A stretch of DNA of 64,000 nucleotides from a virus (taxonomy: Duplodnaviria > Caudoviricetes): the IMG/VR virus record IMGVR_UViG_3300008267_000012; one strand, given 5' to 3'. Positions 1 to 64,000 of the stretch are shown piece after piece; within the stretch, counting starts at the first letter, position 1; every line of letters begins with the position of its first letter. The translations under genes were made by a program, and so were the position numbers. The notes below the pieces were generated by a model. That model ran no database searches and was not told where the DNA came from. It saw only the letters and a program-made list of their open reading frames with translations.

Positions 1-393
1 TATTATCATTTATTTAGTGAGAATGTAGATTATCAAAAGGTAGAGGTATGCAAAGAGTTTATGATTGATTATACTAAGTTATTCATAAACTCTTTTTTAG
101 GTTTTGATGCTTTTGATAATCAAGAACAGATTGATGAATATATTAAATGGTGTTTCAATAAAACATCAGAAGAATATAAAAAGATATATAATTTTGATTT
201 TACAAATAGAGAAAAACTATTGTTGTATTTTACAACATACTCAAATGAAATCATAACAAAAGATGTAGACTTAAATATATTTGTAGATAAACTTATTAAA
301 GTTATCAAAGAAAGATTTTATATTTACAAAAATAAAAATGAAAAAGATTTAAGAGATTTTATAAATTTGTATTTCCTTTTTTTTAAAAAATAA
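1..393 (+). CDS. Hypothetical protein, 5'-truncated by the window edge
   Basis: Frame 1 is open from position 1 through the ATG at 61 to TAA at 391-393. Confidence 0.7.
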   Translation, partial: YYHLFSENVDYQKVEVCKEFMIDYTKLFINSFLGFDAFDNQEQIDEYIKWCFNKTSEEYKKIYNFDFTNREKLLLYFTTYSNEIITKDVDLNIFVDKLIKVIKERFYIYKNKNEKDLRDFINLYFLFFKK

Positions 394-398
394 ATATT

Positions 399-674
399 AT
401 GAAAGCAAGATATTTTACTTACGCAGAAAAACCAAAACCTGTTTATTACCTAACTGATATCAGGGGAGAAATGTATCCAAATCATTCAATTGAAAATTTT
501 AACAAAGAATTAGAAAAATGGTTAGCTAATCCTGATGTTGTTATAGTTGATGATAGAGAAATGACATATTCAAATGGACAAGTTGAAATGTCACAAATTG
601 AAAAGTATTTAGATAAATTGGAACAACTAAAAAGACAAATTGAAGAAATAGAAAAAAAAGATAACGATGAATAA
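399..674 (+). CDS. Hypothetical protein (91 aa)
   Basis: Intact ORF in a tightly packed operon; C-terminal coiled-coil-like segment. Confidence 0.75.
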   Translation: MKARYFTYAEKPKPVYYLTDIRGEMYPNHSIENFNKELEKWLANPDVVIVDDREMTYSNGQVEMSQIEKYLDKLEQLKRQIEEIEKKDNDE

Positions 675-870
675 AGAAGAACAAAATGAAATTAATTTCC
701 TTAAAGAAGAAGAAATAAGGGAAGAGAAATTTTGGAAAGGTTATTCAAATAAATTAAAAGAACAAGTTCTTTCTGAAAATATTTTTCAAGAAGTTGAAAA
801 ATTTAAATCATTGAAAACCAAAGAGAATAAAAACTTTTTTAAAAAATTCCTCAAAACTTTAGGATTTTAA
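667..870 (+). CDS. Hypothetical protein (67 aa)
   Basis: Overlaps the upstream stop by 8 nt. Confidence 0.65.
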   Translation: MNKEEQNEINFLKEEEIREEKFWKGYSNKLKEQVLSENIFQEVEKFKSLKTKENKNFFKKFLKTLGF

Positions 871-900
871 TCTTATATTTAAGGCATAAATTTTAATGTT

Positions 901-1062
901 ATGCCAGTATCAAAACAAAGAAAAAATCAAAAGAAAAAAAGTACCGCTAGAACAAATAGATTAAAGACTGAGGCCAAAGTAATTACTAAAAAATTCTTAG
1001 AGAATTATAATAAGGTTATGGAAGCTAGAAATAAATCTGTTGAATCTAAAACTGAAGAATAA
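901..1062 (+). CDS. Small basic protein (53 aa, MPVSKQRKNQKKKST...)
   Basis: Read manually (below ORF-track cutoff); its TAA overlaps the next ATG (TAATG). Confidence 0.7.
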   Translation: MPVSKQRKNQKKKSTARTNRLKTEAKVITKKFLENYNKVMEARNKSVESKTEE

Positions 1063-2150
1063 TGCATTTTATTAACAATTTGGAATCACCTAAGTTTGAT
1101 TTCCATGATATTGCTTTAGTTCCATCCATACTATCAAAAATAGAATCAAGGACTGAAGTTAAAATACCATACCCACTTCCGTTGATGGCATCTCCAATGA
1201 ACTCTGTTTTATCAATTAAAAAAGAAAACAGATTTCATGAAGAGTTTTTAAACTACTTGTTAAAAGAAATGATGGTCTGTGTTCCAAGAAATTACGAATA
1301 CAGTACATATACTGAATTATTTAAATATAGTAGTTTAAATAAAATGATGTTTAAGTCAATATCATTACAAGAATTTAGATTAATTGAAACACATTTTGAT
1401 ACATTTCAAAATCTTATACTTGATTCTGAGTGTATTCTTGTTGATATTGCTAACGGTCATATGCGTAAACTTTTAGATTTGTCTAAAATCTTTATTAAAA
1501 AGTTTAAAGATAAAAAATTAATGATTGGTAATATTGCTAATCCTCACACATATGATGAATTTTCTAAAATTGGTGTCCATTATTGTCGTATCGGTATTGG
1601 TGGTGGTAGTGTTTGTACAACAAGTGCTAATGCTTCAATTCATTATCCAATGGCATCATTGATTTATGAGTGTGCTAGAATAAAACAAGCAAATGCACAT
1701 AAATCTCTAATTGTAGCTGATGGTGGATTCAAAAACTTTGCTGACATTATTAAAGGTCTTGCTCTTGGTGCTGACTATATTATGCTTGGTGGAATTCTAA
1801 ATAAATGCTTAGATTCCGATTCTCATCCATATCTTTGGAAAAAATTTAAGATTACCAATATGTCTTTAGCCAAATGGCTTTATAAAAATAAATTTTCATT
1901 ATACAAAAGGCATGTTGGTATGTCCACAAAAGAAGTACAAAAGATTTGGGGTAATTATAAACTCAAAACATCTGAAGGTATTGCCAAATGGAATAAAGTT
2001 GAATATACCTTTGATGGATGGATTGAAAACTTTAATGATTACTTGAAAAGTACAATGAGTTATTTGAATTGTACAAATTTGGAAGAATTAAAAGAAAGGG
2101 CTACCTTTGCATTCATTACCGAAAATTCATTTAGGAGATTTCATAAATAA
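1062..2150 (+). CDS. GMP reductase / IMPDH family protein (GuaC-like)
   Basis: VDIANGH, GNIA, catalytic loop RIGIGGGSVCTT, VADGG, LGADYIMLGG, GMST...SEG; no CBS domain. Confidence 0.85.
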   Translation: MHFINNLESPKFDFHDIALVPSILSKIESRTEVKIPYPLPLMASPMNSVLSIKKENRFHEEFLNYLLKEMMVCVPRNYEYSTYTELFKYSSLNKMMFKSISLQEFRLIETHFDTFQNLILDSECILVDIANGHMRKLLDLSKIFIKKFKDKKLMIGNIANPHTYDEFSKIGVHYCRIGIGGGSVCTTSANASIHYPMASLIYECARIKQANAHKSLIVADGGFKNFADIIKGLALGADYIMLGGILNKCLDSDSHPYLWKKFKITNMSLAKWLYKNKFSLYKRHVGMSTKEVQKIWGNYKLKTSEGIAKWNKVEYTFDGWIENFNDYLKSTMSYLNCTNLEELKERATFAFITENSFRRFHK

Positions 2151-2155
2151 CAATA

Positions 2156-5100
2156 ATGACAATAAAAGAAAAGATTACCTACAAAACATTTAAAGATGAA
2201 GAGGTAGAAAGGTTTTTAAATGGTAGAAACATAAACCAAAAACATATTGTATGTATTGAAGGTAGTTCTTATTCTAATGTTGTCCAATTAGTTATTGATG
2301 ACCCTGAGAACAATAAAAAGTATATTAAGTCTGAAGAATATAAACCATTCATTTATGTCAAGGACTTAAAAAAACTTGGTATTCCTTTCTATAAAGATAG
2401 AAAAGATGAATATCGGGAGAATATGACAAAATATGGTATAACATTTAAAAAGTTAAAAATTACAGATAACAATGGTGCTGTAGTTGAAAGACTTGAAAAT
2501 GGGTATACACATATTGTTTATACGGATTCTATTTATGGAATGAGAGATTTACTTGCTTTCTTTAGGCATGGCGGTCTTGACATATATTGGAAATCAACTG
2601 AAACATTCACCACAAATTTGTTTACTCCCGATACCAAAGGGGGTAAACCTTTTGTATTTGATTCTAATAATGATAGTATATTATACAATACTGTTTCAGA
2701 GAATTATGAAATCATTATTAGAAATGTTAATAAAGTTGTTTATAATTCAATTCAAATAAAATATAGTGGCGAATTTACAGAAGAAAAATCTGATGATGAA
2801 GATAATGATAATCTAGATGATTTAATTAATGAGCAACCTAAAATAACCGTTCAATCAAATACATTAAAGAAATTAGCATTATTTCATAATTATGAAATCT
2901 TTCATGATGAAAGTGAAAATGTATATAGAATTATCTTTAAAGATAAATTAATTGAAGGTGAAAAGATAAATATATTTTATGAAATAGGTAATAGAAATTT
3001 ATTTTATACATTAAAACCTGAAGAACAATATTTAATTCAAAGAGGTGTTCGTATGTTTAATGGTTATAAAACATACGATGAAATACATAAACTTGTATTT
3101 GATATTGAAACTACAGGTCTCTATCCTAATAAGGATAGAATCTTTGCTATTGGTTGTAAAGATAATCGTAAATTTGTTTCAATTAACTTTGTTAATGAAA
3201 TGGATAATGATGAACAAGAAAAACAATTAATAATAAAATTTTTTAATATAATTAAAAAACTAAAACCTGCAATTATTTTTGGTTATAATAGTGAGGACTT
3301 TGATTTTAACTTCATATTAAGAAGAGCTGAAATATTAGGGTTAGATATATTAACATTAACAACAACTTATACTAATGATAAAACAATTAAAAGAATTGAA
3401 AACTCATCATTAAAAGTTGGTAATGAATCAAAATACTATACCAAAACATCCATGTTTGGTTATAATGTTTTAGATATAATTCATGCGGTATGGAAAACAC
3501 AAGCAATCAACTCAAATATGAAAGAAGCAGGTTTGAAATATGTTTGTAAATTTGCAGGTATTGCCAAACCTAATCGTATGTATGTTAAGAATGGTGCTAA
3601 GATTTTCCAAATGTGGAAAGAAGATAAATTCTATATCAATAAATCTGAAACTAATGAGTATGAATTAATACCCGATGAACATCAAAATGATGTTATATCA
3701 TATCTTAATACAAAACCTGATTATGATAAAGTAATAACAGGTAGTGAAATTATTGAGCAATATCTTGAAGATGACTTATGGGAAACATTGCAAGTTGATA
3801 AAATCTATAATGAATCAACATTCATGCTTGCAAAACTTCTTCCTACATCATTAGAAAGAACCGCTACAATTGGTGGTGCAGGTTCATGGAATCTTATTAT
3901 GACCGCTTGGAGTTATGAGAATGAACTTGCTATTCCTGTAACACCTAATAAAAGAGATTTCACAGGTGGTCTATCAAGAACATTCAAAGTTGGTTACTTT
4001 GAAAATATTTATAAGGAAGACTATGCAGGTCTATATCCATCTATTCAACTTGAACATTATGTATTTCCAAAACATGATGTAACCAATATCTTATTTAGAT
4101 TATTAAGTTATTTTAAGTTTACAAGGGATAAATATAAAAAGTGGGCAAAGGATGAAACACTACCTGAATCAGATAGGAAGTTTTATGATGCTCTACAACT
4201 TCCAATTAAAATTCTTAACAACTCAAACTTTGGTGCGTTTGGTTCTGAATATTTTAATTGGGCAGATTTTGATTGTGCTGAACGCATTACTTGTACAGGT
4301 AGACAATACCTCAGAAGAATGATTCATTATTTTATGAAATTCGGTGCAATCCCAATTACAGAGGATACTGATGGTTGTAACTTCTCTGTACCTGAATATA
4401 CAAATGTTGATTTAGATTTTAATACACTAGCAATACCAATTAAAATTGATGATTTAAGATATGAATATGAAGGTATAACATATAAGGGTGTTGATGCAAT
4501 GGTTGAAAAGTTTAATAATGAAATCATTGCAGGACAATATATGAAACTTGATAATGATGGTATGTGGATATCTGCTGCTAACTTTTCAAGAAAGAATTAT
4601 GCAAACCTTGAATATTCAACACTTGAAGATAAGAATAAGAAAAAGATATTTAATATTCCAAAAGAATATTTAAGTAAAGAAGATGAATACCTTAAAGAAT
4701 ACGCAGAGAAGAATTCTTACTTGGCAGAAGATACCAAGAATCTTAAAATTAAAAAGTCCAAGCCAAAGGTCACAGGAAACACAATCAAATCAAAAACCAT
4801 GTCGGAATACATTGAGGATTTTGTCAATCAAGGAATTAAACTTATCCTCACCAATAAACCTAAAGAGTTTATAGAATTCTATTATGAGTATTTGACAAAG
4901 ATTTATTGTAAACAAATTCCTATTAAAAAGATAGCATCCAAATCAAGGTTAAAACAAACTGTTGAAGAATATCAAAACAGAGGTACAGATATTAATGGTA
5001 AGGCAAAAGCTAAACAAGCACACATGGAACTTGTCATTGCTAATAATATCAATACAAGTGGTATGGACTTTATTTATTATGTAAATAATGGTACTGCAAA

Positions 5101-5797
5101 ATCTCATGGTGATGTATCTATCAATAAAAAAACAGGAATGTATAATTCATATGTAATTACTGAAAGTGAATTAAAAAACAATCCTGATATGCTTGGTGAA
5201 TATAATGTTGCTCGTTATGTTAATAACTTTAATAAACGTGTAACTGCTTTATTAACTGTATTTCCTGAGAAAATAAGAGATACTTTAATAAAAGAAAAAC
5301 CAATGGATAGAGAGTATTATTCAGACAGCGAAATCCAATTAGCAAATTTTGATAGAGATTCTATTGAAGATTTCTTTTACTTAGAAGAAAAGGAAGTTAA
5401 GTTTTGGAACAGAACAGGACTTAGACCTGATGATATATTCAAAGATTTTAAATGTGATTATGAAATCAAATCAAATGAATATTATCAGAAATACTTTGAA
5501 ATAAAAGAAAAGATTAAAGGTTTAGGTATAACATCTAAACTAAAAATGCAACATCAAAGATATAAGAAAGAAGATATTATTCTTTTACTTAAAAAGGGTT
5601 ATACTATTGATAATTTAACCATTGATTTAGAATATAGTAAATATCTCTCTACTGAAAATGTTTACTTACCATTAAAAGGTTATAAAGATTTATATGCAAT
5701 ATATAAACAAACCAAATCAAAGAAAATTGTTGAATATAATAGATTCTTTATTGCTAAAATTATTGATAATAAATTAAATGTGCTTAATGAAGTTTAA
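2156..5797 (+). CDS. Family B DNA polymerase with 3'-5' exonuclease domain
   Basis: ExoI FDIETTGL, ExoII GYNSEDFDF, PolI EDYAGLYPSI, PolII KILNNSNFGAFG, PolIII EDTDG. Confidence 0.95.
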   Translation: MTIKEKITYKTFKDEEVERFLNGRNINQKHIVCIEGSSYSNVVQLVIDDPENNKKYIKSEEYKPFIYVKDLKKLGIPFYKDRKDEYRENMTKYGITFKKLKITDNNGAVVERLENGYTHIVYTDSIYGMRDLLAFFRHGGLDIYWKSTETFTTNLFTPDTKGGKPFVFDSNNDSILYNTVSENYEIIIRNVNKVVYNSIQIKYSGEFTEEKSDDEDNDNLDDLINEQPKITVQSNTLKKLALFHNYEIFHDESENVYRIIFKDKLIEGEKINIFYEIGNRNLFYTLKPEEQYLIQRGVRMFNGYKTYDEIHKLVFDIETTGLYPNKDRIFAIGCKDNRKFVSINFVNEMDNDEQEKQLIIKFFNIIKKLKPAIIFGYNSEDFDFNFILRRAEILGLDILTLTTTYTNDKTIKRIENSSLKVGNESKYYTKTSMFGYNVLDIIHAVWKTQAINSNMKEAGLKYVCKFAGIAKPNRMYVKNGAKIFQMWKEDKFYINKSETNEYELIPDEHQNDVISYLNTKPDYDKVITGSEIIEQYLEDDLWETLQVDKIYNESTFMLAKLLPTSLERTATIGGAGSWNLIMTAWSYENELAIPVTPNKRDFTGGLSRTFKVGYFENIYKEDYAGLYPSIQLEHYVFPKHDVTNILFRLLSYFKFTRDKYKKWAKDETLPESDRKFYDALQLPIKILNNSNFGAFGSEYFNWADFDCAERITCTGRQYLRRMIHYFMKFGAIPITEDTDGCNFSVPEYTNVDLDFNTLAIPIKIDDLRYEYEGITYKGVDAMVEKFNNEIIAGQYMKLDNDGMWISAANFSRKNYANLEYSTLEDKNKKKIFNIPKEYLSKEDEYLKEYAEKNSYLAEDTKNLKIKKSKPKVTGNTIKSKTMSEYIEDFVNQGIKLILTNKPKEFIEFYYEYLTKIYCKQIPIKKIASKSRLKQTVEEYQNRGTDINGKAKAKQAHMELVIANNINTSGMDFIYYVNNGTAKSHGDVSINKKTGMYNSYVITESELKNNPDMLGEYNVARYVNNFNKRVTALLTVFPEKIRDTLIKEKPMDREYYSDSEIQLANFDRDSIEDFFYLEEKEVKFWNRTGLRPDDIFKDFKCDYEIKSNEYYQKYFEIKEKIKGLGITSKLKMQHQRYKKEDIILLLKKGYTIDNLTIDLEYSKYLSTENVYLPLKGYKDLYAIYKQTKSKKIVEYNRFFIAKIIDNKLNVLNEV

Positions 5798-8700
5798 CCA
5801 CCAGGAAATTCAGCAAATGGATTATTATTAAAGAAATTTAAATTTTCTTCTATAATTTGTTTTTGTTCTTCTAGTTGTTGTTTCTCTAATTCTTCTTGTG
5901 TTATAAAATCAAGAGTATTAACATCACCTCTAAATGTAGATGGACCTATATTAGTTGTAGCATTTGTTGTTGCAATACCTGCAAATGTAGGAGGTTGAAA
6001 TGCTGGTAATGGTAATTTCGGTGTATTAATAGGTGGTGGTGTTGATTGTGGAGAATCAGCAGGTTTAGTTTTAACATTAGTTTTCTCTTCTCCACTACCC
6101 TTACCTTTATATTGATAACCTTCTTCTTTTCTAGAAGAAGTAAATCTAACATTCTTATTATATCTACCACTATTAAATGATGTATTAGCAATGAAGCTAG
6201 AATCACTAGCAGTTTGAATTCTATCAATTGGACCTGCAAGAGATTGACCACCAAGAAGAGTTAAATCCATTGTTACTGTACAGTATAATGGAATAACACC
6301 CATACCTTCAGGATTTAAATCCCAAGTTGATTCACTTATATCAAAGTTAATTGACCTTGCAATTGCTTTTGTATGTAAGAAATCACCATAGCGTAAAATA
6401 AACACAGGCATCCTACCAAACACAGTATTTTCAACATTATTGCTATTTCTTAATCTAGAAGGTCTTGTTAATTGATGTAAGAATACATAACGCTTTGTAA
6501 AATCAAATGGTGTTTGACTATTAAACACAGGGGTAAATGTGTTTAATCTTTCAAATCCCATTGGGAATTTATGTGTTTCTTCTATCTTTTCAAAATTTAA
6601 ATTTAATATTGGGTCATTGTTTTGACCTATTACTTTGCTAAAATCACCTTGTCTTATTTTATCTTGAGCGTCATCATTTAATTGTGGGTCAATTGCGGAT
6701 TCAGTATTTGGTGCATTTGCATTTTCACTAAATGTAACTTTAAAGCCTTTCATTTTTGCAAATCTATCGCTTATTTCGTTAGGGTCATTTCTTTTTTCAA
6801 ATGTAGAACCATTAGATAAACTATCACCTTTAGGTTTCAAATTAAAAACTAAAAGAATTTCATTTTGTGCATATATACCTAATTCATATTTTAATTGACC
6901 AGGAATAGGAAGTTCTTTACTATCAGTTGGTACAATATTATCTGGACTTATACTATCTATTGTATATGTTGCAACTGAATTATAAAAAGTTATAAATTCA
7001 GTCATAAATCCATAAGCCCTTGAAAAACTTAAATTTCTATTATAATTTCTTGCTTGAGTTGAACCTCTACTTTTTGAAGCAATTAAATCTGTTGAACTAC
7101 CTTCTATATCTATTTCTATTTTTTCTACACTACCTGAAGCAATTAATTCAATTAATTGGTCAGTAGCTGCCGATATAGTACTTAAAAATGATGCATTAAA
7201 TGCTAATGTTGTTGATGATAATAATGGATTTGGTATTGTACCGTTAGCATCTTTATTAAGTTCTGTACAACTATCTAAAACACTATAATCAACCGAAACA
7301 GTATCAGTATCATAATAACCATTCTTAAAAAAATATTGAACAGGTGCATTAATAAATTTAGTTTCTGCTTTCTGTTTTGTTACTTTATCATTTTGTGTCT
7401 TATCTGTTTCTTGTTTATTATTAATAAATGAATCAACATCAAATAAATAATTTCCACAATTATGTAAATATGCACGGTAATTTTCAAGCGTTGGTTTTAA
7501 ATCCTGCATTTCTTTAACTGTATCAATTAATAAACGAAATGTTAAACTTAAATTTCTTGTAGTATTTTGATATGAGAATATTGGTTCAGGTCTACCAAGA
7601 AAATTCATATCTGTCCAGTTCACAGTATTATTATCCGATATTTTTACATCATATGGTGGAAACCACATCCATCTTCCTCCATTTGGTCCTTGGTCACCAT
7701 CATCATCATTTGTAACTCTTACAGCTAAATTTTCCATAGTAAAGAAATGTCTGCGTCTATCATCTATTGTATCACCATCATATGGTGCTATTTTAGGTAA
7801 AACACTTTCCTTTAATACAGAATTCTTTTCATTATTACCATTAAATCTAATTAACTTACTAAAATTATCGTACTGTTGATAAACCGTAAATGTTCTACAT
7901 TCACCATTACCTTTATAATAAACTATATTTGTATCAACATCAGTATATAATTTTTTTGTATTTTGTGCAATAACTTTATTTTCTTCAGCAAGTTTTGAAG
8001 TAAAATAGATTAATCCTCTTTTAACTTTATGGTCATTTAATATTATTTCTTGCACAGCAGGGTCTGAATCATAAATAAAACTACCATCAGAATCAGCATA
8101 ATATTTTTGTCTTTCAGTAAATTGTCCTGAAGCATCATCTTTATTTTCAAAAATTACAGCCTTTTTTAAACCAATATTTTTTGTTTCATCAACTGGTTTA
8201 TTTGATAAAGTACCAAAACCTTGTCTCCCTTCTAAATTTTTTCTTTCTTGAATATAATCTTTTGTTAAACTTCCTGAAGGTTTTTCATATAATGTAAAAT
8301 AAGATTGCGTATAATATTCAATATCTTTAAATGTATAAAACTCAGTTAATCCTCTATTACCAGCATTTTCAAGATTTAACCACTCACTATCATATGTATT
8401 TTGAAATACTATTGATAATGAAGTCCTATCAGTTATCCAAGGATTTTGAGAATATGTAGAAAAAGTATTTAAATAACCTGTTCTTCTTATTTTATCTTGA
8501 ATTAATTTTCCTGAATAATAAAAATATATATCTGATGAATATTTATATTCAGATACATTTGAATCAGCAGCAAAATTTAATAAATAATTTTCATTACTTC
8601 TATATCCAATTGTTCCTTCTAAAGCCCTATCAGAAAATGTTCTATTTGGGTTTTTATTTGCGTCAGTTATATTTGCATCATGTTTTTTAAAACTACCCTC

Positions 8701-9015
8701 AAAATCAACTGAAAAATCATTTGGTTTTGGAATAAACCCATCAAACATATTATATACGGACCTTCTACCAAATTCTTCCAATAATCTAGTAGCACCAATT
8801 TGTAATAATTGACTATTTTTTGCATCAACCAATCTTTCTACAACATTTAATATTGTATTATTTCTATAGTCAAATCCTGTTATCCTATTTAATAAATCAA
8901 TACTCCTAGTAACAATATCACTACTCAAATCATATGGAGAATCAATTTTATATAAATTACCTTTTAATTGGTTATCTCTCTGTCCTTCTCCTGTTATAGT
9001 AATTGGTGTTGGCAT
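5794..9015 (-). CDS. Large putative virion structural protein (baseplate/tail-tube-like)
   Basis: 1073 aa; motifs FLGRPEPIFSYQNTTRNLSLTFRLLID and LRYGDFLHTKAIARSINFDISESTWDL resemble tube-fold baseplate proteins of large myoviruses; Pro-rich C-terminus. Confidence 0.45.
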   Translation of the reverse strand: MPTPITITGEGQRDNQLKGNLYKIDSPYDLSSDIVTRSIDLLNRITGFDYRNNTILNVVERLVDAKNSQLLQIGATRLLEEFGRRSVYNMFDGFIPKPNDFSVDFEGSFKKHDANITDANKNPNRTFSDRALEGTIGYRSNENYLLNFAADSNVSEYKYSSDIYFYYSGKLIQDKIRRTGYLNTFSTYSQNPWITDRTSLSIVFQNTYDSEWLNLENAGNRGLTEFYTFKDIEYYTQSYFTLYEKPSGSLTKDYIQERKNLEGRQGFGTLSNKPVDETKNIGLKKAVIFENKDDASGQFTERQKYYADSDGSFIYDSDPAVQEIILNDHKVKRGLIYFTSKLAEENKVIAQNTKKLYTDVDTNIVYYKGNGECRTFTVYQQYDNFSKLIRFNGNNEKNSVLKESVLPKIAPYDGDTIDDRRRHFFTMENLAVRVTNDDDGDQGPNGGRWMWFPPYDVKISDNNTVNWTDMNFLGRPEPIFSYQNTTRNLSLTFRLLIDTVKEMQDLKPTLENYRAYLHNCGNYLFDVDSFINNKQETDKTQNDKVTKQKAETKFINAPVQYFFKNGYYDTDTVSVDYSVLDSCTELNKDANGTIPNPLLSSTTLAFNASFLSTISAATDQLIELIASGSVEKIEIDIEGSSTDLIASKSRGSTQARNYNRNLSFSRAYGFMTEFITFYNSVATYTIDSISPDNIVPTDSKELPIPGQLKYELGIYAQNEILLVFNLKPKGDSLSNGSTFEKRNDPNEISDRFAKMKGFKVTFSENANAPNTESAIDPQLNDDAQDKIRQGDFSKVIGQNNDPILNLNFEKIEETHKFPMGFERLNTFTPVFNSQTPFDFTKRYVFLHQLTRPSRLRNSNNVENTVFGRMPVFILRYGDFLHTKAIARSINFDISESTWDLNPEGMGVIPLYCTVTMDLTLLGGQSLAGPIDRIQTASDSSFIANTSFNSGRYNKNVRFTSSRKEEGYQYKGKGSGEEKTNVKTKPADSPQSTPPPINTPKLPLPAFQPPTFAGIATTNATTNIGPSTFRGDVNTLDFITQEELEKQQLEEQKQIIEENLNFFNNNPFAEFPGG

Positions 9016-9079
9016 TAATCTTTTTTCATAAATAGCGTATTTTATTTGTTATATCTATAAAAAGATATATATTTATATT

Positions 9080-9829
9080 ATGGAAAAATTTGAAATATAT
9101 CCTGACACTCTTCCATTTAGTGTAAATTTTGAAGATGCATTGAAATCTTGCAAAATATTAGGGGATAGTTGGAGATTACCAACTAAAGATGAATTAAACG
9201 AAATGTTCAAAAACCATAAAGATAAATTGGGTGATTATGGTGTTTGGTCTTCAACTGAATATAATAATGACTATGCCTGGTCACAAGGATTTACAACAGG
9301 TAATATTTATATAAACCCTAAAACTAATGTTAATAGAGTTAGACCTGTTAGAACTCTAACCTCAGAACTATACGGTCCTGATAGAGGTAGAGATTGGTGG
9401 GCAAATTTAACACCACCTTTAGCACCTTCTGATAATGATGCTTCAATATTTAAAGATTATCTATTAAATGGTACTACACTCTTACTAGGTTGTACTAAAA
9501 ACTTAATACCTTTAAGCGATGCACAAATGGATATAGACCCTTGGTATGTTGCTGATACTGTAATCACACAAGATTGGACAACTAATACTAAATTCTACGA
9601 TAATATTATTGGTGATGGTGTATTAAACTTAGATAAAGAACTTGCTGAAAAAGTATTGGATATGTGTTATAAACATTGTGATAATTTTGTTGTAAGATGT
9701 TTTAATAGGAAACTACCAAATATGACAGTTGCTTCACATTTTCCAAATAAAAAAGACTTTCTTATTCCTCCAACAATAATTGAACAATTTGATGAATACA
9801 CATTTTATATTTGGAATTTTTATAAATGA
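9080..9829 (+). CDS. N-terminal DUF1566/Lcl C-type-lectin-like domain fused to a putative methyltransferase-like domain
   Basis: WRLPTKDELNEM...WSSTEY...AW...RVRPVR; C-terminal half has LLLGCT, MDID and IIGDGVLN. Confidence 0.55.
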   Translation: MEKFEIYPDTLPFSVNFEDALKSCKILGDSWRLPTKDELNEMFKNHKDKLGDYGVWSSTEYNNDYAWSQGFTTGNIYINPKTNVNRVRPVRTLTSELYGPDRGRDWWANLTPPLAPSDNDASIFKDYLLNGTTLLLGCTKNLIPLSDAQMDIDPWYVADTVITQDWTTNTKFYDNIIGDGVLNLDKELAEKVLDMCYKHCDNFVVRCFNRKLPNMTVASHFPNKKDFLIPPTIIEQFDEYTFYIWNFYK

Positions 9830-10860
9830 GTATAAATGAAAAAATAGCATCCGATGTTCAAAGATTATTAACATACTTTGAGCAATCTCAATGGATTCAT
9901 AATGTTGATTATAGTATCTTAAAAGATTTAAAAATAATCACAAGAGAAGACTTGAGAAATATTAAAATGGAAAAGCAGTTTTATAAATGCAAAACATCAG
10001 GTTCAACAGGAGAACCTGTAAGTCTTGAAAAAACTTATGCTGACCTTGTTTGGTATATGGCAACCAATATTAGAGAATTAAGATGGAGAAAATGGGATGT
10101 ATCAAAGAATATTGCAATTATAAAATTTGATTCAAAACCAATAGTAAAAGATTCTTGGGGTATTCCAAAGTCAATTGAACCAATACAAGGTAAAACATTT
10201 ATAAATCATTATCTATCAATATCAGAATTACAATCCTGGCTTGAAGAAGTTAATCCACATTATATTCAAGCAATACCATCCATTATATCTCAATTAGATT
10301 TATCAAAAATAACAAACTTAATTGATTATAAAGGAACAGGTGAAGTAGGTGGTTCAATGTATTCTAGTGAAGAATGTGGAACAATAGCAATACAATGTCC
10401 TGATAATCCATCATTTATGCATGTGATGGAAAATATTATTATAGAAGTTGAAGATGATGGTGCTTTAATTATAACCTGTACAACAAATCCATATATTAAA
10501 AGATATAAACATGGTGACCATATTGAATTAGGAGAGTGTACTTGTAAAAGACAATTACAAACTATTAAAAAAATTAATGGAAGAGTAAGAAATATGTTTG
10601 TTCTACCAAATGGTGATAAGAAATGGCCTCTAATTGGTGCTAAAGATTTTTATGAATTGTTTAAAATTAAAAGATATAAAGCAATTCAAACAACCATAAA
10701 TGACTTAGAACTTCATATAATTGCTGAACCATTAGGTGAAAAAGAAAATGAATTAATTAATCTTGTTCAAAAATATTTAGTTTCACCAATCAATGTTCAA
10801 ATTAAATATGTTGAGAAATTTACAGATTATAAATTTGAAGAATTTGTTTCATTGGTTTAA
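9826..10860 (+). CDS. Adenylate-forming enzyme, phenylacetate-CoA ligase/CapK-like
   Basis: P-loop KTSGSTGEP; YSSEECG; IKRYKHGD; INGRVRNMF; ATGA overlap with the upstream gene. Confidence 0.75.
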   Translation: MSINEKIASDVQRLLTYFEQSQWIHNVDYSILKDLKIITREDLRNIKMEKQFYKCKTSGSTGEPVSLEKTYADLVWYMATNIRELRWRKWDVSKNIAIIKFDSKPIVKDSWGIPKSIEPIQGKTFINHYLSISELQSWLEEVNPHYIQAIPSIISQLDLSKITNLIDYKGTGEVGGSMYSSEECGTIAIQCPDNPSFMHVMENIIIEVEDDGALIITCTTNPYIKRYKHGDHIELGECTCKRQLQTIKKINGRVRNMFVLPNGDKKWPLIGAKDFYELFKIKRYKAIQTTINDLELHIIAEPLGEKENELINLVQKYLVSPINVQIKYVEKFTDYKFEEFVSLV

Positions 10861-10887
10861 AAAAACTATTTATAATAAAATTATATT

Positions 10888-11235
10888 ATGAAAACTAAAA
10901 GACTTACTTTGGAATCATTTAAATCTCTTGTAAAAAAAATAATTAAAGAAGAAATTGAAAATCAAGATTACTATGAAACATTATCTCAAGCATTAGATGT
11001 TGTTAGAGATAAAGCAGCTAGTATGGGATTTGAAGTTGATGAAGATGATATTTTTAGACATTTTGGTACAGGAGGTATTCGTTATGAAGAAACTAAATCT
11101 GCTAATATTAGATTATTTAAAGATGCTGAACCTATTATGGATAGAAGAGGAAAAGAAATGAATCGCTCACTACATGTTTCAATTTATAGAATGCCATCAG
11201 GTAGATACGAATTAACAATGTATCCAACATTTTAA
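10888..11235 (+). CDS. Hypothetical protein with shared N-terminal leader (LTLESFKSLVKKIIKEE)
   Basis: Intact ORF; leader resembles those of several other genes in the window. Confidence 0.7.
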   Translation: MKTKRLTLESFKSLVKKIIKEEIENQDYYETLSQALDVVRDKAASMGFEVDEDDIFRHFGTGGIRYEETKSANIRLFKDAEPIMDRRGKEMNRSLHVSIYRMPSGRYELTMYPTF

Positions 11236-11247
11236 GAAAAAAAATTT

Positions 11248-11274
11248 AAAACCCTTGAGAAATCAGGGGTTTTT
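11248..11274 (+). terminator. Intrinsic terminator
   Basis: AAACCCTTGA-GAAA-TCAGGGGTTTTT hairpin followed by a T-tract. Confidence 0.75.
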
Positions 11275-11290
11275 CTTTTATATTTGTCTT

Positions 11291-11929
11291 ATGAAAGCAG
11301 AACTCCTATCCCATTTTGGAAGCGATTTGACCATAACTAACACAGCAAGAGTGAGTTATGGAAAACAGGTTGATGAATTCACCGATAAAGATATTAAATT
11401 AATTAACTATCTTGTTAAACACGGTCATACTTCACCGTTTAGACATTGTAGTTTACAATTTAGAATTAATTGTCCAATCTATGTTGAAAGACAATTATTT
11501 AAACATCAGGTTGGTTGGGCTGCTAATTCTATCTCAGGTAGATATGTAGACTTCTCAGATACATATACAACTGTAACAGAATGGAGAAAACAATCCACAT
11601 CTTCTAAACAAGGTAGTGAAGGTGTTATTGATAATCAAGAAATGGCTTCTATCATTGAAGCAGATATTATTGACCGTTGTAAAGGTGCTTATGAAAAACT
11701 TATTGAACTTGGTGTATCAAAAGAACAAGCAAGAACAATCTTACCTTTGAATTTGAATACAACATTTATTTGGACAGGTTCTTTCCAAGCATTTATTCAC
11801 CTTTGCAATCTTAGATTAAAACCTGATGCCCAACAGGAGACAAGAGAAGTAGTGGCTGAGATGCTTGAATGTGTTAAAAACATTGAAGGTAATCCATTTC
11901 AACATAGTCTTACCGCATTTGGATTTTAA
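11291..11929 (+). CDS. thyX: FAD-dependent thymidylate synthase
   Basis: HTSPFRH, ERQLFKHQVGWAANSISGRY, EQARTILP, AQQETR; start moved to ATG 11291 downstream of a TATATTTG box. Confidence 0.9.
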   Translation: MKAELLSHFGSDLTITNTARVSYGKQVDEFTDKDIKLINYLVKHGHTSPFRHCSLQFRINCPIYVERQLFKHQVGWAANSISGRYVDFSDTYTTVTEWRKQSTSSKQGSEGVIDNQEMASIIEADIIDRCKGAYEKLIELGVSKEQARTILPLNLNTTFIWTGSFQAFIHLCNLRLKPDAQQETREVVAEMLECVKNIEGNPFQHSLTAFGF

Positions 11930-11949
11930 AAAAATTATATATTTGAATT

Positions 11950-12352
11950 ATGAATAAACTAGAAAACAAAATTTCTTCATTAAAAGAATACCAAGAACTT
12001 GCTGCAAGAACTTGCACAGATTTAGGAAGTAAAAAACTAAATAATCTTCACATGAAAATGGGTTTAATTACAGAACTTGCTGAAGCAATTGATGTGTATA
12101 AGAAGAAGATTGCTTATAAAAAAGATATTGACTATGTAAATCTTCAAGAAGAGTTAATCGGAGACACGCTTTTTTATGCAGTTAACTATTGCAGAATCAA
12201 TAAGATAATCAACATATCTTAATTTTGATTTTTATCAATCATTGACAAATAATATCAATAAACTTATGGTTCGCTACCCTGAAAAGTTTGATACTGACAA
12301 AGCAATCAACAGGGATTTAGAAACCGAAAGAAAAAGACTTGAAGATAAGTGA
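11950..12352 (+). pseudogene. MazG-like NTP pyrophosphohydrolase split by a frameshift
   Basis: Frame 1 has EYQELAART...ELAEAIDVYKK...EELIGD and stops at 12222; frame 2 continues NNINKLMVRYPEKF...NRDLETER to TGA at 12350-12352. Confidence 0.75.
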
Positions 12353-12555
12353 AATTTATATCATTATCAAGAATATTAGGTAGACAAGGAATGATAAAAA
12401 ATAATCTTATCTCAAAAGCAAAAAATAAAATGAGAGAAGATGATGATTTTAGTAGTTCTTGTGTTACCACAAATGATGATAGATATTATGGTCTTGATGA
12501 AAGGTCAATTTTAGCTATATCAAATAAAAGAAGATACAGAGGAATAAAATATTAA
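12349..12555 (+). CDS. Hypothetical protein (68 aa)
   Basis: GTG start in a GTGA overlap with the frame-2 end of the MazG-like gene. Confidence 0.55.
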   Translation: MKFISLSRILGRQGMIKNNLISKAKNKMREDDDFSSSCVTTNDDRYYGLDERSILAISNKRRYRGIKY

Positions 12556-12561
12556 ATCACT

Positions 12562-13944
12562 ATGAACAATAACTTTCGCTTTCCAATTTCAGATATTGCT
12601 TATGAACTCTTTGGTCGCATGTATAACTTTGCTAAAGAAGCAAATATTAATGCTCTTAATGAGGATGTGACCATCATTGATGAAAATAATAAGTATGAGT
12701 TAAGATTAAATAACTATAAAAAGTATTTAAAGTTTGGTGAAAGTAATATTCAAAATATTTTTTATGGTGCATTTTTCAATGTAACAGAAAAAGGACATTC
12801 TCTTATTTTAACTTCCACTCAATTTAAACTAAAAAGACTTTCTTTTGCAGGTGAACATCTTGAAATGAGAAAACAAGGCTATGAATACCTATGCTATCCT
12901 AGCAAAAAGAATATCTCATTTGTTTTTATTTCACCAAGTGGTGCAGTAAAATTTAACCCACTTTCATCAAATAAAGCAGTTTGGCTTTCATTATCAAATA
13001 TTAAAAAGTTTCCTTTTAATTATTTTGGTTTAAATAGAGATGCTGATACTATTCAATTAAGTAAAAAACTTCTTTTTAATAATAAAAAGAATGAATGGTG
13101 TGAAAACCATTTGGAAAGAAAAAGAGCAAGAAATAATACAGCATTAACTTCGCAAAATAATTTTGCTAAATCATCATATGGTTCTTGTTCAAGTCTTCAA
13201 CAGTTTATTAATAAGATTAAAACAATTGATGAACCATTATCACATAAACAATTTACAGGTTTATCATTTGATGATATCTATGAGATAATGTCAGTTGTAC
13301 CTATATTTAAAAACCCAATTAAATATATTGATAATTATTTAGAATTTAAGGATTCCTCAAAAAAAGTTCCTGAATATCAAACATACTTTGATGATTTAAT
13401 CAAGATGGCAAATGATGTTGGTCAAAAGATTAATTTCTCTTTGAATAAAGATAATATCAAAGAACAACATGATAGAATCTTATTGGATAATCTTGACAAG
13501 ATGAAAGCAAAACAAATTCATGTTGATGATAAATATCTTATCTTGGAAAAGTATTTACCAAAACAATTTAAAATGATTAAAGATGGTAAAGACCTTTTGT
13601 TTGAAGGACTTACTCAAAAGCATTGTGTTAACTCTTATTCAGATAATATCAATAGAGGTCAATGTTGTATTCTAACAACTGAGTATGATGAAAAAAGATA
13701 TACAGCAGAAATAACCTTTGGTAGAAGTTGGTTGAGCGATGATAATCAAGAAGTTTATAGAATAAACCAATTCAAAGGTTATGCTAACTCAAGTGTACCA
13801 AATGAACTTATGAGTAAGTTGCAAGATGTTATCAATGAAGTAAATAAAAAAGAAAAAAAATATATAAACAAAATAAAAGGGCCTATTAATGACCCTTTCA
13901 TTGACAACCTTGAAGTTGTTGAATATGTTGGTAATCCGTTTTAG
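12562..13944 (+). CDS. PcfJ-like domain protein
   Basis: C-terminal LLFEGLTQKHCVNSYSDNI...TAEI...INQFKGYANS pattern. Confidence 0.65.
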   Translation: MNNNFRFPISDIAYELFGRMYNFAKEANINALNEDVTIIDENNKYELRLNNYKKYLKFGESNIQNIFYGAFFNVTEKGHSLILTSTQFKLKRLSFAGEHLEMRKQGYEYLCYPSKKNISFVFISPSGAVKFNPLSSNKAVWLSLSNIKKFPFNYFGLNRDADTIQLSKKLLFNNKKNEWCENHLERKRARNNTALTSQNNFAKSSYGSCSSLQQFINKIKTIDEPLSHKQFTGLSFDDIYEIMSVVPIFKNPIKYIDNYLEFKDSSKKVPEYQTYFDDLIKMANDVGQKINFSLNKDNIKEQHDRILLDNLDKMKAKQIHVDDKYLILEKYLPKQFKMIKDGKDLLFEGLTQKHCVNSYSDNINRGQCCILTTEYDEKRYTAEITFGRSWLSDDNQEVYRINQFKGYANSSVPNELMSKLQDVINEVNKKEKKYINKIKGPINDPFIDNLEVVEYVGNPF

Positions 13945-13946
13945 AA

Positions 13947-14234
13947 TTAACTATTGTCAAATTCATAACCAATACTATCGGCATATTTTTTACTCATTTT
14001 GCCATATTTATGAGGCATAAAATATCCATGCGAAGGTTTAATTCTTTTTTGTTGAGGAAATATACTTGCAACTTGTACATCTTTTTCAAAATACGGTTCA
14101 TAAGCCATAATTTTATTACCTTGTATTTTTAGACTCATAAATTCTTCAGGGTTTTGAGACATTTCCATTTCTTCTTTAATCATTCTTCTAACCAATCCTT
14201 TCAATTGGGATTCTGTAATTCTTACTTTTCTCAT
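13947..14234 (-). CDS. Hypothetical protein with RITESQLKGLVRRMIKEE leader
   Basis: Intact ORF; leader nearly identical to an internal segment of 14948..15940. Confidence 0.7.
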   Translation of the reverse strand: MRKVRITESQLKGLVRRMIKEEMEMSQNPEEFMSLKIQGNKIMAYEPYFEKDVQVASIFPQQKRIKPSHGYFMPHKYGKMSKKYADSIGYEFDNS

Positions 14235-14276
14235 ATAAATATTTTTTTTTATAAATAGTTATTTTATATTTGTTTT

Positions 14277-14951
14277 ATGAAAATCTTTGCAATTTCAGAT
14301 ACTCATGGAAGACATGACCAAGTTCAAATACCTGAAGGAACAGATATGCTTATTCATGCAGGAGATTTTTCAAATGTAAAACTACCTGCAATGAACCATA
14401 ATGAAGTTAATTTATTTTTAATTTGGTTAGAACAACAACCTGTTAAATATAAAGTGATTATTGCAGGTAATCATGATACTTCTATTGAAAGTAGATTCAT
14501 TACCAAAGAAGATTTTAAAAATAGAGGTATTATCTATCTTGAACATGATTTAATTGAGATAGAAGGAATTAAAATATTTGGTTCTCCATATACTCCTGAG
14601 TATTGTAATTGGGCATTTAATCGCTCAAGAAATAAACTTGGTCAAATATGGGAATCAATACCTGATGATATTGACATCTTAATTACACACGGTCCACCTA
14701 AAAGTGTATTAGATTCAGCAGCAAGAGATAGACATGTAAGTGAACATGTGGGTTGTTCTGCTTTACTTAAAAGAGTATTAAAAGTACAACCAAAAATACA
14801 TATTATGGGCCATATTCACGATAATGAAGATAACAGAAACAATGGTACATTTAAATTCTTAGAATATAAAACAATCTTTGCAAATGTATCTTGCGTTAAA
14901 GATGGTGATAATCTACCATTTGTTCACAATGGTTATGAATTTGAACTTTAA
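14277..14951 (+). CDS. Calcineurin-like metallophosphoesterase
   Basis: SDTHG, HAGDF, GNHD, THGPP, GHIH motifs. Confidence 0.9.
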   Translation: MKIFAISDTHGRHDQVQIPEGTDMLIHAGDFSNVKLPAMNHNEVNLFLIWLEQQPVKYKVIIAGNHDTSIESRFITKEDFKNRGIIYLEHDLIEIEGIKIFGSPYTPEYCNWAFNRSRNKLGQIWESIPDDIDILITHGPPKSVLDSAARDRHVSEHVGCSALLKRVLKVQPKIHIMGHIHDNEDNRNNGTFKFLEYKTIFANVSCVKDGDNLPFVHNGYEFEL

Positions 14952-15940
14952 AATCTTCTTTTCCTTCTGATTCTAGATTCTTCTAATTGAGGTGTATTAG
15001 CAAATGATTGTGGTGCATTTGATGCTAATTTTTCTTGTGCTAATTTATTATATGCACTTAACAATCCTGCTTTTATATTGGGTAAATTTTTAGTTTCAAT
15101 ATTCATTAATTTTAATATTCTTAAAATAATACCATCAATTTCACCACCAACAACACTTTTGTCTCTTCTTAATGTATCCTGTAATGGTCTATTTCTATCA
15201 AATACTCTACCAAACTCTTTTTCAGTTGATGTATTATCAAATTTTTGTTGCATAGGCATAGCACCATCCATTTCATTTAACATTTTACGAACCATTCCTC
15301 TTAATTGAGATTCTGTAATCCTTACCTTTTTCATATTAGTTTTATTGTAATTAGTAAATTTAGATTCAGCTATTTGATTTTTCTTTAGCATAATAAAACT
15401 ACCTACCATACTTAATATTTCATTCTTATATGGCTCTATTAAAATTTGATATACAAGAGCGATACTTCCAACTATTTTAATTAATATCTCAAAAAATTGA
15501 AATATACTATCAATAGTAATATTATTTATTAATTGAGAATTTAATATACTATTAAACCATGTCTCTAAATTAGGTATACTTTGGTATGATTTAATATAAT
15601 AAAATGTTGCACAAGCTAATGTTGATAAATATATTAAATTTTTTAAACTAGGTGTAGTGTTTAATGTAGTTAAAAGCTTATCTAAAAAATCATTATTAAT
15701 CTGATTAATATTTTTTACAATTGAATTCTTTAAATTAGTTAAATAATATTGTAATGCCTTATTATTAGTTAATAACTTTTTATAAAAATCACCTATCTCT
15801 TTTACAGTCCTAATATTGTCAAATAATTGATTAACATAATCAGTAACAATGTTCTCATTTAATTCTTTCTCCTCTAACCTCAAAACCAATTGATTACAAG
15901 ACTCTATAAATTTTTGCCTATGTGAAAATTCTTTTGACAT
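14948..15940 (-). CDS. Hypothetical two-module protein (membrane-like N-terminal part plus a module starting at an internal RITESQL leader)
   Basis: 330-aa ORF; hydrophobic helices, then MKKVRITESQLRGMVRKMLNE. Confidence 0.65.
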   Translation of the reverse strand: MSKEFSHRQKFIESCNQLVLRLEEKELNENIVTDYVNQLFDNIRTVKEIGDFYKKLLTNNKALQYYLTNLKNSIVKNINQINNDFLDKLLTTLNTTPSLKNLIYLSTLACATFYYIKSYQSIPNLETWFNSILNSQLINNITIDSIFQFFEILIKIVGSIALVYQILIEPYKNEILSMVGSFIMLKKNQIAESKFTNYNKTNMKKVRITESQLRGMVRKMLNEMDGAMPMQQKFDNTSTEKEFGRVFDRNRPLQDTLRRDKSVVGGEIDGIILRILKLMNIETKNLPNIKAGLLSAYNKLAQEKLASNAPQSFANTPQLEESRIRRKRRF

Positions 15941-15974
15941 TTTTTTTCATAAATAGTGAAATTCCAAAAAAAGT

Positions 15975-15986
15975 TGTATATTTGAA
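15975..15986 (+). promoter_or_regulatory. Bacteroidota-type -7 promoter box (TAnnTTTG) upstream of the tRNA cluster
   Basis: GTATATTTGA; the same box precedes 11291, 11950, 14277 and 17124 (+) and 49794, 53581, tRNA 53869 and the 62.8-kb ncRNAs (-). Confidence 0.65.
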
Positions 15987-15999
15987 CTGTGAAACACTT

Positions 16000-16083
16000 G
16001 TCAGAGTGATGAAATCGGTAGACATGCAGGACTTAAAATCCTGTGGCAGCAATGCCGTGAGGGTTCAAATCCCTCCTCTGATA
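16000..16083 (+). tRNA. tRNA-Leu(TAA)
   Basis: Acceptor GTCAGAG/CTCTGAT, anticodon arm CAGGA-CTTAAAA-TCCTG, long variable arm, T-arm GAGGG-TTCAAAT-CCCTC. Confidence 0.93.
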
Positions 16084-16088
16084 CATAA

Positions 16089-16162
<74 letters not shown>

Positions 16163-16391
16163 CAATGACTAAGAGATAGTCAGAGTCTTTAATCCAAGAC
16201 TTAAACAATGGATAGGTGTTTGGTAGTATCAGTCTTAATAATAAAATTGACTACTCATTGGGAATCAGGTCAGCCTATCCGCTTTCCCCCAAGTAAGGAT
16301 TGACTGTTTTCATGGGGTAAGACCCACAGGTTTTGGAACAGAAGAAAAAACCGAAGCATCTACTCACAAGTAATCTCATTGTGGGGCTTAT

Positions 16392-16474
16392 AGTCAGGTG
16401 GCACATAATGGGATGAATGGTTGTCCTAACCTGAGAAGGGTGGTGCGAAGCAGGTTCAACTCCTGTCCTGACTA
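16392..16474 (+). ncRNA. tRNA-like element with intact acceptor and T arms but a non-canonical D/anticodon core
   Basis: AGTCAGG/CCTGACT 7-bp stem plus GCAGG-TTCAACT-CCTGT; no canonical anticodon arm. Confidence 0.55.
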
Positions 16475-16477
16475 CAA

Positions 16478-16627
16478 ATGAGAAGCGAAACATTTCAAAG
16501 AATACTTGATGAAATGGAAAAAGACCATTGTTGGGTTAAACTAAAAAGATGGTTTCGTATTGAACTCTATGTGATTAAATCTTTAGGAATTAAAAAATAT
16601 ATTAAAAGAAAATTATATGGAAGATAA
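16478..16627 (+). CDS. Small hypothetical protein (49 aa)
   Basis: Manual ORF MRSETFQRILDEMEKD..., overlapping the next gene. Confidence 0.55.
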   Translation: MRSETFQRILDEMEKDHCWVKLKRWFRIELYVIKSLGIKKYIKRKLYGR

Positions 16628-16820
16628 TTTTTACAAGAGACTTCTTGATGAAAAAGTTTCATTAGAAGAAAAAGTTGAAAAACTTAAAATATTTTTATTT
16701 ACAGGAGCATTTAATCAACTTGATTTCCATCAGCAAGGTTTATTACAAATACAATTATCCGCTATGGAAACTTATTTAAAATGTTTAAATGAAAGATTGG
16801 TTTTAATAAAATCTAAATAA
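16617..16820 (+). CDS. Small helical protein resembling the crAss001_48-related family
   Basis: RLLDEKVSLEEKVEKLKIFL...QLSAMETYLKCLNERL pattern, recognised from memory. Confidence 0.55.
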   Translation: MEDNFYKRLLDEKVSLEEKVEKLKIFLFTGAFNQLDFHQQGLLQIQLSAMETYLKCLNERLVLIKSK

Positions 16821-16824
16821 ATAT

Positions 16825-17040
16825 ATGGCAAAATTAATGTGGGTAACAAACACAACAACTTGGTATGAGTATGAATTTACTCCTGAAGAATACAAACAAT
16901 ATCTTGAGGATGAAGATAAATTCATGGAAGAAAATGATGTGTTTGGGTCAGCTAAAATTGTTAGAGAAAAAGTATTAGGTCCTGATGATATTGAACTCAT
17001 TGATGATGAGGAAGATGATGAATTTCAGGATGAAGAATAA
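16825..17040 (+). CDS. Acidic hypothetical protein
   Basis: Intact ORF followed by a terminator. Confidence 0.7.
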   Translation: MAKLMWVTNTTTWYEYEFTPEEYKQYLEDEDKFMEENDVFGSAKIVREKVLGPDDIELIDDEEDDEFQDEE

Positions 17041-17046
17041 AAAATT

Positions 17047-17075
17047 AAGGGTTAGTAAATGCTAACCCTTTTTTT
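17047..17075 (+). terminator. Intrinsic terminator
   Basis: AAGGGTTAG-TAAATG-CTAACCCTT followed by a T-tract. Confidence 0.8.
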
Positions 17076-17123
17076 ATTAAAAATTTTAACAAAAAATATA
17101 AAAAAACGTATTATATTTGAGAT

Positions 17124-17423
17124 ATGAAAATCATTAACGCAGAAGAATTTAAGAATGCAATTAATGAAGATTGCATTGTTGCATTTAGCACATCTTGGTG
17201 CGGTCCTTGTAAAATGTTAGCACCAACTCTTGAAACAATTACTGAAGTTCCTGTATATAAAGTGGATGCTGATACAGAAGCACAACTTTGTATTGAATAT
17301 GGTATTAGGTCAGTTCCAACAATTATTTCTTTTAAAGAAGGAAAAGAATATAAAAAATTATTGGGCAATCAAACCAAACCCAAACTTTTAGAAATGTTAG
17401 ATTATGAATTGCCAAATAATTAA
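17124..17423 (+). CDS. trxA: Thioredoxin
   Basis: WCGPCKM active site, VDAD, GIRSVPT. Confidence 0.92.
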   Translation: MKIINAEEFKNAINEDCIVAFSTSWCGPCKMLAPTLETITEVPVYKVDADTEAQLCIEYGIRSVPTIISFKEGKEYKKLLGNQTKPKLLEMLDYELPNN

Positions 17424-17524
17424 TTTAATTAAAGATAAAGGACAAATCATTGGTGTTCTCCTTCAACTTGAGAATGGAGATACACAATATCTACCAATAA
17501 AAGAATATAATAAATTTCAAAACA

Positions 17525-18115
17525 ATGGCAAATAACTGTTACAACATCATTACCTTTGAAGGTGATATTGAAAAACTTAATAAACTTAGAGACATAATTG
17601 CACCTTTTGTTAAAACAGGTTTGAATTATGAAAACTATAAAGAACTTTTTGCAGATGAACAAATCTTTATTGATTCATATGAAGATTATGATTTTAGAGA
17701 AGAGCATCCAAAATGGTTTACTCCTGAAGAACCACACATTCTAGATGGTCAATTAAACCTATATGGCGATTCAGCCTGGACTCCTGTTACTGAACTTGTA
17801 GGTATAATTAGTCATGTATATAAAGTAAGTTCAAGAATCACTTATGAAGAACAAGGAATGAACTTCGCAGGTGAGCAAGAATATAACGAAGAAGGTGTAT
17901 GTACTCTTGATGATGAATATACTTATTGGGAATGGCAATTTAAAGAAGGTAACTTCTATGATGAATTTGCTTTTAGCGCAGAATACATGGATGACCTTGA
18001 TGAATTCTTAGATAATAATAACCTTGCCGATAAAGTTGATATGGATAAGGTAAAACAAATTTGGAACGAATACCATAACGAAGAAGAGGAAGAAGATAGC
18101 GAAAATGAAGAATAG
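17525..18115 (+). CDS. DUF1281/YubB-like ferredoxin-fold protein with acidic tail
   Basis: MANNCYN...DSAWTP...YEEQGMNFAG; related to 45557..46312. Confidence 0.55.
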   Translation: MANNCYNIITFEGDIEKLNKLRDIIAPFVKTGLNYENYKELFADEQIFIDSYEDYDFREEHPKWFTPEEPHILDGQLNLYGDSAWTPVTELVGIISHVYKVSSRITYEEQGMNFAGEQEYNEEGVCTLDDEYTYWEWQFKEGNFYDEFAFSAEYMDDLDEFLDNNNLADKVDMDKVKQIWNEYHNEEEEEDSENEE

Positions 18116-18262
18116 TTTTTGGTTTAATTATCATTATGATTTCTATAAAGGTGAATACAAGACACTTAAAAAAGAAAATATATTATTGATTTTTTCCATA
18201 ACAAATTTTATAATAACTTTAATAAATCTCTATCTCCATATAACTAATTAATAAGAAATAAT

Positions 18263-19081
18263 ATGTATAATACCCTAGACTATCACCAATCGGTAAACAA
18301 ACTAAGAACTTTCTTCCAAAAGAAAAATTTCATTGAAGTACCAACACAATCAAGATTATCTATCTTAGCAGCTTGTGAAAACCCTCACTCAATAACACAA
18401 TTTGAATATACAAATCAAATTTGGCCTCTACCACAGACAGGTCAAATGTGGTTGGAGTTTGAACTTTTGAAAAATCCAACTTGGGATGGTGTATTCTGCG
18501 TATCAACTTCATATAGACAAGAAAAAAATCCAATCCAAGGTAGACATGAACTTATCTTCCCTATGTTTGAATTTGAATCTAAAGGTACTATGAAAGATAT
18601 GCTTCAACTTGAAGCTGAATTATTAGAACATCTTGGCTTTGATAAACCAATTGAAGTAAATTATGATGATGTATGTCAAGAATATGGTGGTGTTGAAATT
18701 CTTGAAAATGAACATGAAACAAGAATGTGGGAAGAAAAAGGTCCTGTAGTATCTTTACAAAACTTTCCCCTAAGAACAAATCCATTTTGGAATATGCAAC
18801 ATAACGATAATGGTATCTTTAATAAAGTTGATGTAATACTTTATGGTCAAGAAACCATTGGCTCTGCTGAAAGAAGTAGCGATGTTGAAAAAATGAGAGA
18901 AATGTTCTATACCATTGAGAATGGAAAGTATAGCGAAAAATTATTTGAACTCTTTGGTAAAGATAGAGTAGAAAAAGAATTAGAAGATTTCTTTAAACAT
19001 GATTTCTTTGAAAGATTTGGTGGTGGAATCGGTATGACAAGAATGGCAAGGGCATTGAAATTAAATGGTTCTATTGATTAA
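18263..19081 (+). CDS. Stand-alone class II aaRS (Asp/Asn-type) catalytic-domain paralogue, asparagine synthetase A-like
   Basis: Motif 1 FIEVPT, motif 2 SYRQE...RH..IFPMFEFE, ETIGSAER, motif 3 GGGIGMTRM; no N-terminal anticodon-binding domain. Confidence 0.75.
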   Translation: MYNTLDYHQSVNKLRTFFQKKNFIEVPTQSRLSILAACENPHSITQFEYTNQIWPLPQTGQMWLEFELLKNPTWDGVFCVSTSYRQEKNPIQGRHELIFPMFEFESKGTMKDMLQLEAELLEHLGFDKPIEVNYDDVCQEYGGVEILENEHETRMWEEKGPVVSLQNFPLRTNPFWNMQHNDNGIFNKVDVILYGQETIGSAERSSDVEKMREMFYTIENGKYSEKLFELFGKDRVEKELEDFFKHDFFERFGGGIGMTRMARALKLNGSID

Positions 19082-19174
19082 AAGTATTATACTTTACTAT
19101 AGTATTTTTATTGGAATATTAGTTTTATCAATGGTATCATATTTAATAATTTATGATTTAATTAAAAATAAAAA

Positions 19175-19405
19175 ATGATTAAATTAATATTAGCATACGG
19201 TCTATTTATTTATTGGTTCTTTTTTCTTTTACTAGCAATTGGAGGATTAATTTTTGTTATTGTCGCTTTAGGTCGTCTAACAAAAGCCGTTATCAAAGAA
19301 GAAAAAATGATAGAAATTGAACCCGATTATCCAAAGCATACTGATAAAACATTATATAAATCTTCTCATATACCAATTCCTCAAAATTTTAAAAGAAAAA
19401 AATGA
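19175..19405 (+). CDS. Small membrane protein
   Basis: N-terminal hydrophobic helix. Confidence 0.65.
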   Translation: MIKLILAYGLFIYWFFFLLLAIGGLIFVIVALGRLTKAVIKEEKMIEIEPDYPKHTDKTLYKSSHIPIPQNFKRKK

Positions 19406-19611
19406 CACTAACTACATTCTTTATTATCCTAATCTTATTAGCATCTATTGTAACTACTCTTGGTGTACTAGTAATAAGAGTCGCTGTTCAAATGGCTGAA
19501 CATATATATTTCCCACCTAAACCAAAATTAAGTTTTAAAGAAAGAGCTAAAAAAAGATACGAAAGAAAATATGCAACTAAAAGAATTCCAAAGCCTACTA
19601 GAAAAGTTTAA
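19402..19611 (+). CDS. Small membrane protein with basic tail
   Basis: ATGA overlap; one TM helix. Confidence 0.65.
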   Translation: MTLTTFFIILILLASIVTTLGVLVIRVAVQMAEHIYFPPKPKLSFKERAKKRYERKYATKRIPKPTRKV

Positions 19612-19879
19612 ATCATTCTCAGATAAATTATCTGAACTACATGATTTAGGTTTTGACTTCTATGAAGGTAAATATCAACTAATAAATGATGTAGATAAAA
19701 TTATTGATATTACCCTATCCTCTCATTATACAGAACAAGGTGTGGATTGGATTAATTGGTTTATCTATGAAACCGATTATGGAAAAAAAGATATGGAAGC
19801 TACGGATGAAAATAAAAACCCAATATGCTATGATGTAGAATCCCTACATGAATATATTACAAAGAATCATAAAATTTAA
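19571..19879 (+). CDS. Hypothetical protein
   Basis: Intact ORF; DWINWFIYETDYG motif. Confidence 0.7.
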   Translation: MQLKEFQSLLEKFKSFSDKLSELHDLGFDFYEGKYQLINDVDKIIDITLSSHYTEQGVDWINWFIYETDYGKKDMEATDENKNPICYDVESLHEYITKNHKI

Positions 19880-21054
19880 TATTTTTTCTTCATCATCATA
19901 CTAAGTGGTTTAGGATATTTCCTACTTACCATCCTATCAAATGATTTTGGATATTTCCTATCATTAATATCACCTGCAAGTGCATATAACTTGTATATCT
20001 TTCTTAATACTTTATTTGATACAACCTTAAATTCCTGCTCAGATGATTTAAAAAAATTATTATAGTCACCCTTATATTTCCTATCAATCTGACTCATATA
20101 ATCTTTTATAACCTCATTCCTTAATTTATCAGGAAACTGTTTGGTCTTCTTAAATTCTTCTAATTCTTTTGGGTCTGATATATGCTGTGCTAATACATTC
20201 ATCTTAAATAATTTACTTCTTTTGAATGCATACTCTAATAAATTTTCAATAACCTGCTCATCCGTACCCTCATATCCTAGTAGATTGGTATCTTTTGCTA
20301 ATTGTCTTATCCCATCTGCAAATGACATTAATTCCTGTTTTAATCCCTCATATGTAAAATTATTTATTTTCTTTAACTCAAGCACAGTTTCATTTGACAT
20401 CATAAACTTTAAAAAATCTCTCTTACTTATTCCCATAACATCCATTTCTGTTGCAACCTGACTTGTCCTAACCAAATTCTCAATGAAATCTATGAAATAT
20501 AAATAATAAAAAAACTCATTCAATGGTCCAACACCAAATGATATAAGTTTACTATTTGCAACATAATCTGCCCTGTCAGTTAATTTACCAACACTCATCT
20601 TATATCCATCATATCTGTGCTTTAACTCATGTGCAAATGATGCCACAACAAGCTTTTGACTGTTACTTTTTATATATTCTCTTATCTCTTTTCCTGTAAC
20701 ATCTCTTGGAGCTGTCATATCTATATTTAATATAAACCCAAACCCTTCGGTAACCCTTATATCACTCTTTCTTGTCTTTGTTAAATCACCTCCTACTCTT
20801 ATATACTCCCTGTTAGAAAAACTATTAAGACTTACTTTACTACCCTCATTTAAACTTATTGTAATTAATGCCTTGTTAAATAAATAATCCCCTATAATAA
20901 ATCTACCCGATACAATAAACTCCTGACCATTTAAACTATCAAATGTATCATCATCACTTATCTGACTAATAAATTTATTATATATCTCTTTAGCCACTAC
21001 AACTAAACCACTCGGTACTCCTAATACCTCATTTATTACTTTTAACTTTCCCAT
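19876..21054 (-). CDS. HExxH-containing protein (putative Zn-metalloprotease fold)
   Basis: SFAHELKH; N-terminus MGKLKVINE. Confidence 0.5.
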   Translation of the reverse strand: MGKLKVINEVLGVPSGLVVVAKEIYNKFISQISDDDTFDSLNGQEFIVSGRFIIGDYLFNKALITISLNEGSKVSLNSFSNREYIRVGGDLTKTRKSDIRVTEGFGFILNIDMTAPRDVTGKEIREYIKSNSQKLVVASFAHELKHRYDGYKMSVGKLTDRADYVANSKLISFGVGPLNEFFYYLYFIDFIENLVRTSQVATEMDVMGISKRDFLKFMMSNETVLELKKINNFTYEGLKQELMSFADGIRQLAKDTNLLGYEGTDEQVIENLLEYAFKRSKLFKMNVLAQHISDPKELEEFKKTKQFPDKLRNEVIKDYMSQIDRKYKGDYNNFFKSSEQEFKVVSNKVLRKIYKLYALAGDINDRKYPKSFDRMVSRKYPKPLSMMMKKKY

Positions 21055-21061
21055 TCTATTA

Positions 21062-21481
21062 CTATATAGTTTTTAACTGAAAATGCATTCCATCTTTCCT
21101 TCTCCATATACCACCCCAATCAAATCCTGCATCCACAAAACATTTTACAAATCCTGCACTAAACTTTGGCTCACAAGCTAAACAGTTTTCAAAGGCATTA
21201 AAATCAATGGCAACTCCCCAGGAATGTAAACTCATTGAACTTAATCCCCTCTTCTTTCTAATATTAAAACATCCATCAAAAGTTTTTAACTCTGATACAA
21301 ATCCTGTATCAATTAAATTCTTAAACGCTTTTGATAATGGAGCAACCATATCCTTATTGCAATAAATCTTCTTTGGAATTAATCCTATCTCCAACTCACT
21401 TGGTACATCCCATAATACCATACATGGATTGTTCTTTGATGGCTCACCATACTTTCTTAAACATTGATTTGATGTTAACAT
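21062..21481 (-). CDS. M15 family peptidoglycan peptidase (endolysin-like)
   Basis: FNIR...SLHSWGVAIDFN...FDWGG.W...DGMHFQ. Confidence 0.88.
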   Translation of the reverse strand: MLTSNQCLRKYGEPSKNNPCMVLWDVPSELEIGLIPKKIYCNKDMVAPLSKAFKNLIDTGFVSELKTFDGCFNIRKKRGLSSMSLHSWGVAIDFNAFENCLACEPKFSAGFVKCFVDAGFDWGGIWRRKDGMHFQLKTI

Positions 21482-21612
21482 ATTTTAATATAAATAGAAA
21501 AAAACTATAAAAATTTTTCCTACCCCACCCTACTCTTTTTAAATAAAAAACCCCATAGGATTTTTTTTTATTTTACACTTTGTAAACACTTTACTTTACA
21601 TAAAAATAAATG

Positions 21613-21682
21613 TGTCGGGAATCCTCTAATTCTGTCGCAAATACTCTAAATTTGTCGGGAATACTAAAAAAGTGTCGGGAAT
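21613..21682 (+). repeat. Four direct repeats TGTCG(G/C)(G/A)AAT at exact 20-bp period
   Basis: Copies start at 21613, 21633, 21653 and 21673. Confidence 0.9.
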
Positions 21683-21727
21683 AAAATTTTGTAAAAAATT
21701 TATACTATTTATATAAAAGAATAGTAT

Positions 21728-22513
21728 ATGAAAATTTGTAAGAAATGTTTAAACCCAAAAAATGAATCAGAATTTGGTGTTGATAAATCCAAGAAAGATG
21801 GACTATCAATTTATTGTAAGGATTGTCAAAAAGAAATAAGAGAAAAATATAAAGGCAAATATGACCATAATGAATATTATGAAAAATATAAAGAAAGGAA
21901 GAAAGAATACTATCAGGAAAATAAAGAAAAAATAAAAGAATATTATGAAACAAATAAAGAAAAAATAAGCGAAAAAAGAAAAGAATATTGGGAAGAAAAT
22001 AAAGAAAGAATAAAAGAAAAATATAAAGGTAAATATAAATATCCTTACAAACCTAGAAATTATACAGAAGAACAAAAACTTAAAAGAAAATTATACGATA
22101 AAGAATATAAACAAATCCATAAAGATAGATATAATCAAAAAAGAAGACTGTATAAAAAATTAAAAAAAGAAAATGACCCCATTTTTAAACTAAAAGAAGC
22201 ATGTAGAAAATCAATCTATATGTCAATTAAAAGAAATGGTTATACAAAAGAAACTAAAACTTATGAAATATTAGGTTGTTCATATGAAGATTTTAAAAAT
22301 CACATTGAATCACAATTTGAAAATTGGATGAATTGGGATAACTATGGTTTATGTAATAATGAATTTAATTATGGTTGGGATATAGACCACATTGTTCCTT
22401 GCGCTTCTGCTAAAACAGAAGAAGAACTTTTAAAACTAAACCATTATACTAACCTTAGACCACTATGCTCTCACATTAATAGAAATATTAAAAGAGATAG
22501 GTTGGATTTTTAA
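21728..22513 (+). CDS. HNH endonuclease with N-terminal Zn finger and KEYY-type low-complexity repeats
   Basis: CKKC...CKDC; WDIDHIVPC...NHYTNLRPLCSHINR. Confidence 0.85.
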   Translation: MKICKKCLNPKNESEFGVDKSKKDGLSIYCKDCQKEIREKYKGKYDHNEYYEKYKERKKEYYQENKEKIKEYYETNKEKISEKRKEYWEENKERIKEKYKGKYKYPYKPRNYTEEQKLKRKLYDKEYKQIHKDRYNQKRRLYKKLKKENDPIFKLKEACRKSIYMSIKRNGYTKETKTYEILGCSYEDFKNHIESQFENWMNWDNYGLCNNEFNYGWDIDHIVPCASAKTEEELLKLNHYTNLRPLCSHINRNIKRDRLDF

Positions 22514-22653
22514 AACGAAAAATTATATAAAAAATTTTTTAACACACAATCTATTTTGGAGTTGAAAAGTTGTGCAGGAATTTTTTACAAAATTTTTTTC
22601 TAATTGTAAACTAATTTTTGTAGCCGATACATCCATGCTGCCCCCACATCTAT

Positions 22654-22714
22654 GGGAGGGGGGTGGGTGGGCTGTGTTATAGGGGGGTACAGAGGGGGGT
22701 ATGCCCAGGGGGGT
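22654..22714 (+). other. G-tract cluster (potential G-quadruplex)
   Basis: AGGGGGGT at 22657, 22681, 22693 and 22707, plus GGG runs, in a very AT-rich background. Confidence 0.75.
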
Positions 22715-22867
22715 CTCCCTGACATTTCCAAATCTTTTTTCAACTTTTTCTTACATCAATCTTACATTAGGACTTTTCCCATATCGGTTAGGACTAATCC
22801 AGTATTGTACTTTGCCCAGGCGACATAGGACAAAACAATGAATGCGATTTAAGGCATCTGCAAGGCT

Positions 22868-22930
22868 CTACAATGAACGCAAGGTTCAAATGGTATCTGA
22901 ACCTCACCCGAAACTTTGCGTTGATTGTAG
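22868..22930. other. Long imperfect hairpin
   Basis: CTACAAT/ATTGTAG, AACGCAA/TTGCGTT and GGTTCA/TGAACC nested stems. Confidence 0.7.
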
Positions 22931-22957
22931 GCTGTGTTGCGCTTGAATTAGGGCATA

Positions 22958-22985
22958 AAAAAAGGGAGGCTTTCACCTCCCTTGT
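22958..22985 (-). terminator. Intrinsic terminator of the sigma-like gene
   Basis: AAGGGAGG-TGAAAG-CCTCCCTT followed by a T-tract on the minus strand. Confidence 0.8.
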
Positions 22986-23000
22986 TTTGCCGTTCCGTGC

Positions 23001-23795
23001 TTAGAAAATTTCACGGAGGGCTTTCACATTGCATAGGGCTTGCAAGCGGTCATCGGCAAGCATCCGCTTCTTTTGGACATAGTACGCATTGCGGTTCAGC
23101 CACCCCTGAAGAACGCAAGCATCTGCGGTAGGTAGTGGCGAAACCTCCACCTCAATCATCCGTTCAAAGGTCTGCCAAAACCTGCGGTCTGCATTGTTAT
23201 CGGCAAGGTTGAACAAGTGGCGCACCTCTTTTTGGAGGTCAATTTCCACCTTTGACTTTGAGGCAAGTGCCATTGCCCTCTCCACCTGCGGATTAACCAT
23301 TTCGTTGTTATCATCATCGGCAACGAAGAGGCTGATGATAGCCTTAGTCTTTGAATTGCCACCTTTCTTTGCGCCATTCTGAACGCATTGGATTGAGGCT
23401 TTCAGCCAAAGCCTCCAAAAGCGACCTTGCGTAAGTGGTTCACCATTGTAGGTGAAATCTGCGTGGCTGAACCGCAAGATACCCTTTTTCTTGGTCGGGG
23501 TAATGAGGCGAAGGTATGCCTCTTGTGCAAAGTCTTCAGCGGTCTTTGCGGTAAACCTCTGACCGATACCCAAAAATGGGTATTTTCGGATAAGCATAAA
23601 GGCAATGCCTTTTGCCATAAGTTGCGCCCTTTTATTGAACCCTTTCGGGGTCATCGGGCAAACATCCATTCTCTTTACGAACTTGCAAAGAGAGATAACA
23701 CGAACCTTTTTAGGGGTGTTATCAGATGAAACAGATACAGAAGGAGTAGTGGCAACCCCGTTGCTAACTACTGAAGAAGTGATTTGATTTTTCAT
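23001..23795 (-). CDS. Divergent sigma-70/ECF-like factor (putative phage sigma)
   Basis: Region-2-like TAEDFAQEAYLRL...FWRLWLKASIQCVQNGAKK, IISL, helical region-4-like C-terminus; markedly higher GC; ATG 23795 directly follows GATATTTGCA. Confidence 0.55.
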   Translation of the reverse strand: MKNQITSSVVSNGVATTPSVSVSSDNTPKKVRVISLCKFVKRMDVCPMTPKGFNKRAQLMAKGIAFMLIRKYPFLGIGQRFTAKTAEDFAQEAYLRLITPTKKKGILRFSHADFTYNGEPLTQGRFWRLWLKASIQCVQNGAKKGGNSKTKAIISLFVADDDNNEMVNPQVERAMALASKSKVEIDLQKEVRHLFNLADNNADRRFWQTFERMIEVEVSPLPTADACVLQGWLNRNAYYVQKKRMLADDRLQALCNVKALREIF

Positions 23796-23863
23796 AATGC
23801 AAATATCGGCATAAGAAGTAATACACTCCAAATCTGACACAAAAATAAATTTAAAATAAACCC

Positions 23864-24145
23864 TAACTCATTGATAATCAGCGAGAAAAAAGTTGAAAAT
23901 TTTTGTAAGAAATCATAACTCACTGAAAATCAGCGACTTGAACCAGGCAATGGTATATGAACTGCGTGAGGTGTGCGTATGCGTGTGTGCGTGTATGAAA
24001 CAAAATAAATGAAACAAAAAAATTTATTTGCTGTACTGAACTAATAGACCATAGGACAAAACCAAGATTTGAATCAGAACTCGTTGAAAACCAGGCACTT
24101 AGGTCTTAATTTAGGTAGTAACCATAACTGACTGATAATCAGCGA
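23864..24145 (+). repeat. Four copies of TAACTnnnTGA(T/A)AATCAGCG
   Basis: Copies at 23864, 23916, 24077 (degenerate) and 24125; the core CTGAT-A-ATCAG is palindromic. Confidence 0.8.
23971..23997. repeat. 27-bp alternating purine-pyrimidine tract
   Basis: GTGTGCGTATGCGTGTGTGCGTGTATG. Confidence 0.8.
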
Positions 24146-24457
24146 CTTCCTTTGTATTCGCATAACTATTTTTTTTGGTATCAGAGTACCAAAAAGGCAC
24201 ATCGTGTCTTATACGCAATGTTATGAGGCTGAAAACGCATTCTAATAACGCTGGTAAGGTTACCAAAAAACTTGGTAGAAAATAAATTTGGAAATATGGA
24301 AAATGGTATTCTGAAAAATGGGAAAAATGCCTTAGTCAAAATAATTGAGAAAAGCAAGGAATTGAAAAAATAAAATTATTTTCAAATAATTTTGGTAATG
24401 TCAAAAATCCTCCACTGGCCTGGCCCTGGCGCAAGGTGAAAAAATTTTCAGATTTTT

Positions 24458-24594
24458 TGTAAGATTTGAGAGGTGAGTTCATATACTATACTAAGACAAA
24501 AGCATTACTGCTTTGCAGGTATGTTTCTTTCTTATCCATTTGGTTTTTACACTTTTATAGAAAATCCCTTTGAAATTCAGAGGGATTTTTTTTT
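24458..24594 (+). ncRNA. Rightward 36-bp element followed by about 100 nt without an ORF and a terminator (putative sRNA)
   Basis: Element at 24458-24493; hairpin AAAATCCCT/AGGGATTTT plus T-tract at 24561-24594. Confidence 0.45.
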
Positions 24595-24617
24595 ATTCTT
24601 TTTTTAATAAAAAAGAA

Positions 24618-24664
24618 GAAGCCCGAACCAAGGGAAGGTTAATCGCAGGTAGTTCGCCCAAACT
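24618..24664 (+). repeat. 47-nt non-coding repeat, copy 1
   Basis: GAAGCCCGAACCAAGGGAAGGTTAATCGCAGGTAGTTCGCCCAAACT, identical to 25247-25293. Confidence 0.9.
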
Positions 24665-24722
24665 TTTTTAAAATAAATTAAAAATAAAAAAAGGCAATCA
24701 CTCCCGATTGCCTTTCCCGAAC

Positions 24723-24956
24723 TTACTTGCACATTGCTTTCAGTTCCGCTTTTATCTCCTTGGCTTTCTCACCTCTCCAAGAGGAAGCATTGCCAAGGAA
24801 GTAAAGAACGATTGACTTTCCCGAATCCCAACCATAATCCTGGTTTACGGAATCCATTTGCGCCATTGCATCCAAATAAGGCTTGGCTGCAAAATTGATG
24901 TTTTTCCAATCCTTCCTAACCTCGGAAGCGATTTGGCTTAGTGTTCTTGTTGTCAT
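24723..24956 (-). CDS. Conserved small phage early-type protein (77 aa)
   Basis: ASEVRKDW...AKPYLDAM...YFLGNASSWRGE; ATG abuts the 36-bp element. Confidence 0.75.
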   Translation of the reverse strand: MTTRTLSQIASEVRKDWKNINFAAKPYLDAMAQMDSVNQDYGWDSGKSIVLYFLGNASSWRGEKAKEIKAELKAMCK

Positions 24957-25013
24957 AATATAGTATATGAATTGAGGTGTCATATCTTACATTTTATTTT
25001 AAAATAAATTTTA

Positions 25014-25183
25014 ACAATGTCAATGTATATACAATGTAGTGGTTCTGACAATGTTAATGTATATACAATGTATGACTTTCTGTATTGTGTGTTATTTTAC
25101 ATTGTTTGCCTTTTGACAATGTAGGAACAATGTCAGGACAATGTAGGCTTATACACAATGTTATGAGAATGTTTTGACATTGT
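25014..25183 (+). repeat. ACAATGT heptamer array
   Basis: Forward copies at 25014, 25031, 25048, 25065, 25116, 25127, 25138, 25155; reverse copies at 25099, 25177. Confidence 0.9.
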
Positions 25184-25193
25184 TGAAAAAGAA

Positions 25194-25293
25194 TGTAAGA
25201 TATTGACATTGAGTTCATATATTATAATGTAAACAAGATTGTTACAGAAGCCCGAACCAAGGGAAGGTTAATCGCAGGTAGTTCGCCCAAACT
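25194..25293 (+). ncRNA. Rightward 36-bp element plus 47-nt repeat copy 2 (putative sRNA)
   Basis: Element 25194-25229; repeat 25247-25293. Confidence 0.55.
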
Positions 25294-25325
25294 GAACTAT
25301 AAAATATATGAATAAAAAAAGTCAA

Positions 25326-25682
25326 TCAGAAATGATTGACTTTAAGTGTCACACTCTTTGGTTTCCAATTCAAACCCCAAAAAAAGCCACCGAAACACCC
25401 TGTTTGATTGTATTTATATATATCATACATAAGTATGTCTACAATTCCTTTTGCATACTCTATACCTACATATTCCCCAATTACTTGTCTGATTTGGAAA
25501 AAAGTAGTTTCCTCTTCTAAGTATTCTTGAAAAATATAGGGCAAATACTTCTTCAGTTGTTCTAAATCAGTAGACATTCCTTCTTCAGTAAGCCAATTGT
25601 CTATATACTCCCATAACCCTGATATGGATTGGAAAGCAACGCTTGAAGTACAAGTTGTGTTTACATTAGGATAATTTTCCAT
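25326..25682 (-). CDS. Hypothetical protein
   Basis: Intact ORF behind the 36-bp element at 25707. Confidence 0.75.
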   Translation of the reverse strand: MENYPNVNTTCTSSVAFQSISGLWEYIDNWLTEEGMSTDLEQLKKYLPYIFQEYLEEETTFFQIRQVIGEYVGIEYAKGIVDILMYDIYKYNQTGCFGGFFWGLNWKPKSVTLKVNHF

Positions 25683-25762
25683 TTTATTTTTTTTTAGTGT
25701 TTGTTGTAATATAGTATATGAACTGACCTTACAAATCTTACATAAATTTTTATTTTATTTTT

Positions 25763-25864
25763 TGTAAGATATTTGATATGAGTTCATATATTATATGGCA
25801 AACCACCTGGGTTTGCGGAAGCCCGAACCAAGGGAAGGTTAATCGCCTGTAACTTGTCCAAACT
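25763..25864 (+). ncRNA. Rightward 36-bp element, short hairpin and 47-nt repeat copy 3 (putative sRNA)
   Basis: Element 25763-25798; hairpin GCAAACC/GGTTTGC; repeat 25818-25864. Confidence 0.55.
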
Positions 25865-25918
25865 GAAATGATAAAAAAAATTAAATAAAAAAAGGGAAGA
25901 TTTCTCTTCCCTTAGTTA

Positions 25919-26296
25919 TCAGATGAAATCTGATTTCTCTTGATACTTCTTGAAGGCAAAATCAGCACTTGGTGTATCGCCATTGAGAACGATAAGACCT
26001 GTTACCTTGGTTCTGCCTTGACCAAACTTGGCTTCCCAAATGAAAGCAGTTGCTTCCAAGATTTGGGTGTTGGTTGAATCAGTACCCATCCAAACACGGC
26101 ATTCATAAATGCCATCTTTTTCAGGTGCATCTCCAAACCACTTGAACTTATCCCAACCTCCAAATGAAGAGGCTTTGGATTCAAGTTCTCCGTGCAAGTA
26201 CACCCAAGGTGTGTACGATAAAACCTCTTCTTTGAAAGGCAGAAGAGCATTTCCTGATTCCATCAATGTTGGAACGATAGTGTGTAAGTGTGTCAT
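25919..26296 (-). CDS. Hypothetical protein
   Basis: ATG abuts a 36-bp element; ends in a hairpin terminator. Confidence 0.75.
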   Translation of the reverse strand: MTHLHTIVPTLMESGNALLPFKEEVLSYTPWVYLHGELESKASSFGGWDKFKWFGDAPEKDGIYECRVWMGTDSTNTQILEATAFIWEAKFGQGRTKVTGLIVLNGDTPSADFAFKKYQEKSDFI

Positions 26297-26355
26297 AATA
26301 TAGTATATGAATTGAGATACGAAATCTTACATTTTATTTTAAAAAAAAACAATCT

Positions 26356-26410
26356 ACAATGTCTTGCACAATGTCTTGTACAATGTCAATAAAAAAGGGG
26401 AACACAATGT
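26356..26410 (+). repeat. ACAATGT array (12-bp period), with one further copy in a terminator loop
   Basis: Copies at 26356, 26368, 26380; 26404 lies within GGGGAAC-ACAAT-GTTTCCCC. Confidence 0.85.
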
Positions 26411-26427
26411 TTCCCCTTTGAAGATTG

Positions 26428-26847
26428 TTACTTTGCTCTGCAAACTGGTCCAAAGCCAATGCTGATTGAATCAGCATCAGTCAGAGGTCTTCCGCACCTT
26501 AGACATTTGCCTAAGTGCATTACCTCCACTTGGTCAGCAACTGCTTGATGATTACCAAGTTGAATATTGTGGAGAATCCACGCAATCCCTTTGGCTGAAG
26601 GTGTATCAACCTCTTGACCTTTACGGACAACCTTGCCATCTTTAAAGAAGCCAAGATACAACCATTCAAGATAGTTGGTTTCCACTTTGATGTGGGTGTA
26701 CCATTTATCATTGAACTGCTTGCGACTTACCTTGTAGGTGAAGTCTTTACCACTTCTCTTTGAGAGTGCGGTGAACTCACCACCATTGGATTGAGTATCA
26801 CCTTGAATAAGAGAAAGAAGTGCGGAGGTAGGAACTAAATTTTTCAT
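26428..26847 (-). CDS. DUF6011-like Zn-ribbon protein
   Basis: C-terminal GKCLRCGRPLTDADSISIGFGPVC. Confidence 0.75.
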   Translation of the reverse strand: MKNLVPTSALLSLIQGDTQSNGGEFTALSKRSGKDFTYKVSRKQFNDKWYTHIKVETNYLEWLYLGFFKDGKVVRKGQEVDTPSAKGIAWILHNIQLGNHQAVADQVEVMHLGKCLRCGRPLTDADSISIGFGPVCRAK

Positions 26848-26978
26848 AGTGTTATTGTTTATTGTAATATACTATATGAACTCAGTTGCGAAATCTTACA
26901 TTTTATTTTAAAATAAAAAAACCCTACCGATATAACCGATAGGGTTTCCAAGAAAAACCAATAAACACCCAAATACAA

Positions 26979-27143
26979 TCAATCCCAATTTTTTCGCTTC
27001 TGTGCGTTTCTATTATACTTTTTGGAATCCTTACCTACCTTAGTGGTAAATCTTGAATCACCATTGGTATCACGCAGATACATATCTCTTTTTATCTTCC
27101 CATAGTTAATGGGAGAAGTTGTTGTTGTTGCTGAAGTTTTCAT
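26979..27143 (-). CDS. Small basic protein (54 aa)
   Basis: Manual ORF MKTSATTTTSPINYGKIKRD... abutting a 36-bp element. Confidence 0.65.
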   Translation of the reverse strand: MKTSATTTTSPINYGKIKRDMYLRDTNGDSRFTTKVGKDSKKYNRNAQKRKNWD

Positions 27144-27166
27144 ACTTATATATATGAACTCAAGTG

Positions 27167-27517
27167 CTAAAACTTACAAATAAATTTAATTCTTTTCTCT
27201 TGTGCCTTTTCGTATTGAATATCACTAAGCCAAGAAGTAGCCAAAGCAGATACACCGATACCTAACGGAATAAAAATCATTGGATTACCATTATCTTCTT
27301 TTTTATAGATGTGGTAAGAAGCGACTGCTGAAACAAAAGCAGCGACTTGTAAAACCTTAGAAGTACCTTCCAATATCTTTGCCTTCTGCAAATGGAGATT
27401 AATTTCCTTACGGACTGAATCCCTCTTTTGGCGGTACATAATGGTTTTGTAGTTAGTTTGCCCCATAACCGATGAGGCAAACAAACAAAGTACCGAAACA
27501 ATGATTATCTTCTGCAT
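27167..27517 (-). CDS. Secreted/membrane protein
   Basis: Signal peptide plus two hydrophobic helices; final codons (CKF*) overlap the next 36-bp element. Confidence 0.7.
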   Translation of the reverse strand: MQKIIIVSVLCLFASSVMGQTNYKTIMYRQKRDSVRKEINLHLQKAKILEGTSKVLQVAAFVSAVASYHIYKKEDNGNPMIFIPLGIGVSALATSWLSDIQYEKAQEKRIKFICKF

Positions 27518-27717
27518 TCCCTTACGATTTTAAATTTATTCGTACCATTGATAGGGAATACCACTTCACCAACCTTGAACTCTCTATCCACCTTAATCTT
27601 GTGTGTGGTGATAGTATCGCCATCTACACGATGAGCAATAACCATTTTGGTTGTGCTTTCTATGCAAGAGGTCATCATCCCGATAACAACTGCCAATGTC
27701 AATAATCTTGTTTTCAT
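27505..27717 (-). CDS. Putative lipoprotein (70 aa)
   Basis: MKTRLLTLAVVIGMMTSC lipobox-like; ATG abuts a 36-bp element. Confidence 0.7.
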   Translation of the reverse strand: MKTRLLTLAVVIGMMTSCIESTTKMVIAHRVDGDTITTHKIKVDREFKVGEVVFPINGTNKFKIVRECRR

Positions 27718-27759
27718 AATATAGTATATGAATTGAAGTGTCAAATCTTACAATTTATT

Positions 27760-28014
27760 TTATTTCTTTTCTACAAGAACCCAATTATGTTGGGCAGTAT
27801 GAATCACAATGGCTTGATGCTTCTTTCCATCAAAGCCAACATATTCCAATGTTTTTTGTGATGCTTCATGAGGTTCAAGAGGTTTATCTTTTGAATTTGA
27901 ATGCTCAACAAAAGCACATATTACCGCAGTAAACATAATTGCAAACAATGCAACTATTGCTACTTTATAATAATTATCTTTCATAACCCAATTGTTAAAA
28001 TTAATAACCGACAA
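27760..28014 (-). CDS. Small membrane-anchored protein
   Basis: One TM helix; true start may be the internal MKDNYY. Confidence 0.65.
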   Translation of the reverse strand: MSVINFNNWVMKDNYYKVAIVALFAIMFTAVICAFVEHSNSKDKPLEPHEASQKTLEYVGFDGKKHQAIVIHTAQHNWVLVEKK

Positions 28015-28107
28015 ATGATAATGAAAAGTGAAAAGGAAATACCCAATACCACGATAACATCAAAGACCATATTTAGCCTTCTCTGTTGCTTATAAAAATC
28101 TTCCATA

Positions 28108-28347
28108 TTATTTCATTGTACTAAAACCATTTGAACAAACTATTCTATCTGAGGCATACAATTTTTCTTGAAAACCAGCCTTGCGGATTTCTTCAACTTC
28201 TTTGGTAGACATACCACCTTCTGAAATAGGCGCATCCAATAAGACCTTTGCAAATCCAACGAACAAGCCAAAACTTTTTCTATAAGCATCTGCAAGAATT
28301 TCCTTTTGCAAATTTTTCGGGAGAGATAATAACATTTCTTTAATCAT
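28108..28347 (-). CDS. Hypothetical protein
   Basis: Start moved downstream of the element at 28366. Confidence 0.65.
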   Translation of the reverse strand: MIKEMLLSLPKNLQKEILADAYRKSFGLFVGFAKVLLDAPISEGGMSTKEVEEIRKAGFQEKLYASDRIVCSNGFSTMK

Positions 28348-28465
28348 TTTTTTATTGTTTTGATGTAATATAGTATATGAACTCAATGCTGAAATCTTAC
28401 AATTTATTTTAAAATAAAAAAACCCTCTGCCATTTCTGACAAGAGGGTTCTATGAACAACAAACA

Positions 28466-28768
28466 CTAAACTTTCAATAACCTTTGAATCAAATCAGTTA
28501 TTTCATTTCTGTTTTGATAATACAGAATATCATCATTTTCACTAAGTTGAATCCATTCGTGTCCTTCTTTGTACCAAGCAGCAACCTCAAAGGTATGGAT
28601 ACCATCACCACCTAATCTTGGTTGATGTTCGGTTGGAAAGCCACCGATAACGGAAATGATTACCCCATTGGGTAATTCGTGCATTGAAGCAACCAAACCC
28701 TGACCTCCTGGATGAACCCCAAATACGAGGTCATCAAATGAACTTATTTCTTTCTTACAGATTTCCAT
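28466..28768 (-). CDS. Hypothetical protein
   Basis: Behind the element at 28786. Confidence 0.75.
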   Translation of the reverse strand: MEICKKEISSFDDLVFGVHPGGQGLVASMHELPNGVIISVIGGFPTEHQPRLGGDGIHTFEVAAWYKEGHEWIQLSENDDILYYQNRNEITDLIQRLLKV

Positions 28769-28866
28769 TTCTTAAATGTTTATTGTAATATAGTATATGA
28801 ATTGAAGTGTCAAATCTTACAATTTATTTTAAAATAAAAAAAGGGAGTATTTCTACTCCCTTAATT

Positions 28867-29175
28867 TTACTTTACAAGAAAGTCAAAACCACCAACCTTT
28901 CCCACATTCCGACCATTGATACCAAGTATTCGGCAAATCAATGCACCTAACTTTTTGGTTCTCATATTGGCGATGAGAGAACCTTGCCACTTCCCTTCAG
29001 TTTCAACTGAGGGTGAAAAGTTAAGTGACCCGACTTCACGAATAAGCCATTGGTCATCTAACCTATGCTTTTCTCTAAACTTAGAGATTTCCCCTAAGAT
29101 GAAAAGATGTGTACCTTTGGGAGTTTCAACGATTAAATCCCATTTGCCTTTTGACTCAAAGATGTATGCAACCAT
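28867..29175 (-). CDS. Hypothetical protein
   Basis: Behind the element at 29193. Confidence 0.75.
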   Translation of the reverse strand: MVAYIFESKGKWDLIVETPKGTHLFILGEISKFREKHRLDDQWLIREVGSLNFSPSVETEGKWQGSLIANMRTKKLGALICRILGINGRNVGKVGGFDFLVK

Positions 29176-29248
29176 TTCTTAAATGTTTATTGTAATATAG
29201 TATATGAACTCACCTTACAAATCTTACATAAAATTTTATTTTATTTTT

Positions 29249-29341
29249 TGTAAGATATAAGACTTGAATTCATATATTAAGGTGTAGCAATACAGAAGCC
29301 CGATTCAAGGGAAGGTTTATCGCCTGTAACTTGCCCATACT
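29249..29341 (+). ncRNA. Rightward 36-bp element plus 47-nt repeat copy 4 (putative sRNA)
   Basis: Element 29249-29284; variant repeat 29295-29341, followed by a TTGCCCATA/TATGGGCAA hairpin. Confidence 0.55.
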
Positions 29342-29370
29342 TTTTTTAGATATGGGCAAAAAAAAGAGGG

Positions 29371-29643
29371 TTAATACCCTCTCTCTTTCTTGTACTTCTC
29401 TTGCACCTTTTCAAGTTGCGCCAACGCATCCTTGTTGCTCCTTGCAGTCAGACCATAGTAGTCTTTAATCTGCTTGGCAGTTATGCCCTTGAATAGCATT
29501 CCCTTTGAAAGGATTTTCATTTGGAAGATGTGGGTGTTCAACTGATAGCCAAAGTAATCAATTTCCTTATCACCCATACTTACTTTCGGTGTTTGCAGTT
29601 CTCCCGACCTTGCAGAAGCAACTGCTTGTTCAAATTGTGTCAT
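29371..29643 (-). CDS. Hypothetical protein
   Basis: ATG abuts a 36-bp element. Confidence 0.75.
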   Translation of the reverse strand: MTQFEQAVASARSGELQTPKVSMGDKEIDYFGYQLNTHIFQMKILSKGMLFKGITAKQIKDYYGLTARSNKDALAQLEKVQEKYKKERGY

Positions 29644-29719
29644 AATATAGTATATGAATTCACTTGCCAAATCTTACATTTTATTTAAAAAAAAAGGGAG
29701 TATTTCTACTCCCTCTCTT

Positions 29720-30604
29720 TTAGACAAGTGCAACTCCCTTTCTTTCAGCGACTTCCGTAAGGAATGAAAGAGCATCGGTGTTGAACTTCATATTACCACC
29801 CAACAGATTGCCGTAGGTATCGGTAGAAGATTTGGTGTGTGTGGTGTAGTGTGTTACACCATTGAAAGCACCCCAAAGATTCATACCCAAATCCGCAGTT
29901 TCTCTGTTCAGAGAATCCATCAAAGCCACCTTAGTATTACCCTTTCTTACAGAAAGAATATCACCTTCAGCAATCTTTGTTTCATCAATGTTCAGAAGCC
30001 TATTGGCAAGGGCATCAAGAATAGACCTATCAATCTTGATTTCAGACATTTTCTGAAAGATGATTGCCTCTTGTTCCTTTTCAGCACGGAAGCCACGAAC
30101 AAGGTCAATAAACATATCCACCTTGTAGTTGTGGTTCTTCGTGTGCCGAACCTTCAACCCTTGCATCACCCGACCCCATTGGTTGAAACAACGAAGCAAG
30201 ATGTTTACACTACCAACGAAAAGTGGTGTAGTGCCATCGTGTGAATTACCAAATACAAGGTAGTTCTCACTTTTCAGACCAAGATACTGATGCACAAGGT
30301 CATCGGTTGCTTTCAGATAGGCAAGTACCTTAGTACCGCCACGAAATTCAGCGAACCCTTCAAGTTCGTAACCCGAAGCATCAGCAAGTTGCCTTGCGTG
30401 TTCTTCAAAGGTTCGGTTCTTTGTTTCCGTATATGAATCACGGAACAAACTCAATGTTTCCAAAGTATCACTCCTTTTCAGAGCAACATATCTTTCTTCG
30501 GGAACGAACAGACCACTTTTTGTTTGTGTGTAAGGTGTGTGTCTTTCCACCTCCCAACCAAGGCTTTCCTTGAAATCCTTGACTGCATTTGATTTGCTTG
30601 TCAT
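29720..30604 (-). CDS. DUF932 / TIGR03299-like phage-plasmid protein
   Basis: LGWEV...YLVFGNSHDGT...VRHTK...NLWGAFNGVTHY. Confidence 0.8.
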   Translation of the reverse strand: MTSKSNAVKDFKESLGWEVERHTPYTQTKSGLFVPEERYVALKRSDTLETLSLFRDSYTETKNRTFEEHARQLADASGYELEGFAEFRGGTKVLAYLKATDDLVHQYLGLKSENYLVFGNSHDGTTPLFVGSVNILLRCFNQWGRVMQGLKVRHTKNHNYKVDMFIDLVRGFRAEKEQEAIIFQKMSEIKIDRSILDALANRLLNIDETKIAEGDILSVRKGNTKVALMDSLNRETADLGMNLWGAFNGVTHYTTHTKSSTDTYGNLLGGNMKFNTDALSFLTEVAERKGVALV

Positions 30605-30690
30605 AATATAGTATATGAATTGAGATACGAAATCTTACAATTTATTTTAAAAAAAAGGGAGAAATTTCTTCTCCCTTGATTTTCAGTTAC

Positions 30691-31188
30691 TTACTCACCA
30701 ATCTTAATGATATTGCTTTCTTTGGGGCAAATCACCATAGACTGCTTAGTTAGTTTCTCTGCATCAGAGGCGGTCAGATACTTTTTGAATGTATCTTCCT
30801 GCACCTGAATACCATCTACCATAAAGGTATAGGTAATTTCGCAGTTATCCGTAGGGTATAGTCTGATATACCTTTGTTCCTCCGTTTCGTTTTTTGGAGT
30901 ATGCAAAATGGTATATGGGAAATGCTCCCAACGACCCCAAGGGAGTGAACCAACCTCACCTCTTGTTCCATCGGCAATGCCTTCAAGAACAGGTTTGAGG
31001 TTTGCGTAATTGATACCTGCCCTAAACACACCTTTGGTATGCTTGGTCAGTTTTTTTCCTTTGAAAGCCTTAGATGGCTTAACATCGGAAATGAACTCTG
31101 CTGAAAGGAATTGACCTTTGCAGGTAAAGAAACGGCTTGCCACTCCCGACAGACCGCTTGGCACTTGTAATTGAGAGGTATTACTCAT
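30691..31188 (-). CDS. Conserved phage hypothetical protein
   Basis: RAGINYANLK...LPWGRW...YIRLYP; ATG abuts a 36-bp element. Confidence 0.75.
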   Translation of the reverse strand: MSNTSQLQVPSGLSGVASRFFTCKGQFLSAEFISDVKPSKAFKGKKLTKHTKGVFRAGINYANLKPVLEGIADGTRGEVGSLPWGRWEHFPYTILHTPKNETEEQRYIRLYPTDNCEITYTFMVDGIQVQEDTFKKYLTASDAEKLTKQSMVICPKESNIIKIGE

Positions 31189-31270
31189 AATATAGTATAT
31201 GATTTCACTTGCGAAATCTTACAAAAATAAATAAAAAAAGGGAGAAATTTCTTCCTCCCTTGATTTTCAG

Positions 31271-31660
31271 TTAGTTACTCTCAGAATGTTCTTGAACAAT
31301 CTCCATTCGGGTTTCGTGTTCCTCTTTAAGGTCTGTAATAGCATCCTTAATGAGGTCTAAAACATTCCTTTTCTGCTCATAAGCATTAACCTCAAAATCA
31401 TCAAGTTTAATGGTATTACCATAACTAATTTCAAATGATTCATTTGAGATTTCAAAGTTGCTTGCATCATCAAAGTCATAGCAATCAAGAACATCAATAA
31501 TCTTATCCCTAACTAAGTTAAGAATAGCAATGAAATCTTGCTTTGACTCTTCCACCTTCGGTTCTTCTGAAACCATATTTAAGGTGTTTACAACATCATC
31601 TTTGGTGAAGAGGCTTCCAAGCGAATCTTGCACCTTTGCGATTACTTCTTGTTTTTTCAT
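31271..31660 (-). CDS. Hypothetical protein
   Basis: Start MKKQEVIAK after the element at 31678. Confidence 0.75.
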   Translation of the reverse strand: MKKQEVIAKVQDSLGSLFTKDDVVNTLNMVSEEPKVEESKQDFIAILNLVRDKIIDVLDCYDFDDASNFEISNESFEISYGNTIKLDDFEVNAYEQKRNVLDLIKDAITDLKEEHETRMEIVQEHSESN

Positions 31661-31759
31661 TTTATTTATTTTGTTTGTGATATAGTATATGAACTCGTTG
31701 TTCAAATCTTACATTTTATTTTAAAAAAAAAGGGGAAATTTCTTTCCCCTTAATTTAAA

Positions 31760-32044
31760 TTAGATAAGTGGCAGATGGTCAGATGGATTGAAATTATCAT
31801 TCTCCTTTTTGAATAGTTCCACCATCTGTTTGCAAGTGGTGTGAGAATATTGATTGCGACCATCATAACGATAGTCATCAGATGCAACATACTCAATCCA
31901 CCTCAAACAAAGTCTTGTAAAAGATTGTTGGAGAGTACGATGCTCACTACCCATTGCATTTAAAAATCCTTGCTTATCACAACCGAAGTTGTTTACGAAG
32001 TCAGACATTACCAATGCTACTTCGCTTGCGTTTTTGTTTGTCAT
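31760..32044 (-). CDS. Hypothetical protein
   Basis: EHRTLQQSF...DGRN; ATG abuts the element. Confidence 0.75.
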   Translation of the reverse strand: MTNKNASEVALVMSDFVNNFGCDKQGFLNAMGSEHRTLQQSFTRLCLRWIEYVASDDYRYDGRNQYSHTTCKQMVELFKKENDNFNPSDHLPLI

Positions 32045-32150
32045 AGTATAGTATATGAACTCAAGGCTCAAATCTTACATTTTATTTTAAAAAAAAATCC
32101 CCATCATTTCTGAATGGGGATTCTACTACATAAACAACAAACAAACAAAT

Positions 32151-32663
32151 TTAATTTAAGGTTGATGATATTTTTATTGTATCAAAGTAAAGTTGATTGA
32201 CATTTATTACATCTCTGTCATAATGAGCAATATTTAATTCAATATTATTAGTTTCATTTTTAATGAAATGATTAAAATTATCAGTCATAATAACATCAAT
32301 GTTAAGAAACTTATATTGAGTTTGTTTACCAATGATAAAGAATGTATAATCATTTACCTTAACATTCTTTTCTTCAAGATAAGATTGAACACATTGACCT
32401 TTCAATTCAACAATATCATCATAATCAACAATGGCATTATCAAAATGTTCAAACATTTTTACCTTCATAGTCTTTTGGACATTGAAACCAAATAGATTTT
32501 CGGTTATATCCAAATTCATATTATCCTTTTTCATCTTATCAATAAGAACCCTATTCAAACCATCTTTGTATTTAATAAAATTGATTTTATTAAACTCAAC
32601 TTTGAAATACTTTGATAGATAAGTTTTAAGCGAATGAATGTTTACAAGAATATTACTTTCCAT
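32151..32663 (-). CDS. Hypothetical protein (lower GC, no 36-bp element)
   Basis: Intact 170-aa ORF. Confidence 0.6.
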   Translation of the reverse strand: MESNILVNIHSLKTYLSKYFKVEFNKINFIKYKDGLNRVLIDKMKKDNMNLDITENLFGFNVQKTMKVKMFEHFDNAIVDYDDIVELKGQCVQSYLEEKNVKVNDYTFFIIGKQTQYKFLNIDVIMTDNFNHFIKNETNNIELNIAHYDRDVINVNQLYFDTIKISSTLN

Positions 32664-32716
32664 ATTTTATTTTTAGTATGTATAAAAAAAAGGTGGAACA
32701 ATGTCCACCTTAAAGA

Positions 32717-33148
32717 TTATGCAGTTTGCAAGATTGTATGAAAGTCCTTTGGATTACCCTCAAAGATTGTTTGCTTTTTGTAAACATCATAGCAGGACAT
32801 TATCAATGAATCTTCATTAGGTTTACCACCAATACCTTTAGGGTATTTGTAGATTACATCATAGATATATTCTTCTCCACAATCTTTTGAATCGGGATGA
32901 TGAATGTAAACATTCCCTACACCTTGTTTGAAATCAGCAATGAATTGAGCAGCAAGGCAACCAAGACCATTGAATAATCTTTTTTCACTTACACCAAACC
33001 CATTACACATTTCCCCTGACATTAGAAAGTCAGCAAGTTCCTTTCCGTGTCCTTGCGGATAACCATCATATTGGCGGTAAATGGTTGTGATGGTAATTTT
33101 TTCATCATCGTGTTGTGTGATGAATCTTGTTAAACTTCGTGTACCCAT
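32717..33148 (-). CDS. Conserved phage hypothetical protein
   Basis: MGTRSLT...YRQYDGYPQGHGKELADFL. Confidence 0.8.
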   Translation of the reverse strand: MGTRSLTRFITQHDDEKITITTIYRQYDGYPQGHGKELADFLMSGEMCNGFGVSEKRLFNGLGCLAAQFIADFKQGVGNVYIHHPDSKDCGEEYIYDVIYKYPKGIGGKPNEDSLIMSCYDVYKKQTIFEGNPKDFHTILQTA

Positions 33149-33198
33149 AATTTATTTATTTTAATTGTAATATAGTATATGAACTCATTGCCGAAATC

Positions 33199-33480
33199 TT
33201 ACAAAGATTCATAAAATCTTTCTGCCATTTCGGGATACAAATTAAGTCTTGTAAAATCAATTGAGGTATAAACATTATTGTATGATGCTTCATCATTGTA
33301 AATTTCATCCAATGAATTAAGAAAATCTTCACCCAAGAAATTTAATTCTCTTTTTAAGAATTCATAAATTTGAGTTTGTTGGTCATATTCAAAATTCTCA
33401 CGACAAAATCTAAATGTAAAATACACCTCTTTGATTTGTGAATCAGTTAGTTCATCAAATCTTATTCTAAATGATTTCAT
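33199..33480 (-). CDS. Hypothetical protein
   Basis: Stop codon lies inside the next 36-bp element. Confidence 0.7.
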   Translation of the reverse strand: MKSFRIRFDELTDSQIKEVYFTFRFCRENFEYDQQTQIYEFLKRELNFLGEDFLNSLDEIYNDEASYNNVYTSIDFTRLNLYPEMAERFYESL

Positions 33481-33587
33481 AATTGTTTTTGTTTTGTTTA
33501 CAATATAGTATATGAATTGATTGCTCAAATCTTACAAAAAAAAAGGGAGTATTTCTACTCCCTTTCTTTTCAAAACCTCCTTTTAAT

Positions 33588-34022
33588 TTAATTAGAGGTT
33601 TCAGTTTCGGTTTCCTTTACTTTGAAGCGGATAACTGATGCGTTCAGTTTCTCACCACTCCGATTCACGGCATCAACAATGACTTGGAAAGCAATGTTGT
33701 TAAACTTCTTCTTGCCCGATACAATGGCATTGGAAATGTCCTTGTTTGGAAACCTACCTTTCAATGGATAGTTTTCGTGAGGGAACGAAAGTTGTGCCTT
33801 ACCATCATTTGCTTGTGCAAACTCAATGGCACTTACAAAGCGGTCAAATACCACTTGAACACTTGCTGCAAGTGGGCGAGAACCCCTTTGCTTGGTCATA
33901 TTACGAGCAGGGCGAATATCATCGTCATACTGCTCAATTACGAAGTCATTAACAATAACTTCACTCTGTGGTGTAGTAGATACTCCCATCTCTACAACCT
34001 CTTTTGAATTGGACTTTGCCAT
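33588..34022 (-). CDS. Hypothetical protein
   Basis: Behind the element at 34050. Confidence 0.75.
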   Translation of the reverse strand: MAKSNSKEVVEMGVSTTPQSEVIVNDFVIEQYDDDIRPARNMTKQRGSRPLAASVQVVFDRFVSAIEFAQANDGKAQLSFPHENYPLKGRFPNKDISNAIVSGKKKFNNIAFQVIVDAVNRSGEKLNASVIRFKVKETETETSN

Positions 34023-34109
34023 AAAATTTAGAAAATTTAATTTAACTTACAATATAATATATGAACTCACTTACGAAATCTTACAAATTATTTTAAATTA
34101 TTATTTTAA

Positions 34110-34334
34110 TTACATCCTACGATAATCAACTTCATAATCTTCAATAATCCTTTCTTGCTCTTCGGTTAATTCATCACCGATGAATGTTAATTCCGTATAA
34201 TACTTTCTGAACGGAATGGAATCCTCAAACTCTTTCATCTGAGAATTGAACTCTTCTTTTGTGTTTGACTTTATTTGCTCCCCATACATTGCAGAGGAAT
34301 CTTTATCAAAGGCATAAGCATTAATTACTACCAT
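34110..34334 (-). CDS. Hypothetical protein
   Basis: Behind the element at 34356. Confidence 0.7.
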   Translation of the reverse strand: MVVINAYAFDKDSSAMYGEQIKSNTKEEFNSQMKEFEDSIPFRKYYTELTFIGDELTEEQERIIEDYEVDYRRM

Positions 34335-34421
34335 AACTTATTTTGTTTTTGTTTACAATATAATATATGAACTCATTGCTCATATCTTACAAAAAAAGGG
34401 GAAATTTCTTTCCCCTTAGTT

Positions 34422-34679
34422 TTACATCTTACCAATGTTCTCATAAACATACTCCTGCACAAATTCATCAAGTTGATTTTGCAAATCATCTTCATCTAAA
34501 AAAGAATCATCACCTTCAACTATTGCCCAAGTAATTTCAGTTGTGCCAAAGTTTGGCATATCACGATACTCAACTGATACTTCCAATTCGTGTTCCTTTC
34601 CATTGTGTGTAATGGTCAGGTCAAGTGCAAGCCAAATCGTTGTGCTTGACACTTCTCTGTTTGTTACATTTATTTCCAT
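34422..34679 (-). CDS. Acidic hypothetical protein
   Basis: Second gene of a cassette. Confidence 0.7.
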   Translation of the reverse strand: MEINVTNREVSSTTIWLALDLTITHNGKEHELEVSVEYRDMPNFGTTEITWAIVEGDDSFLDEDDLQNQLDEFVQEYVYENIGKM

Positions 34680-34680
34680 T

Positions 34681-34848
34681 TTATTTAATTTTTAATTTAT
34701 CAAGTAATCCCACAATTTCAGATTGCAAATACTCCTTTGTAATGATGGAGTTTTTAGGAAACTCTTCCTTATTAATCATCTCATTGTAATGACCCAATGC
34801 CTCACCAATAAGATACTTCTGAAAACCTGTTAATTCAATCTTTTTCAT
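34681..34848 (-). CDS. Small hypothetical protein (55 aa)
   Basis: Manual ORF MKKIELTGFQKYLIGEAL... behind the element at 34867. Confidence 0.65.
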   Translation of the reverse strand: MKKIELTGFQKYLIGEALGHYNEMINKEEFPKNSIITKEYLQSEIVGLLDKLKIK

Positions 34849-34890
34849 TTTAATTTATTTTTGTTGTACTATAATATATGAACTCAAGTG

Positions 34891-35229
34891 TTAAATCTTA
34901 CATAAAGATTGAAAATATTTTTCTAATCTATTTTGCTTTGCCCTTGTCCATCCATACTCTGATGGAGTATCAACTATATGGTCAGCCTTTATACTAACCG
35001 CCTCACCAATCCAATCGGTATAACATTTAAGTTCATCCAATGTAAGAGAAACATAATTAGATTTAGCATAGGCTAATTTTTTAATTACTTCACCTCTTAC
35101 ACCATCAAACCTACCTTCTTCACAATTCTTGAAGATACCATCTTCCAAATCATAGTCATAACCACCACACAGATAGTATAGACCTTCATAACTAAGTTTG
35201 TCTGAGATTTTTCTTATTTTCTTTTTCAT
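34891..35229 (-). CDS. Hypothetical protein
   Basis: Final codons CKI* are the TGTAAGATTT box of the next element. Confidence 0.7.
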   Translation of the reverse strand: MKKKIRKISDKLSYEGLYYLCGGYDYDLEDGIFKNCEEGRFDGVRGEVIKKLAYAKSNYVSLTLDELKCYTDWIGEAVSIKADHIVDTPSEYGWTRAKQNRLEKYFQSLCKI

Positions 35230-35352
35230 AACTTATTTTGTTTGTAATATAGTATATGAACTCATTGTTCATATCTTACATTTTATTTTAAAATAAAAAA
35301 ACCCATCGGTAAGACCAATGGGCTTTCGGCTGTAAAACTAAGGTATATTCTT

Positions 35353-35568
35353 TTAAGATTGGAAGTTTATTCTGCAATCATAGATTACTTCACCATCAGG
35401 TGTTACCCTATACCAATCTTGAATGTAGGATGCCCAAAGTTGATGTGTGATAAGTATCTGCTTGTTATACAACTTAGCATACTTTTTTGCTTCACGCTTT
35501 GCTTCACGCAAATCATCAAACTCATAATACTCACCATTATTAGGCTCAAAACTTGATACTCTACTCAT
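35353..35568 (-). CDS. Hypothetical protein
   Basis: Start MSRVSSFE after the element at 35587. Confidence 0.65.
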   Translation of the reverse strand: MSRVSSFEPNNGEYYEFDDLREAKREAKKYAKLYNKQILITHQLWASYIQDWYRVTPDGEVIYDCRINFQS

Positions 35569-35677
35569 TTTGTTTTTGTTTTGTTGTACTATAATATATG
35601 ATTTCACTTACGAAATCTTACATTTTATTTTAAAATAAAAAAACCCCATCAGTAAGACCAATGGGGTTTTCAAACAA

Positions 35678-35971
35678 CTAATGAATAATCAGTTCCTCAT
35701 GAAATTTCTCAGGTACTTTATGAATAGGATTATCATAAGCATCATTAAAGGTATTAGATAATATACCATCCTTAATGTATGCCCAATGTCTATCCGTTTC
35801 CATATTATTGGTGTACTCATATCGGACAAGGCATATATCCATTCTTTCATTATTTTCAACCCAATAATGAAGATGACCTAAATCAGCCAACCTTTCAGCA
35901 AAATGGGAATCAATAATGTCATTGTGAGCATCCACAATTTCGTAGCACCATTCGTAAGTAATCTCTTTCAT
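35678..35971 (-). CDS. Hypothetical protein
   Basis: Behind the element at 35988. Confidence 0.7.
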   Translation of the reverse strand: MKEITYEWCYEIVDAHNDIIDSHFAERLADLGHLHYWVENNERMDICLVRYEYTNNMETDRHWAYIKDGILSNTFNDAYDNPIHKVPEKFHEELIIH

Positions 35972-36074
35972 AATGTTTATGCGTTTGTGATATAGTATAT
36001 GAACTCACCTTACAAATCTTACAAAAAAAAATAAAAAGTTTTTTCTAAGAACTACTTATAGAAAACATATATCT

Positions 36075-36500
36075 ATGGAATCTCAATCCCTTAAAGACAA
36101 ACTCTTTGAAGAAATTAAACAACAAAAAGAATCTAAAATTAATTTTATTTCATTGGTTTCTAAATTACTTGATTCTCAAAGACAAATACATATCTTCCAT
36201 CTTCAAACTAAATCATTTGCTGAACATAAAGCATTACAAGATTATTATGATGCCATTGGTGATTTAGTTGATGGTATTGTTGAATCTTATCAAGGTAAAT
36301 ATGGTATCATCTCAGGTTGGAAATCTTTTTCTACTGAAGAATATCAATCAACTGAACAAGTCATTGTTTATTTAAAATCATTAACAAATGACATTGCTTC
36401 TGTCTTTAGTATTATTAAAGATACTTATATCCAAAATCAATTAGATGAAGTAACTGCATTAATCAATTCCACATTATACAAATTAAGATTTTTAAAATAA
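36075..36500 (+). CDS. Ferritin/Dps-like four-helix protein of T4-like phages
   Basis: HIFHLQTKSFAEHKALQDYYD...DGIVESYQGKYG...IQNQLDEV...YKLRFL. Confidence 0.7.
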   Translation: MESQSLKDKLFEEIKQQKESKINFISLVSKLLDSQRQIHIFHLQTKSFAEHKALQDYYDAIGDLVDGIVESYQGKYGIISGWKSFSTEEYQSTEQVIVYLKSLTNDIASVFSIIKDTYIQNQLDEVTALINSTLYKLRFLK

Positions 36501-36618
36501 GCAAATTTCCCCTCTCCCGTTTAATTTGTTTTATCATTGGAAGGACTAACAACATTAGTCCTTTTTTTATTTTATTTTTAATATTATCATTGTTTGTATC
36601 ATTGTCATTGTCTATAAA

Positions 36619-36772
36619 ACAATGTCTATAAAAACATTGTTTGTAGTTCAACAATGTTTAGAACAATGTCATCTTTAACAATGTTTGTTCATACAATGTA
36701 TATGATAACAATGTTTGTTAAAACAATGTTTGCATTTATTAACATTTATTTCATACAATATTAGAACAATGT
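36619..36772 (+). repeat. ACAATGT heptamer array (mostly 15-bp period)
   Basis: Copies at 36619, 36651, 36663, 36678, 36693, 36708, 36723, 36766; reverse copy at 36634. Confidence 0.9.
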
Positions 36773-36982
36773 ACTATTTTTATACTATTTATATATGAAT
36801 GGCATTATAAGAATTATTGTTATTGTAAATGTTTGATTATTAAGTAGTTAGATATTAAAAAAGTAACTTAGTTTAGTATAATTTCATCTTAGAAATGTTA
36901 TAAAAAAATGTTACTTGTGTGGCATTATTGAAAATGTGCGGTCAACACTTTGCTCAATGATTTCTACATAAAACGCATTATA

Positions 36983-37028
36983 TCAATGAGTTATAACATT
37001 CTCAATGGTATCATTTGTAACTCATTGA
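36983..37028. repeat. Perfect 11-bp inverted repeat TCAATGAGTTA/TAACTCATTGA
   Basis: Arms at 36983-36993 and 37018-37028; same motif family as 23864. Confidence 0.8.
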
Positions 37029-37160
37029 CACACAATCATAGCAACTTATTGTAAATAAACACTTTATAAAAGAACTTATAAAAGTAGATATAATACTATA
37101 AATCAAGTATTATATCCCCATTATTTACCACAATGCTCCACAACGCACCACAGAGAAGAA

Positions 37161-38030
37161 TTAGGTAAATAATTCATCTAAATCTACTTCATCATTTATA
37201 TTATGGAATCTATTTTTATTATTAAAGTAAGTATTTATGGATTGCATATCAGAACCTGAAAGGTCAAACCATTCACCTCTTATTCTTTTATGTTTAAACA
37301 TAGAATGAAGATTTCTTTCATCAATTATTTTGGCATCAAAAGTTTGTAATAGTTCAATAGTAGGTTTTTCTGATTGTAGAGTTTTTTCTCTTTTAATAGC
37401 ACTAAGCGACCTACCTATTTTATAATAACCTGTATTTTTATCAATCATTACATAAACTTGTGTAAAGGTATTAGCAATTACTTTAGGTTCTTGTTTTTTT
37501 TCTATTTCTATTAGGTGAGATATTTTTATTTTATCGCTATCGGTATAATTTTTACCTACTTTAATATAATTAGAATTTAGCAATTCACCTCTAACGGCTA
37601 ATACTAAAGTATTATCAATGTTTATAATTTTTTTTGGATTAAAAGATATATCAAGTGGTTTAAAATAATAGATTTCATTTTCATCATAGTCATCACCATA
37701 ATTAGAATAAGTATTATAGAAAGCATTTTTAATATCAACTATTTGATATATTTTATCTTTTTTGGGAAAATGTTTTTTTATATTTCTACTATTTTCTTGA
37801 CACCACTTAGTAAACTCTTCTTTTTTATCTTTTAATATTTTATTTAATTCTTGAACTTGTGAATTAAATTTTTCTATTTCATCAATATAATTTATGGTAT
37901 TAAGATTAGTATTATTTTTATTAATACATTTTTTACAAGCAGATGCTAAACCATCATTTCTACTTTTATCATTAGTAAAATCAGTTCTTAGTTTTTCAAC
38001 TTTGCATCTTGGACATACTTTTGTTTTCAT
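37161..38030 (-). CDS. GIY-YIG superfamily (T5orf172-like) protein with N-terminal Zn finger
   Basis: CPRC...CKKC; VYVMID...YYKIGRS...RE..LQ...LHSMFKHKRIRGEWFDL. Confidence 0.8.
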   Translation of the reverse strand: MKTKVCPRCKVEKLRTDFTNDKSRNDGLASACKKCINKNNTNLNTINYIDEIEKFNSQVQELNKILKDKKEEFTKWCQENSRNIKKHFPKKDKIYQIVDIKNAFYNTYSNYGDDYDENEIYYFKPLDISFNPKKIINIDNTLVLAVRGELLNSNYIKVGKNYTDSDKIKISHLIEIEKKQEPKVIANTFTQVYVMIDKNTGYYKIGRSLSAIKREKTLQSEKPTIELLQTFDAKIIDERNLHSMFKHKRIRGEWFDLSGSDMQSINTYFNNKNRFHNINDEVDLDELFT

Positions 38031-38129
38031 AGGTATAAAATTTTATTTATACAAAAATAAAGGAGTAAATTTTAAAAACCAATAGGTGATAAAAAAATGG
38101 TCAAGGATGACTAAGGATGATAAAAGAAA

Positions 38130-38321
38130 TTATTTCTTTTTCTTTTTGCAGCAGGATTTTTTTTCTATTTTATTTATTGTATCATTAGGAACAAGACCTA
38201 CACAATATTTAGGAGAATCATTTAGTTTTAGTTTACAACAAGATTTCTTTTTAATACAAGTTGTGGTAGTATCTTTAGGATTATTTAAAGATAGTAGAGA
38301 TAGTAGTAAAAGAGTTTTCAT
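38130..38321 (-). CDS. Secreted Cys/Lys-rich peptide
   Basis: Signal-like N-terminus; KKSCCK occurs twice. Confidence 0.55.
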   Translation of the reverse strand: MKTLLLLSLLSLNNPKDTTTTCIKKKSCCKLKLNDSPKYCVGLVPNDTINKIEKKSCCKKKKK

Positions 38322-38345
38322 AATATAAGAAATTGAATGTAAATT

Positions 38346-38642
38346 TTAATCTATATTCTTAGGAGGTAGTTTGTAATGCAGAACGAGTAAATCGTGCAAT
38401 TTTCTCAATAGTTTATAAGGAGATTTTTCTAATTTAATTATTTTATTATCATTAACTTCTTTATTATTGACATATTTTCTTGTATAGATATTTTCTGTAT
38501 CAAATCCTTCAACTTGGATATGGTTTTTACATTGATTCCAACAAAGATAAAGAATAGTAGTTCCATCTACTTCAATAGTGGAATTTACTTTGTATGTTGA
38601 AATGATATATCTAATATCATTGACTAAATCTTCTCTTTTCAT
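38346..38642 (-). CDS. Hypothetical protein
   Basis: Intact ORF. Confidence 0.65.
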   Translation of the reverse strand: MKREDLVNDIRYIISTYKVNSTIEVDGTTILYLCWNQCKNHIQVEGFDTENIYTRKYVNNKEVNDNKIIKLEKSPYKLLRKLHDLLVLHYKLPPKNID

Positions 38643-38811
38643 TAATTGCGTTATGTTATATTAAATAGTTAAAATAATATTAAAAACTGCTTAGAAATGA
38701 ATATGATAGTATAATTAAAATAATATTTATTATTATGGGTATAAAAAAACCTATCGGGAAATTAATCACCGATAGGTTCAACAAAACAAAATAAACAAGA
38801 GGTGTTACTTA

Positions 38812-39084
38812 TTATCTTTTTAATTTAATCCATTGGATTATTGTATCAGCATAATAAGCAGTAGTAAGGTCAGTAAGGAAGAAAAACATTTTGTTTTGAG
38901 CATCTGAATCATTTTTTGCTATTGTAATTCTTGTAAATTCTTTGGCATTGCTTTGATTAGAGGTTTTCTTATAACCTTGTGTTGCATCCCATTCTTTACC
39001 GATTATTGCAATTTGATTGGTATTGATTTCAACTGAAATAACACCACCTTGTGCATATTCACCAATTTTCCAAGTCTTTTTCAT
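38812..39084 (-). CDS. Hypothetical protein
   Basis: Last gene of the 38.8-40.5 kb operon; hairpin downstream. Confidence 0.7.
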   Translation of the reverse strand: MKKTWKIGEYAQGGVISVEINTNQIAIIGKEWDATQGYKKTSNQSNAKEFTRITIAKNDSDAQNKMFFFLTDLTTAYYADTIIQWIKLKR

Positions 39085-39096
39085 AATGATTTTATT

Positions 39097-39300
39097 TTAA
39101 GTATTACAAAAGAAATCTTCATCAACAAAAGAATAATCAGCATAATGATTTTTAATTAAGTCCATAGGTATTTCTTCTTCTGAATTAATTTCTTTACCCA
39201 TAACTTCATCTAACGAACCATCATCAAGTGCTTGATAATAATATCTGCTTCTTAATTCTTCTAATTCGTTTTGATTTAATTCATTTACATTTCTATACAT
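39097..39300 (-). CDS. Hypothetical protein
   Basis: Tightly packed operon ORF. Confidence 0.7.
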   Translation of the reverse strand: MYRNVNELNQNELEELRSRYYYQALDDGSLDEVMGKEINSEEEIPMDLIKNHYADYSFVDEDFFCNT

Positions 39301-39301
39301 A

Positions 39302-39511
39302 TCAAATATCGGTTAAATATTCATCGGTTAAACAAATAGGGCAACCCCAATAATTATCATCTTTATTGTATTTATCTTTTACACCACCACCAAAGAATTG
39401 CATATCTAATTCAATACCTTTCAATGAATATTCTTTAGCATTTATTTGTGGGTTATTATCAATTAAGATAGAATCACAATTATTACATTTACAAAGATTA
39501 GCGGTACTCAT
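39302..39511 (-). CDS. Small Zn-finger protein
   Basis: CNNC...CPIC. Confidence 0.7.
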   Translation of the reverse strand: MSTANLCKCNNCDSILIDNNPQINAKEYSLKGIELDMQFFGGGVKDKYNKDDNYWGCPICLTDEYLTDI

Positions 39512-39517
39512 TTTATT

Positions 39518-39733
39518 TTAATCTTCTAAGATAGAATCAAGTAAGACATTTATTTTTTTTCCTTTATAGGAGATACAAGCGGAAGCGAAGTTTCCAAAAC
39601 TTTCATAATAGAGTATGGTTCTTTGAACTTCTTTATTTGATTTAGTTTTGAATGTTCTTTTATCTTTAACACCATTATTAAAGATAACCCATCTACTTCC
39701 CGAATTATTTAAATAATACACACCATTTCTCAT
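39518..39733 (-). CDS. Hypothetical protein
   Basis: Operon ORF. Confidence 0.7.
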   Translation of the reverse strand: MRNGVYYLNNSGSRWVIFNNGVKDKRTFKTKSNKEVQRTILYYESFGNFASACISYKGKKINVLLDSILED

Positions 39734-39737
39734 AGTA

Positions 39738-39941
39738 TTAAATCATTGAAAGTACAACATCAATAAAGGATTGTAAATAGCCAAGATGTTTTAATTCTCT
39801 TATTATATGGTCATCATCAAGTAATTCACAATATGATAATTGATTACCATTAGTATGAAATGTTAGTACATAACCATTATCATTGGCATAGACCATTACT
39901 TTATGTTTGCCATTTTCTATTTGTCCTAAGTAAGTATTCAT
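39738..39941 (-). CDS. Hypothetical protein
   Basis: Operon ORF. Confidence 0.65.
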   Translation of the reverse strand: MNTYLGQIENGKHKVMVYANDNGYVLTFHTNGNQLSYCELLDDDHIIRELKHLGYLQSFIDVVLSMI

Positions 39942-39947
39942 ATTATT

Positions 39948-40157
39948 TTATTTAATTTCTAAATTTGAACAATAATCTTCAATGTATTCCATTGCATCGG
40001 ATATACCCAAAACAGAAAATTCAAAATCTTCATTCTCTATTGCTATACCTTTAGCAAAGTCAATAAAATCATTTTCACCTCCCTGAAAAATAATCTTATC
40101 TTCTATATTGTTGTTACCATCATTACTTACTATTTGATAACCGATTAGTTTATTCAT
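39948..40157 (-). CDS. Hypothetical protein
   Basis: Operon ORF. Confidence 0.65.
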   Translation of the reverse strand: MNKLIGYQIVSNDGNNNIEDKIIFQGGENDFIDFAKGIAIENEDFEFSVLGISDAMEYIEDYCSNLEIK

Positions 40158-40158
40158 T

Positions 40159-40491
40159 TTATTTTAAATAATCAGCGAGAAAACATAGTTGATTAGCGGT
40201 AAGTTCATAAGGAGTAAAGATATAACTATCTCCAAGATAATCACCAAGAGCATAACCATAAAGGTCAAGACTTTCACCTTCTCTATTAATACTTATAATA
40301 GCATAGGTTATTAATTCATTGTATTTATTATTAAATTCAACATTAGGGAGTTCCCAAAGTATATCATCGGATTCTAAATTATCCAATTCTTCTTTTGAGA
40401 TAAGTTCAAGTTTTTCTCCATCTTTTACTTTTGAGAGGATGAACTTACGAGCATCATCTTCAATGGCAATAATTTTTTCTGTAAAATTCAT
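40159..40491 (-). CDS. Hypothetical protein
   Basis: First gene behind the element at 40516. Confidence 0.7.
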   Translation of the reverse strand: MNFTEKIIAIEDDARKFILSKVKDGEKLELISKEELDNLESDDILWELPNVEFNNKYNELITYAIISINREGESLDLYGYALGDYLGDSYIFTPYELTANQLCFLADYLK

Positions 40492-40581
40492 AATTTTGTT
40501 TTTTAAGTTTTGTTACACTATAATATATGATTTCGGTTGCGAAATCTTACAAAAAAAAGGGAAATTTCTTTCCATTTAATT

Positions 40582-40854
40582 TTATACAAATAAAGTAAGT
40601 TCCATTAAATCACCTACATTACCTTCAATTTGCATACAGATTTCTGCTTCTTCAATGGTATTGTTTTTGTATTTGAAAGCGGAATCGGATAAATCTACTT
40701 TGATAAAATTATCAAAGCGGTCATCAAATGAATTGTAAAGAAACAAATCACCATTGCGAGTATAGAAACCAACTACTTTGATTTCTTCTTCTTGTTTTAC
40801 TTCTTCTTGTTTGGGATTAAAATAATCACCAAGTTTTTTGAATATATCAATCAT
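40582..40854 (-). CDS. Hypothetical protein
   Basis: Operon ORF. Confidence 0.65.
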   Translation of the reverse strand: MIDIFKKLGDYFNPKQEEVKQEEEIKVVGFYTRNGDLFLYNSFDDRFDNFIKVDLSDSAFKYKNNTIEEAEICMQIEGNVGDLMELTLFV

Positions 40855-40855
40855 A

Positions 40856-41065
40856 TTAATTAATTTGTTTTATTGTATCAAGGTAAATGATTTCATAGTT
40901 AATGCAGATATATTCTCTGCTTTCGTTTTCCCAATCGGTAAAGACTTCGCATAAACCCATTGGTTTATCATCAAGAAATACACCAATCATACTACCATTA
41001 TCTTCATAGGATAATTGGTCATAGGATTTGAAATCTAATTGTAAATCATCTGAATATTTTTTCAT
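40856..41065 (-). CDS. Hypothetical protein
   Basis: Operon ORF. Confidence 0.65.
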   Translation of the reverse strand: MKKYSDDLQLDFKSYDQLSYEDNGSMIGVFLDDKPMGLCEVFTDWENESREYICINYEIIYLDTIKQIN

Positions 41066-41071
41066 TTTAAT

Positions 41072-41587
41072 TTAAAATTTCTTTTTGTATGAATTATGTT
41101 CCAAAATGTAAATAATATCTTTTAAGGTATCAAGTAACCTTTCCTTGTTATCAAGTTTAGGTAAATTGAGATTGATATGCAAATCAGAACGAAAAATAGG
41201 TATATTAAAGGTTACCCATCCGTGTCTATGAGTAGAATCTAAAAAACCTTTATCAGCATTTGCACCAATATCTTTATACTTTTCATATAATTTTCCTAAT
41301 GGTTTGATATGGTCATTACCCGAAGATACTGAATAATAACCCAAACACTTTGCATTGAATTTAATACCATCTTTATTGGCAGTAAAAGTATATGAACCAT
41401 AATTATTATTATTTGCACTTGTTTTAATTCTAATTGTGGTAGAATCGGTATTATCTTCAATACAGAAATTTGTATAAAATACTTTTTCCAAATCTTTGAT
41501 TAAAGATAGTGCAAAGTTTTTGTTCTCTTTTGTTTCTTCAATGGCATTAACCTTGTCAACATCCATTGCTTCTAAGAATAAATTCAT
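41072..41587 (-). CDS. Hypothetical protein
   Basis: Behind the element at 41609. Confidence 0.7.
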   Translation of the reverse strand: MNLFLEAMDVDKVNAIEETKENKNFALSLIKDLEKVFYTNFCIEDNTDSTTIRIKTSANNNNYGSYTFTANKDGIKFNAKCLGYYSVSSGNDHIKPLGKLYEKYKDIGANADKGFLDSTHRHGWVTFNIPIFRSDLHINLNLPKLDNKERLLDTLKDIIYILEHNSYKKKF

Positions 41588-41668
41588 TTTGTTTTTTAAG
41601 TTTTGTTACAATATACTATATGAACTCAAGGTTCAAATCTTACAAAAAAAAGGGAAATTTCTTTCCCT

Positions 41669-41908
41669 TTAATTTAAAATTCCGTGAGGGTCAGCAACCA
41701 AATCATCATAATCAGTTACAGATAATGGACAATTAAGTTTTTCTTCCATTTCAAAGAAATCCCAATCTTCATCTTCTGAATTATTCAAGTAGTTATACTT
41801 ATTAATTGAATAATGCGGAAGAAGAATAACAACTTCATCTTTAGGACAATTTTTGATTTGATTTAATACTTCATCAGTATCAAACATTTCCATTAATTTA
41901 TTTGTCAT
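41669..41908 (-). CDS. Hypothetical protein
   Basis: Operon ORF. Confidence 0.65.
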   Translation of the reverse strand: MTNKLMEMFDTDEVLNQIKNCPKDEVVILLPHYSINKYNYLNNSEDEDWDFFEMEEKLNCPLSVTDYDDLVADPHGILN

Positions 41909-41910
41909 TG

Positions 41911-42114
41911 TTATTTTAATTTAATGATATTACAATAAGATTCTAATTCATCCAAAGGTATTCTTCCATAATGTGTTGAAGAATAATAACCTTGTCTTTC
42001 ATATCTTTTCTTCCATTGAGTAAAAGCATCATAGGCTTCTTCAAATGTTTTATAGATTTCATCATAAGTGATTGAAAATCCATCGGGAGAAATAACATCA
42101 AATTTATTTTTCAT
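41911..42114 (-). CDS. Hypothetical protein
   Basis: VISPDGFSI...WKKRYERQGYYSS. Confidence 0.7.
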   Translation of the reverse strand: MKNKFDVISPDGFSITYDEIYKTFEEAYDAFTQWKKRYERQGYYSSTHYGRIPLDELESYCNIIKLK

Positions 42115-42126
42115 TTTTATTTTAAT

Positions 42127-42372
42127 TTAAATATAACTCCAAAATATTGATATTGTATAAGAACCATTTGTATAATAACCATCTTCAATGGCATCATCTA
42201 ATTCATCTTCGTCAGCACCATTCTCAATGGCTTTTTGTTTAAAAAGATTTTCGGCTTGTTGCACAACATCTTCTGATAGTTGTTCTTCATACACACCAAA
42301 ACTTTCAATTCCAATAACACCACCACAAATAGTGGTATCTGCTGAACTTTCAATAATATTGATTACTCTCAT
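42127..42372 (-). CDS. Hypothetical protein
   Basis: Operon ORF. Confidence 0.65.
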   Translation of the reverse strand: MRVINIIESSADTTICGGVIGIESFGVYEEQLSEDVVQQAENLFKQKAIENGADEDELDDAIEDGYYTNGSYTISIFWSYI

Positions 42373-42378
42373 TTTATT

Positions 42379-42573
42379 TTATTTATTTTCTTCAAGGTAT
42401 TCTTCAATCAATTCTTTAATATCAAAGATACACAAATCTACTTGATGACTTACTGAATCACCATCTTCAATTTCTTGTAAACAGAGTTCGTATAATCCAA
42501 CCATTTTACTTTTAAGGTCGGGATATAACTCAATTTGTTCTTTGATGAAAGTTCTAAGGTATTGTAAATTCAT
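42379..42573 (-). CDS. Hypothetical protein
   Basis: Operon ORF. Confidence 0.65.
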   Translation of the reverse strand: MNLQYLRTFIKEQIELYPDLKSKMVGLYELCLQEIEDGDSVSHQVDLCIFDIKELIEEYLEENK

Positions 42574-42574
42574 T

Positions 42575-42730
42575 TTATTTTTGTTTTAGTTCTTGTTCAA
42601 TAATTTCAATAATAGAAATCATATCATTGAATGATTCTCTACCTTCTTCGGTAGAACAATCCCAAGAACCATCCAAACCTTCCTCACAACTCATTTTGAG
42701 GATATTTAACAAATCAAATACTTTTTTCAT
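42575..42730 (-). CDS. Small hypothetical protein (51 aa)
   Basis: Manual ORF MKKVFDLLNILKMSCEEG... behind the element at 42751. Confidence 0.65.
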   Translation of the reverse strand: MKKVFDLLNILKMSCEEGLDGSWDCSTEEGRESFNDMISIIEIIEQELKQK

Positions 42731-42866
42731 TTTCTTTTTAAGTTTTGTTACACTATATTATATGATTTCACCTTTGAAATCTTACAAAAAAAAGATAAAA
42801 AAAATCCCTCCGAATTTCAGAGGGAATTTTCAATAGTTTAAACACAATTAACCCAAATATAGATTT

Positions 42867-43361
42867 TTATGAGTGCATATCCACGAAAACCACCCAAACT
42901 TTATTATAAGAATCATCAGAATACATCATATTAGTTACGCCACATTCATCATATTTGTAACAATACAATACATCATCCAATACATTAAATGATTTATCTT
43001 TAAAAGGTGAAACTTGTGATAAGTGTTCAGCATACTTTGATAAACTCCAAAGTTCGTGCGGATTCCATTCATCTAAATTAAATTCATTTTTATTTAATTT
43101 CTCTTTGGCAACAGAACCATAAAAACAATCCTTCATCCAACCATTAACACACTCATTGATTAGTTCAATGGTAGTTAAATCACTTTCATTAGGTCTGTAT
43201 CTTCCATCCCCTGCATCAAAGACTTCATCATCTTGACTGACTGCACCACACATAGTGCGCCAATTATTTTCGTTACCAAAACTCATAAGTTCTGATTCTA
43301 CTTGTTCACAAGCATCTTGACCCGAAGATGCTTTAATTACTACAAAATGTAAGTTGTGCAT
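42867..43361 (-). CDS. Conserved phage hypothetical protein
   Basis: MHNLHFVV...WVVFVDMHS; behind the element at 43385. Confidence 0.75.
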   Translation of the reverse strand: MHNLHFVVIKASSGQDACEQVESELMSFGNENNWRTMCGAVSQDDEVFDAGDGRYRPNESDLTTIELINECVNGWMKDCFYGSVAKEKLNKNEFNLDEWNPHELWSLSKYAEHLSQVSPFKDKSFNVLDDVLYCYKYDECGVTNMMYSDDSYNKVWVVFVDMHS

Positions 43362-43450
43362 AATTTTTTGTTTTAATTTTGTTACACTATAATATATGAT
43401 TTCGGTTGCGAAATCTTACAAAAAAAGGGAGAAAATTTCTCCCTTTAATT

Positions 43451-43747
43451 TTAATCACCATAATAACATAATGTGTACTCTCTTATACCATTCCAAGTTT
43501 CGGAAATAGTTGCTTTGTTTCCGCTTGAACTATAAGTTTTCCAACCAAACCTATGATTACCAACAAAGAGAATACTTTCAATCATTTGTCTTATTTCACT
43601 TCCGTGTTGATTTGGAACTCTAATGAATGTTTTTCTATTACCTTGTTTAAGACTATGCTCAATCTCATTCATAGTATTATCAAAGATTCTCTGAATTTCT
43701 TCCTTCTCTGCTTGAGCATTAAATACAAATCTGTTTTCCATTTTCAA
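43451..43747 (-). CDS. Hypothetical protein
   Basis: Operon ORF. Confidence 0.65.
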   Translation of the reverse strand: MKMENRFVFNAQAEKEEIQRIFDNTMNEIEHSLKQGNRKTFIRVPNQHGSEIRQMIESILFVGNHRFGWKTYSSSGNKATISETWNGIREYTLCYYGD

Positions 43748-43984
43748 TTAATTTTCTAAATCAACAAATATATTTAAATCATTTCCAATTCTACTTTTAA
43801 GAATTTCTAATTCTTCTGTATATTCAGTATCATACAAATCATCTAAAACTCTTTGAGTAGTTACCATTGTTCTATGAGAATCACCCCAAGTAACTCTACC
43901 TGACATTGCTAATTCACCAAACAAATCATCAATACCTTGAAATAGGTCAGATGCTAATATAAATTCACAAGTAAACTTTTCCAT
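43748..43984 (-). CDS. Hypothetical protein
   Basis: Operon ORF. Confidence 0.65.
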   Translation of the reverse strand: MEKFTCEFILASDLFQGIDDLFGELAMSGRVTWGDSHRTMVTTQRVLDDLYDTEYTEELEILKSRIGNDLNIFVDLEN

Positions 43985-43985
43985 T

Positions 43986-44378
43986 TTATTTAATTTTAGA
44001 GATTAATAATTCACTTACAATAATATCTTGAATTTCAAATTCAGTTTGGTCATCAGTATCAATGCAGTTCTTTACATAACCTTCTTGTACTAATTTATCT
44101 ACAATACGAATTGCAATATCTTTGCAATCATCAAGAAACATTTGTGCTTCTTCTTCAGTAGCGAAATACTTCCTATTGGGTTTATGTAATTTAACTGATT
44201 CATCATCCCAACAAGACCATACAACTTCATCATTATCAATGGTGTAGTAATCATCACCTTCATTAATCCACATACCTTTTCTTCCATAGAAAGATGGTAT
44301 AAAGCCTTGCATTTCTTTTTCTTCTTTACTCATAGCATAAAGATTTCTTTCTTCTTGATTATCTAAATTGTAAATCAT
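43986..44378 (-). CDS. Hypothetical protein
   Basis: Operon ORF. Confidence 0.7.
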   Translation of the reverse strand: MIYNLDNQEERNLYAMSKEEKEMQGFIPSFYGRKGMWINEGDDYYTIDNDEVVWSCWDDESVKLHKPNRKYFATEEEAQMFLDDCKDIAIRIVDKLVQEGYVKNCIDTDDQTEFEIQDIIVSELLISKIK

Positions 44379-44394
44379 TTTATTTTATTTTAAT

Positions 44395-44610
44395 TTAAGA
44401 ACCACTACTCATTATCAATGTATTCATCCTTTGGGAAGTCTTCTCCAAATAAATTTGGTGCGCTTCTTCTGTATGGTCTTTACAACCACAAACCCATCTA
44501 CTATTAATTGCATCAGCAAATGGTGGTGTATAGACATTATACTTCTCAATTTCTTCTGACTTGCAAACCACACAAGTTTGAACATCTCCGTAATAATTTG
44601 TTACTCTCAT
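44395..44610 (-). CDS. Small Zn-binding-like protein
   Basis: CVVC...CGCKDH; behind the element at 44629. Confidence 0.65.
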   Translation of the reverse strand: MRVTNYYGDVQTCVVCKSEEIEKYNVYTPPFADAINSRWVCGCKDHTEEAHQIYLEKTSQRMNTLIMSSGS

Positions 44611-44700
44611 TGTTTTTAAGTTTTGTTACAATATACTATATGATTTCACCTTTGAAATCTTACAAAAAAAGGGAAACATTTCTGAATCCCTTTTTTTATT

Positions 44701-45234
44701 TTAGTAATCCAACATTTTTTCTAATTCAATTCTCCTTGTATGGTCTTTAACATCCCTATCAATGATATGTACTTTAATTACATCAGCACCAACTTCAAAG
44801 ACTTGTGCAACTGATTCCAAAGGATATACAAACTTTTTTGATTCACAATGCCCTTTCCAATTTTTGTGAACAATTATTTTACCACTAAAATCATAGGTAA
44901 GTTTTTCTCCTTCTCTTGGACAAAAGAAAATAATTTTAATGTATCCTCTTCCGTGTCCAAATTCAAAGGTCATTGACAAACCATTTGATTCTCTGCTAAG
45001 ATACCAATCTCCAATGTGAAGATTAATTGATTTGAATGTTGGTAATTCAAGTTCATCAATTATTACATCATTGATTTTGTAAATGTAATCCTTAATCAAT
45101 TCCACAAACTTTTGTGCAACTTGATTATTATGTTCTTGAATTTCTTTAGCAGTTTGATTTGCCTTGTTTGTTAAGTCTTTCAAATCAAAGACTGATAAAT
45201 CAATATTTCCGTTAATTGCTTTTAATGTAAACAT
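44701..45234 (-). CDS. Hypothetical protein
   Basis: Behind the element at 45255. Confidence 0.7.
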   Translation of the reverse strand: MFTLKAINGNIDLSVFDLKDLTNKANQTAKEIQEHNNQVAQKFVELIKDYIYKINDVIIDELELPTFKSINLHIGDWYLSRESNGLSMTFEFGHGRGYIKIIFFCPREGEKLTYDFSGKIIVHKNWKGHCESKKFVYPLESVAQVFEVGADVIKVHIIDRDVKDHTRRIELEKMLDY

Positions 45235-45357
45235 TTTGTTTTTAAGTTTTGTTACAATATACTATATGATTTCACCTTTGAAATCTTACAAAAAAAGATA
45301 AAAAAAATCCCCCCAAAATTTGAGAGGACTTTTAAAATAAAAGTTCACAACTAAACA

Positions 45358-45552
45358 CTATTCTTCGGGTTCATCAATCATTTTGATTGAGTAACCATAT
45401 TCTTCCATATAATCTTTTTCAATATCATTGATTAGACTTTCAATGAACTGATAAGGAGAACTATAATTAAAACGATAATTAGGATATTTTTCCTTTAGTT
45501 TATCAATATCTACTAATACTTCAATATTGAAATTGAATTTAAGATTTGCCAT
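45358..45552 (-). CDS. Hypothetical protein
   Basis: Operon ORF. Confidence 0.65.
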   Translation of the reverse strand: MANLKFNFNIEVLVDIDKLKEKYPNYRFNYSSPYQFIESLINDIEKDYMEEYGYSIKMIDEPEE

Positions 45553-45556
45553 ACTT

Positions 45557-46312
45557 TTAATCTTGTTTTTCTTTTTGTTTTATTTTATTTATTTCAGAAG
45601 CAAATTCATAATCTTCGTTTTCTACTGCCAATCTAAGAAATTCATTTAGAACAACAAGTGGCATTTCTTCATCAACCACTTTATCTCTTTCATAAGCAAT
45701 TTCAATTAATGTTTTATGGAAATTAGATAGTTCTTCATCTTCATTAACTTCAAAGAACATATCATAAGTATAATAATCATTATCACCTTGTATTTCCAAA
45801 GCAAGTACATATGCTTCTTTTGAACCACCATCGGGAAAATCACAATCAACTACTTCACCTTTAAGTAATTTATATTTACCTACATTATATCCAAAATCTT
45901 CATCTGCAAACATTATTTCAAATGTTGCATCACCAAACATTTCAGATAACTTTTCAAAGATTGAAAAAGGTGATGCCCAAGCGGTATTGAACTCAATCAT
46001 ATCATCTGAAATGAATATATCAGAACAATTCCATTTAGTACCCCAATTACGAGTTGACCAATCATACCAATTATCAGAACCAAACTTTTCAATTAGTTCT
46101 TTTGACATTGATTCAGTAATACCTTTATCAGAATTAATTTTATATTCTGTATCAGATATAATCCTTGTAGGTGCAGTTGTACCTATTAGTTCTTCGGGCA
46201 TAGGAATAATTTTATTAAAATCAAATTCAGTATTATCTGATTTGACCAATGAAACAATTTTCTTGATTGTTTCCGCATCCGTGTAAAGTTTGTTTGTAAT
46301 CCAATTAGGCAT
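45557..46312 (-). CDS. DUF1281/YubB-like ferredoxin-fold protein with UVR-like C-terminus
   Basis: MPNW..N...FDFNKIIPMP...WYDW..RNWGTKWN...FNTAWASP...FADED; tail AVENEDYEFASEI. Confidence 0.75.
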   Translation of the reverse strand: MPNWITNKLYTDAETIKKIVSLVKSDNTEFDFNKIIPMPEELIGTTAPTRIISDTEYKINSDKGITESMSKELIEKFGSDNWYDWSTRNWGTKWNCSDIFISDDMIEFNTAWASPFSIFEKLSEMFGDATFEIMFADEDFGYNVGKYKLLKGEVVDCDFPDGGSKEAYVLALEIQGDNDYYTYDMFFEVNEDEELSNFHKTLIEIAYERDKVVDEEMPLVVLNEFLRLAVENEDYEFASEINKIKQKEKQD

Positions 46313-46448
46313 AATTTTTTTGTTTTAATTTTGTTACACTATAATATATGAACTCAAGGTTCAAATCTTACAAAAAAAGATAAAAAAAATCCCCCCAAAT
46401 TTTGGGAGGACTTTCCAAAAAAATAAAAATATGACTAACAACGAACTT

Positions 46449-46697
46449 TTAATATAGTGTTGGAAAAGCAATATCTTCTCCACTTGTAGTTCTTCCAAAT
46501 AGTGTTCCACCATCATTACCTTCATCATCCATAGATGGAAATATGAATGAACCATCATTAAAGAATATAGCAAGAGGTCTTGAAGACCAACCCATATTAT
46601 CTGCTTCAACTTTGGACATATATCTTACTGCTTTAATTGTTTTACCAATAAGATTTGCTTTGGCAAAATCATTCCAATGTTTTTCTGTACTACCCAT
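46449..46697 (-). CDS. Conserved phage hypothetical protein
   Basis: LIGKTIKAVRYMS...PSMDDEGNDGG. Confidence 0.75.
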   Translation of the reverse strand: MGSTEKHWNDFAKANLIGKTIKAVRYMSKVEADNMGWSSRPLAIFFNDGSFIFPSMDDEGNDGGTLFGRTTSGEDIAFPTLY

Positions 46698-46908
46698 AAA
46701 TCAAATTTAAATTAAAATCAAGATACATTATCTTTTCTGAATTTGTTTCCCAAGAACTACCTTTATCACATTCATCTAAGAAATCTTTTAATATGATTTC
46801 ATTATCATCAGTATCATTTAAATCCCAATACTTTCTGATATGAGATTCAGTAGTAGTGAAAGGTTCTGCCCTTCCTGACTTGTCTTTAATTAAGAAAATC
46901 TTTTCCAT
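46690..46908 (-). CDS. Hypothetical protein
   Basis: Operon ORF. Confidence 0.65.
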   Translation of the reverse strand: MEKIFLIKDKSGRAEPFTTTESHIRKYWDLNDTDDNEIILKDFLDECDKGSSWETNSEKIMYLDFNLNLIYG

Positions 46909-46920
46909 TTTATTTTAATT

Positions 46921-47235
46921 TTAATCTTCTACAACTACAAATTTACTTTCCCAACCTTTTTCAGTAATGATATAACCAAAACGATTGACAACACAATGAC
47001 CTGCAACAATTACAAAATCATCATCATTTTCTATGATTGTCCAAATATGATTATTTCTATTTGCATAGATTTGTCTAAGAACATAATCATATTCTTCACC
47101 ATAGGTTTCAAACATACAACCTGACCAAGAGGTTATATCTTCATCCTTAATATCTGAATTTGTTTTTGCCCTCACAATATGATTGATTTGAGGTTTGTAT
47201 TCAGAATAGAAATCTTCTAAACTCATTGTTTCCAT
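46921..47235 (-). CDS. Conserved phage hypothetical protein
   Basis: MFETYGEE...IWT...VNRFGYIITE; start after the element at 47251. Confidence 0.75.
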   Translation of the reverse strand: METMSLEDFYSEYKPQINHIVRAKTNSDIKDEDITSWSGCMFETYGEEYDYVLRQIYANRNNHIWTIIENDDDFVIVAGHCVVNRFGYIITEKGWESKFVVVED

Positions 47236-47293
47236 TTTATTTTTTGTTTGTGATATACTATATGAACTCACCCAACAAATCTTACAAAAAATT

Positions 47294-47620
47294 TTAAAAA
47301 CTTTTTAATCCTTTGGAAATCAGAAAGTTCTGAATGTTTTTGTTTGGTGAATCTATTGGAACAAGACCACCTTCTGAATAAATATCTTCAAATTCTTGAA
47401 CAAGGGATTCAATTAATTTAATTACTCCATCATCACCAAGTTCAGATTTTGCTTTAAGTACAATTTCTGCATCTTGATTTTGAGAAACTATTTTAGTAAT
47501 AAAATAATTTGTTTTGTTCCAAGAATTAATGACATTCTTTGTTAAATCTAAAACTTTTTTTGTATCTTTTGATGGACATACTTTTTCCATTAATGATAAT
47601 AAATCAAATACTCTTTTCAT
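47294..47620 (-). CDS. Hypothetical protein
   Basis: Partial element (AAATCTTACA) upstream near 47668. Confidence 0.65.
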   Translation of the reverse strand: MKRVFDLLSLMEKVCPSKDTKKVLDLTKNVINSWNKTNYFITKIVSQNQDAEIVLKAKSELGDDGVIKLIESLVQEFEDIYSEGGLVPIDSPNKNIQNFLISKGLKSF

Positions 47621-47783
47621 AAATATTTTTAATAATGTTACCCTATAAGATAGGAATTAGAGGTTCAAATCTTACAATCTTTTTTGCACTCTTTTGAGCA
47701 ATTTTTTGAATAGGTTGCACAACTTTTTGGAGCAGCGCACGAATAAAATAAAACAGAAATTGTGATTATAGTGATTATCTTTT

Positions 47784-48461
47784 TCATTTTATATTAAATA
47801 GTGCATCACTCCATTGTTGTGCAATAGCATCAGCAATACCTTGAAAGGTTTTACTTCTCAATGTTCTTCTTTCTGCATCAGTCTTTGCTTGTGCAATAGC
47901 ATCAGCATACCATTTAGGCATTTTCTTTCCACTACTGAAAGTAACAAACTCACCTTTTCCTACTACATTAGTAGGAGTAAGTTGTGGAAGATTCTTTAAC
48001 CAAAGACAAGTTGATTTACTTGCTTCATCACCAAACATAAAAGGTTGAACTATTTGGTCAGGTTTTCTCCATTTTGTAGATAAAAGACCAATAGGGTTTT
48101 CTATCGCAACCATTGGTATCTTACAATTATACAATGCTTTTACAAACTCAACACTATCCAACATATCTTTTCTTCTATTAGGATATTTTGGGTGTGGTCT
48201 TCTATCTTCAAAAGGTAAATCTTTATCTTCAGGATGCGACAACCATTGAACACCACTACTTGTAAGATAAGTACAAGGAGGGTGAGCAATCATCATATCC
48301 CAATTTTCCCTTTCAATAACATTGAATACATCATCTTGGTAATGCCATTCGGGATGACCACCACTACAAGGAAGTAAGTCGCAAGAATAGGCTTCGTAAC
48401 CTAACTTTCTGAAAGCCAATGTAATGGCTTGGGATTCTTCACACGCAACGAGAATTTTCAT
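47784..48461 (-). CDS. DNA cytosine-5 methyltransferase-like protein
   Basis: MKILVACEES, catalytic-like HPPCT, ENPIG, QPFMFG, SKSTCLWL, RSKTFQGIA; partial 36-bp element upstream. Confidence 0.7.
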   Translation of the reverse strand: MKILVACEESQAITLAFRKLGYEAYSCDLLPCSGGHPEWHYQDDVFNVIERENWDMMIAHPPCTYLTSSGVQWLSHPEDKDLPFEDRRPHPKYPNRRKDMLDSVEFVKALYNCKIPMVAIENPIGLLSTKWRKPDQIVQPFMFGDEASKSTCLWLKNLPQLTPTNVVGKGEFVTFSSGKKMPKWYADAIAQAKTDAERRTLRSKTFQGIADAIAQQWSDALFNIK

Positions 48462-48547
48462 AACTTTTTTCTGCAATATATGAATAAGGTTTGAAAATCT
48501 TACATTTTTATGCAAAAAAAATGGGGGAAATTCCCCCATAATTTATT

Positions 48548-48754
48548 TTAAATTGAAACTTCGTATTCGTTTGTTTTGTCAGCAATATACAATCTTAATT
48601 CATCTAAAGATATAGATTCTTCATCAGTATATTTATCTTTGGAACGAATCATTTGTGTTATATCATATAGAATTGCTCTGTATCTCCAACCATTGATAGC
48701 ATTGTTGTATTGTTCTTGTTCTTCAATTCCATCAAATTCAAGAATTACTTTCAT
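48548..48754 (-). CDS. Hypothetical protein
   Basis: Intact ORF. Confidence 0.7.
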   Translation of the reverse strand: MKVILEFDGIEEQEQYNNAINGWRYRAILYDITQMIRSKDKYTDEESISLDELRLYIADKTNEYEVSI

Positions 48755-48756
48755 AA

Positions 48757-49443
48757 TTACTCTTTGTTTGCAGGTTGCTGATTAATATTAGGTTGCTGTT
48801 CTTGATTTGATGGTTTTTGTCGTTTTGGCATTTTTGCCACTTGTTCAAGCACATAATTTCTAAATTCTTTTATTGTACCTGTGTAATTTACACCTTTATT
48901 AAATTTAGTTGCATTTGATAACATTCTAATATTTTGAGGTGAGTAAATAAACATTGCACTATCAATAGTGGTAAAACCTTTTTTATCAGTATATTCAAAT
49001 GTGTGTATAAGTGCGTATGCTTCTTCGTTAGGATTCAATTTTTTAGTATTTTCTTTTAATGTTTTTAATAAAGTTTTTACTTTCAAATCAGGGTTTTGAT
49101 ACATTTTGATTGTTTTATAATCAATAGTATTAGGAGAAAGTCTTTTCCTAAATTGCATTTCTTGATTAATCATTTCTCTTTGATTTATCATTGAGAAAGG
49201 TGATAATTCATTTTCTTTTAATATATTTAAACCCATAGAATCTCCTTTAATAAAGTGGTCAATTTTTATTGTATCAACAAAAGTGGTTGTTATTCCTTTG
49301 TACTGATTGAATTTGTTTGCTAAAGAATCTTTAACATATTTTTCAACTGACTTTTTAATTTGGTCATCTCCATTATTGTTTACTTTTGCTGATGAGACGC
49401 AAATGATACTTAACATTGTAAGTGATAATAATAATTTTTTCAT
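48757..49443 (-). CDS. Secreted protein
   Basis: MKKLLLSLTMLSIICVSSA signal peptide; Gln-rich tail. Confidence 0.7.
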   Translation of the reverse strand: MKKLLLSLTMLSIICVSSAKVNNNGDDQIKKSVEKYVKDSLANKFNQYKGITTTFVDTIKIDHFIKGDSMGLNILKENELSPFSMINQREMINQEMQFRKRLSPNTIDYKTIKMYQNPDLKVKTLLKTLKENTKKLNPNEEAYALIHTFEYTDKKGFTTIDSAMFIYSPQNIRMLSNATKFNKGVNYTGTIKEFRNYVLEQVAKMPKRQKPSNQEQQPNINQQPANKE

Positions 49444-49479
49444 AGTTTTGATAATTTTAATATAAATAGTAAATTTTTA

Positions 49480-49794
49480 TTAGTTTCTTCTCAAGAAATT
49501 AAGACATTCTGTTAAATATTTTACAGATAGTTTATCATAATTAATTGAGAAAGTGTCATAAGGTTGTGCTTTTTTATATGTAACCGCAGTTATGTGATTC
49601 ATATGAAATCCTTGTATGAATCCTTTCTTAATACCATCATCATAAAAAACACCATCAACTGCTTTTGTATTACCTAAATGTAAAAAACTTGGTTTTGGAG
49701 GCATACAATTACCAACAATGTCCTCATAACAATGTATAGAACCATAGTTTTGAATGATTTCTTGAATCTGCTCAATTACTTCTTGTCTTTCCAT
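49480..49794 (-). CDS. Hypothetical protein
   Basis: Preceded by a TAATTTTG box. Confidence 0.65.
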   Translation of the reverse strand: MERQEVIEQIQEIIQNYGSIHCYEDIVGNCMPPKPSFLHLGNTKAVDGVFYDDGIKKGFIQGFHMNHITAVTYKKAQPYDTFSINYDKLSVKYLTECLNFLRRN

Positions 49795-49815
49795 TTTGCA
49801 AAATTAAGAAAAAAA

Positions 49816-49943
49816 ACAATGTTGGAAAAATTTTTTAACAATGTTCCCTTTTAAACAATGTTCGCTTAAAACAATGTTGGCTTAAAACAATGTTCCCTTT
49901 CAAACAATGTTAGGTTAAACAATGTTCTTTTTAGGAACAATGT
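49816..49943 (+). repeat. ACAATGT heptamer array (8 copies, 15-22-bp spacing)
   Basis: Copies at 49816, 49838, 49855, 49871, 49887, 49904, 49919, 49937; two more near 50511-50531. Confidence 0.92.
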
Positions 49944-50427
49944 ATTTTGAAATTTCAATTAATTTTTCAGTTTCTACAAGAGTAAGTACATCAATCATAT
50001 TTGTATATTTGTTTGGTCTTTTATACAAATGATACAATGTTGGTCTATCCTTATATTCTTTTATTGTATTTTTAGCAATAAAGTCTTGCAATACAAGTCT
50101 ATCAACTACAACCCATTTATCATTCATTTCAAATGCAAAACAATCTGCGCTACCATATAACCAACCTAAATGACGTTTTTCTAAAGTTTTACCTCTTTTA
50201 ATTTCAATCCATTGAATAGATTCATCAAATGGTTCATTTCTTTTTAATTTCTTTAATCCCTTAACATCTATTTTTAATTGTTCATTTTTAATTACAACAA
50301 AGACATCCCAATGTTCATAAATATCTTCTTTCTTTGTTGCTTCTCTGATAAATTCATCACAATCTTCTGCGAATCTTACCTCAACTTTTTTTGCAGTTTC
50401 TAATAAACCTGACCAATCATACCCCAT
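49915..50427 (-). CDS. PD-(D/E)xK nuclease-fold protein
   Basis: EHWDVFV...KIDVKG...WIEIK...GWLYGSADCFAFE. Confidence 0.6.
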   Translation of the reverse strand: MGYDWSGLLETAKKVEVRFAEDCDEFIREATKKEDIYEHWDVFVVIKNEQLKIDVKGLKKLKRNEPFDESIQWIEIKRGKTLEKRHLGWLYGSADCFAFEMNDKWVVVDRLVLQDFIAKNTIKEYKDRPTLYHLYKRPNKYTNMIDVLTLVETEKLIEISKYIVPKKNIV

Positions 50428-50530
50428 AATAATTTTTCTTTCTCTAAATATACATTCTTTTTGGGAGAAAAAGAAAAATCCCCATCAAAAGACAGGGATT
50501 TTTTTATTTAACAATGTTTGTTAAACAATG

Positions 50531-50974
50531 TTATTTATAACCTAAACCAAATGCAACACATTTGTTATTAGGATTTTTAATATCTTTCTTATCAAAAATG
50601 TATTCAATAGTATAGTCACCTGAGTATTTTGCGGTAAAGTCAAACACTTTACCATCACCCATATAGACATTTGATACAAACAATTTATCTTTAGAATCAT
50701 AAAGATTAATTATTACTCTACCCTCAAACCCTTCAGACACATCAACTAATCTATATTCCTCATTTTTAAATACACTAAAAGTTGCTTTAACAGCATCTTT
50801 TCTTTCAAATTCATTGTATGATTTGTATGCAAGAGATTCGTATATATATTCATCCAAAGAAAGGTTTACACTTTTTCTTATTGTTTTAGAATTGCATTGT
50901 GCAAAACTAGTTTGTGTCATTAGTATCAACATACTAACGATTACTGCGATGATTAAACCGACTCTTCTTTTCAT
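50531..50974 (-). CDS. Secreted protein
   Basis: Signal peptide ending SFAQC; beta-rich body. Confidence 0.65.
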   Translation of the reverse strand: MKRRVGLIIAVIVSMLILMTQTSFAQCNSKTIRKSVNLSLDEYIYESLAYKSYNEFERKDAVKATFSVFKNEEYRLVDVSEGFEGRVIINLYDSKDKLFVSNVYMGDGKVFDFTAKYSGDYTIEYIFDKKDIKNPNNKCVAFGLGYK

Positions 50975-51209
50975 TTTGTTTTTTTTGTTTATTGTTTTTG
51001 TTATTATTGTTTTGTAATAAAACCACAAAAACATTCTGCGATTATTTCGGATAAGAAATAACTTTATATAAACATTACAAAAAGGGGAGATTAATTATAG
51101 AAACTATACCGAAAGGTTATAGATATTTCTTATATATAGTACAAAAAAATAAGGATGTTAATAAAAACACCCTTATTTAATAAAGTTTTTTGTTAATAAA
51201 TGTTAATTT

Positions 51210-51641
51210 TTAGTCTATTGTAAATCCTCTTTCTCTATCTCTGTCTAGTTGACTTGCTTTATTTCTTACTGCTCTTTCACTATATTCTTGAAAACTAGGA
51301 TTAGTTATTTGAATCATCCTAGACCATATTTCATTTGGATTAATTTCAAAAATAGGTTCTTCACCATATTCTGATTTAAAACTATCAATAAATTTAGATA
51401 ATTCTTCTTTTGATTTTATACTTCTTAATGAATCACCGCCACTAGGAATATCTATTCTACTACCCCAACCTTCAATATTAAATCTAAATCCGTTATTTGC
51501 ATAATCTTCATATGTTTCAGGTAATTCAGAGAATGGAAATTGGTCTAATGCTTCATCACCTCTAACAACATTTTCATTGATAAAAGATTTCATATACTTT
51601 CTCAATGTCTTTAATTGCTTTTCTGTAATTATATATTTCAT
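51210..51641 (-). CDS. Hypothetical protein with IITEKQLKTL...FINE leader
   Basis: Shared leader motif. Confidence 0.7.
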   Translation of the reverse strand: MKYIITEKQLKTLRKYMKSFINENVVRGDEALDQFPFSELPETYEDYANNGFRFNIEGWGSRIDIPSGGDSLRSIKSKEELSKFIDSFKSEYGEEPIFEINPNEIWSRMIQITNPSFQEYSERAVRNKASQLDRDRERGFTID

Positions 51642-51666
51642 TGCTTTTTAATTATAAATAGTTAAA

Positions 51667-52545
51667 TTATTGTGTTGGACCATTATCTACTCTTGATTCT
51701 AATGTTGCTTCAATAGCATCAGGAAGACCTGAAAGAATATCATATCCTGTTGCAGTTTCAATAGCATCTACTGATGTTCTATATACTCCCCAACTTGTAC
51801 TAAGTGTATTAATATTAGGTGTATTAACTGCTATTACTCTTGTTGCAGTTGTTACTCTTGAAATATCATTTGTACCATTTGGTAATACAATAACTACTTT
51901 CCATATTTGTTTTGGTACTGTTACTCTACCTGCATCTATTGTTAATGTTGTTCCACCTTTTGAACCTGTGCCACCTTTACCATATGAACCACATATAATA
52001 TAACATTCATTTCCTTGTGAAACTAATGTTCTGCAATATGATTCAAGTCTTTCCCAAGTCTGTTGGTTATTAACAGGTGCTTGTGGCATCATATTAGTCA
52101 TTAAGAATGTTTCTCTATTATCTGTTGAAGAAAATGTTCTATCACCTGATGGACAATTATGACCTCTATCAAATCCTGAATTAGTATAAGATGAAGATGA
52201 AACTCTATAAACACCTGATGGCAATAAAACATCAGATGCAAAACAATCACATCTTGTTGCTGAACCTAACCAAGTATTATCTAAATGCCAGGATACCCAA
52301 TTAGGTTTACCTTCTGTTGAATTATAAGATAAACTATAAGTCATTTTCTGCATTAAATAATTTGTTGTAGACAATGTGCTTGCATTGCTTGGATTACCCA
52401 TTAACAAATTATCAGTTGCAATTCTTGCATTGGTATTATCAACTTGTTTAGTTATTACTTCTTGGTTTATTGGTTGAATAGAATCTTCTTTTTTACAGGA
52501 TAAAAGAGCAAAACCAATTAGTGAGATTAATAAAAGTTTTTTCAT
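51667..52545 (-). CDS. DNA/RNA non-specific endonuclease (NucA/EndA type), lipoprotein
   Basis: Lipobox LLSC; SYNS...WVSW; DRGHNCPSGDR; TFLMTNMMPQ...NQQTWERLE. Confidence 0.9.
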   Translation of the reverse strand: MKKLLLISLIGFALLSCKKEDSIQPINQEVITKQVDNTNARIATDNLLMGNPSNASTLSTTNYLMQKMTYSLSYNSTEGKPNWVSWHLDNTWLGSATRCDCFASDVLLPSGVYRVSSSSYTNSGFDRGHNCPSGDRTFSSTDNRETFLMTNMMPQAPVNNQQTWERLESYCRTLVSQGNECYIICGSYGKGGTGSKGGTTLTIDAGRVTVPKQIWKVVIVLPNGTNDISRVTTATRVIAVNTPNINTLSTSWGVYRTSVDAIETATGYDILSGLPDAIEATLESRVDNGPTQ

Positions 52546-52612
52546 AATAGTTTTCTTTTAAATAGAAAAGGTCACCAAAAGATGACCCTTTTAATATGAA
52601 AAAGTATGTAAA

Positions 52613-53260
52613 TTATTTTCCGTAAACTAAATTATTTTTACCACCTTCTGCTCTTTGGATTGCGAAGTTAGAAGAATAATCTTGTGTAACTTTATGTAAA
52701 AAATCTTTAACTATTTGTCTATCAATTTCAACTTCAGATAAAGGTAATTCAAGTGATTTAACTTTCAATACTTTCTTTAGTTCTGCTTTGAAAGAAGATG
52801 GTTTTAATTTACCTGTATTATCTGTTTTATTTTTAGTTGACATAAATACAGATTTACCACCTTCATTAACATTGTGGTCAACAGCACTAGTTGTCTTAAT
52901 AAGTTTTTCTAATTTAGTTTTTAAATCACTAACAATGTCTGTTGTGAACTTAACTTCTTTTTCAAACTTTGATTTAAGTTTGGTTGGTACTTTCAATCCT
53001 TTATTATGTTGACCTACTACCTGTAATACTTTTTCTAATTGAGATACAGAATCAATCTTTAAAACACTTTTATCAATAATTGGTTCTCTTTTTATAGGTT
53101 TTTCTTCTTTCTTTTCTTCCTTTTTTCCAAGTGGTTCAACACTTTTAAGTTCAACACCGCCTTTAAGTTTTGATTCTAATAGTTTTACTGCTTCTTTCTT
53201 ATTCTTTAGAAAGAATTTTAGTTTTGCTAATTGTTGCTCAGTAAGTATGAATTTTATCAT
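52613..53260 (-). CDS. Lys-rich hypothetical protein with ILTEQQL...LLE leader
   Basis: Shared leader; start moved to MIKFIL. Confidence 0.65.
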   Translation of the reverse strand: MIKFILTEQQLAKLKFFLKNKKEAVKLLESKLKGGVELKSVEPLGKKEEKKEEKPIKREPIIDKSVLKIDSVSQLEKVLQVVGQHNKGLKVPTKLKSKFEKEVKFTTDIVSDLKTKLEKLIKTTSAVDHNVNEGGKSVFMSTKNKTDNTGKLKPSSFKAELKKVLKVKSLELPLSEVEIDRQIVKDFLHKVTQDYSSNFAIQRAEGGKNNLVYGK

Positions 53261-53344
53261 TATTTCTTTTATATAAATAGTCATTTATAAAAAAACCCAT
53301 CAGAATATCTAATGGGTTTTAACTCATTTTACTAATATGTTGAT

Positions 53345-53581
53345 TCAATATGGTTTTTTCTTATGTATTTCTTCTTTAATGTCAAGAATAAAGAATGTTA
53401 TAAAGATTAAAGCTACAAAGATATCATCATTGGTTATAATGGTAGCAAAAGAACCTACAGGTTTAAATACTATCACATAGATTCTACTCAAAAACCAAAA
53501 GATGAATCCCACATAATAAACAATGTTCAAGAACATTTTTATTGTCTTCCATGTCGGCAAGTAATTTTTAAAATTTTTCAT
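53345..53581 (-). CDS. Two-TM membrane protein
   Basis: Two hydrophobic helices; TATATTTG box upstream. Confidence 0.65.
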   Translation of the reverse strand: MKNFKNYLPTWKTIKMFLNIVYYVGFIFWFLSRIYVIVFKPVGSFATIITNDDIFVALIFITFFILDIKEEIHKKKPY

Positions 53582-53599
53582 AAGACAAATATAAGATTT

Positions 53600-53779
53600 T
53601 TATTTGGAAATAAGAAATACACCAAGAGATAATAAAATTAAATTAATCAAAAGTGCGATAACAATCTGAGTTCTAAGTTCTTTTATTTCTTTAGGTAAAC
53701 TTGTCACTTGCCAAATCAAATGTGCAGATGACAAAATAAAATAGATAACTACTGAATAGATAAAAATTGTATGTAACAT
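53600..53779 (-). CDS. Small two-TM membrane protein (59 aa)
   Basis: Manual ORF MLHTIFIYSVVIYF... Confidence 0.55.
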   Translation of the reverse strand: MLHTIFIYSVVIYFILSSAHLIWQVTSLPKEIKELRTQIVIALLINLILLSLGVFLISK

Positions 53780-53795
53780 TGTGTGTGAAATTTAG

Positions 53796-53869
53796 TGTTC
53801 CCTACAGGGCTTGAACCTGTGACCTACTGATTATGAGTCAGTTGCTCTGACCAACTGAGCTAAGAGAAC
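53796..53869 (-). tRNA. tRNA with CAT anticodon (elongator Met or Ile2)
   Basis: Acceptor GTTCTCT/AGGGAAC with 1-72 paired (not initiator); ACTGA-CTCATAA-TCAGT; T-loop TTCAAGC. Confidence 0.92.
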
Positions 53870-53904
53870 GAATTGGTAATGCAAATATATAATATTTTTG
53901 ATTA

Positions 53905-54459
53905 CTACACAAATTTATTTTCTCTTATCCAAATTACACCAATATATTTTACTCCTGATTTAACAGGTAGTCCTGCGTGAAGACTATCATAATCCAATGA
54001 CCCATCTTTATTTATATTATCCCAAATAATCATTTTGTTTATTTCGGGTTTAATCATTTTATTTAATTTAGGGAAATGAGTTTCACCTCCTTCAAAATCA
54101 TCATTAAGATAAAACAATGCTGATTTTAATCTTTGTCCACCTCTATTGGTACAAACACTTTCATAATAATCTTGATTTGGGAAAAAGAAGTCATGATGTT
54201 CTTTATATTCTCCACCAATTTCATATCTAACAATGTGTAAGTCTTCCATATTTTCAATTGGAAGATTAGTATATTCAGACACAATTGACATTACATCTTT
54301 TGTAATATCTAAATCTTTAGATAACCATGTACCTTGTGCAGTTCTATAACCTTCAATTTGTTTACCAAGAGTTGTCATCTGAATAAGGGTCTTTTCAGCA
54401 ATTTCAATTAACTCTTTTGATTGACTTGATGTTAAGATGTTCTTTATTTCCAATACCAT
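53905..54459 (-). CDS. Prolyl 4-hydroxylase-like 2OG-Fe(II) oxygenase
   Basis: YKEHHDF, LFYLND.FEGGETHFP, SLHAGLPVKSGVKY. Confidence 0.88.
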   Translation of the reverse strand: MVLEIKNILTSSQSKELIEIAEKTLIQMTTLGKQIEGYRTAQGTWLSKDLDITKDVMSIVSEYTNLPIENMEDLHIVRYEIGGEYKEHHDFFFPNQDYYESVCTNRGGQRLKSALFYLNDDFEGGETHFPKLNKMIKPEINKMIIWDNINKDGSLDYDSLHAGLPVKSGVKYIGVIWIRENKFV

Positions 54460-54475
54460 ACAATAAATTACGATA

Positions 54476-54661
54476 TTATTTTGGTTTTTTTTTCAAATTT
54501 TTAAATTGTCGGGAGTTGTAATAATTGCTTTGATATTCATCATCTTGCTTTGTTCTTTTCTTGACATTGTATCTTGAATCCAATTCTGTTTTTAATGCAC
54601 CAGGATTATAGTATTGTGTTTTACAACTTAACATAAAGATTAACAATAATATCTTCTTCAT
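54476..54661 (-). CDS. Small lipoprotein
   Basis: MKKILLLIFMLSC lipobox. Confidence 0.65.
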   Translation of the reverse strand: MKKILLLIFMLSCKTQYYNPGALKTELDSRYNVKKRTKQDDEYQSNYYNSRQFKNLKKKPK

Positions 54662-54707
54662 TTACCCTTTTTCATAAATAGAAACTATTTATAGTAAATA
54701 TTTTAAA

Positions 54708-63999: not shown

Positions 64000-64000
64000 G

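Follow-up and report, generated by a model that had tools for sequence, protein, structure and literature searches.

A giant Bacteroidota phage and its probable, very divergent ECF-like sigma factor, which varies together with a neighbouring promoter array

The minus-strand gene at 23001..23795 of a 64,000-nucleotide virus sequence (IMG/VR record IMGVR_UViG_3300008267_000012; this whole stretch is referred to as the window) probably encodes, to judge from structure models, an ECF-like sigma factor that belongs to a giant phage of Bacteroidota, has two domains and is very divergent. The gene adjoins an array of small genes whose promoter elements form its presumed regulon. Protein and promoters change together among related phages, with one dialect per clade, so that the gene would constitute a specificity cassette providing each phage lineage with a private transcription channel. 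Taking comparative sequence analysis and structure models together, we rate the chance that this protein is the reader of the array elements at somewhat better than even.

The window derives from a giant freshwater phage of Bacteroidota. A first-pass annotation of this DNA had described a 264-aa ORF with two quoted sigma-like motifs, a helical C-terminus, a terminator of its own and the highest GC of any gene here, and each of these features could be located. The ORF runs on the minus strand, which the first-pass annotation left unstated, from an ATG at 23795 to a stop codon at 23001-23003, with AEDFAQEAYLRL at residues 86-97 and FWRLWLKASIQCVQNGAKK at residues 126-144 of its product. Five helices are predicted at the C-terminus, and an intrinsic terminator (22955..22983, minus strand), whose 9-bp stem and T-run fall at 22962-22983, lies 3' of the stop codon. 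GC content is 47.3% compared to 29.0% for the window, and no real gene here is higher. Recent horizontal acquisition was rejected as the source of this high GC, because homologues from clades A, B and E also have a raised GC content. An alternative GTG start at 23840, which would yield 279 aa, was also rejected because the conserved -7 box described below is downstream of it; the apparent conservation of this "extension" among homologues is promoter DNA translated as protein. The coding sequence has 14 homologues, and comparison with one that is 92% identical gives a Nei-Gojobori dN/dS of 0.15, indicating that the ORF is protein-coding and under purifying selection. Judged by this ratio, the gene is real and is kept by purifying selection.

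Bacteroidota have unusual promoters and no Shine-Dalgarno sites. Directly upstream of its ATG, the sigma-like gene carries a promoter of the host (Bacteroidota sigmaA) type (23796..23832, minus strand), consisting of a -33 TTTG at 23829-23832, a 21-nt spacer and the -7 box GATATTTG at 23800-23807, which is followed by CATT (4 nt) and the ATG. The near-host -7 box that had been noted before the ATG is thus confirmed and extended by the TTTG 21 nt further upstream, giving the layout TTTG-N21-GAtaTTTG-N4-ATG. This layout is kept in seven loci (the window and six others) as TTTG or TTG, 19-21 nt and (T/G)AnnTT(T/C)G; the sequence of the spacer varies among them, and the distance from -7 box to ATG is 4 nt in five of the six further loci and 8 nt in L152. 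Several other genes, both in the window phage and in the 170-kb relative G001, also use the arrangement TATATTTG-N4-ATG. For Flavobacterium psychrophilum, the -7 box has been placed at -12 to -5 (PMC9723704), a spacing that predicts a leaderless mRNA whose first nucleotide is the A of the ATG. By these signals the promoter of the sigma-like gene is of the Bacteroidota sigmaA type and predicted to be leaderless. Its conservation in all seven loci supports the earlier suggestion that the gene would be expressed first by host RNA polymerase (RNAP).

The proposal that the protein is sigma-like is upheld by its predicted fold and by language-model features but not by sequence profiles. AlphaFold, given the family alignment, produced a model with a mean pLDDT of 66 and two helical domains at 72-85. 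The helical N-terminal domain (residues 35-144; 23364..23693, minus strand) is sigma region-2-like, based on VIA-align and invariant residues. It carries D88-F-A-Q-E-A-Y, in which D88 is invariant across the family, and F126-x-x-L-W-L-x-A-x-x-Q, with a clade-specific loop at residues 99-122. VIA-align superimposed this domain on sigma2 of SigC (2o7g_B) with a Z of 6.1, 83 of 89 residues aligned and an rmsd of 3.2, with further matches to BldN, CnrH, RpoE, SigH, SigW, SigJ, SigL, SigK and AlgU; sigma factors account for 20 of the 50 top chains among 48,161 PDB representatives. Using Foldseek, named sigma factors are 10 of the 11 top matches in AFDB Swiss-Prot, aligned over residues 37-264, and the sigma-70 family makes up 16 of the 30 top entries in the AFDB clusters (best E 0.037). 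Within the PDB, Foldseek ranks highest the 208-aa chain F from the open complex that phiEco32 gp79/gp36 form with RNAP and promoter; we took this chain as gp36 from its length and from the accompanying paper, where chains are not explicitly assigned (PMC12276001). ESM-Atlas language-model features gave a score of 0.95 to phage Sigma70_r2 clusters, which are 46 of 100 matches. The structural scores are all modest (Z about 6 or below, Foldseek E about 0.04 or above). While single scores are weak, the agreement among four structure and feature searches points to the sigma-70/ECF family, and we consider it likely from these models that the protein is sigma-like in nature.

The C-terminal domain (residues 186-258; 23022..23240, minus strand) is a predicted five-helix HTH that reaches a pLDDT of 82 when modelled alone. 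It matches sigma4 of F. nucleatum SigH with a Z of 4.6, a score equalled by NtrC4/Fis and DnaA domain IV, and it matches CnrH, SigD4, SigL, sigmaB and the gp36 CTD at Z 3.7-4.0. Foldseek likewise lists DnaA domain IV (8btg, E 0.38) among the best matches of this domain. Structural comparison with the sigma regions is favourable for region 2, and the modelled C-domain is compatible with sigma4 but not specific for it, being equally matched by NtrC/Fis and DnaA domain IV.

Sequence searches did not place the protein in any family. Pfam, PHROGs, NCBIfam and PDB sequences were queried with the protein alone, with a 14-member profile and with 20 members singly and returned none, and the sigma families in Pfam (Sigma70_r2, r4, r4_2 and ECF) gave no match to 20 family members at E up to 10. 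Comparison with an RpoE profile by hhalign yielded a non-significant probability of 1.7%; that profile is narrow, since the RpoE homologue search returned only orthologues of at least 86% identity. Against two canonical phage sigmas the probability was 0.2% or less. In these alignments, neither of them significant, hhalign pairs DFAQEAYLRL with DVVQEAFIKAY in region 2.2 of RpoE, and the DFAQEAY motif with DIISSGNIGL of the phage's sigma-70-like protein. Profile comparison with sigma-70 thus left the first-pass reading without support in Pfam, NCBIfam, PHROGs, PDB and hhalign alike. No relative was found by tblastn against GenBank phages, and a scan of metagenome contigs with the family alignment gave no match. 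All homologues are metagenomic and few in number: a set of 5.8 billion proteins yielded 14 clusters, and one of 1.84 billion about 11 representatives.

The presumed regulon is a small-gene array at 24458..48531 (minus strand) that holds all 36 elements found in the window, 32 leftward and 4 rightward, compared to a single element in a reversed-sequence control. An element class of 34 copies had been claimed; the class is borne out, and the count is 36 here. The elements have the form TGTAAGATTT-N7-tGAGTTCATATAcTATAtTA, which we read as a -35 TGTAAG, a 16-nt spacer and a -10 [C/G]ATATA, a geometry of the sigma-70-family type, and ten copies have an ATG exactly 7 nt after the -10 (leaderless cases). 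A host-type reading of the array elements was rejected, as they are without TAnnTTTG. The array encodes small proteins (DUF932, DUF6011, DUF1281_C and many unknowns) and small RNAs; Rfam detected three tRNAs only in the window at the gathering threshold, and no meaningful match at a permissive threshold in 22400-24700. The sigma-like gene had been placed at the head of this array, which holds in coordinate order only. Transcription of the leftward array (24.5-48.5 kb) proceeds in the direction of the gene, which therefore sits at the promoter-distal (downstream) end of the array and not at its transcriptional head. The locus is one of convergence of transcription, not divergence.

Gene and array are consistently linked. 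In every locus with enough context (L001, G001/L004, L056, L058, L152/L153, L059/L060 and L155), the sigma-like gene adjoins a small-gene array with elements, and co-occurrence of gene and elements across related phages, which had been suggested as a check, is thereby found as constant adjacency. In the 170-kb G001, all 37 elements lie at 12.9-36.6 kb, the sigma-like gene follows at 37.3 kb, and no elements occur elsewhere in that sequence. A gene-independent scan of IMG/VR for the DNA pattern retrieved a multi-copy array in G001 only, which also holds the sigma-like gene.

Five clades of the sigma-like protein accompany five promoter dialects, A to E. Dialect A (..GAGTTCATATAcTATAtTA) occurs in the window and L057, dialect B (..TTTGATATATTAAGGTAT) in L001, G001, L056 and L154, and dialect C (..ATTGGATATATAtTAgTAT) in L058; in dialect E (TGTTAGATTT..TcCGATATATTATA) of L152/L153, the -35 half differs too. 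Dialect D, found in L059, has a 36-nt element of another kind, whose TATATTTG box is host-like, and the array of L155, from the same distant clade, has plain host-like boxes. The arrays of this most distant clade (L059, L155) carry host-like TAnnTTTG boxes, and on this sequence comparison the family can sit beside host-like promoters. On an IQ-TREE phylogeny of 21 family members, the five dialects need only four changes, the smallest number possible, and each dialect seen with more than one protein (A, B and D) corresponds to a single clade.

Median identity of array proteins to those of the window is 84% in L152 (n=20), 76% in G001 and 71% in L001, compared to 30%, 41% and 46%, respectively, for the sigma-like protein. 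The array dialects, as far as these comparisons go, follow the clade of the sigma-like protein and not the similarity of the phage background. L152 illustrates this: relative to the window, its sigma-like protein is the least conserved of 21 genes, every promoter is rewritten in both halves, and the flanks are 85-91% identical at the nucleotide level. Similarly, the L154 flanks are 89% and 97% identical in nucleotides to those of the window, and the protein is 39% identical in amino acids. Binned by 40 nt, nucleotide identity drops from mostly 85-100% across the two flanks, where the high values extend as far as the start and stop codons, to 12-60% inside the sigma-like ORF. In these alignments the sigma-like gene is a hypervariable island in near-identical DNA. 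Dialect-B proteins share 64-87% identity in the N-domain even where the C-domain is only 40% identical, and a 6-residue indel in the loop that joins the region-2 helices distinguishes clade A from clade B. The aligned sequences suggest that the N-domain tracks the -10 half of the promoter.

Redirection of RNAP to the elements, as proposed by the first-pass annotation, is thus well supported by adjacency, by the co-variation of clade and dialect and by the hypervariable island, all of them circumstantial and drawn from comparing genomes. Repressor/operator pairs would likewise give co-variation of protein and site, and the protein may instead be a repressor or classical activator with operators inside the array promoters (e.g., for temporal shut-off), with another factor, such as a canonical phage sigma, recognising the promoters. 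The C-domain is a generic HTH domain, as such a regulator would have, and potential operators can be pointed out: many dialect-A elements contain a 7-bp dyad in the spacer, GATTTnn-N4-nnAAATC, and three palindromic CTGAT-N5-ATCAG-like repeats lie upstream of the gene (23849-23887, 23901-23939 and 24110-24148). Canonical sigmas that could serve as the other factor are present in the relative G001. We nevertheless regard this explanation as unlikely, since the N-domain model folds like sigma region 2, the module that binds RNAP and reads the -10, and the whole-length structure matches are to sigma factors. It would also require a second factor whose specificity shifts in step, whereas the other two promoter classes are invariant.

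These other two classes are the host-type promoters, unchanged between the window and G001, and a third class, ACTATTTAtA, which has about 40 copies in G001 and is the same in the window and G001. The canonical sigmas of G001 are encoded in one operon, with genes for a 295-aa sigma-70-like and a 173-aa ECF-like protein that both exceed the Sigma70_r2 cut-off, behind a perfect host-type promoter, TTTG-N20-TATATTTG. These two proteins could be alternative readers of the elements. The sigma-like protein might then be a genuine RNAP subunit that serves promoters other than these or has a decoy or co-factor role, with the elements read by a canonical phage sigma or an injected factor. The perfect promoter of the canonical operon suggests that it too would be early, and the third promoter class also needs a reader. 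That class, however, is identical in the window and G001 while the sigma-like protein is only 41% identical, an invariance which argues that the canonical sigmas serve the third class. Given further that the dialects follow the clade of the sigma-like protein rather than the phage background and that gene and array are strictly adjacent, we find a separate reader for the elements distinctly improbable.

The non-coding flanks of the sigma-like gene are better conserved than its coding sequence. The upstream flank (23833..24457) has 77-91% nucleotide identity where the coding sequence is 30-46% identical in amino acids, and it contains a TGTAAGA -35-like box on the plus strand (about 23903-23909) that is TGTTAGA in a TGTTAGAT-dialect phage. 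The downstream flank (22490..22954) reaches 97% nucleotide identity and contains, on the minus strand, a TGTAAG doublet (about 22749-22766) and a C-rich tract (about 22651-22716). In L058, six TGTAAG repeats lie 3' of the gene, four of them evenly 10 bp apart. Such flanks and repeats, combined with the DnaA domain IV matches of the C-domain, would also fit a replication or partition module in which an initiator-like HTH protein binds TGTAAG iterons at an origin. Pfam and structure searches with the sigma-like protein, however, found no initiator ATPase (AAA+) or Rep domain, and its N-domain is modelled as sigma2-like. TGTAAG is moreover the -35 half of 36 promoters placed before genes, and transcription converges on the locus instead of diverging from it. 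An origin function therefore seems very improbable to us.

With the anatomy of the locus, its conservation and the co-variation as observations, we infer binding of core RNAP and recognition of the promoters in the following model of a sigma-like reader. Host sigmaA-RNAP would transcribe the sigma-like gene early from its conserved -33 TTTG / -7 (T/G)AnnTTTG promoter. The product, if its fold is a guide, would replace sigmaA and bind host core RNAP via the sigma2-like N-domain and the C-terminal HTH. The new holoenzyme would then, as comparative genomics suggests, read the approximately 36 private promoters of the adjacent array, expressing small genes and small RNAs. These promoters would combine the -35 TGTAAG, 16-nt spacer and -10 [C/G]ATATA with lineage-specific flanks, the N-domain setting the -10 half and the C-domain telling TGTAAGAT from TGTTAGAT. 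As a more tentative extension, which we hold to be possible though with odds against it, the locus may be a recombining sigma/promoter cassette. Ancient sigma alleles lodged between near-identical flanks would be exchanged with a concerted rewrite of approximately 35 promoters, in the manner of lambdoid immunity, to give each lineage an orthogonal early channel for the accessory array. The -10 dialect would then be set by the N-domain, and that of the -35 by the C-domain.

Phages classically take over host transcription with sigma factors of their own, but we know of no such factor that has been characterised for Bacteroidota phages. If our reading is true, a protein family has been missed by standard annotation, and naturally orthogonal sigma/promoter pairs with at least four dialects would be at hand for a phylum short of genetic tools. 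The locus would also offer a natural case in which a transcription factor and dozens of its sites switch specificity together in near-identical genomes, with a bearing on regulon re-wiring and on the competition of co-infecting phages.

Comparison with known systems shows both shared and distinct features. ECF sigmas of group 4 (SigC 2o7g, S. venezuelae BldN 6dxo and E. coli sigmaE) have the same succession of sigma2-like domain, linker and HTH, and ECF sigmas are the best structural matches at Z 5-6 over 70-83 residues. The motifs D-x-x-Q-E (region 2.2-like) and F-x-x-W-L-x-x-A (region 2.3/2.4-like) occur at matching places in alignments that are not significant, and the 16-nt spacer of the candidate elements is like that of ECF promoters. 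The sigma-like protein departs from ECF sigmas in showing no detectable profile similarity to them, in starting with a low-complexity tail of 34 residues, in carrying a beta-hairpin in a loop of 24-27 residues that separates its region-2 helices, and in having a variable linker 40 residues long. There is no evident anti-sigma gene, and the element -10 is A/T-rich ([C/G]ATATA) instead of the CGT type. A very distant phage sigma homologue, phiEco32 gp36 (PDB 9m7y), has a sigma2-like NTD and a sigma4-like CTD and takes over host core RNAP after host holoenzyme has read the early genes (PMC12276001). Together with its partner gp79, it recognises AATGTA at -11.5 of middle and late genes throughout the genome (PMC12276001). 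The gp36 CTD matches the C-domain of our protein at Z 3.7, and in contrast to gp36 the presumed regulon here is one contiguous 24-kb array, with no known partner and a Bacteroidota host.

In SPO1 (gp28, gp33/34) and T4 (gp55/gp33), host-type early promoters likewise lead to a phage sigma that redirects core RNAP to a phage promoter class, and these factors serve temporal classes across the genome and are conserved within phage groups. The sigma-like gene is instead hypervariable, physically coupled to its presumed regulon and associated with lineage-specific dialects. In this respect it is reminiscent of lambdoid immunity regions, where repressor and operators form a hypervariable specificity module in conserved flanks. 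By analogy, a gene-sized divergent island lies in near-identical DNA and protein and DNA sites change together, although here the predicted fold is that of a sigma and the sites, instead of a few neighbouring operators, are promoters distributed along 24 kb. The cascade had been thought undescribed for Bacteroidota jumbo phages; phage-encoded sigmas have, more generally, already been described in polymerase-less "group 2" jumbo phages, where they are predicted to recruit host core RNAP (PMC7824862). Our phage resembles that group in being large and having a family B DNA polymerase and phage sigmas, with no RNAP seen within the window. Unlike the minimal HTH-only and RpoD-like sigmas of that survey (PMC7824862), the present family has no Pfam sigma match and was confined, in our searches, to about a dozen metagenomic clusters. 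What appears to be new is a family invisible to profiles, its tie to one contiguous array and a cassette-like hypervariability with concerted promoter rewriting.

The non-coding flanks (window 22490-22961 and 23833-24457) of the sigma-like gene (window 23004-23795, minus strand) are much more conserved than its coding sequence, as seen against three related loci that carry homologues of the gene (L001, L152 and L154). Flank identity to L154 reaches 97% at the nucleotide level against 39% amino acid identity for the protein, and the corresponding values for L152 are 85-91% and 30%. The drop in conservation coincides precisely with the first and last codons of the ORF, start and stop, and the conserved DNA without ORFs amounts to ~1.1 kb in total.

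Several repeats lie within these flanks. A 13-nt direct repeat, GTTTTGTCCTATG, is present on the minus strand at -266 and +165 of the gene (24050-24062 and 22824-22836), at equal distances from it in L001, L057, L152 and L154. The repeat does not mark the boundary of the divergent island. Past the terminator, on the minus strand (22651-22766), a conserved TGTAAG doublet, TGTAAGATTGATGTAAGAAAA, comes first; GATTTGGAAATGTCAGG and an unusual tract rich in C, which reads as G-rich on the plus strand, come after it. The related locus L058 carries six TGTAAG repeats (4911-4978), four of them at an even 10-bp spacing. In L152, whose promoter dialect is E, the downstream doublet remains TGTAAG, whereas the array elements have TGTTAGAT.

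Upstream of the gene, a near-palindrome, TCGCTGAT-N4-5-A.T.AGTTAT, occurs in three copies that are kept in relatives (23849-23887, 23901-23939 and 24110-24148). On the plus strand, TTGTAAGA stands ahead of the middle copy; its L152 counterpart is TTGTTAGATTT, so this site tracks the -35 dialect. It may be a divergent or autoregulatory site. The same AT-rich upstream flank also contains a CA/CG-rich tract, CATACACGCACACACGCATACGCACACC (23965-23998, minus strand), kept in L001 and L154.

In many elements of dialect A, the version found in the window, the spacer is a perfect 7-bp dyad, such as GATTTCG-CAAC-CGAAATC or GATTTCA-AAGG-TGAAATC (40551, 42786, 43420, 44664 and 45290, among others). Its variable bases are compensated, which suggests a hairpin or dimer-binding site within the promoter.

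Both flanks adjoin further units. Within 24458-24600 on the plus strand, a rightward element at 24458 drives a ~100-nt unit. A strong terminator (24559-24591) closes this unit, which is probably a small RNA antisense to the array end and has relatives at 25194, 25763 and 29249. On the other side, the locus adjoins an HNH endonuclease gene (21728-22513, plus strand) with a class-3 motif in front and a long K/E/Y-rich repeat region. A paralogous segment of 72% identity lies at 57352-57647 (within 56945-57655, plus strand).

The sigma-like gene and its homologues have a GC content of 43-48%, against 29-32%, and this is a long-standing trait in clades A, B and E. The excess is smaller in clade C, and clade D, the one whose arrays carry host-like promoters, lacks it.

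The 170-kb relative G001 (IMGVR_UViG_3300011113_000664) encodes at 101-105 kb, behind a perfect host-type promoter, an operon for a sigma-70-like protein (295 aa), a primase-like protein (320 aa), an ECF-like sigma (173 aa) and a PhoH-like protein (250 aa); the observation covers L054 and L055 as well. The Pfam scan (Sigma70_r2) covered the two sigma genes only; the primase-like and PhoH-like labels come from reading the translations. Together with the divergent sigma-like gene, these give at least three sigma-like genes per phage.

Two other promoter-like designs recur. Many genes, all outside the array, have the class-3 motif, ACTATTTAtAtaaaa, 15-25 nt ahead of them (10865, 14259, 15957, 21498, 21704, 49470, 51662, 53281, 54684, 57647 and others). 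The motif is identical in G001, with ~40 sites there, and these are probably middle or late promoters. In the recurring early-gene design, TATATTTG-N4-ATG, the host -7 box sits 4 nt before the ATG (window 11279, 11938, 14265, 17112 and 53593; G001 46785, 49659, 54495, 144733, 161488 and 167202). Given this position of the box, the resulting mRNAs are predicted to be leaderless, as transcripts of this design should be. In Flavobacterium itself, leaderless mRNAs are rare, at 5.5% (PMC9723704).

Follow-up and report, generated by a model that had tools for sequence, protein, structure and literature searches.

Organization of the locus

The window analysed here is a 64,000-nucleotide stretch of DNA from an uncultured freshwater giant phage. 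A short element is present in it four times on the + strand, with 47-nt cores at 24618–24664 (W1, 89.9 bits), 25247–25293 (W2, 79.2 bits), 25818–25864 (W3, 75.7 bits) and 29295–29341 (W4, 70.3 bits). The 29-nt start of the element is found without mismatch at the first three positions and with 3 mismatches at 29295, where 0 matches are expected by chance. W1 and W2 are identical across the full 47 nt, and W3 shares their first 29 nt, its divergence being confined to the 3′ part. The copies are dispersed, with 570–3477 bp between neighbours, and all are intergenic and opposite in strand to the flanking genes, which agrees with the four-copy intergenic repeat of the preliminary description. None of the six open reading frames (ORFs) that flank the elements matches Pfam, and the best assignment of any of them is an uncharacterised PHROG; the other ORFs of the region match only DUF6011 and DUF932. 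Arrays of ACAATGT repeats adjoin W2.

A promoter-like motif, consisting of TGTAAGAT, 9 free bases and GAGTTCATATAnTAT, occurs 33 times in the window, against 0.01 occurrences expected. Behind each of the 29 minus-strand motifs stands an ATG ORF of 40 aa or more, located at +3 or between +19 and +31. The other four are on the + strand, at 24458–24489, 25194–25225 and 25763–25794 (0 mismatches each) and at 29249–29280 (2 mismatches), and no such ORF follows three of them, including the first. A 70-codon frame at +82 from the motif at 25194 was rejected as spurious, as it lies beyond the element and overlaps the minus-strand gene 25326–25682. Three of the four + strand motifs terminate 14–23 nt upstream of an element, so that three copies do stand directly behind a rightward promoter element with no credible ORF after it, as first described. 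The motif at 24458 is parted from W1 by a terminator-like hairpin with a U-run (24563–24596, + strand), a layout also seen in a 170-kb relative, and it appears to drive a separate short unit, with W1 beyond its terminator.

Sequence and predicted folds also suggest where the transcripts may end. Hairpins common with converging genes are found at 24690–24715 (minus-strand gene 24723–24983), 25320–25341 (gene 25326–25682) and 25894–25911 (gene 25919–26296), and could form the 3′ ends of the W1, W2 and W3 transcripts, respectively. Behind W4, a two-way terminator hairpin at 29366–29381 is common with the converging gene 29371–29670, and a further predicted + strand hairpin (29331–29359, −13.7 kcal/mol), with a U-rich loop, joins the W4 tail to its downstream complement. 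The latter is specific to W4, since a comparison of folding energies over the family revealed no family-wide specificity for a tail hairpin of this type.

Relatives and conserved fold

We found 77 real matches to the element, corresponding to 73 distinct sequences, spread over 2 phage contigs of IMG/VR and some 22 contigs from metagenomes, of which at least some come from lakes. The 170-kb relative has four syntenic copies and a 74-kb contig has five, copies 1 and 2 are mutually identical within each phage, and the density in relatives reaches 6 copies in 11 kb. The antisense placement that was initially noted holds for all four window copies but is not a feature of the family, as in other phages the units are mostly co-directional with their neighbours and their orientation relative to flanking genes is not fixed. 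The promoter type varies between phages, with a constant promoter-to-P1 spacing: a Bacteroidota-type TAnnTTYG box ends 21–25 nt before the joiner in 51 of the 73 copies, and a phage-type box is present in 10. In most relatives a U-run or terminator directly follows the unit, and a separate promoter precedes the next gene. One protein family is often encoded beside the units in relatives, but it offered no hint as to function.

The architecture common to the 73 relatives comprises an early promoter, a helix P1, a 4-nt joiner, a helix P2, the core and a variable 8-nt tail, after which a U-run or a shared terminator hairpin often comes. P1 is a 5′-terminal hairpin of free sequence (4–8 bp), and constitutes a second conserved helix immediately upstream of the 47-nt core. 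It is found at 25228–25246 in W2 (about 7 bp with one bulge, from the sequence, the minimum-free-energy (MFE) and centroid folds and the family covariation), at 25798–25816 in W3 (7 bp, 25798–25804 with 25810–25816, from the sequence, the centroid fold and the family covariation) and at 29283–29294 in W4 (4 bp with a GCAA loop, from the sequence, and found again in the orthologues from the 170-kb relative), all on the + strand. W1 has neither a P1 hairpin nor a promoter of its own. P2 is a 3-bp helix with a G-A-N-N-M-A-A heptaloop, formed by 24622–24624 and 24632–24634 in W1, 25251–25253 and 25261–25263 in W2 (heptaloop 25254–25260), 25822–25824 and 25832–25834 in W3, and 29299–29301 and 29309–29311 in W4. 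The core that follows is invariant, mostly unpaired and purine-rich, with the motifs AAGR, T-N-N-ATCG and N3-G-N-A.

Both helices are supported by covariation. When the alignment was anchored on ATCG only and not fitted to any structure, all 73 copies proved to have a paired P2, through six versions of the stem (CCC/GGG, GGG/CCC, CCG/CGG, CCA/TGG, GGA/TCC and TCG/CGA). P1 has 44 distinct sequences, and an MFE hairpin ends no more than 2 nt from the joiner in 62 of the 73 copies. In the model-fitted alignment 93.5% of cells are paired and both-side changes occur in all 9 pairs; none of 500 shuffles reached the observed covariation score, and all slid controls scored far lower. The comparison of homologues proposed in the preliminary description thus reveals two covarying helices and about 20 nucleotides that are invariant across the 73 distinct copies. 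The family does not support the stems drawn there (CGAAC/GTTCG, CAAG/CTTG and AGG/CCT); within the 47 nt, the helix that is conserved is CCC/GGG. The 3′ half of the family alignment showed no Watson-Crick covariation, and no 3′ helix is conserved across the family. The RNA is not thermodynamically distinctive, with a folding energy no better than that of shuffled sequence (z from −0.4 to +1.3).

The elements as probable RNA genes

An own early promoter at constant spacing, two covarying helices and about 20 invariant bases are marks of a functional RNA, as is the presence of several copies per genome, and on these grounds each of the four elements is most likely a small gene for a folded non-coding RNA. 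In this respect the original reading as small RNAs is supported, the units behaving like non-coding RNA genes and not like a repeat that arose by chance; its analogy to Racr is discussed below. The weaker points of the RNA interpretation are the length of P2, only 3 bp, and the case of W1, which stands without P1 and own promoter.

A coding function is hardly credible. In many relatives the 3′ arm of P1 contains an ATG or GTG whose frame continues into GAA-GCC-CGA and beyond, and some changes fall at third codon positions (e.g. TCG/TCA, ACA/ACG), as expected for a micropeptide. The window copies, however, have no in-frame start codon, the stem-flipped variant would give an entirely different peptide in every frame, and the 3′ end reads U-runs or A-runs interchangeably. 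Nucleotides at synonymous sites are invariant and the two arms of P2 change together, and the micropeptide reading is already contradicted by covariation.

The preliminary description had also considered a signal at the DNA level, which is unlikely. The element could in principle be an attC-like single-strand recombination site of the cassette array in which it lies, an origin, or a protein-binding site, with only incidental transcription. The setting is indeed an array of cassettes, each with promoter, gene and terminator, that are arranged in different orders in different relatives, the identity of copies 1 and 2 within each phage suggests recombination between copies, and ACAATGT arrays are found next to W2. 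Like integron attC sites, the element is folded, is located among gene cassettes and has helix arms that change together. In attC sites, however, structure is conserved over sequence, orientation is fixed and an integrase is needed, whereas here the primary sequence is conserved far more (about 20 invariant bases), the orientation relative to flanking genes varies, and the promoter is precisely coupled to the element; assignment as an integron attC was therefore rejected. The constant spacing to two unrelated promoter types places the hairpin at the predicted RNA start, and G-U pairs, which in P1 favour the + strand, are tolerated on that strand only. Overall, we consider a DNA-level role improbable.

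An RNA acting in cis on its own transcription unit is a still less probable explanation. Such an element might be a nut/put-like polymerase modifier, an insulator against convergent transcription, or a replication primer or R-loop transcript. The hairpins known as boxB in phages lambda and P22 are bound by the N protein, and the P2 loop, with N-N-M flipped out, may resemble their G-A-A-A type loops. The two also have in common a short GC stem, a purine-rich loop that opens with G-A and closes with A, and a position just downstream of an early promoter; furthermore, the window units converge on gene 3′ ends. In contrast to boxB, P2 has a 7-nt loop on a 3-bp stem, the units are dispersed and free-standing, and there is no known N-like protein. 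On inspection, the upstream sequences showed no boxA-like partner. The immediate U-run or terminator in most relatives, together with the own promoter of the next gene, leaves nothing downstream to antiterminate, and the + strand of the window has no coding sequence beyond the units. A lambda-type nut site, in which boxA and a boxB hairpin with a GNRA-like pentaloop precede terminators that are subsequently read through, was rejected on the basis of the heptaloop, the lack of boxA in those upstream sequences and the direct terminator.

Comparison with known small RNAs

No known RNA family was identified at the elements. With Rfam 15 at the gathering threshold only tRNAs were detected in the whole window, and a permissive search of 24400–25950 gave a best E-value of 0.04, at about half the threshold, over terminators and not over the element. 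Neither ARAGORN nor Rfam places a tRNA or tmRNA cloverleaf at the element, the tRNAs being only at 16000–16475 and 53795–53869.

The Racr analogy implies that the element imitates an immune or antitoxin RNA of the host (as a Racr-like repeat, a guide or tracr mimic, or a pseudo-antitoxin) and so loads or titrates a defence protein. The placement would suit this role, as the elements are early, multi-copy, stand-alone small transcription units of the host-takeover region, and there are precedents in phage RNA anti-CRISPRs and viral single-guide RNAs (PMC10651486; preprints 10.64898/2026.06.01.729453 and 10.64898/2026.06.03.729762). Racr are RNA anti-CRISPRs that occur in phages as solitary repeat units (PMC10651486). 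The elements are likewise small, stand-alone, promoter-driven non-coding units in a phage genome, and presumably also engage a protein early. Racr, however, resemble host CRISPR repeats, whereas no cellular counterpart of the element core and no repeat-like features were found. When a single genome from each of 185,579 prokaryote species was scanned for the exact core, 7 chance matches were obtained, none with the upstream half and none at a CRISPR array. In a sample of 401 Bacteroidota genomes a loose pattern matched 2 times, and a control pattern 5 times. Resemblance to a CRISPR repeat was thus rejected from these two scans, which are not exhaustive for the true host. With no similar sequence in the scanned prokaryote genomes, no Rfam match and no CRISPR-repeat-like features, the proposed repeat mimicry is not sustained.

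The viral single-guide RNAs and rAcrIIA1 (10.64898/2026.06.01.729453, 10.64898/2026.06.03.729762) also have a 5′ hairpin, an AAGG-containing conserved middle and a 3′ terminator. Unlike in those RNAs, P1 is too short (4–8 bp) and too variable between copies of one phage to resemble a repeat:anti-repeat duplex, a matching tracrRNA was not found, and a guide segment is lacking, since the hairpin begins at the predicted RNA start. A Cas9 single-guide or tracrRNA mimic, which should have a long duplex of fixed sequence, a nexus and 3′ hairpins, was discarded given the 44 sequences of P1 and the lack of a family-wide 3′ helix. A ToxI-like type III antitoxin RNA, which consists of tandem repeats beside the gene of a toxin endoribonuclease, was also discarded, as there are no tandem repeats, the copies are dispersed and the flanking ORFs have no Pfam match. 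We thus regard an immune or antitoxin mimic as a poor candidate.

Base-pairing is a somewhat less remote alternative, although still unlikely. According to this model, an AAGG-U-NN-AUCG seed would form base pairs, early in infection, with mRNAs of the host or with distant phage mRNAs, and a conserved core, predicted to be unpaired, between a 5′ hairpin and a terminator is indeed the usual layout of trans-acting small RNAs. However, the RNA genes themselves aside, no sites complementary to the core were found in 64 + 170 + 74 kb of phage DNA, and complementarity to one Bacteroidota rRNA operon is not above chance. The invariant positions are also broken by free ones (N-N, N3), which is unusual for a seed.

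Proposed function

The interpretation that we favour, and regard as probable, is that the four elements, as paralogous genes, each encode a small non-coding RNA of about 70–120 nt (from predicted ends), transcribed from an own early-type promoter, which serves as a trans-acting binding platform or decoy. Such a platform or decoy is also the most likely function to be deduced from the conservation pattern, since a core that is invariant yet predicted to be unpaired, with no Watson-Crick covariation in the 3′ half, looks like a binding surface. Each element would be transcribed from the phage's own early-type promoter, and the RNA would start with P1 at its predicted 5′ end, followed by the 4-nt joiner, P2, the unpaired core and the tail. 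P1 may shield the 5′ end, while the P2 loop and the invariant single-stranded core could jointly form a specific binding surface. The RNA would then act in trans early in infection, at a level probably lifted by gene dosage, with 4 copies in the window and as many as 6 within 11 kb in relatives. The partner is likelier to be a protein than an RNA, in which case the RNA could be a decoy, a sponge or a cofactor.

A more specific version, which we put forward tentatively, is that of a decoy made in bulk from several early genes, which would capture and neutralise a host RNA-binding protein via loop and core. Its target might belong to the defence machinery, as a sensor or nuclease, or might regulate RNA globally in Bacteroidota, a suggestion that is equally tentative. 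If correct, this would be a form of RNA-based counter-defence that copies no host RNA sequence, and therefore distinct from CRISPR-repeat mimicry. The invariant bases provide a ready design for mutants and pull-down baits, which makes the target of an early phage RNA directly testable in these hosts. To our knowledge, a role has been established for few of the small RNAs that phages encode, and Bacteroidota phages and uncultured giant freshwater phages contribute almost none of these.

A probable RNA family in a cassette array

The host-takeover region in which this RNA family resides is organized much like the PeSL cassettes of T4-type phages, which are modules of an early promoter and a stem-loop (PMC2839356, PMC4122927). 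One early promoter, represented by the 33 motifs, and repeated terminator hairpins surround the small genes one by one, and modules have been reshuffled between the window and its close relative L027, where cassette blocks are 77–86% identical and arranged in a different order. T4-type PeSL modules carry protein genes, whereas four modules of the present array have no ORF and carry a conserved structured RNA, whose conservation reaches well past the promoter and terminator parts. Cassette arrays of the T4 type can therefore hold RNA cargo besides small proteins.

Four copies of the element and their relatives

The 47-nt non-coding elements of the window are best read as small non-coding RNA genes that form one family and are transcribed early. 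Four copies, here W1 to W4, lie on the plus strand at 24618, 25247, 25818 and 29295, as the preliminary description had located them. The first 29 nt of the element are found there without mismatch at the first three positions and with three mismatches at 29295, compared with 0 occurrences expected by chance. W1 (24618-24664) and W2 (25247-25293) show no difference over 47 nt, while the divergence of W3 and W4 from the other copies falls mostly within the 3′ third. A covariance model of the family, run on the window, matches W1-W4 only.

Pattern scans revealed four further copies at corresponding places in a 170-kb IMG/VR contig, which is syntenic with the window at 77–83% identity, five in a 74-kb IMG/VR contig, and others in about 22 contigs from metagenomes, which often carry 2–6 copies each and come, at least in part, from lakes. 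With the profile search and covariance model, the family amounts to 77 matches, 73 of them distinct. A search for the exact core across 185,579 prokaryote species, each represented by one genome, gave seven chance matches, all without the 5′ half, and a loose pattern gave two matches in 401 sampled Bacteroidota genomes, against five for the reversed control. In IMG/VR the loose pattern was found in 86 stretches; outside the known carrier contigs just one had a pairable P2 (the short helix described below), and this match is A/T-only and unconvincing. As these matches are few or due to chance, the family is, within the data searched, restricted to one lineage of freshwater phages.

The Rfam search, which had been proposed as a check of the element's identity, returned no family at gathering thresholds and none in a permissive search, and neither tRNA nor tmRNA was detected at the element sites. 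We found no earlier description of the family in the literature. The elements are a new family within phage small RNAs, not in Rfam.

Conserved anatomy and covariation

The anatomy was read, without structure fitting, from an alignment anchored on the invariant ATCG. Every copy has the same order: a 5′ hairpin (P1), a joiner of 4 nt (GAAG, or RGRT in one variant), P2 with its loop, AAGR, T-N-N-ATCG, N-N-N-G, N-A, an 8-nt tail and a 3′ run, which is a U-run, an A-run or ATAC-YTT-ACTGA. P2 consists of 3 nt, the loop G-A-N-N-M-A-A (8 nt long in five copies) and 3 complementary nt. Column entropy is zero at loop positions 1, 2, 6 and 7, at the A-A-G, at the T and ATCG, at the G after N3 and at the next A.

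In this alignment the P2 pairing is intact in 73/73 copies, with the stem present as CCC/GGG, GGG/CCC, CCG/CGG, CCA/TGG, GGA/TCC or TCG/CGA, which requires five or more independent double changes across the three pairs. We report this count alongside that of the model-fitted alignment because the latter is biased towards structure; there, 93.5% of the cells of P1 and P2 are paired, and both sides vary in each of the nine pairs. The observed values were not reached in any of 500 shuffles, and all slid controls are far lower. P1 occurs as 44 distinct sequences, and in 62 of the 73 copies the minimum free energy fold has a hairpin ending no more than 2 nt from the joiner. U-G pairs are frequent in P1 on the plus strand, where the opposite strand would read C-A mismatches. 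The stems proposed earlier as the fold (CGAAC/GTTCG, CAAG/CTTG and AGG/CCT) are not conserved across the family and had to be abandoned.

No Watson-Crick covariation was detected 3′ of P2 in the family alignment. The tail and its downstream complement fold into a strong hairpin in W4 (29331-29359) and in several relatives; as a family feature this hairpin was rejected, since native pairs (−5.6 kcal/mol) are no better than swapped tails (−5.9 kcal/mol). A terminator-type alternative helix, formed by GGG-AAGGUU and the tail, was also discarded, as the CGG and stem-flipped variants show no compensation. Single-sequence folds of the window copies are not more stable than shuffled sequences (z −0.4 to +1.3). 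The picture that emerges is of a small RNA whose 5′ end would be protected and in which one tiny hairpin and an open stretch are conserved.

Some copies in other phage contigs form converging, tail-to-tail pairs about 20 nt apart, as in L028 (1714-1866), L033 (1116-1268), L034 (1568-1720), L037 (8023-8175) and L030 (2125-2274). Often one partner belongs to the stem-flipped variant of P2, and read-through transcripts of converging copies would have complementary 3′ regions.

Promoters in front of the elements

A 32-nt promoter-like motif, composed of TGTAAGAT, nine free bases and GAGTTCATATAnTAT, is present 33 times in the window, where 0.01 would be expected. Twenty-nine copies face left, and behind each of them lies an ORF of 40 or more codons with its ATG at +3 (leaderless) in seven cases and at +19 to +31 in the remainder. 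The four right-facing copies are at 24458, 25194, 25763 and 29249, and in three of the four an element follows after 14–23 nt, bearing out the claim that three elements stand directly behind rightward promoter elements. No ORF follows three of the four right-facing copies; after the copy at 25194 there is a frame of just 70 codons at +82, which is probably spurious. The motif at 24458 precedes a short unit that ends in a hairpin plus U-run (24563-24596), and then W1. Given the ORFs after all left-facing copies and the elements after right-facing ones, the motif behaves as a phage early promoter, from which, judging by sequence, the elements would be transcribed.

The promoter is not the same throughout the family. 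TAnnTTYG is the consensus of the Bacteroidota-type −7 promoter box, and such a box ends 21–25 nt 5′ of the joiner in 51 of the 73 distinct copies; ten, including those of the window, have a phage-type box in its place. Both of these unrelated promoter types set P1 at, or a few nt from, the predicted RNA start, an arrangement that would be difficult to account for if selection did not act on the RNA product. A role as a DNA-level signal, which had been offered as the alternative to an early RNA, is therefore ranked lower.

Among the genes behind the left-facing motifs (24960-32079, minus strand), those that are not leaderless have a common leader of 19–31 nt, which mostly starts A-T/G-T-G/A-T/C-A-A. 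This initial sequence is re-used by W2 in the 5′ arm of its P1. The short unit at 24490-24596 has a small 5′ hairpin, then possibly a Phe-rich ORF (about 28 codons), and closes with a hairpin plus U-run; this 3′ part is also present in the 170-kb relative.

Coding potential and the search for a partner

In many relatives P1 contains an ATG or GTG that shares its frame with the core, and part of the tail variation looks synonymous, as would be expected if the element encoded a micropeptide. We rejected a micropeptide: no start codon lies in frame in the copies of the window, every reading frame is altered in the stem-flipped variant, and a U-run or an A-run is interchangeable after the tail.

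Base-pairing with a target was considered as well. Apart from the element genes themselves, neither the window nor the 170-kb relative nor the 74-kb contig contains a site complementary to the core, and the complementarity of the core to one Bacteroidota rRNA operon does not exceed chance. We favour a protein as the partner, because free positions break up the run of invariant bases, because no complementary sites were found and because the fold is minimal. The invariant loop and the open core would then provide a specific surface for binding in trans, and gene dosage may raise the level of the RNA. A base-pairing role, an analogy with Racr, the RNA anti-CRISPRs that mimic CRISPR repeats, and a cis-acting role are all placed below this reading.

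For the six ORFs that flank the elements, Pfam gives no match and PHROG at most an uncharacterised family. Among the other ORFs of the region, matches are limited to DUF932 and DUF6011, in early genes at 29720-30604 and 26428-26847 (minus strand); both domains are frequent in plasmid leading regions and phage early regions. A protein family of 165 aa, represented in the window at 30691-31188 (minus strand), adjoins the RNA genes in most of its ten members among the relatives, whose contigs are not mutually independent. This family has no Pfam or PHROG match, and the structure model of the protein (pLDDT 77) has no match in the PDB and only uncharacterised relatives in the AlphaFold DB.

The cassette array

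Genes for a family B DNA polymerase and for phage-type proteins are present in the window. In T4-type phages, promoter-terminator modules around small genes (PeSL, promoter-early plus stem-loop cassettes) mediate shuffling (PMC2839356, PMC4122927), and the array in the window has a matching architecture. The window is A+T-rich, at 26–29% G+C, and the start of the array coincides with an island of 33–38.5% G+C at 22000-32000 in a genome of 24–31%. Cassette blocks at 25883-28832 are 76–86% identical to blocks at 4643-7858 of the related contig L027 and differ in order, which shows directly that modules of the array have been shuffled. The element family sits in this T4-type cassette array as RNA cargo.

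The two identical copies in the window, W1 and W2, differ from those in the 170-kb relative (L001 and L002), which are again identical to each other. Such identity within a phage and difference between phages points to gene conversion (concerted evolution) between dispersed copies, here probably between copies 1 and 2. The antisense orientation to the surrounding genes, noted earlier, is correct within the window; in other phages the RNA units mostly run in the same direction as their neighbours, so that antisense placement is a peculiarity of the lineage to which the window belongs.

Over 25010-25190, immediately 5′ of the right-facing W2 promoter, the heptamer ACAATGT is repeated in dense arrays (more than 10 copies), and a shorter run follows at 26350-26385; these could be regulator binding sites or an origin-like region.

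Follow-up and report, generated by a model that had tools for sequence, protein, structure and literature searches.

Clusters of a short palindromic site, a-ACAWTGT-t, occupy non-coding gaps in the early-gene region of an uncultured giant freshwater phage of the T4 type (treated here as virulent), and these clusters are very probably landing pads for one DNA-binding protein. Our best explanation, to which we assign a probability of about 0.4, is that they are sites of one dimeric protein, centred on an origin-like locus and with satellite arrays at promoters. The analysis is based on a window of 64 kb (the whole stretch of phage DNA that was analysed) and on three related phage contigs from IMG/VR, referred to as G001, G003 and L033.

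Distribution of the heptamer

ACAATGT was found 51 times on the two strands of the window, whereas dinucleotide-preserving shuffles gave 16.8 ± 4.1 copies with a maximum of 28, and none of 100 shuffles reached 51. The clustering that a sequence-only reading of this DNA had described is borne out, with every cluster at the coordinates given there, and 33 of the 51 copies are grouped in five non-coding clusters to which no strand is assigned:

25014-25183, array 1: 10 ACAWTGT (8 ACAATGT, 2 ACATTGT)
26356-26410, array 2: 4 copies with a 12-bp period, upstream of the private promoter at 26331
36619-36772, array 3: 9 copies, mostly with a 15-bp period
49816-49943, array 4: 8 copies with a 16-bp unit
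50511-50531, array 5: two copies, placed after the stop of gene 50531-51034 and before its terminator, found in neither G001 nor G003

The only coding sequence that overlaps these clusters is the tail of the ORF at 49915-50427, which covers two copies of array 4. In order from array 1 to array 5, forward and reverse copies number 8/2, 4/0, 8/1, 8/0 and 2/0, and copies are spaced 11-34, 12-24, 12-43, 15-22 and 14 bp apart. Over all arrays, centre-to-centre distances vary irregularly from 10 to 43 bp (modes 15 and 17), leaving gaps of 3-36 bp between the cores. Repeat units differ from array to array, and every array shows a clear history of tandem duplication. The units are 17, 11, 12, 15, 16 and 61 bp long; those of 17 and 11 bp are both sub-units of array 1.

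An avoidance of the heptamer outside the arrays was also considered, as G002 seemed to show a deficit (11 copies vs 50 of the reversed word). With 15 copies observed against 16.9 expected under a maximal-order Markov model, no such avoidance is claimed.

Relatives and synteny of the arrays

A PolB search recovered five relatives. A megablast search of 20 kb against the INPHARED phage collection returned no close relative at the DNA level, and single-protein locus searches with the ORF at 49915-50427 or with a sigma-like gene returned none either. Scans for heptamer arrays in IMG/VR and GTDB genomes gave more than 115 loci each, most of which are unrelated repeat units merely containing ACAWTGT; the exceptions are the L033 contig and G001. 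Searching the literature for the heptamer yielded nothing but primers and unrelated operators.

Arrays of the same heptamer occupy syntenic positions in all three contigs (G001, G003 and L033). Of the five arrays, only array 3 is found in all four genomes, where it is retained down to 73% identity of the neighbouring protein:

G001 22529-23045, array 3 orthologue: 14 copies counted in the region, 7 forward and 7 reverse
G003 64661-65213, array 3 orthologue: 26 copies, 5 forward and 21 reverse
L033 5986-6348, array 3 orthologue: 14 copies counted in the region, 8 forward and 6 reverse

Arrays 1, 2 and 4 were gained or lost between close relatives and are all absent from G003. Judging from the genomes compared, the arrays are thus no single graded series, one being universal among the relatives and the others lineage-specific.

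The arrays are confined to the early-gene region, and in G001 51 of 66 heptamers lie within the 40-kb early region, with 15 in the other 125 kb. This concentration counts in favour of the preferred explanation. Together with a composition boundary at 21-24 kb of the window, it would also suit a staged control of DNA injection in the manner of the T5 injection stop signal, as the sequence-only reading had proposed. We found no support for this proposal and consider it the least probable of all explanations, since three separate loci are spread over 25 kb, two of them are dispensable in the close relative G003, and the orientation is not conserved. A signal of the T5 type would be expected as one locus at a set distance from a unique genome end. 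There is no sign of fixed genome ends near the arrays, and the IMG/VR relatives are classed as linear fragments with no end repeats.

Conservation and symmetry of the site

The consensus a-ACAWTGT-t is a palindrome of 7-9 bp. The flanks are symmetric, with an A at -1 in 63 of 104 sites and a T at +1 in 60 of 104, and the dyad symmetry expected of a transcription-factor operator is present in this set. The strand sense of ACAWTGT is set solely by the central A or T, a free base that flips between orthologous copies. In array 3 the relatives show the opposite or a mixed orientation. The emphasis that had been placed on a single orientation is therefore not upheld, the one-way look of the arrays in the window being due to local tandem duplication.

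Between relatives the cores are kept, while spacers, copy number and spacing vary. For the window and G001, identity is 108/126 (86%) in the cores and 149/249 (60%) in the spacers (Fisher p = 1.7e-7). By this comparison the heptamer core is shown to be under purifying selection, and since the cores are conserved while the spacers drift, the word qualifies as a candidate binding site. Together with the syntenic arrays and conserved cores in three relatives, this upholds the earlier idea of a binding array for one protein, apart from its reliance on one orientation; the protein would probably bind as a dimer.

The arrays might instead be functionless repeats left by replication slippage in permissive intergenic DNA, as is suggested by the separate repeat unit and duplication history of each array, by their gain and loss between close relatives, and by unrelated phages and bacteria carrying tandem repeats that happen to include ACAWTGT. 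This is very unlikely: independent arrays with different units contain one and the same 7-bp core, this core is kept while the spacers diverge, array 3 persists in four genomes as described above, and isolated copies are placed in terminator loops. One of these is kept in G003:

32698-32704, no strand assigned, isolated heptamer in the loop of a terminator hairpin with the flanks GGTGGA / TCCACC

Arrays at promoters

Arrays 1, 2 and 4 are adjacent to promoters, whereas the universal array 3 has no definable promoter. The elements next to arrays 1 and 4 are:

24962-24991, minus strand, private promoter TGTAAGAT-N13-TCATATAyT of a leaderless 77-aa gene (24723-24956) directly downstream of array 1
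25194-25223, plus strand, copy of the private promoter motif flanking array 1 on its opposite side, with a predicted short non-coding transcript
49799-49806, minus strand, host-type -7 box TAATTTTG, 9 nt from array 4, with the array upstream
49915-50427, minus strand, 170-aa ORF, an insertion between array 4 and the upstream terminator that neither G001 nor G003 has

Array 1 is thus flanked by divergent private promoters. On the side of the minus promoter 22 nt separate the nearest heptamer from the -35-like TGTAAGAT, against 10 nt on the side of the plus promoter, and both distances recur in G001, where array 1 is kept (35904-36076, 9 copies). The last copy of array 2 forms the loop of the terminator of gene 26428-26847; in G001 this array has decayed to one exact and two degenerate copies. 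The ATG of gene 49480-49794 follows 21 nt after the end of array 4, which is kept in G001 (11736-11867, 8 copies), while at the same position in G003 a terminator abuts the same -7 box and leaderless ATG. The private promoter motif has about 34 minus-strand copies between 24991 and 48504, only two of which (at 24991 and 26331) have an array upstream. The pattern gave 0 matches in IMG/VR, and elsewhere it was found only in 10 small metagenome contigs, none of them with arrays.

These positions would also be explained if the heptamers were operator or enhancer sites of a dimeric transcription factor, encoded by phage or host, that turns a few early units on or off, with array 3 controlling a promoter inside the conserved non-coding locus described below. 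This explanation is possible and ranks close behind the preferred one. Arrays 1, 2 and 4 lie exactly in terminator-to-promoter gaps, array 1 sits between divergent promoters, its distances to the -35-like boxes are the same in the window and G001, and short palindromes are typical of dimeric regulators. On the other hand, only 2 of about 34 minus-strand private promoters have an array, in G003 the downstream genes and the -7 box are the same although no heptamer is present there, 8-26 copies are far above the usual need of an operator, and no regulator gene was found in the window. In addition, neither an ORF nor a supported RNA gene lies downstream of array 3; there is no ORF there to regulate because this array is placed between convergent genes.

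The locus of array 3

In all four genomes array 3 is accompanied by a Dps-like gene, an AT-rich tract and a conserved, palindrome-rich element of about 230 bp. In the window the locus is arranged as follows:

36075-36500, plus strand, DUF5856 / phrog_858 gene (Pfam 4e-22, PHROG 1e-25), convergent with its neighbours
36773-36925, no strand assigned, AT-rich tract of about 150 bp (GC about 17%) between array 3 and the conserved element
36930-37160, no strand assigned, conserved non-coding element, with many invariant columns in the four-genome alignment
37161-38030, minus strand, gene with a T5orf172/MUG113 domain (Pfam), a window-specific insertion beside the conserved element

The 200-bp stretch 36713-36912 ranks with the ten least stable of its length in the 64 kb, though it is not unique. 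The conserved element contains the box GAAAATGTGYGG and further palindromes, among them an inverted pair of ATCAATGAGTTA about 20 bp apart (36982-37029), and ends in three CCACA boxes in exact 10-bp phase (37128, 37138 and 37148). CCAC-N6-CCAC-N6-CCAC occurs only once in the window, and the pattern is kept in G001 and G003. Searching with an invariant 17-mer of the element gave true homologues in the three known relatives only. Two further copies of the 12-mer ATCAATGAGTTA lie upstream of the sigma-like gene, a hint that the array 3 locus is connected with transcriptional control, as a transcription factor would imply.

An RNA gene in the conserved element was considered and rejected. The element has no ORF, no Rfam match and no covariation, and both of its strands fold equally (z about -3.1 each), which points to DNA palindromes instead of an RNA gene.

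Under the preferred explanation, a-ACAWTGT-t would be the recognition site of one sequence-specific, probably dimeric, DNA-binding protein, and the conserved home of these sites would be the gene-free locus at 36.5-37.2 kb with its 9-26 sites, AT-rich tract and conserved element. This locus may be an origin-like cis-acting region made up of iterons, an unwinding region and auxiliary boxes, that is, a candidate origin, and the arrays are perhaps part of its control region. In the lineage of the window and G001, extra arrays would have arisen by local tandem duplication in terminator-promoter gaps that precede two private promoters and a host-type one. At these sites the same protein might modulate transcription or be titrated, like DnaA at its boxes in oriC, datA and promoters.

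Of the functions suggested earlier, replication iterons are plausible for array 3. Four genomes have 9-26 ACAWTGT in a non-coding stretch, where at least three repeated sites are expected of an iteron origin; however, the repeats are irregular (10-43 bp) instead of helically phased, and no initiator gene adjoins them, the neighbours being the Dps-like gene and the lineage-specific T5orf172 insertion. A comparison with GC skew, which had also been suggested, gave no inflection: the cumulative skew runs straight through 36.7 kb, and skew in this DNA tracks the direction of transcription. It also speaks against an origin that three of the five arrays sit at promoters, which is simpler under a plain transcription-factor model. 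Finally, the T4-type origins studied operate through R-loops and not initiator proteins (PMC3016281), a point against an origin of the initiator type.

Search for a binding protein

The DUF5856 gene is the only gene that always adjoins array 3 (4/4 genomes). Its product is a four-helix bundle in the AlphaFold model (pLDDT 86.6), with Dps proteins as best PDB matches (TM 0.74), and a profile search found just one further context, an unrelated one. Since the Dps fold binds DNA without sequence specificity, the modelled structure makes this product a poor candidate for the binder. The T5orf172 gene is absent from G001 and G003 and is therefore not the array binder. Further candidates were likewise rejected: a winged-helix protein of G003 has no counterpart in G001, G002, G006 or the window, the 77-aa gene that lies downstream of array 1 is one of a family of hypothetical viral proteins, and the genes of 98 and 104 aa are not paralogues. 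Pfam scans gave no initiator-like or other recognisable DNA-binding gene beside the arrays or in the window, and no window ORF has a Rep-, O- or DnaA-like domain. No protein family is common to the lineages with ACAWTGT arrays, so that guilt by association did not yield a binder either.

Comparison with known systems

Several systems resemble the arrays in part. Iteron origins include lambda ori with the O protein, P1 oriR with RepA, RK2 oriV, and SPP1 oriL and oriR with G38P. As in these origins, an array of putative initiator sites adjoins an AT-rich tract and auxiliary boxes, a genome may contain more than one array, the three phased CCACA boxes resemble the conserved half of the DnaA box, and lambda iterons are individually palindromic. 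Unlike in iteron origins, no initiator gene is adjacent, the sites are 7-9 bp instead of 17-22 bp long and not helically phased, and about 350 bp separate the array from the auxiliary boxes. Layouts of iteron-type origins are also described in PMC4980987.

In a T4-type phage, a cluster of short repeats in the early region is syntenic in related phages and has no defined binder or role (PMC3016281). Compared by description, both cases present several candidate cis-acting loci, an early-region position and synteny, but the present site, a 7-bp palindrome, is irregularly spaced (10-43 bp), occurs in both orientations and is found at three to five loci instead of one.

The DnaA-box network, in which one short site recurs with variable spacing and orientation at oriC, in the datA/DARS clusters and in promoter boxes, likewise combines a main cluster with secondary clusters and promoters. 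DnaA boxes are asymmetric 9-mers read by a monomer, whereas the site here is palindromic. T4-type hyperplastic regions contain promoter-early stem-loop cassettes (terminator plus promoter), and the genomic setting is the same, i.e. compact terminator-promoter modules between small early genes. The heptamer arrays differ in that they do not belong to the module itself but are an addition to only 2 of about 34 modules.

The arrays could also form a structural nucleoprotein platform, such as a centromere-like site, a condensation or packaging-recognition site, or a sponge titrating a host protein. The EBV family of repeats is similarly arranged. Single heptamers are also enriched at 49.4-54.6 kb, where 5.2 kb hold 11 of them, and G001 has a comparable cluster at 7.0-13.5 kb; the enriched single copies are, however, conserved no better than expected under neutrality. 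The high and variable copy number, the mixed orientation and the several arrays per replicon recall omega, the RHH ParB of pSM19035, whose 7-bp heptads occur in either orientation, lie upstream of promoters and serve as both operator and centromere (PMC9499535). Omega requires four or more contiguous heptads (PMC9499535), whereas the smallest centre-to-centre distance here is 10 bp and 15-17 bp is usual, the gaps of 3-36 bp separating cores of a different sequence. In addition, there is no ParA/CbiA/AAA_31 match among 100 window ORFs that might serve as a partner, and no recognisable ParA, ParB, TubZ or terminase-small-subunit gene in the window. The partition or nucleoid anchoring that had been proposed thus lacks its ATPase and ParB-like gene in the window, and a virulent T4-type phage has no obvious need for partition. 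We regard such a platform as unlikely.

Implications

The choice of origin and the timing of early genes in T4-type and giant phages are poorly understood outside T4, and even the T4 oriE repeats have no assigned role. The present case provides a DNA word that is short, sharply defined and validated by evolution, as well as a conserved non-coding locus of compound structure, and both could be used as bait for the binding protein and as a landmark for mapping read depth and transcripts in freshwater metagenomes. That giant T4-like phages of Bacteroidota have a sequence-defined origin of the initiator type, made up of a palindromic-heptamer array, an unwinding tract and phased CCACA boxes, whose binder also docks at satellite arrays of selected early promoters, is doubtful. 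If true, it would couple the start of replication to early-gene control in a DnaA-box-like or EBNA1-like network, in a lineage thought to initiate by R-loops and recombination. If the site is only the operator of a regulator, the result would be an ordinary one; if it marks an origin, it would provide a handle on replication in an uncultured group of giant phages.

Results

Heptamer arrays in the window

The heptamer ACAATGT (ACATTGT in reverse, jointly ACAWTGT, with forward, F, or reverse, R, orientation assigned by the central base) has 51 copies over the two strands of the window, compared with 16.8 ± 4.1 copies (maximum 28) in dinucleotide-preserving shuffles. Of these, 33 are grouped into five clusters at exactly the coordinates that the sequence-only reading had given, and all five are housed in non-coding gaps:

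Array 1, 25014-25183: 8 forward and 2 reverse copies, flanked by divergent promoters at 24991 (minus strand) and 25194 (plus strand)
Array 2, 26356-26410: 4 forward copies, between a terminator with a heptamer as its loop and the promoter at 26331
Array 3, 36619-36772: 8 forward copies and 1 reverse, within 660 bp of gene-free DNA that separates the DUF5856 gene (plus strand) from gene 37161-38030 (minus strand)
Array 4, 49816-49943: 8 forward copies, stopping 9 nt short of TAATTTTG, a host-type -7 box ahead of the leaderless ATG at 49794
Array 5, 50511-50531: 2 forward copies

According to Tandem Repeats Finder, the repeat unit differs from array to array (17 and 11 bp for array 1; 12, 15 and 16 bp for arrays 2, 3 and 4, respectively), and the heptamer is the sole sequence common to the units of arrays 1-4.

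With a G+C content of 27%, the window encodes PolB, tRNAs and numerous small ORFs. The genes at 23-54.6 kb are on the minus strand, except the plus-strand DUF5856 gene. A private promoter motif, TGTAAGAT-N13-TCATATAyT, is found in about 34 minus-strand copies between 24991 and 48504, immediately 5' of leaderless ATGs, with four more copies on the plus strand; about 32 of the minus-strand copies have no array. This promoter varies by lineage: in the related contig G001 the cassette promoter retains the -35-like box of the window and differs in its downstream part, and in the contig G003 it is a host-type TTG...TAccTTTG. A match to the sigma-like gene of the window was not found in G003.

Single ACAWTGT copies are enriched within coding sequence at 49400-54600 (11 in 5.2 kb), the upstream end of a leftward gene block, and are missing at 37-49.4 kb; a similar cluster lies at 7.0-13.5 kb of G001. 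The per-site conservation of the 49400-54600 copies is not above neutral. In compact cassettes, lone heptamers also serve as the hairpin loops of intrinsic terminators (window 26404-26410 and 32698-32704, and the terminator of the G001 DUF5856 gene).

Several short words are almost absent from the window, with GATC, CGCG and GGGAC plus GTCCC each at zero where base composition predicts about 170, 28 and 20, and ACGT at 7 versus about 170. The relatives are alike, with 2 GATC for 425 expected in G001 and 0 for 183 in G003, a pattern which, judged from these counts, is one of strong restriction-site avoidance in all three.

Arrays in related phages

A PolB search of IMG/VR yielded five contigs with 80-84% amino-acid identity, two of which extend into the array region: the 170-kb G001, which runs colinear with the window in the opposite direction, and the 74-kb G003; a third relative, L033, was obtained via a heptamer scan. 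Array positions were compared through blastn synteny and motif maps. In detail, G001 has 9 copies at the position of array 1, a decayed remnant of array 2, 14 copies (7F:7R, counted over the region) at array 3 and 8 at array 4, and 51 of the 66 heptamers of this contig lie within 5-45 kb, its early region. G003 has array 3 alone, expanded to 26 copies via a 61-bp super-unit; where arrays 1, 2 and 4 would lie, terminators stand directly against promoters with no heptamer. L033 has array 3 with 14 copies (8F:6R, counted over the region). The ORF 49915-50427 and the T5orf172 gene 37161-38030 are array-flanking insertions of the window that are missing in the relatives.

In the further relative G002 the heptamer occurs 11 times versus 50 for the reversed word. 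A maximal-order Markov model accounts for the low counts (16.9 heptamers expected versus 15 observed), and therefore no heptamer-specific avoidance outside the arrays is claimed.

A conserved, palindromic site

When arrays 1 and 4 of the window and G001 were aligned, heptamer columns were 86% identical (108/126), whereas spacers reached only 60% (149/249; Fisher p = 1.7e-7), with core identity lowered by one misaligned and one deleted unit. It is very improbable that the arrays are slippage products without function, as these comparative data leave a protein-binding site, for which we put the probability at roughly 0.8 over all binding models, as the only comfortable reading.

Flanking bases mirror each other over the 104 sites of four genomes, with A preceding the core (-1) at 63 of them and T following it (+1) at 60, one orthologous heptamer pair of window and G001 differs solely in its central base, and array 3, read in the same alignment direction, is mostly ACAATGT in the window, mostly ACATTGT in G003 and a mixture in G001 and L033. 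The site is a palindrome, and the single-direction look of the window arrays is therefore due to tandem copying of the unit, not to functional polarity. The earlier proposal of an oriented binding array is thus supported as to the site, by core versus spacer conservation and synteny; its single orientation is not.

The array 3 locus

The same order is kept across the four genomes: Dps-like gene, heptamer array, AT-rich tract (~150 bp) and a conserved non-coding element (~230 bp; 36930-37160 in the window). Among 200-bp stretches of the window, the tract ranks in the ten least stable, without being unique. The element contains a box GAAAATGTGYGG, an inverted ATCAATGAGTTA pair about 20 bp apart, further palindromes and three CCACA boxes at exact 10-bp phase, a triple found nowhere else in the window and kept in G001 and G003. 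Because the element has no ORF, Rfam match or compensatory changes and both strands fold alike (z near -3.1 each), DNA palindromes fit it better than an RNA gene does.

The 12-mer ATCAATGAGTTA (variant TTCAGTGAGTTA), whose inverted pair lies at 36982-37029, also occurs as two direct copies at 23865-23930, upstream of the sigma-like gene; it is kept in G001 and, in G003, forms a palindrome 3' of a tRNA gene. A second regulator may recognise it.

Candidate binding proteins

Pfam scans of 100 window ORFs revealed no recognisable DNA-binding domain. The DUF5856 protein, the sole constant neighbour of array 3, was modelled as a four-helix bundle (pLDDT 86.6) whose best solved-structure matches are Dps proteins (TM 0.74); the Dps fold binds DNA without sequence preference. 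Three heptamers lie in the 3' coding end of this gene in G001 and G003 (loci L159:2910-3332 and L162:9381-9803), accompanying three residue substitutions (V to C, L to F and S to T) relative to the window protein.

G003 encodes a stand-alone OmpR/PhoB-type winged-helix protein (68945-69352; L162:13946-14353, minus strand; Trans_reg_C 8e-18) 3.4 kb away from its 26-copy array, with no homologue in the window, G001, G002 or G006 (a further relative). ACAWTGT-containing arrays at about 230 other viral or bacterial loci consist of unrelated repeat units, and no protein family is common to them. Intergenic DNA of Bacteroidota genomes (Chryseobacterium and Vicingaceae contigs L191, L196, L201) carries (AACAATGT)n microsatellites, in which 6-10 units of 8 bp follow one another without gaps.

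Discussion

The nearest formal analogue of the arrays is the omega heptad system, in unit length and mixed orientation. Contiguous heptads are however the defining requirement of that system (PMC9499535), and those described here are not contiguous. A DNA-injection signal, as offered by the sequence-only reading, is the least probable role, and a platform for structure, partition or protein sponging is improbable.

The universal array 3 between convergent genes, with its AT-rich tract and phased auxiliary boxes, speaks for an origin, its layout being that of iteron origins. For T4, five origins have been described, as well as a cluster of iterons at oriE that is still unexplained (PMC3016281). 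Against an origin, no initiator gene was found, heptamer spacing is irregular, and three arrays lie just upstream of promoters at conserved distances; the GC skew, suggested earlier as a check, shows no turn at the array 3 locus. The same promoter arrays, irregular spacing and lack of an initiator gene fit sites of a dimeric regulator. Such a regulator alone is the next reading, with a somewhat lower probability than the favoured one.

Tentatively, we favour a combined model, in which array 3 would act as the origin-like home region of the phage and the arrays at promoters would be its satellites.
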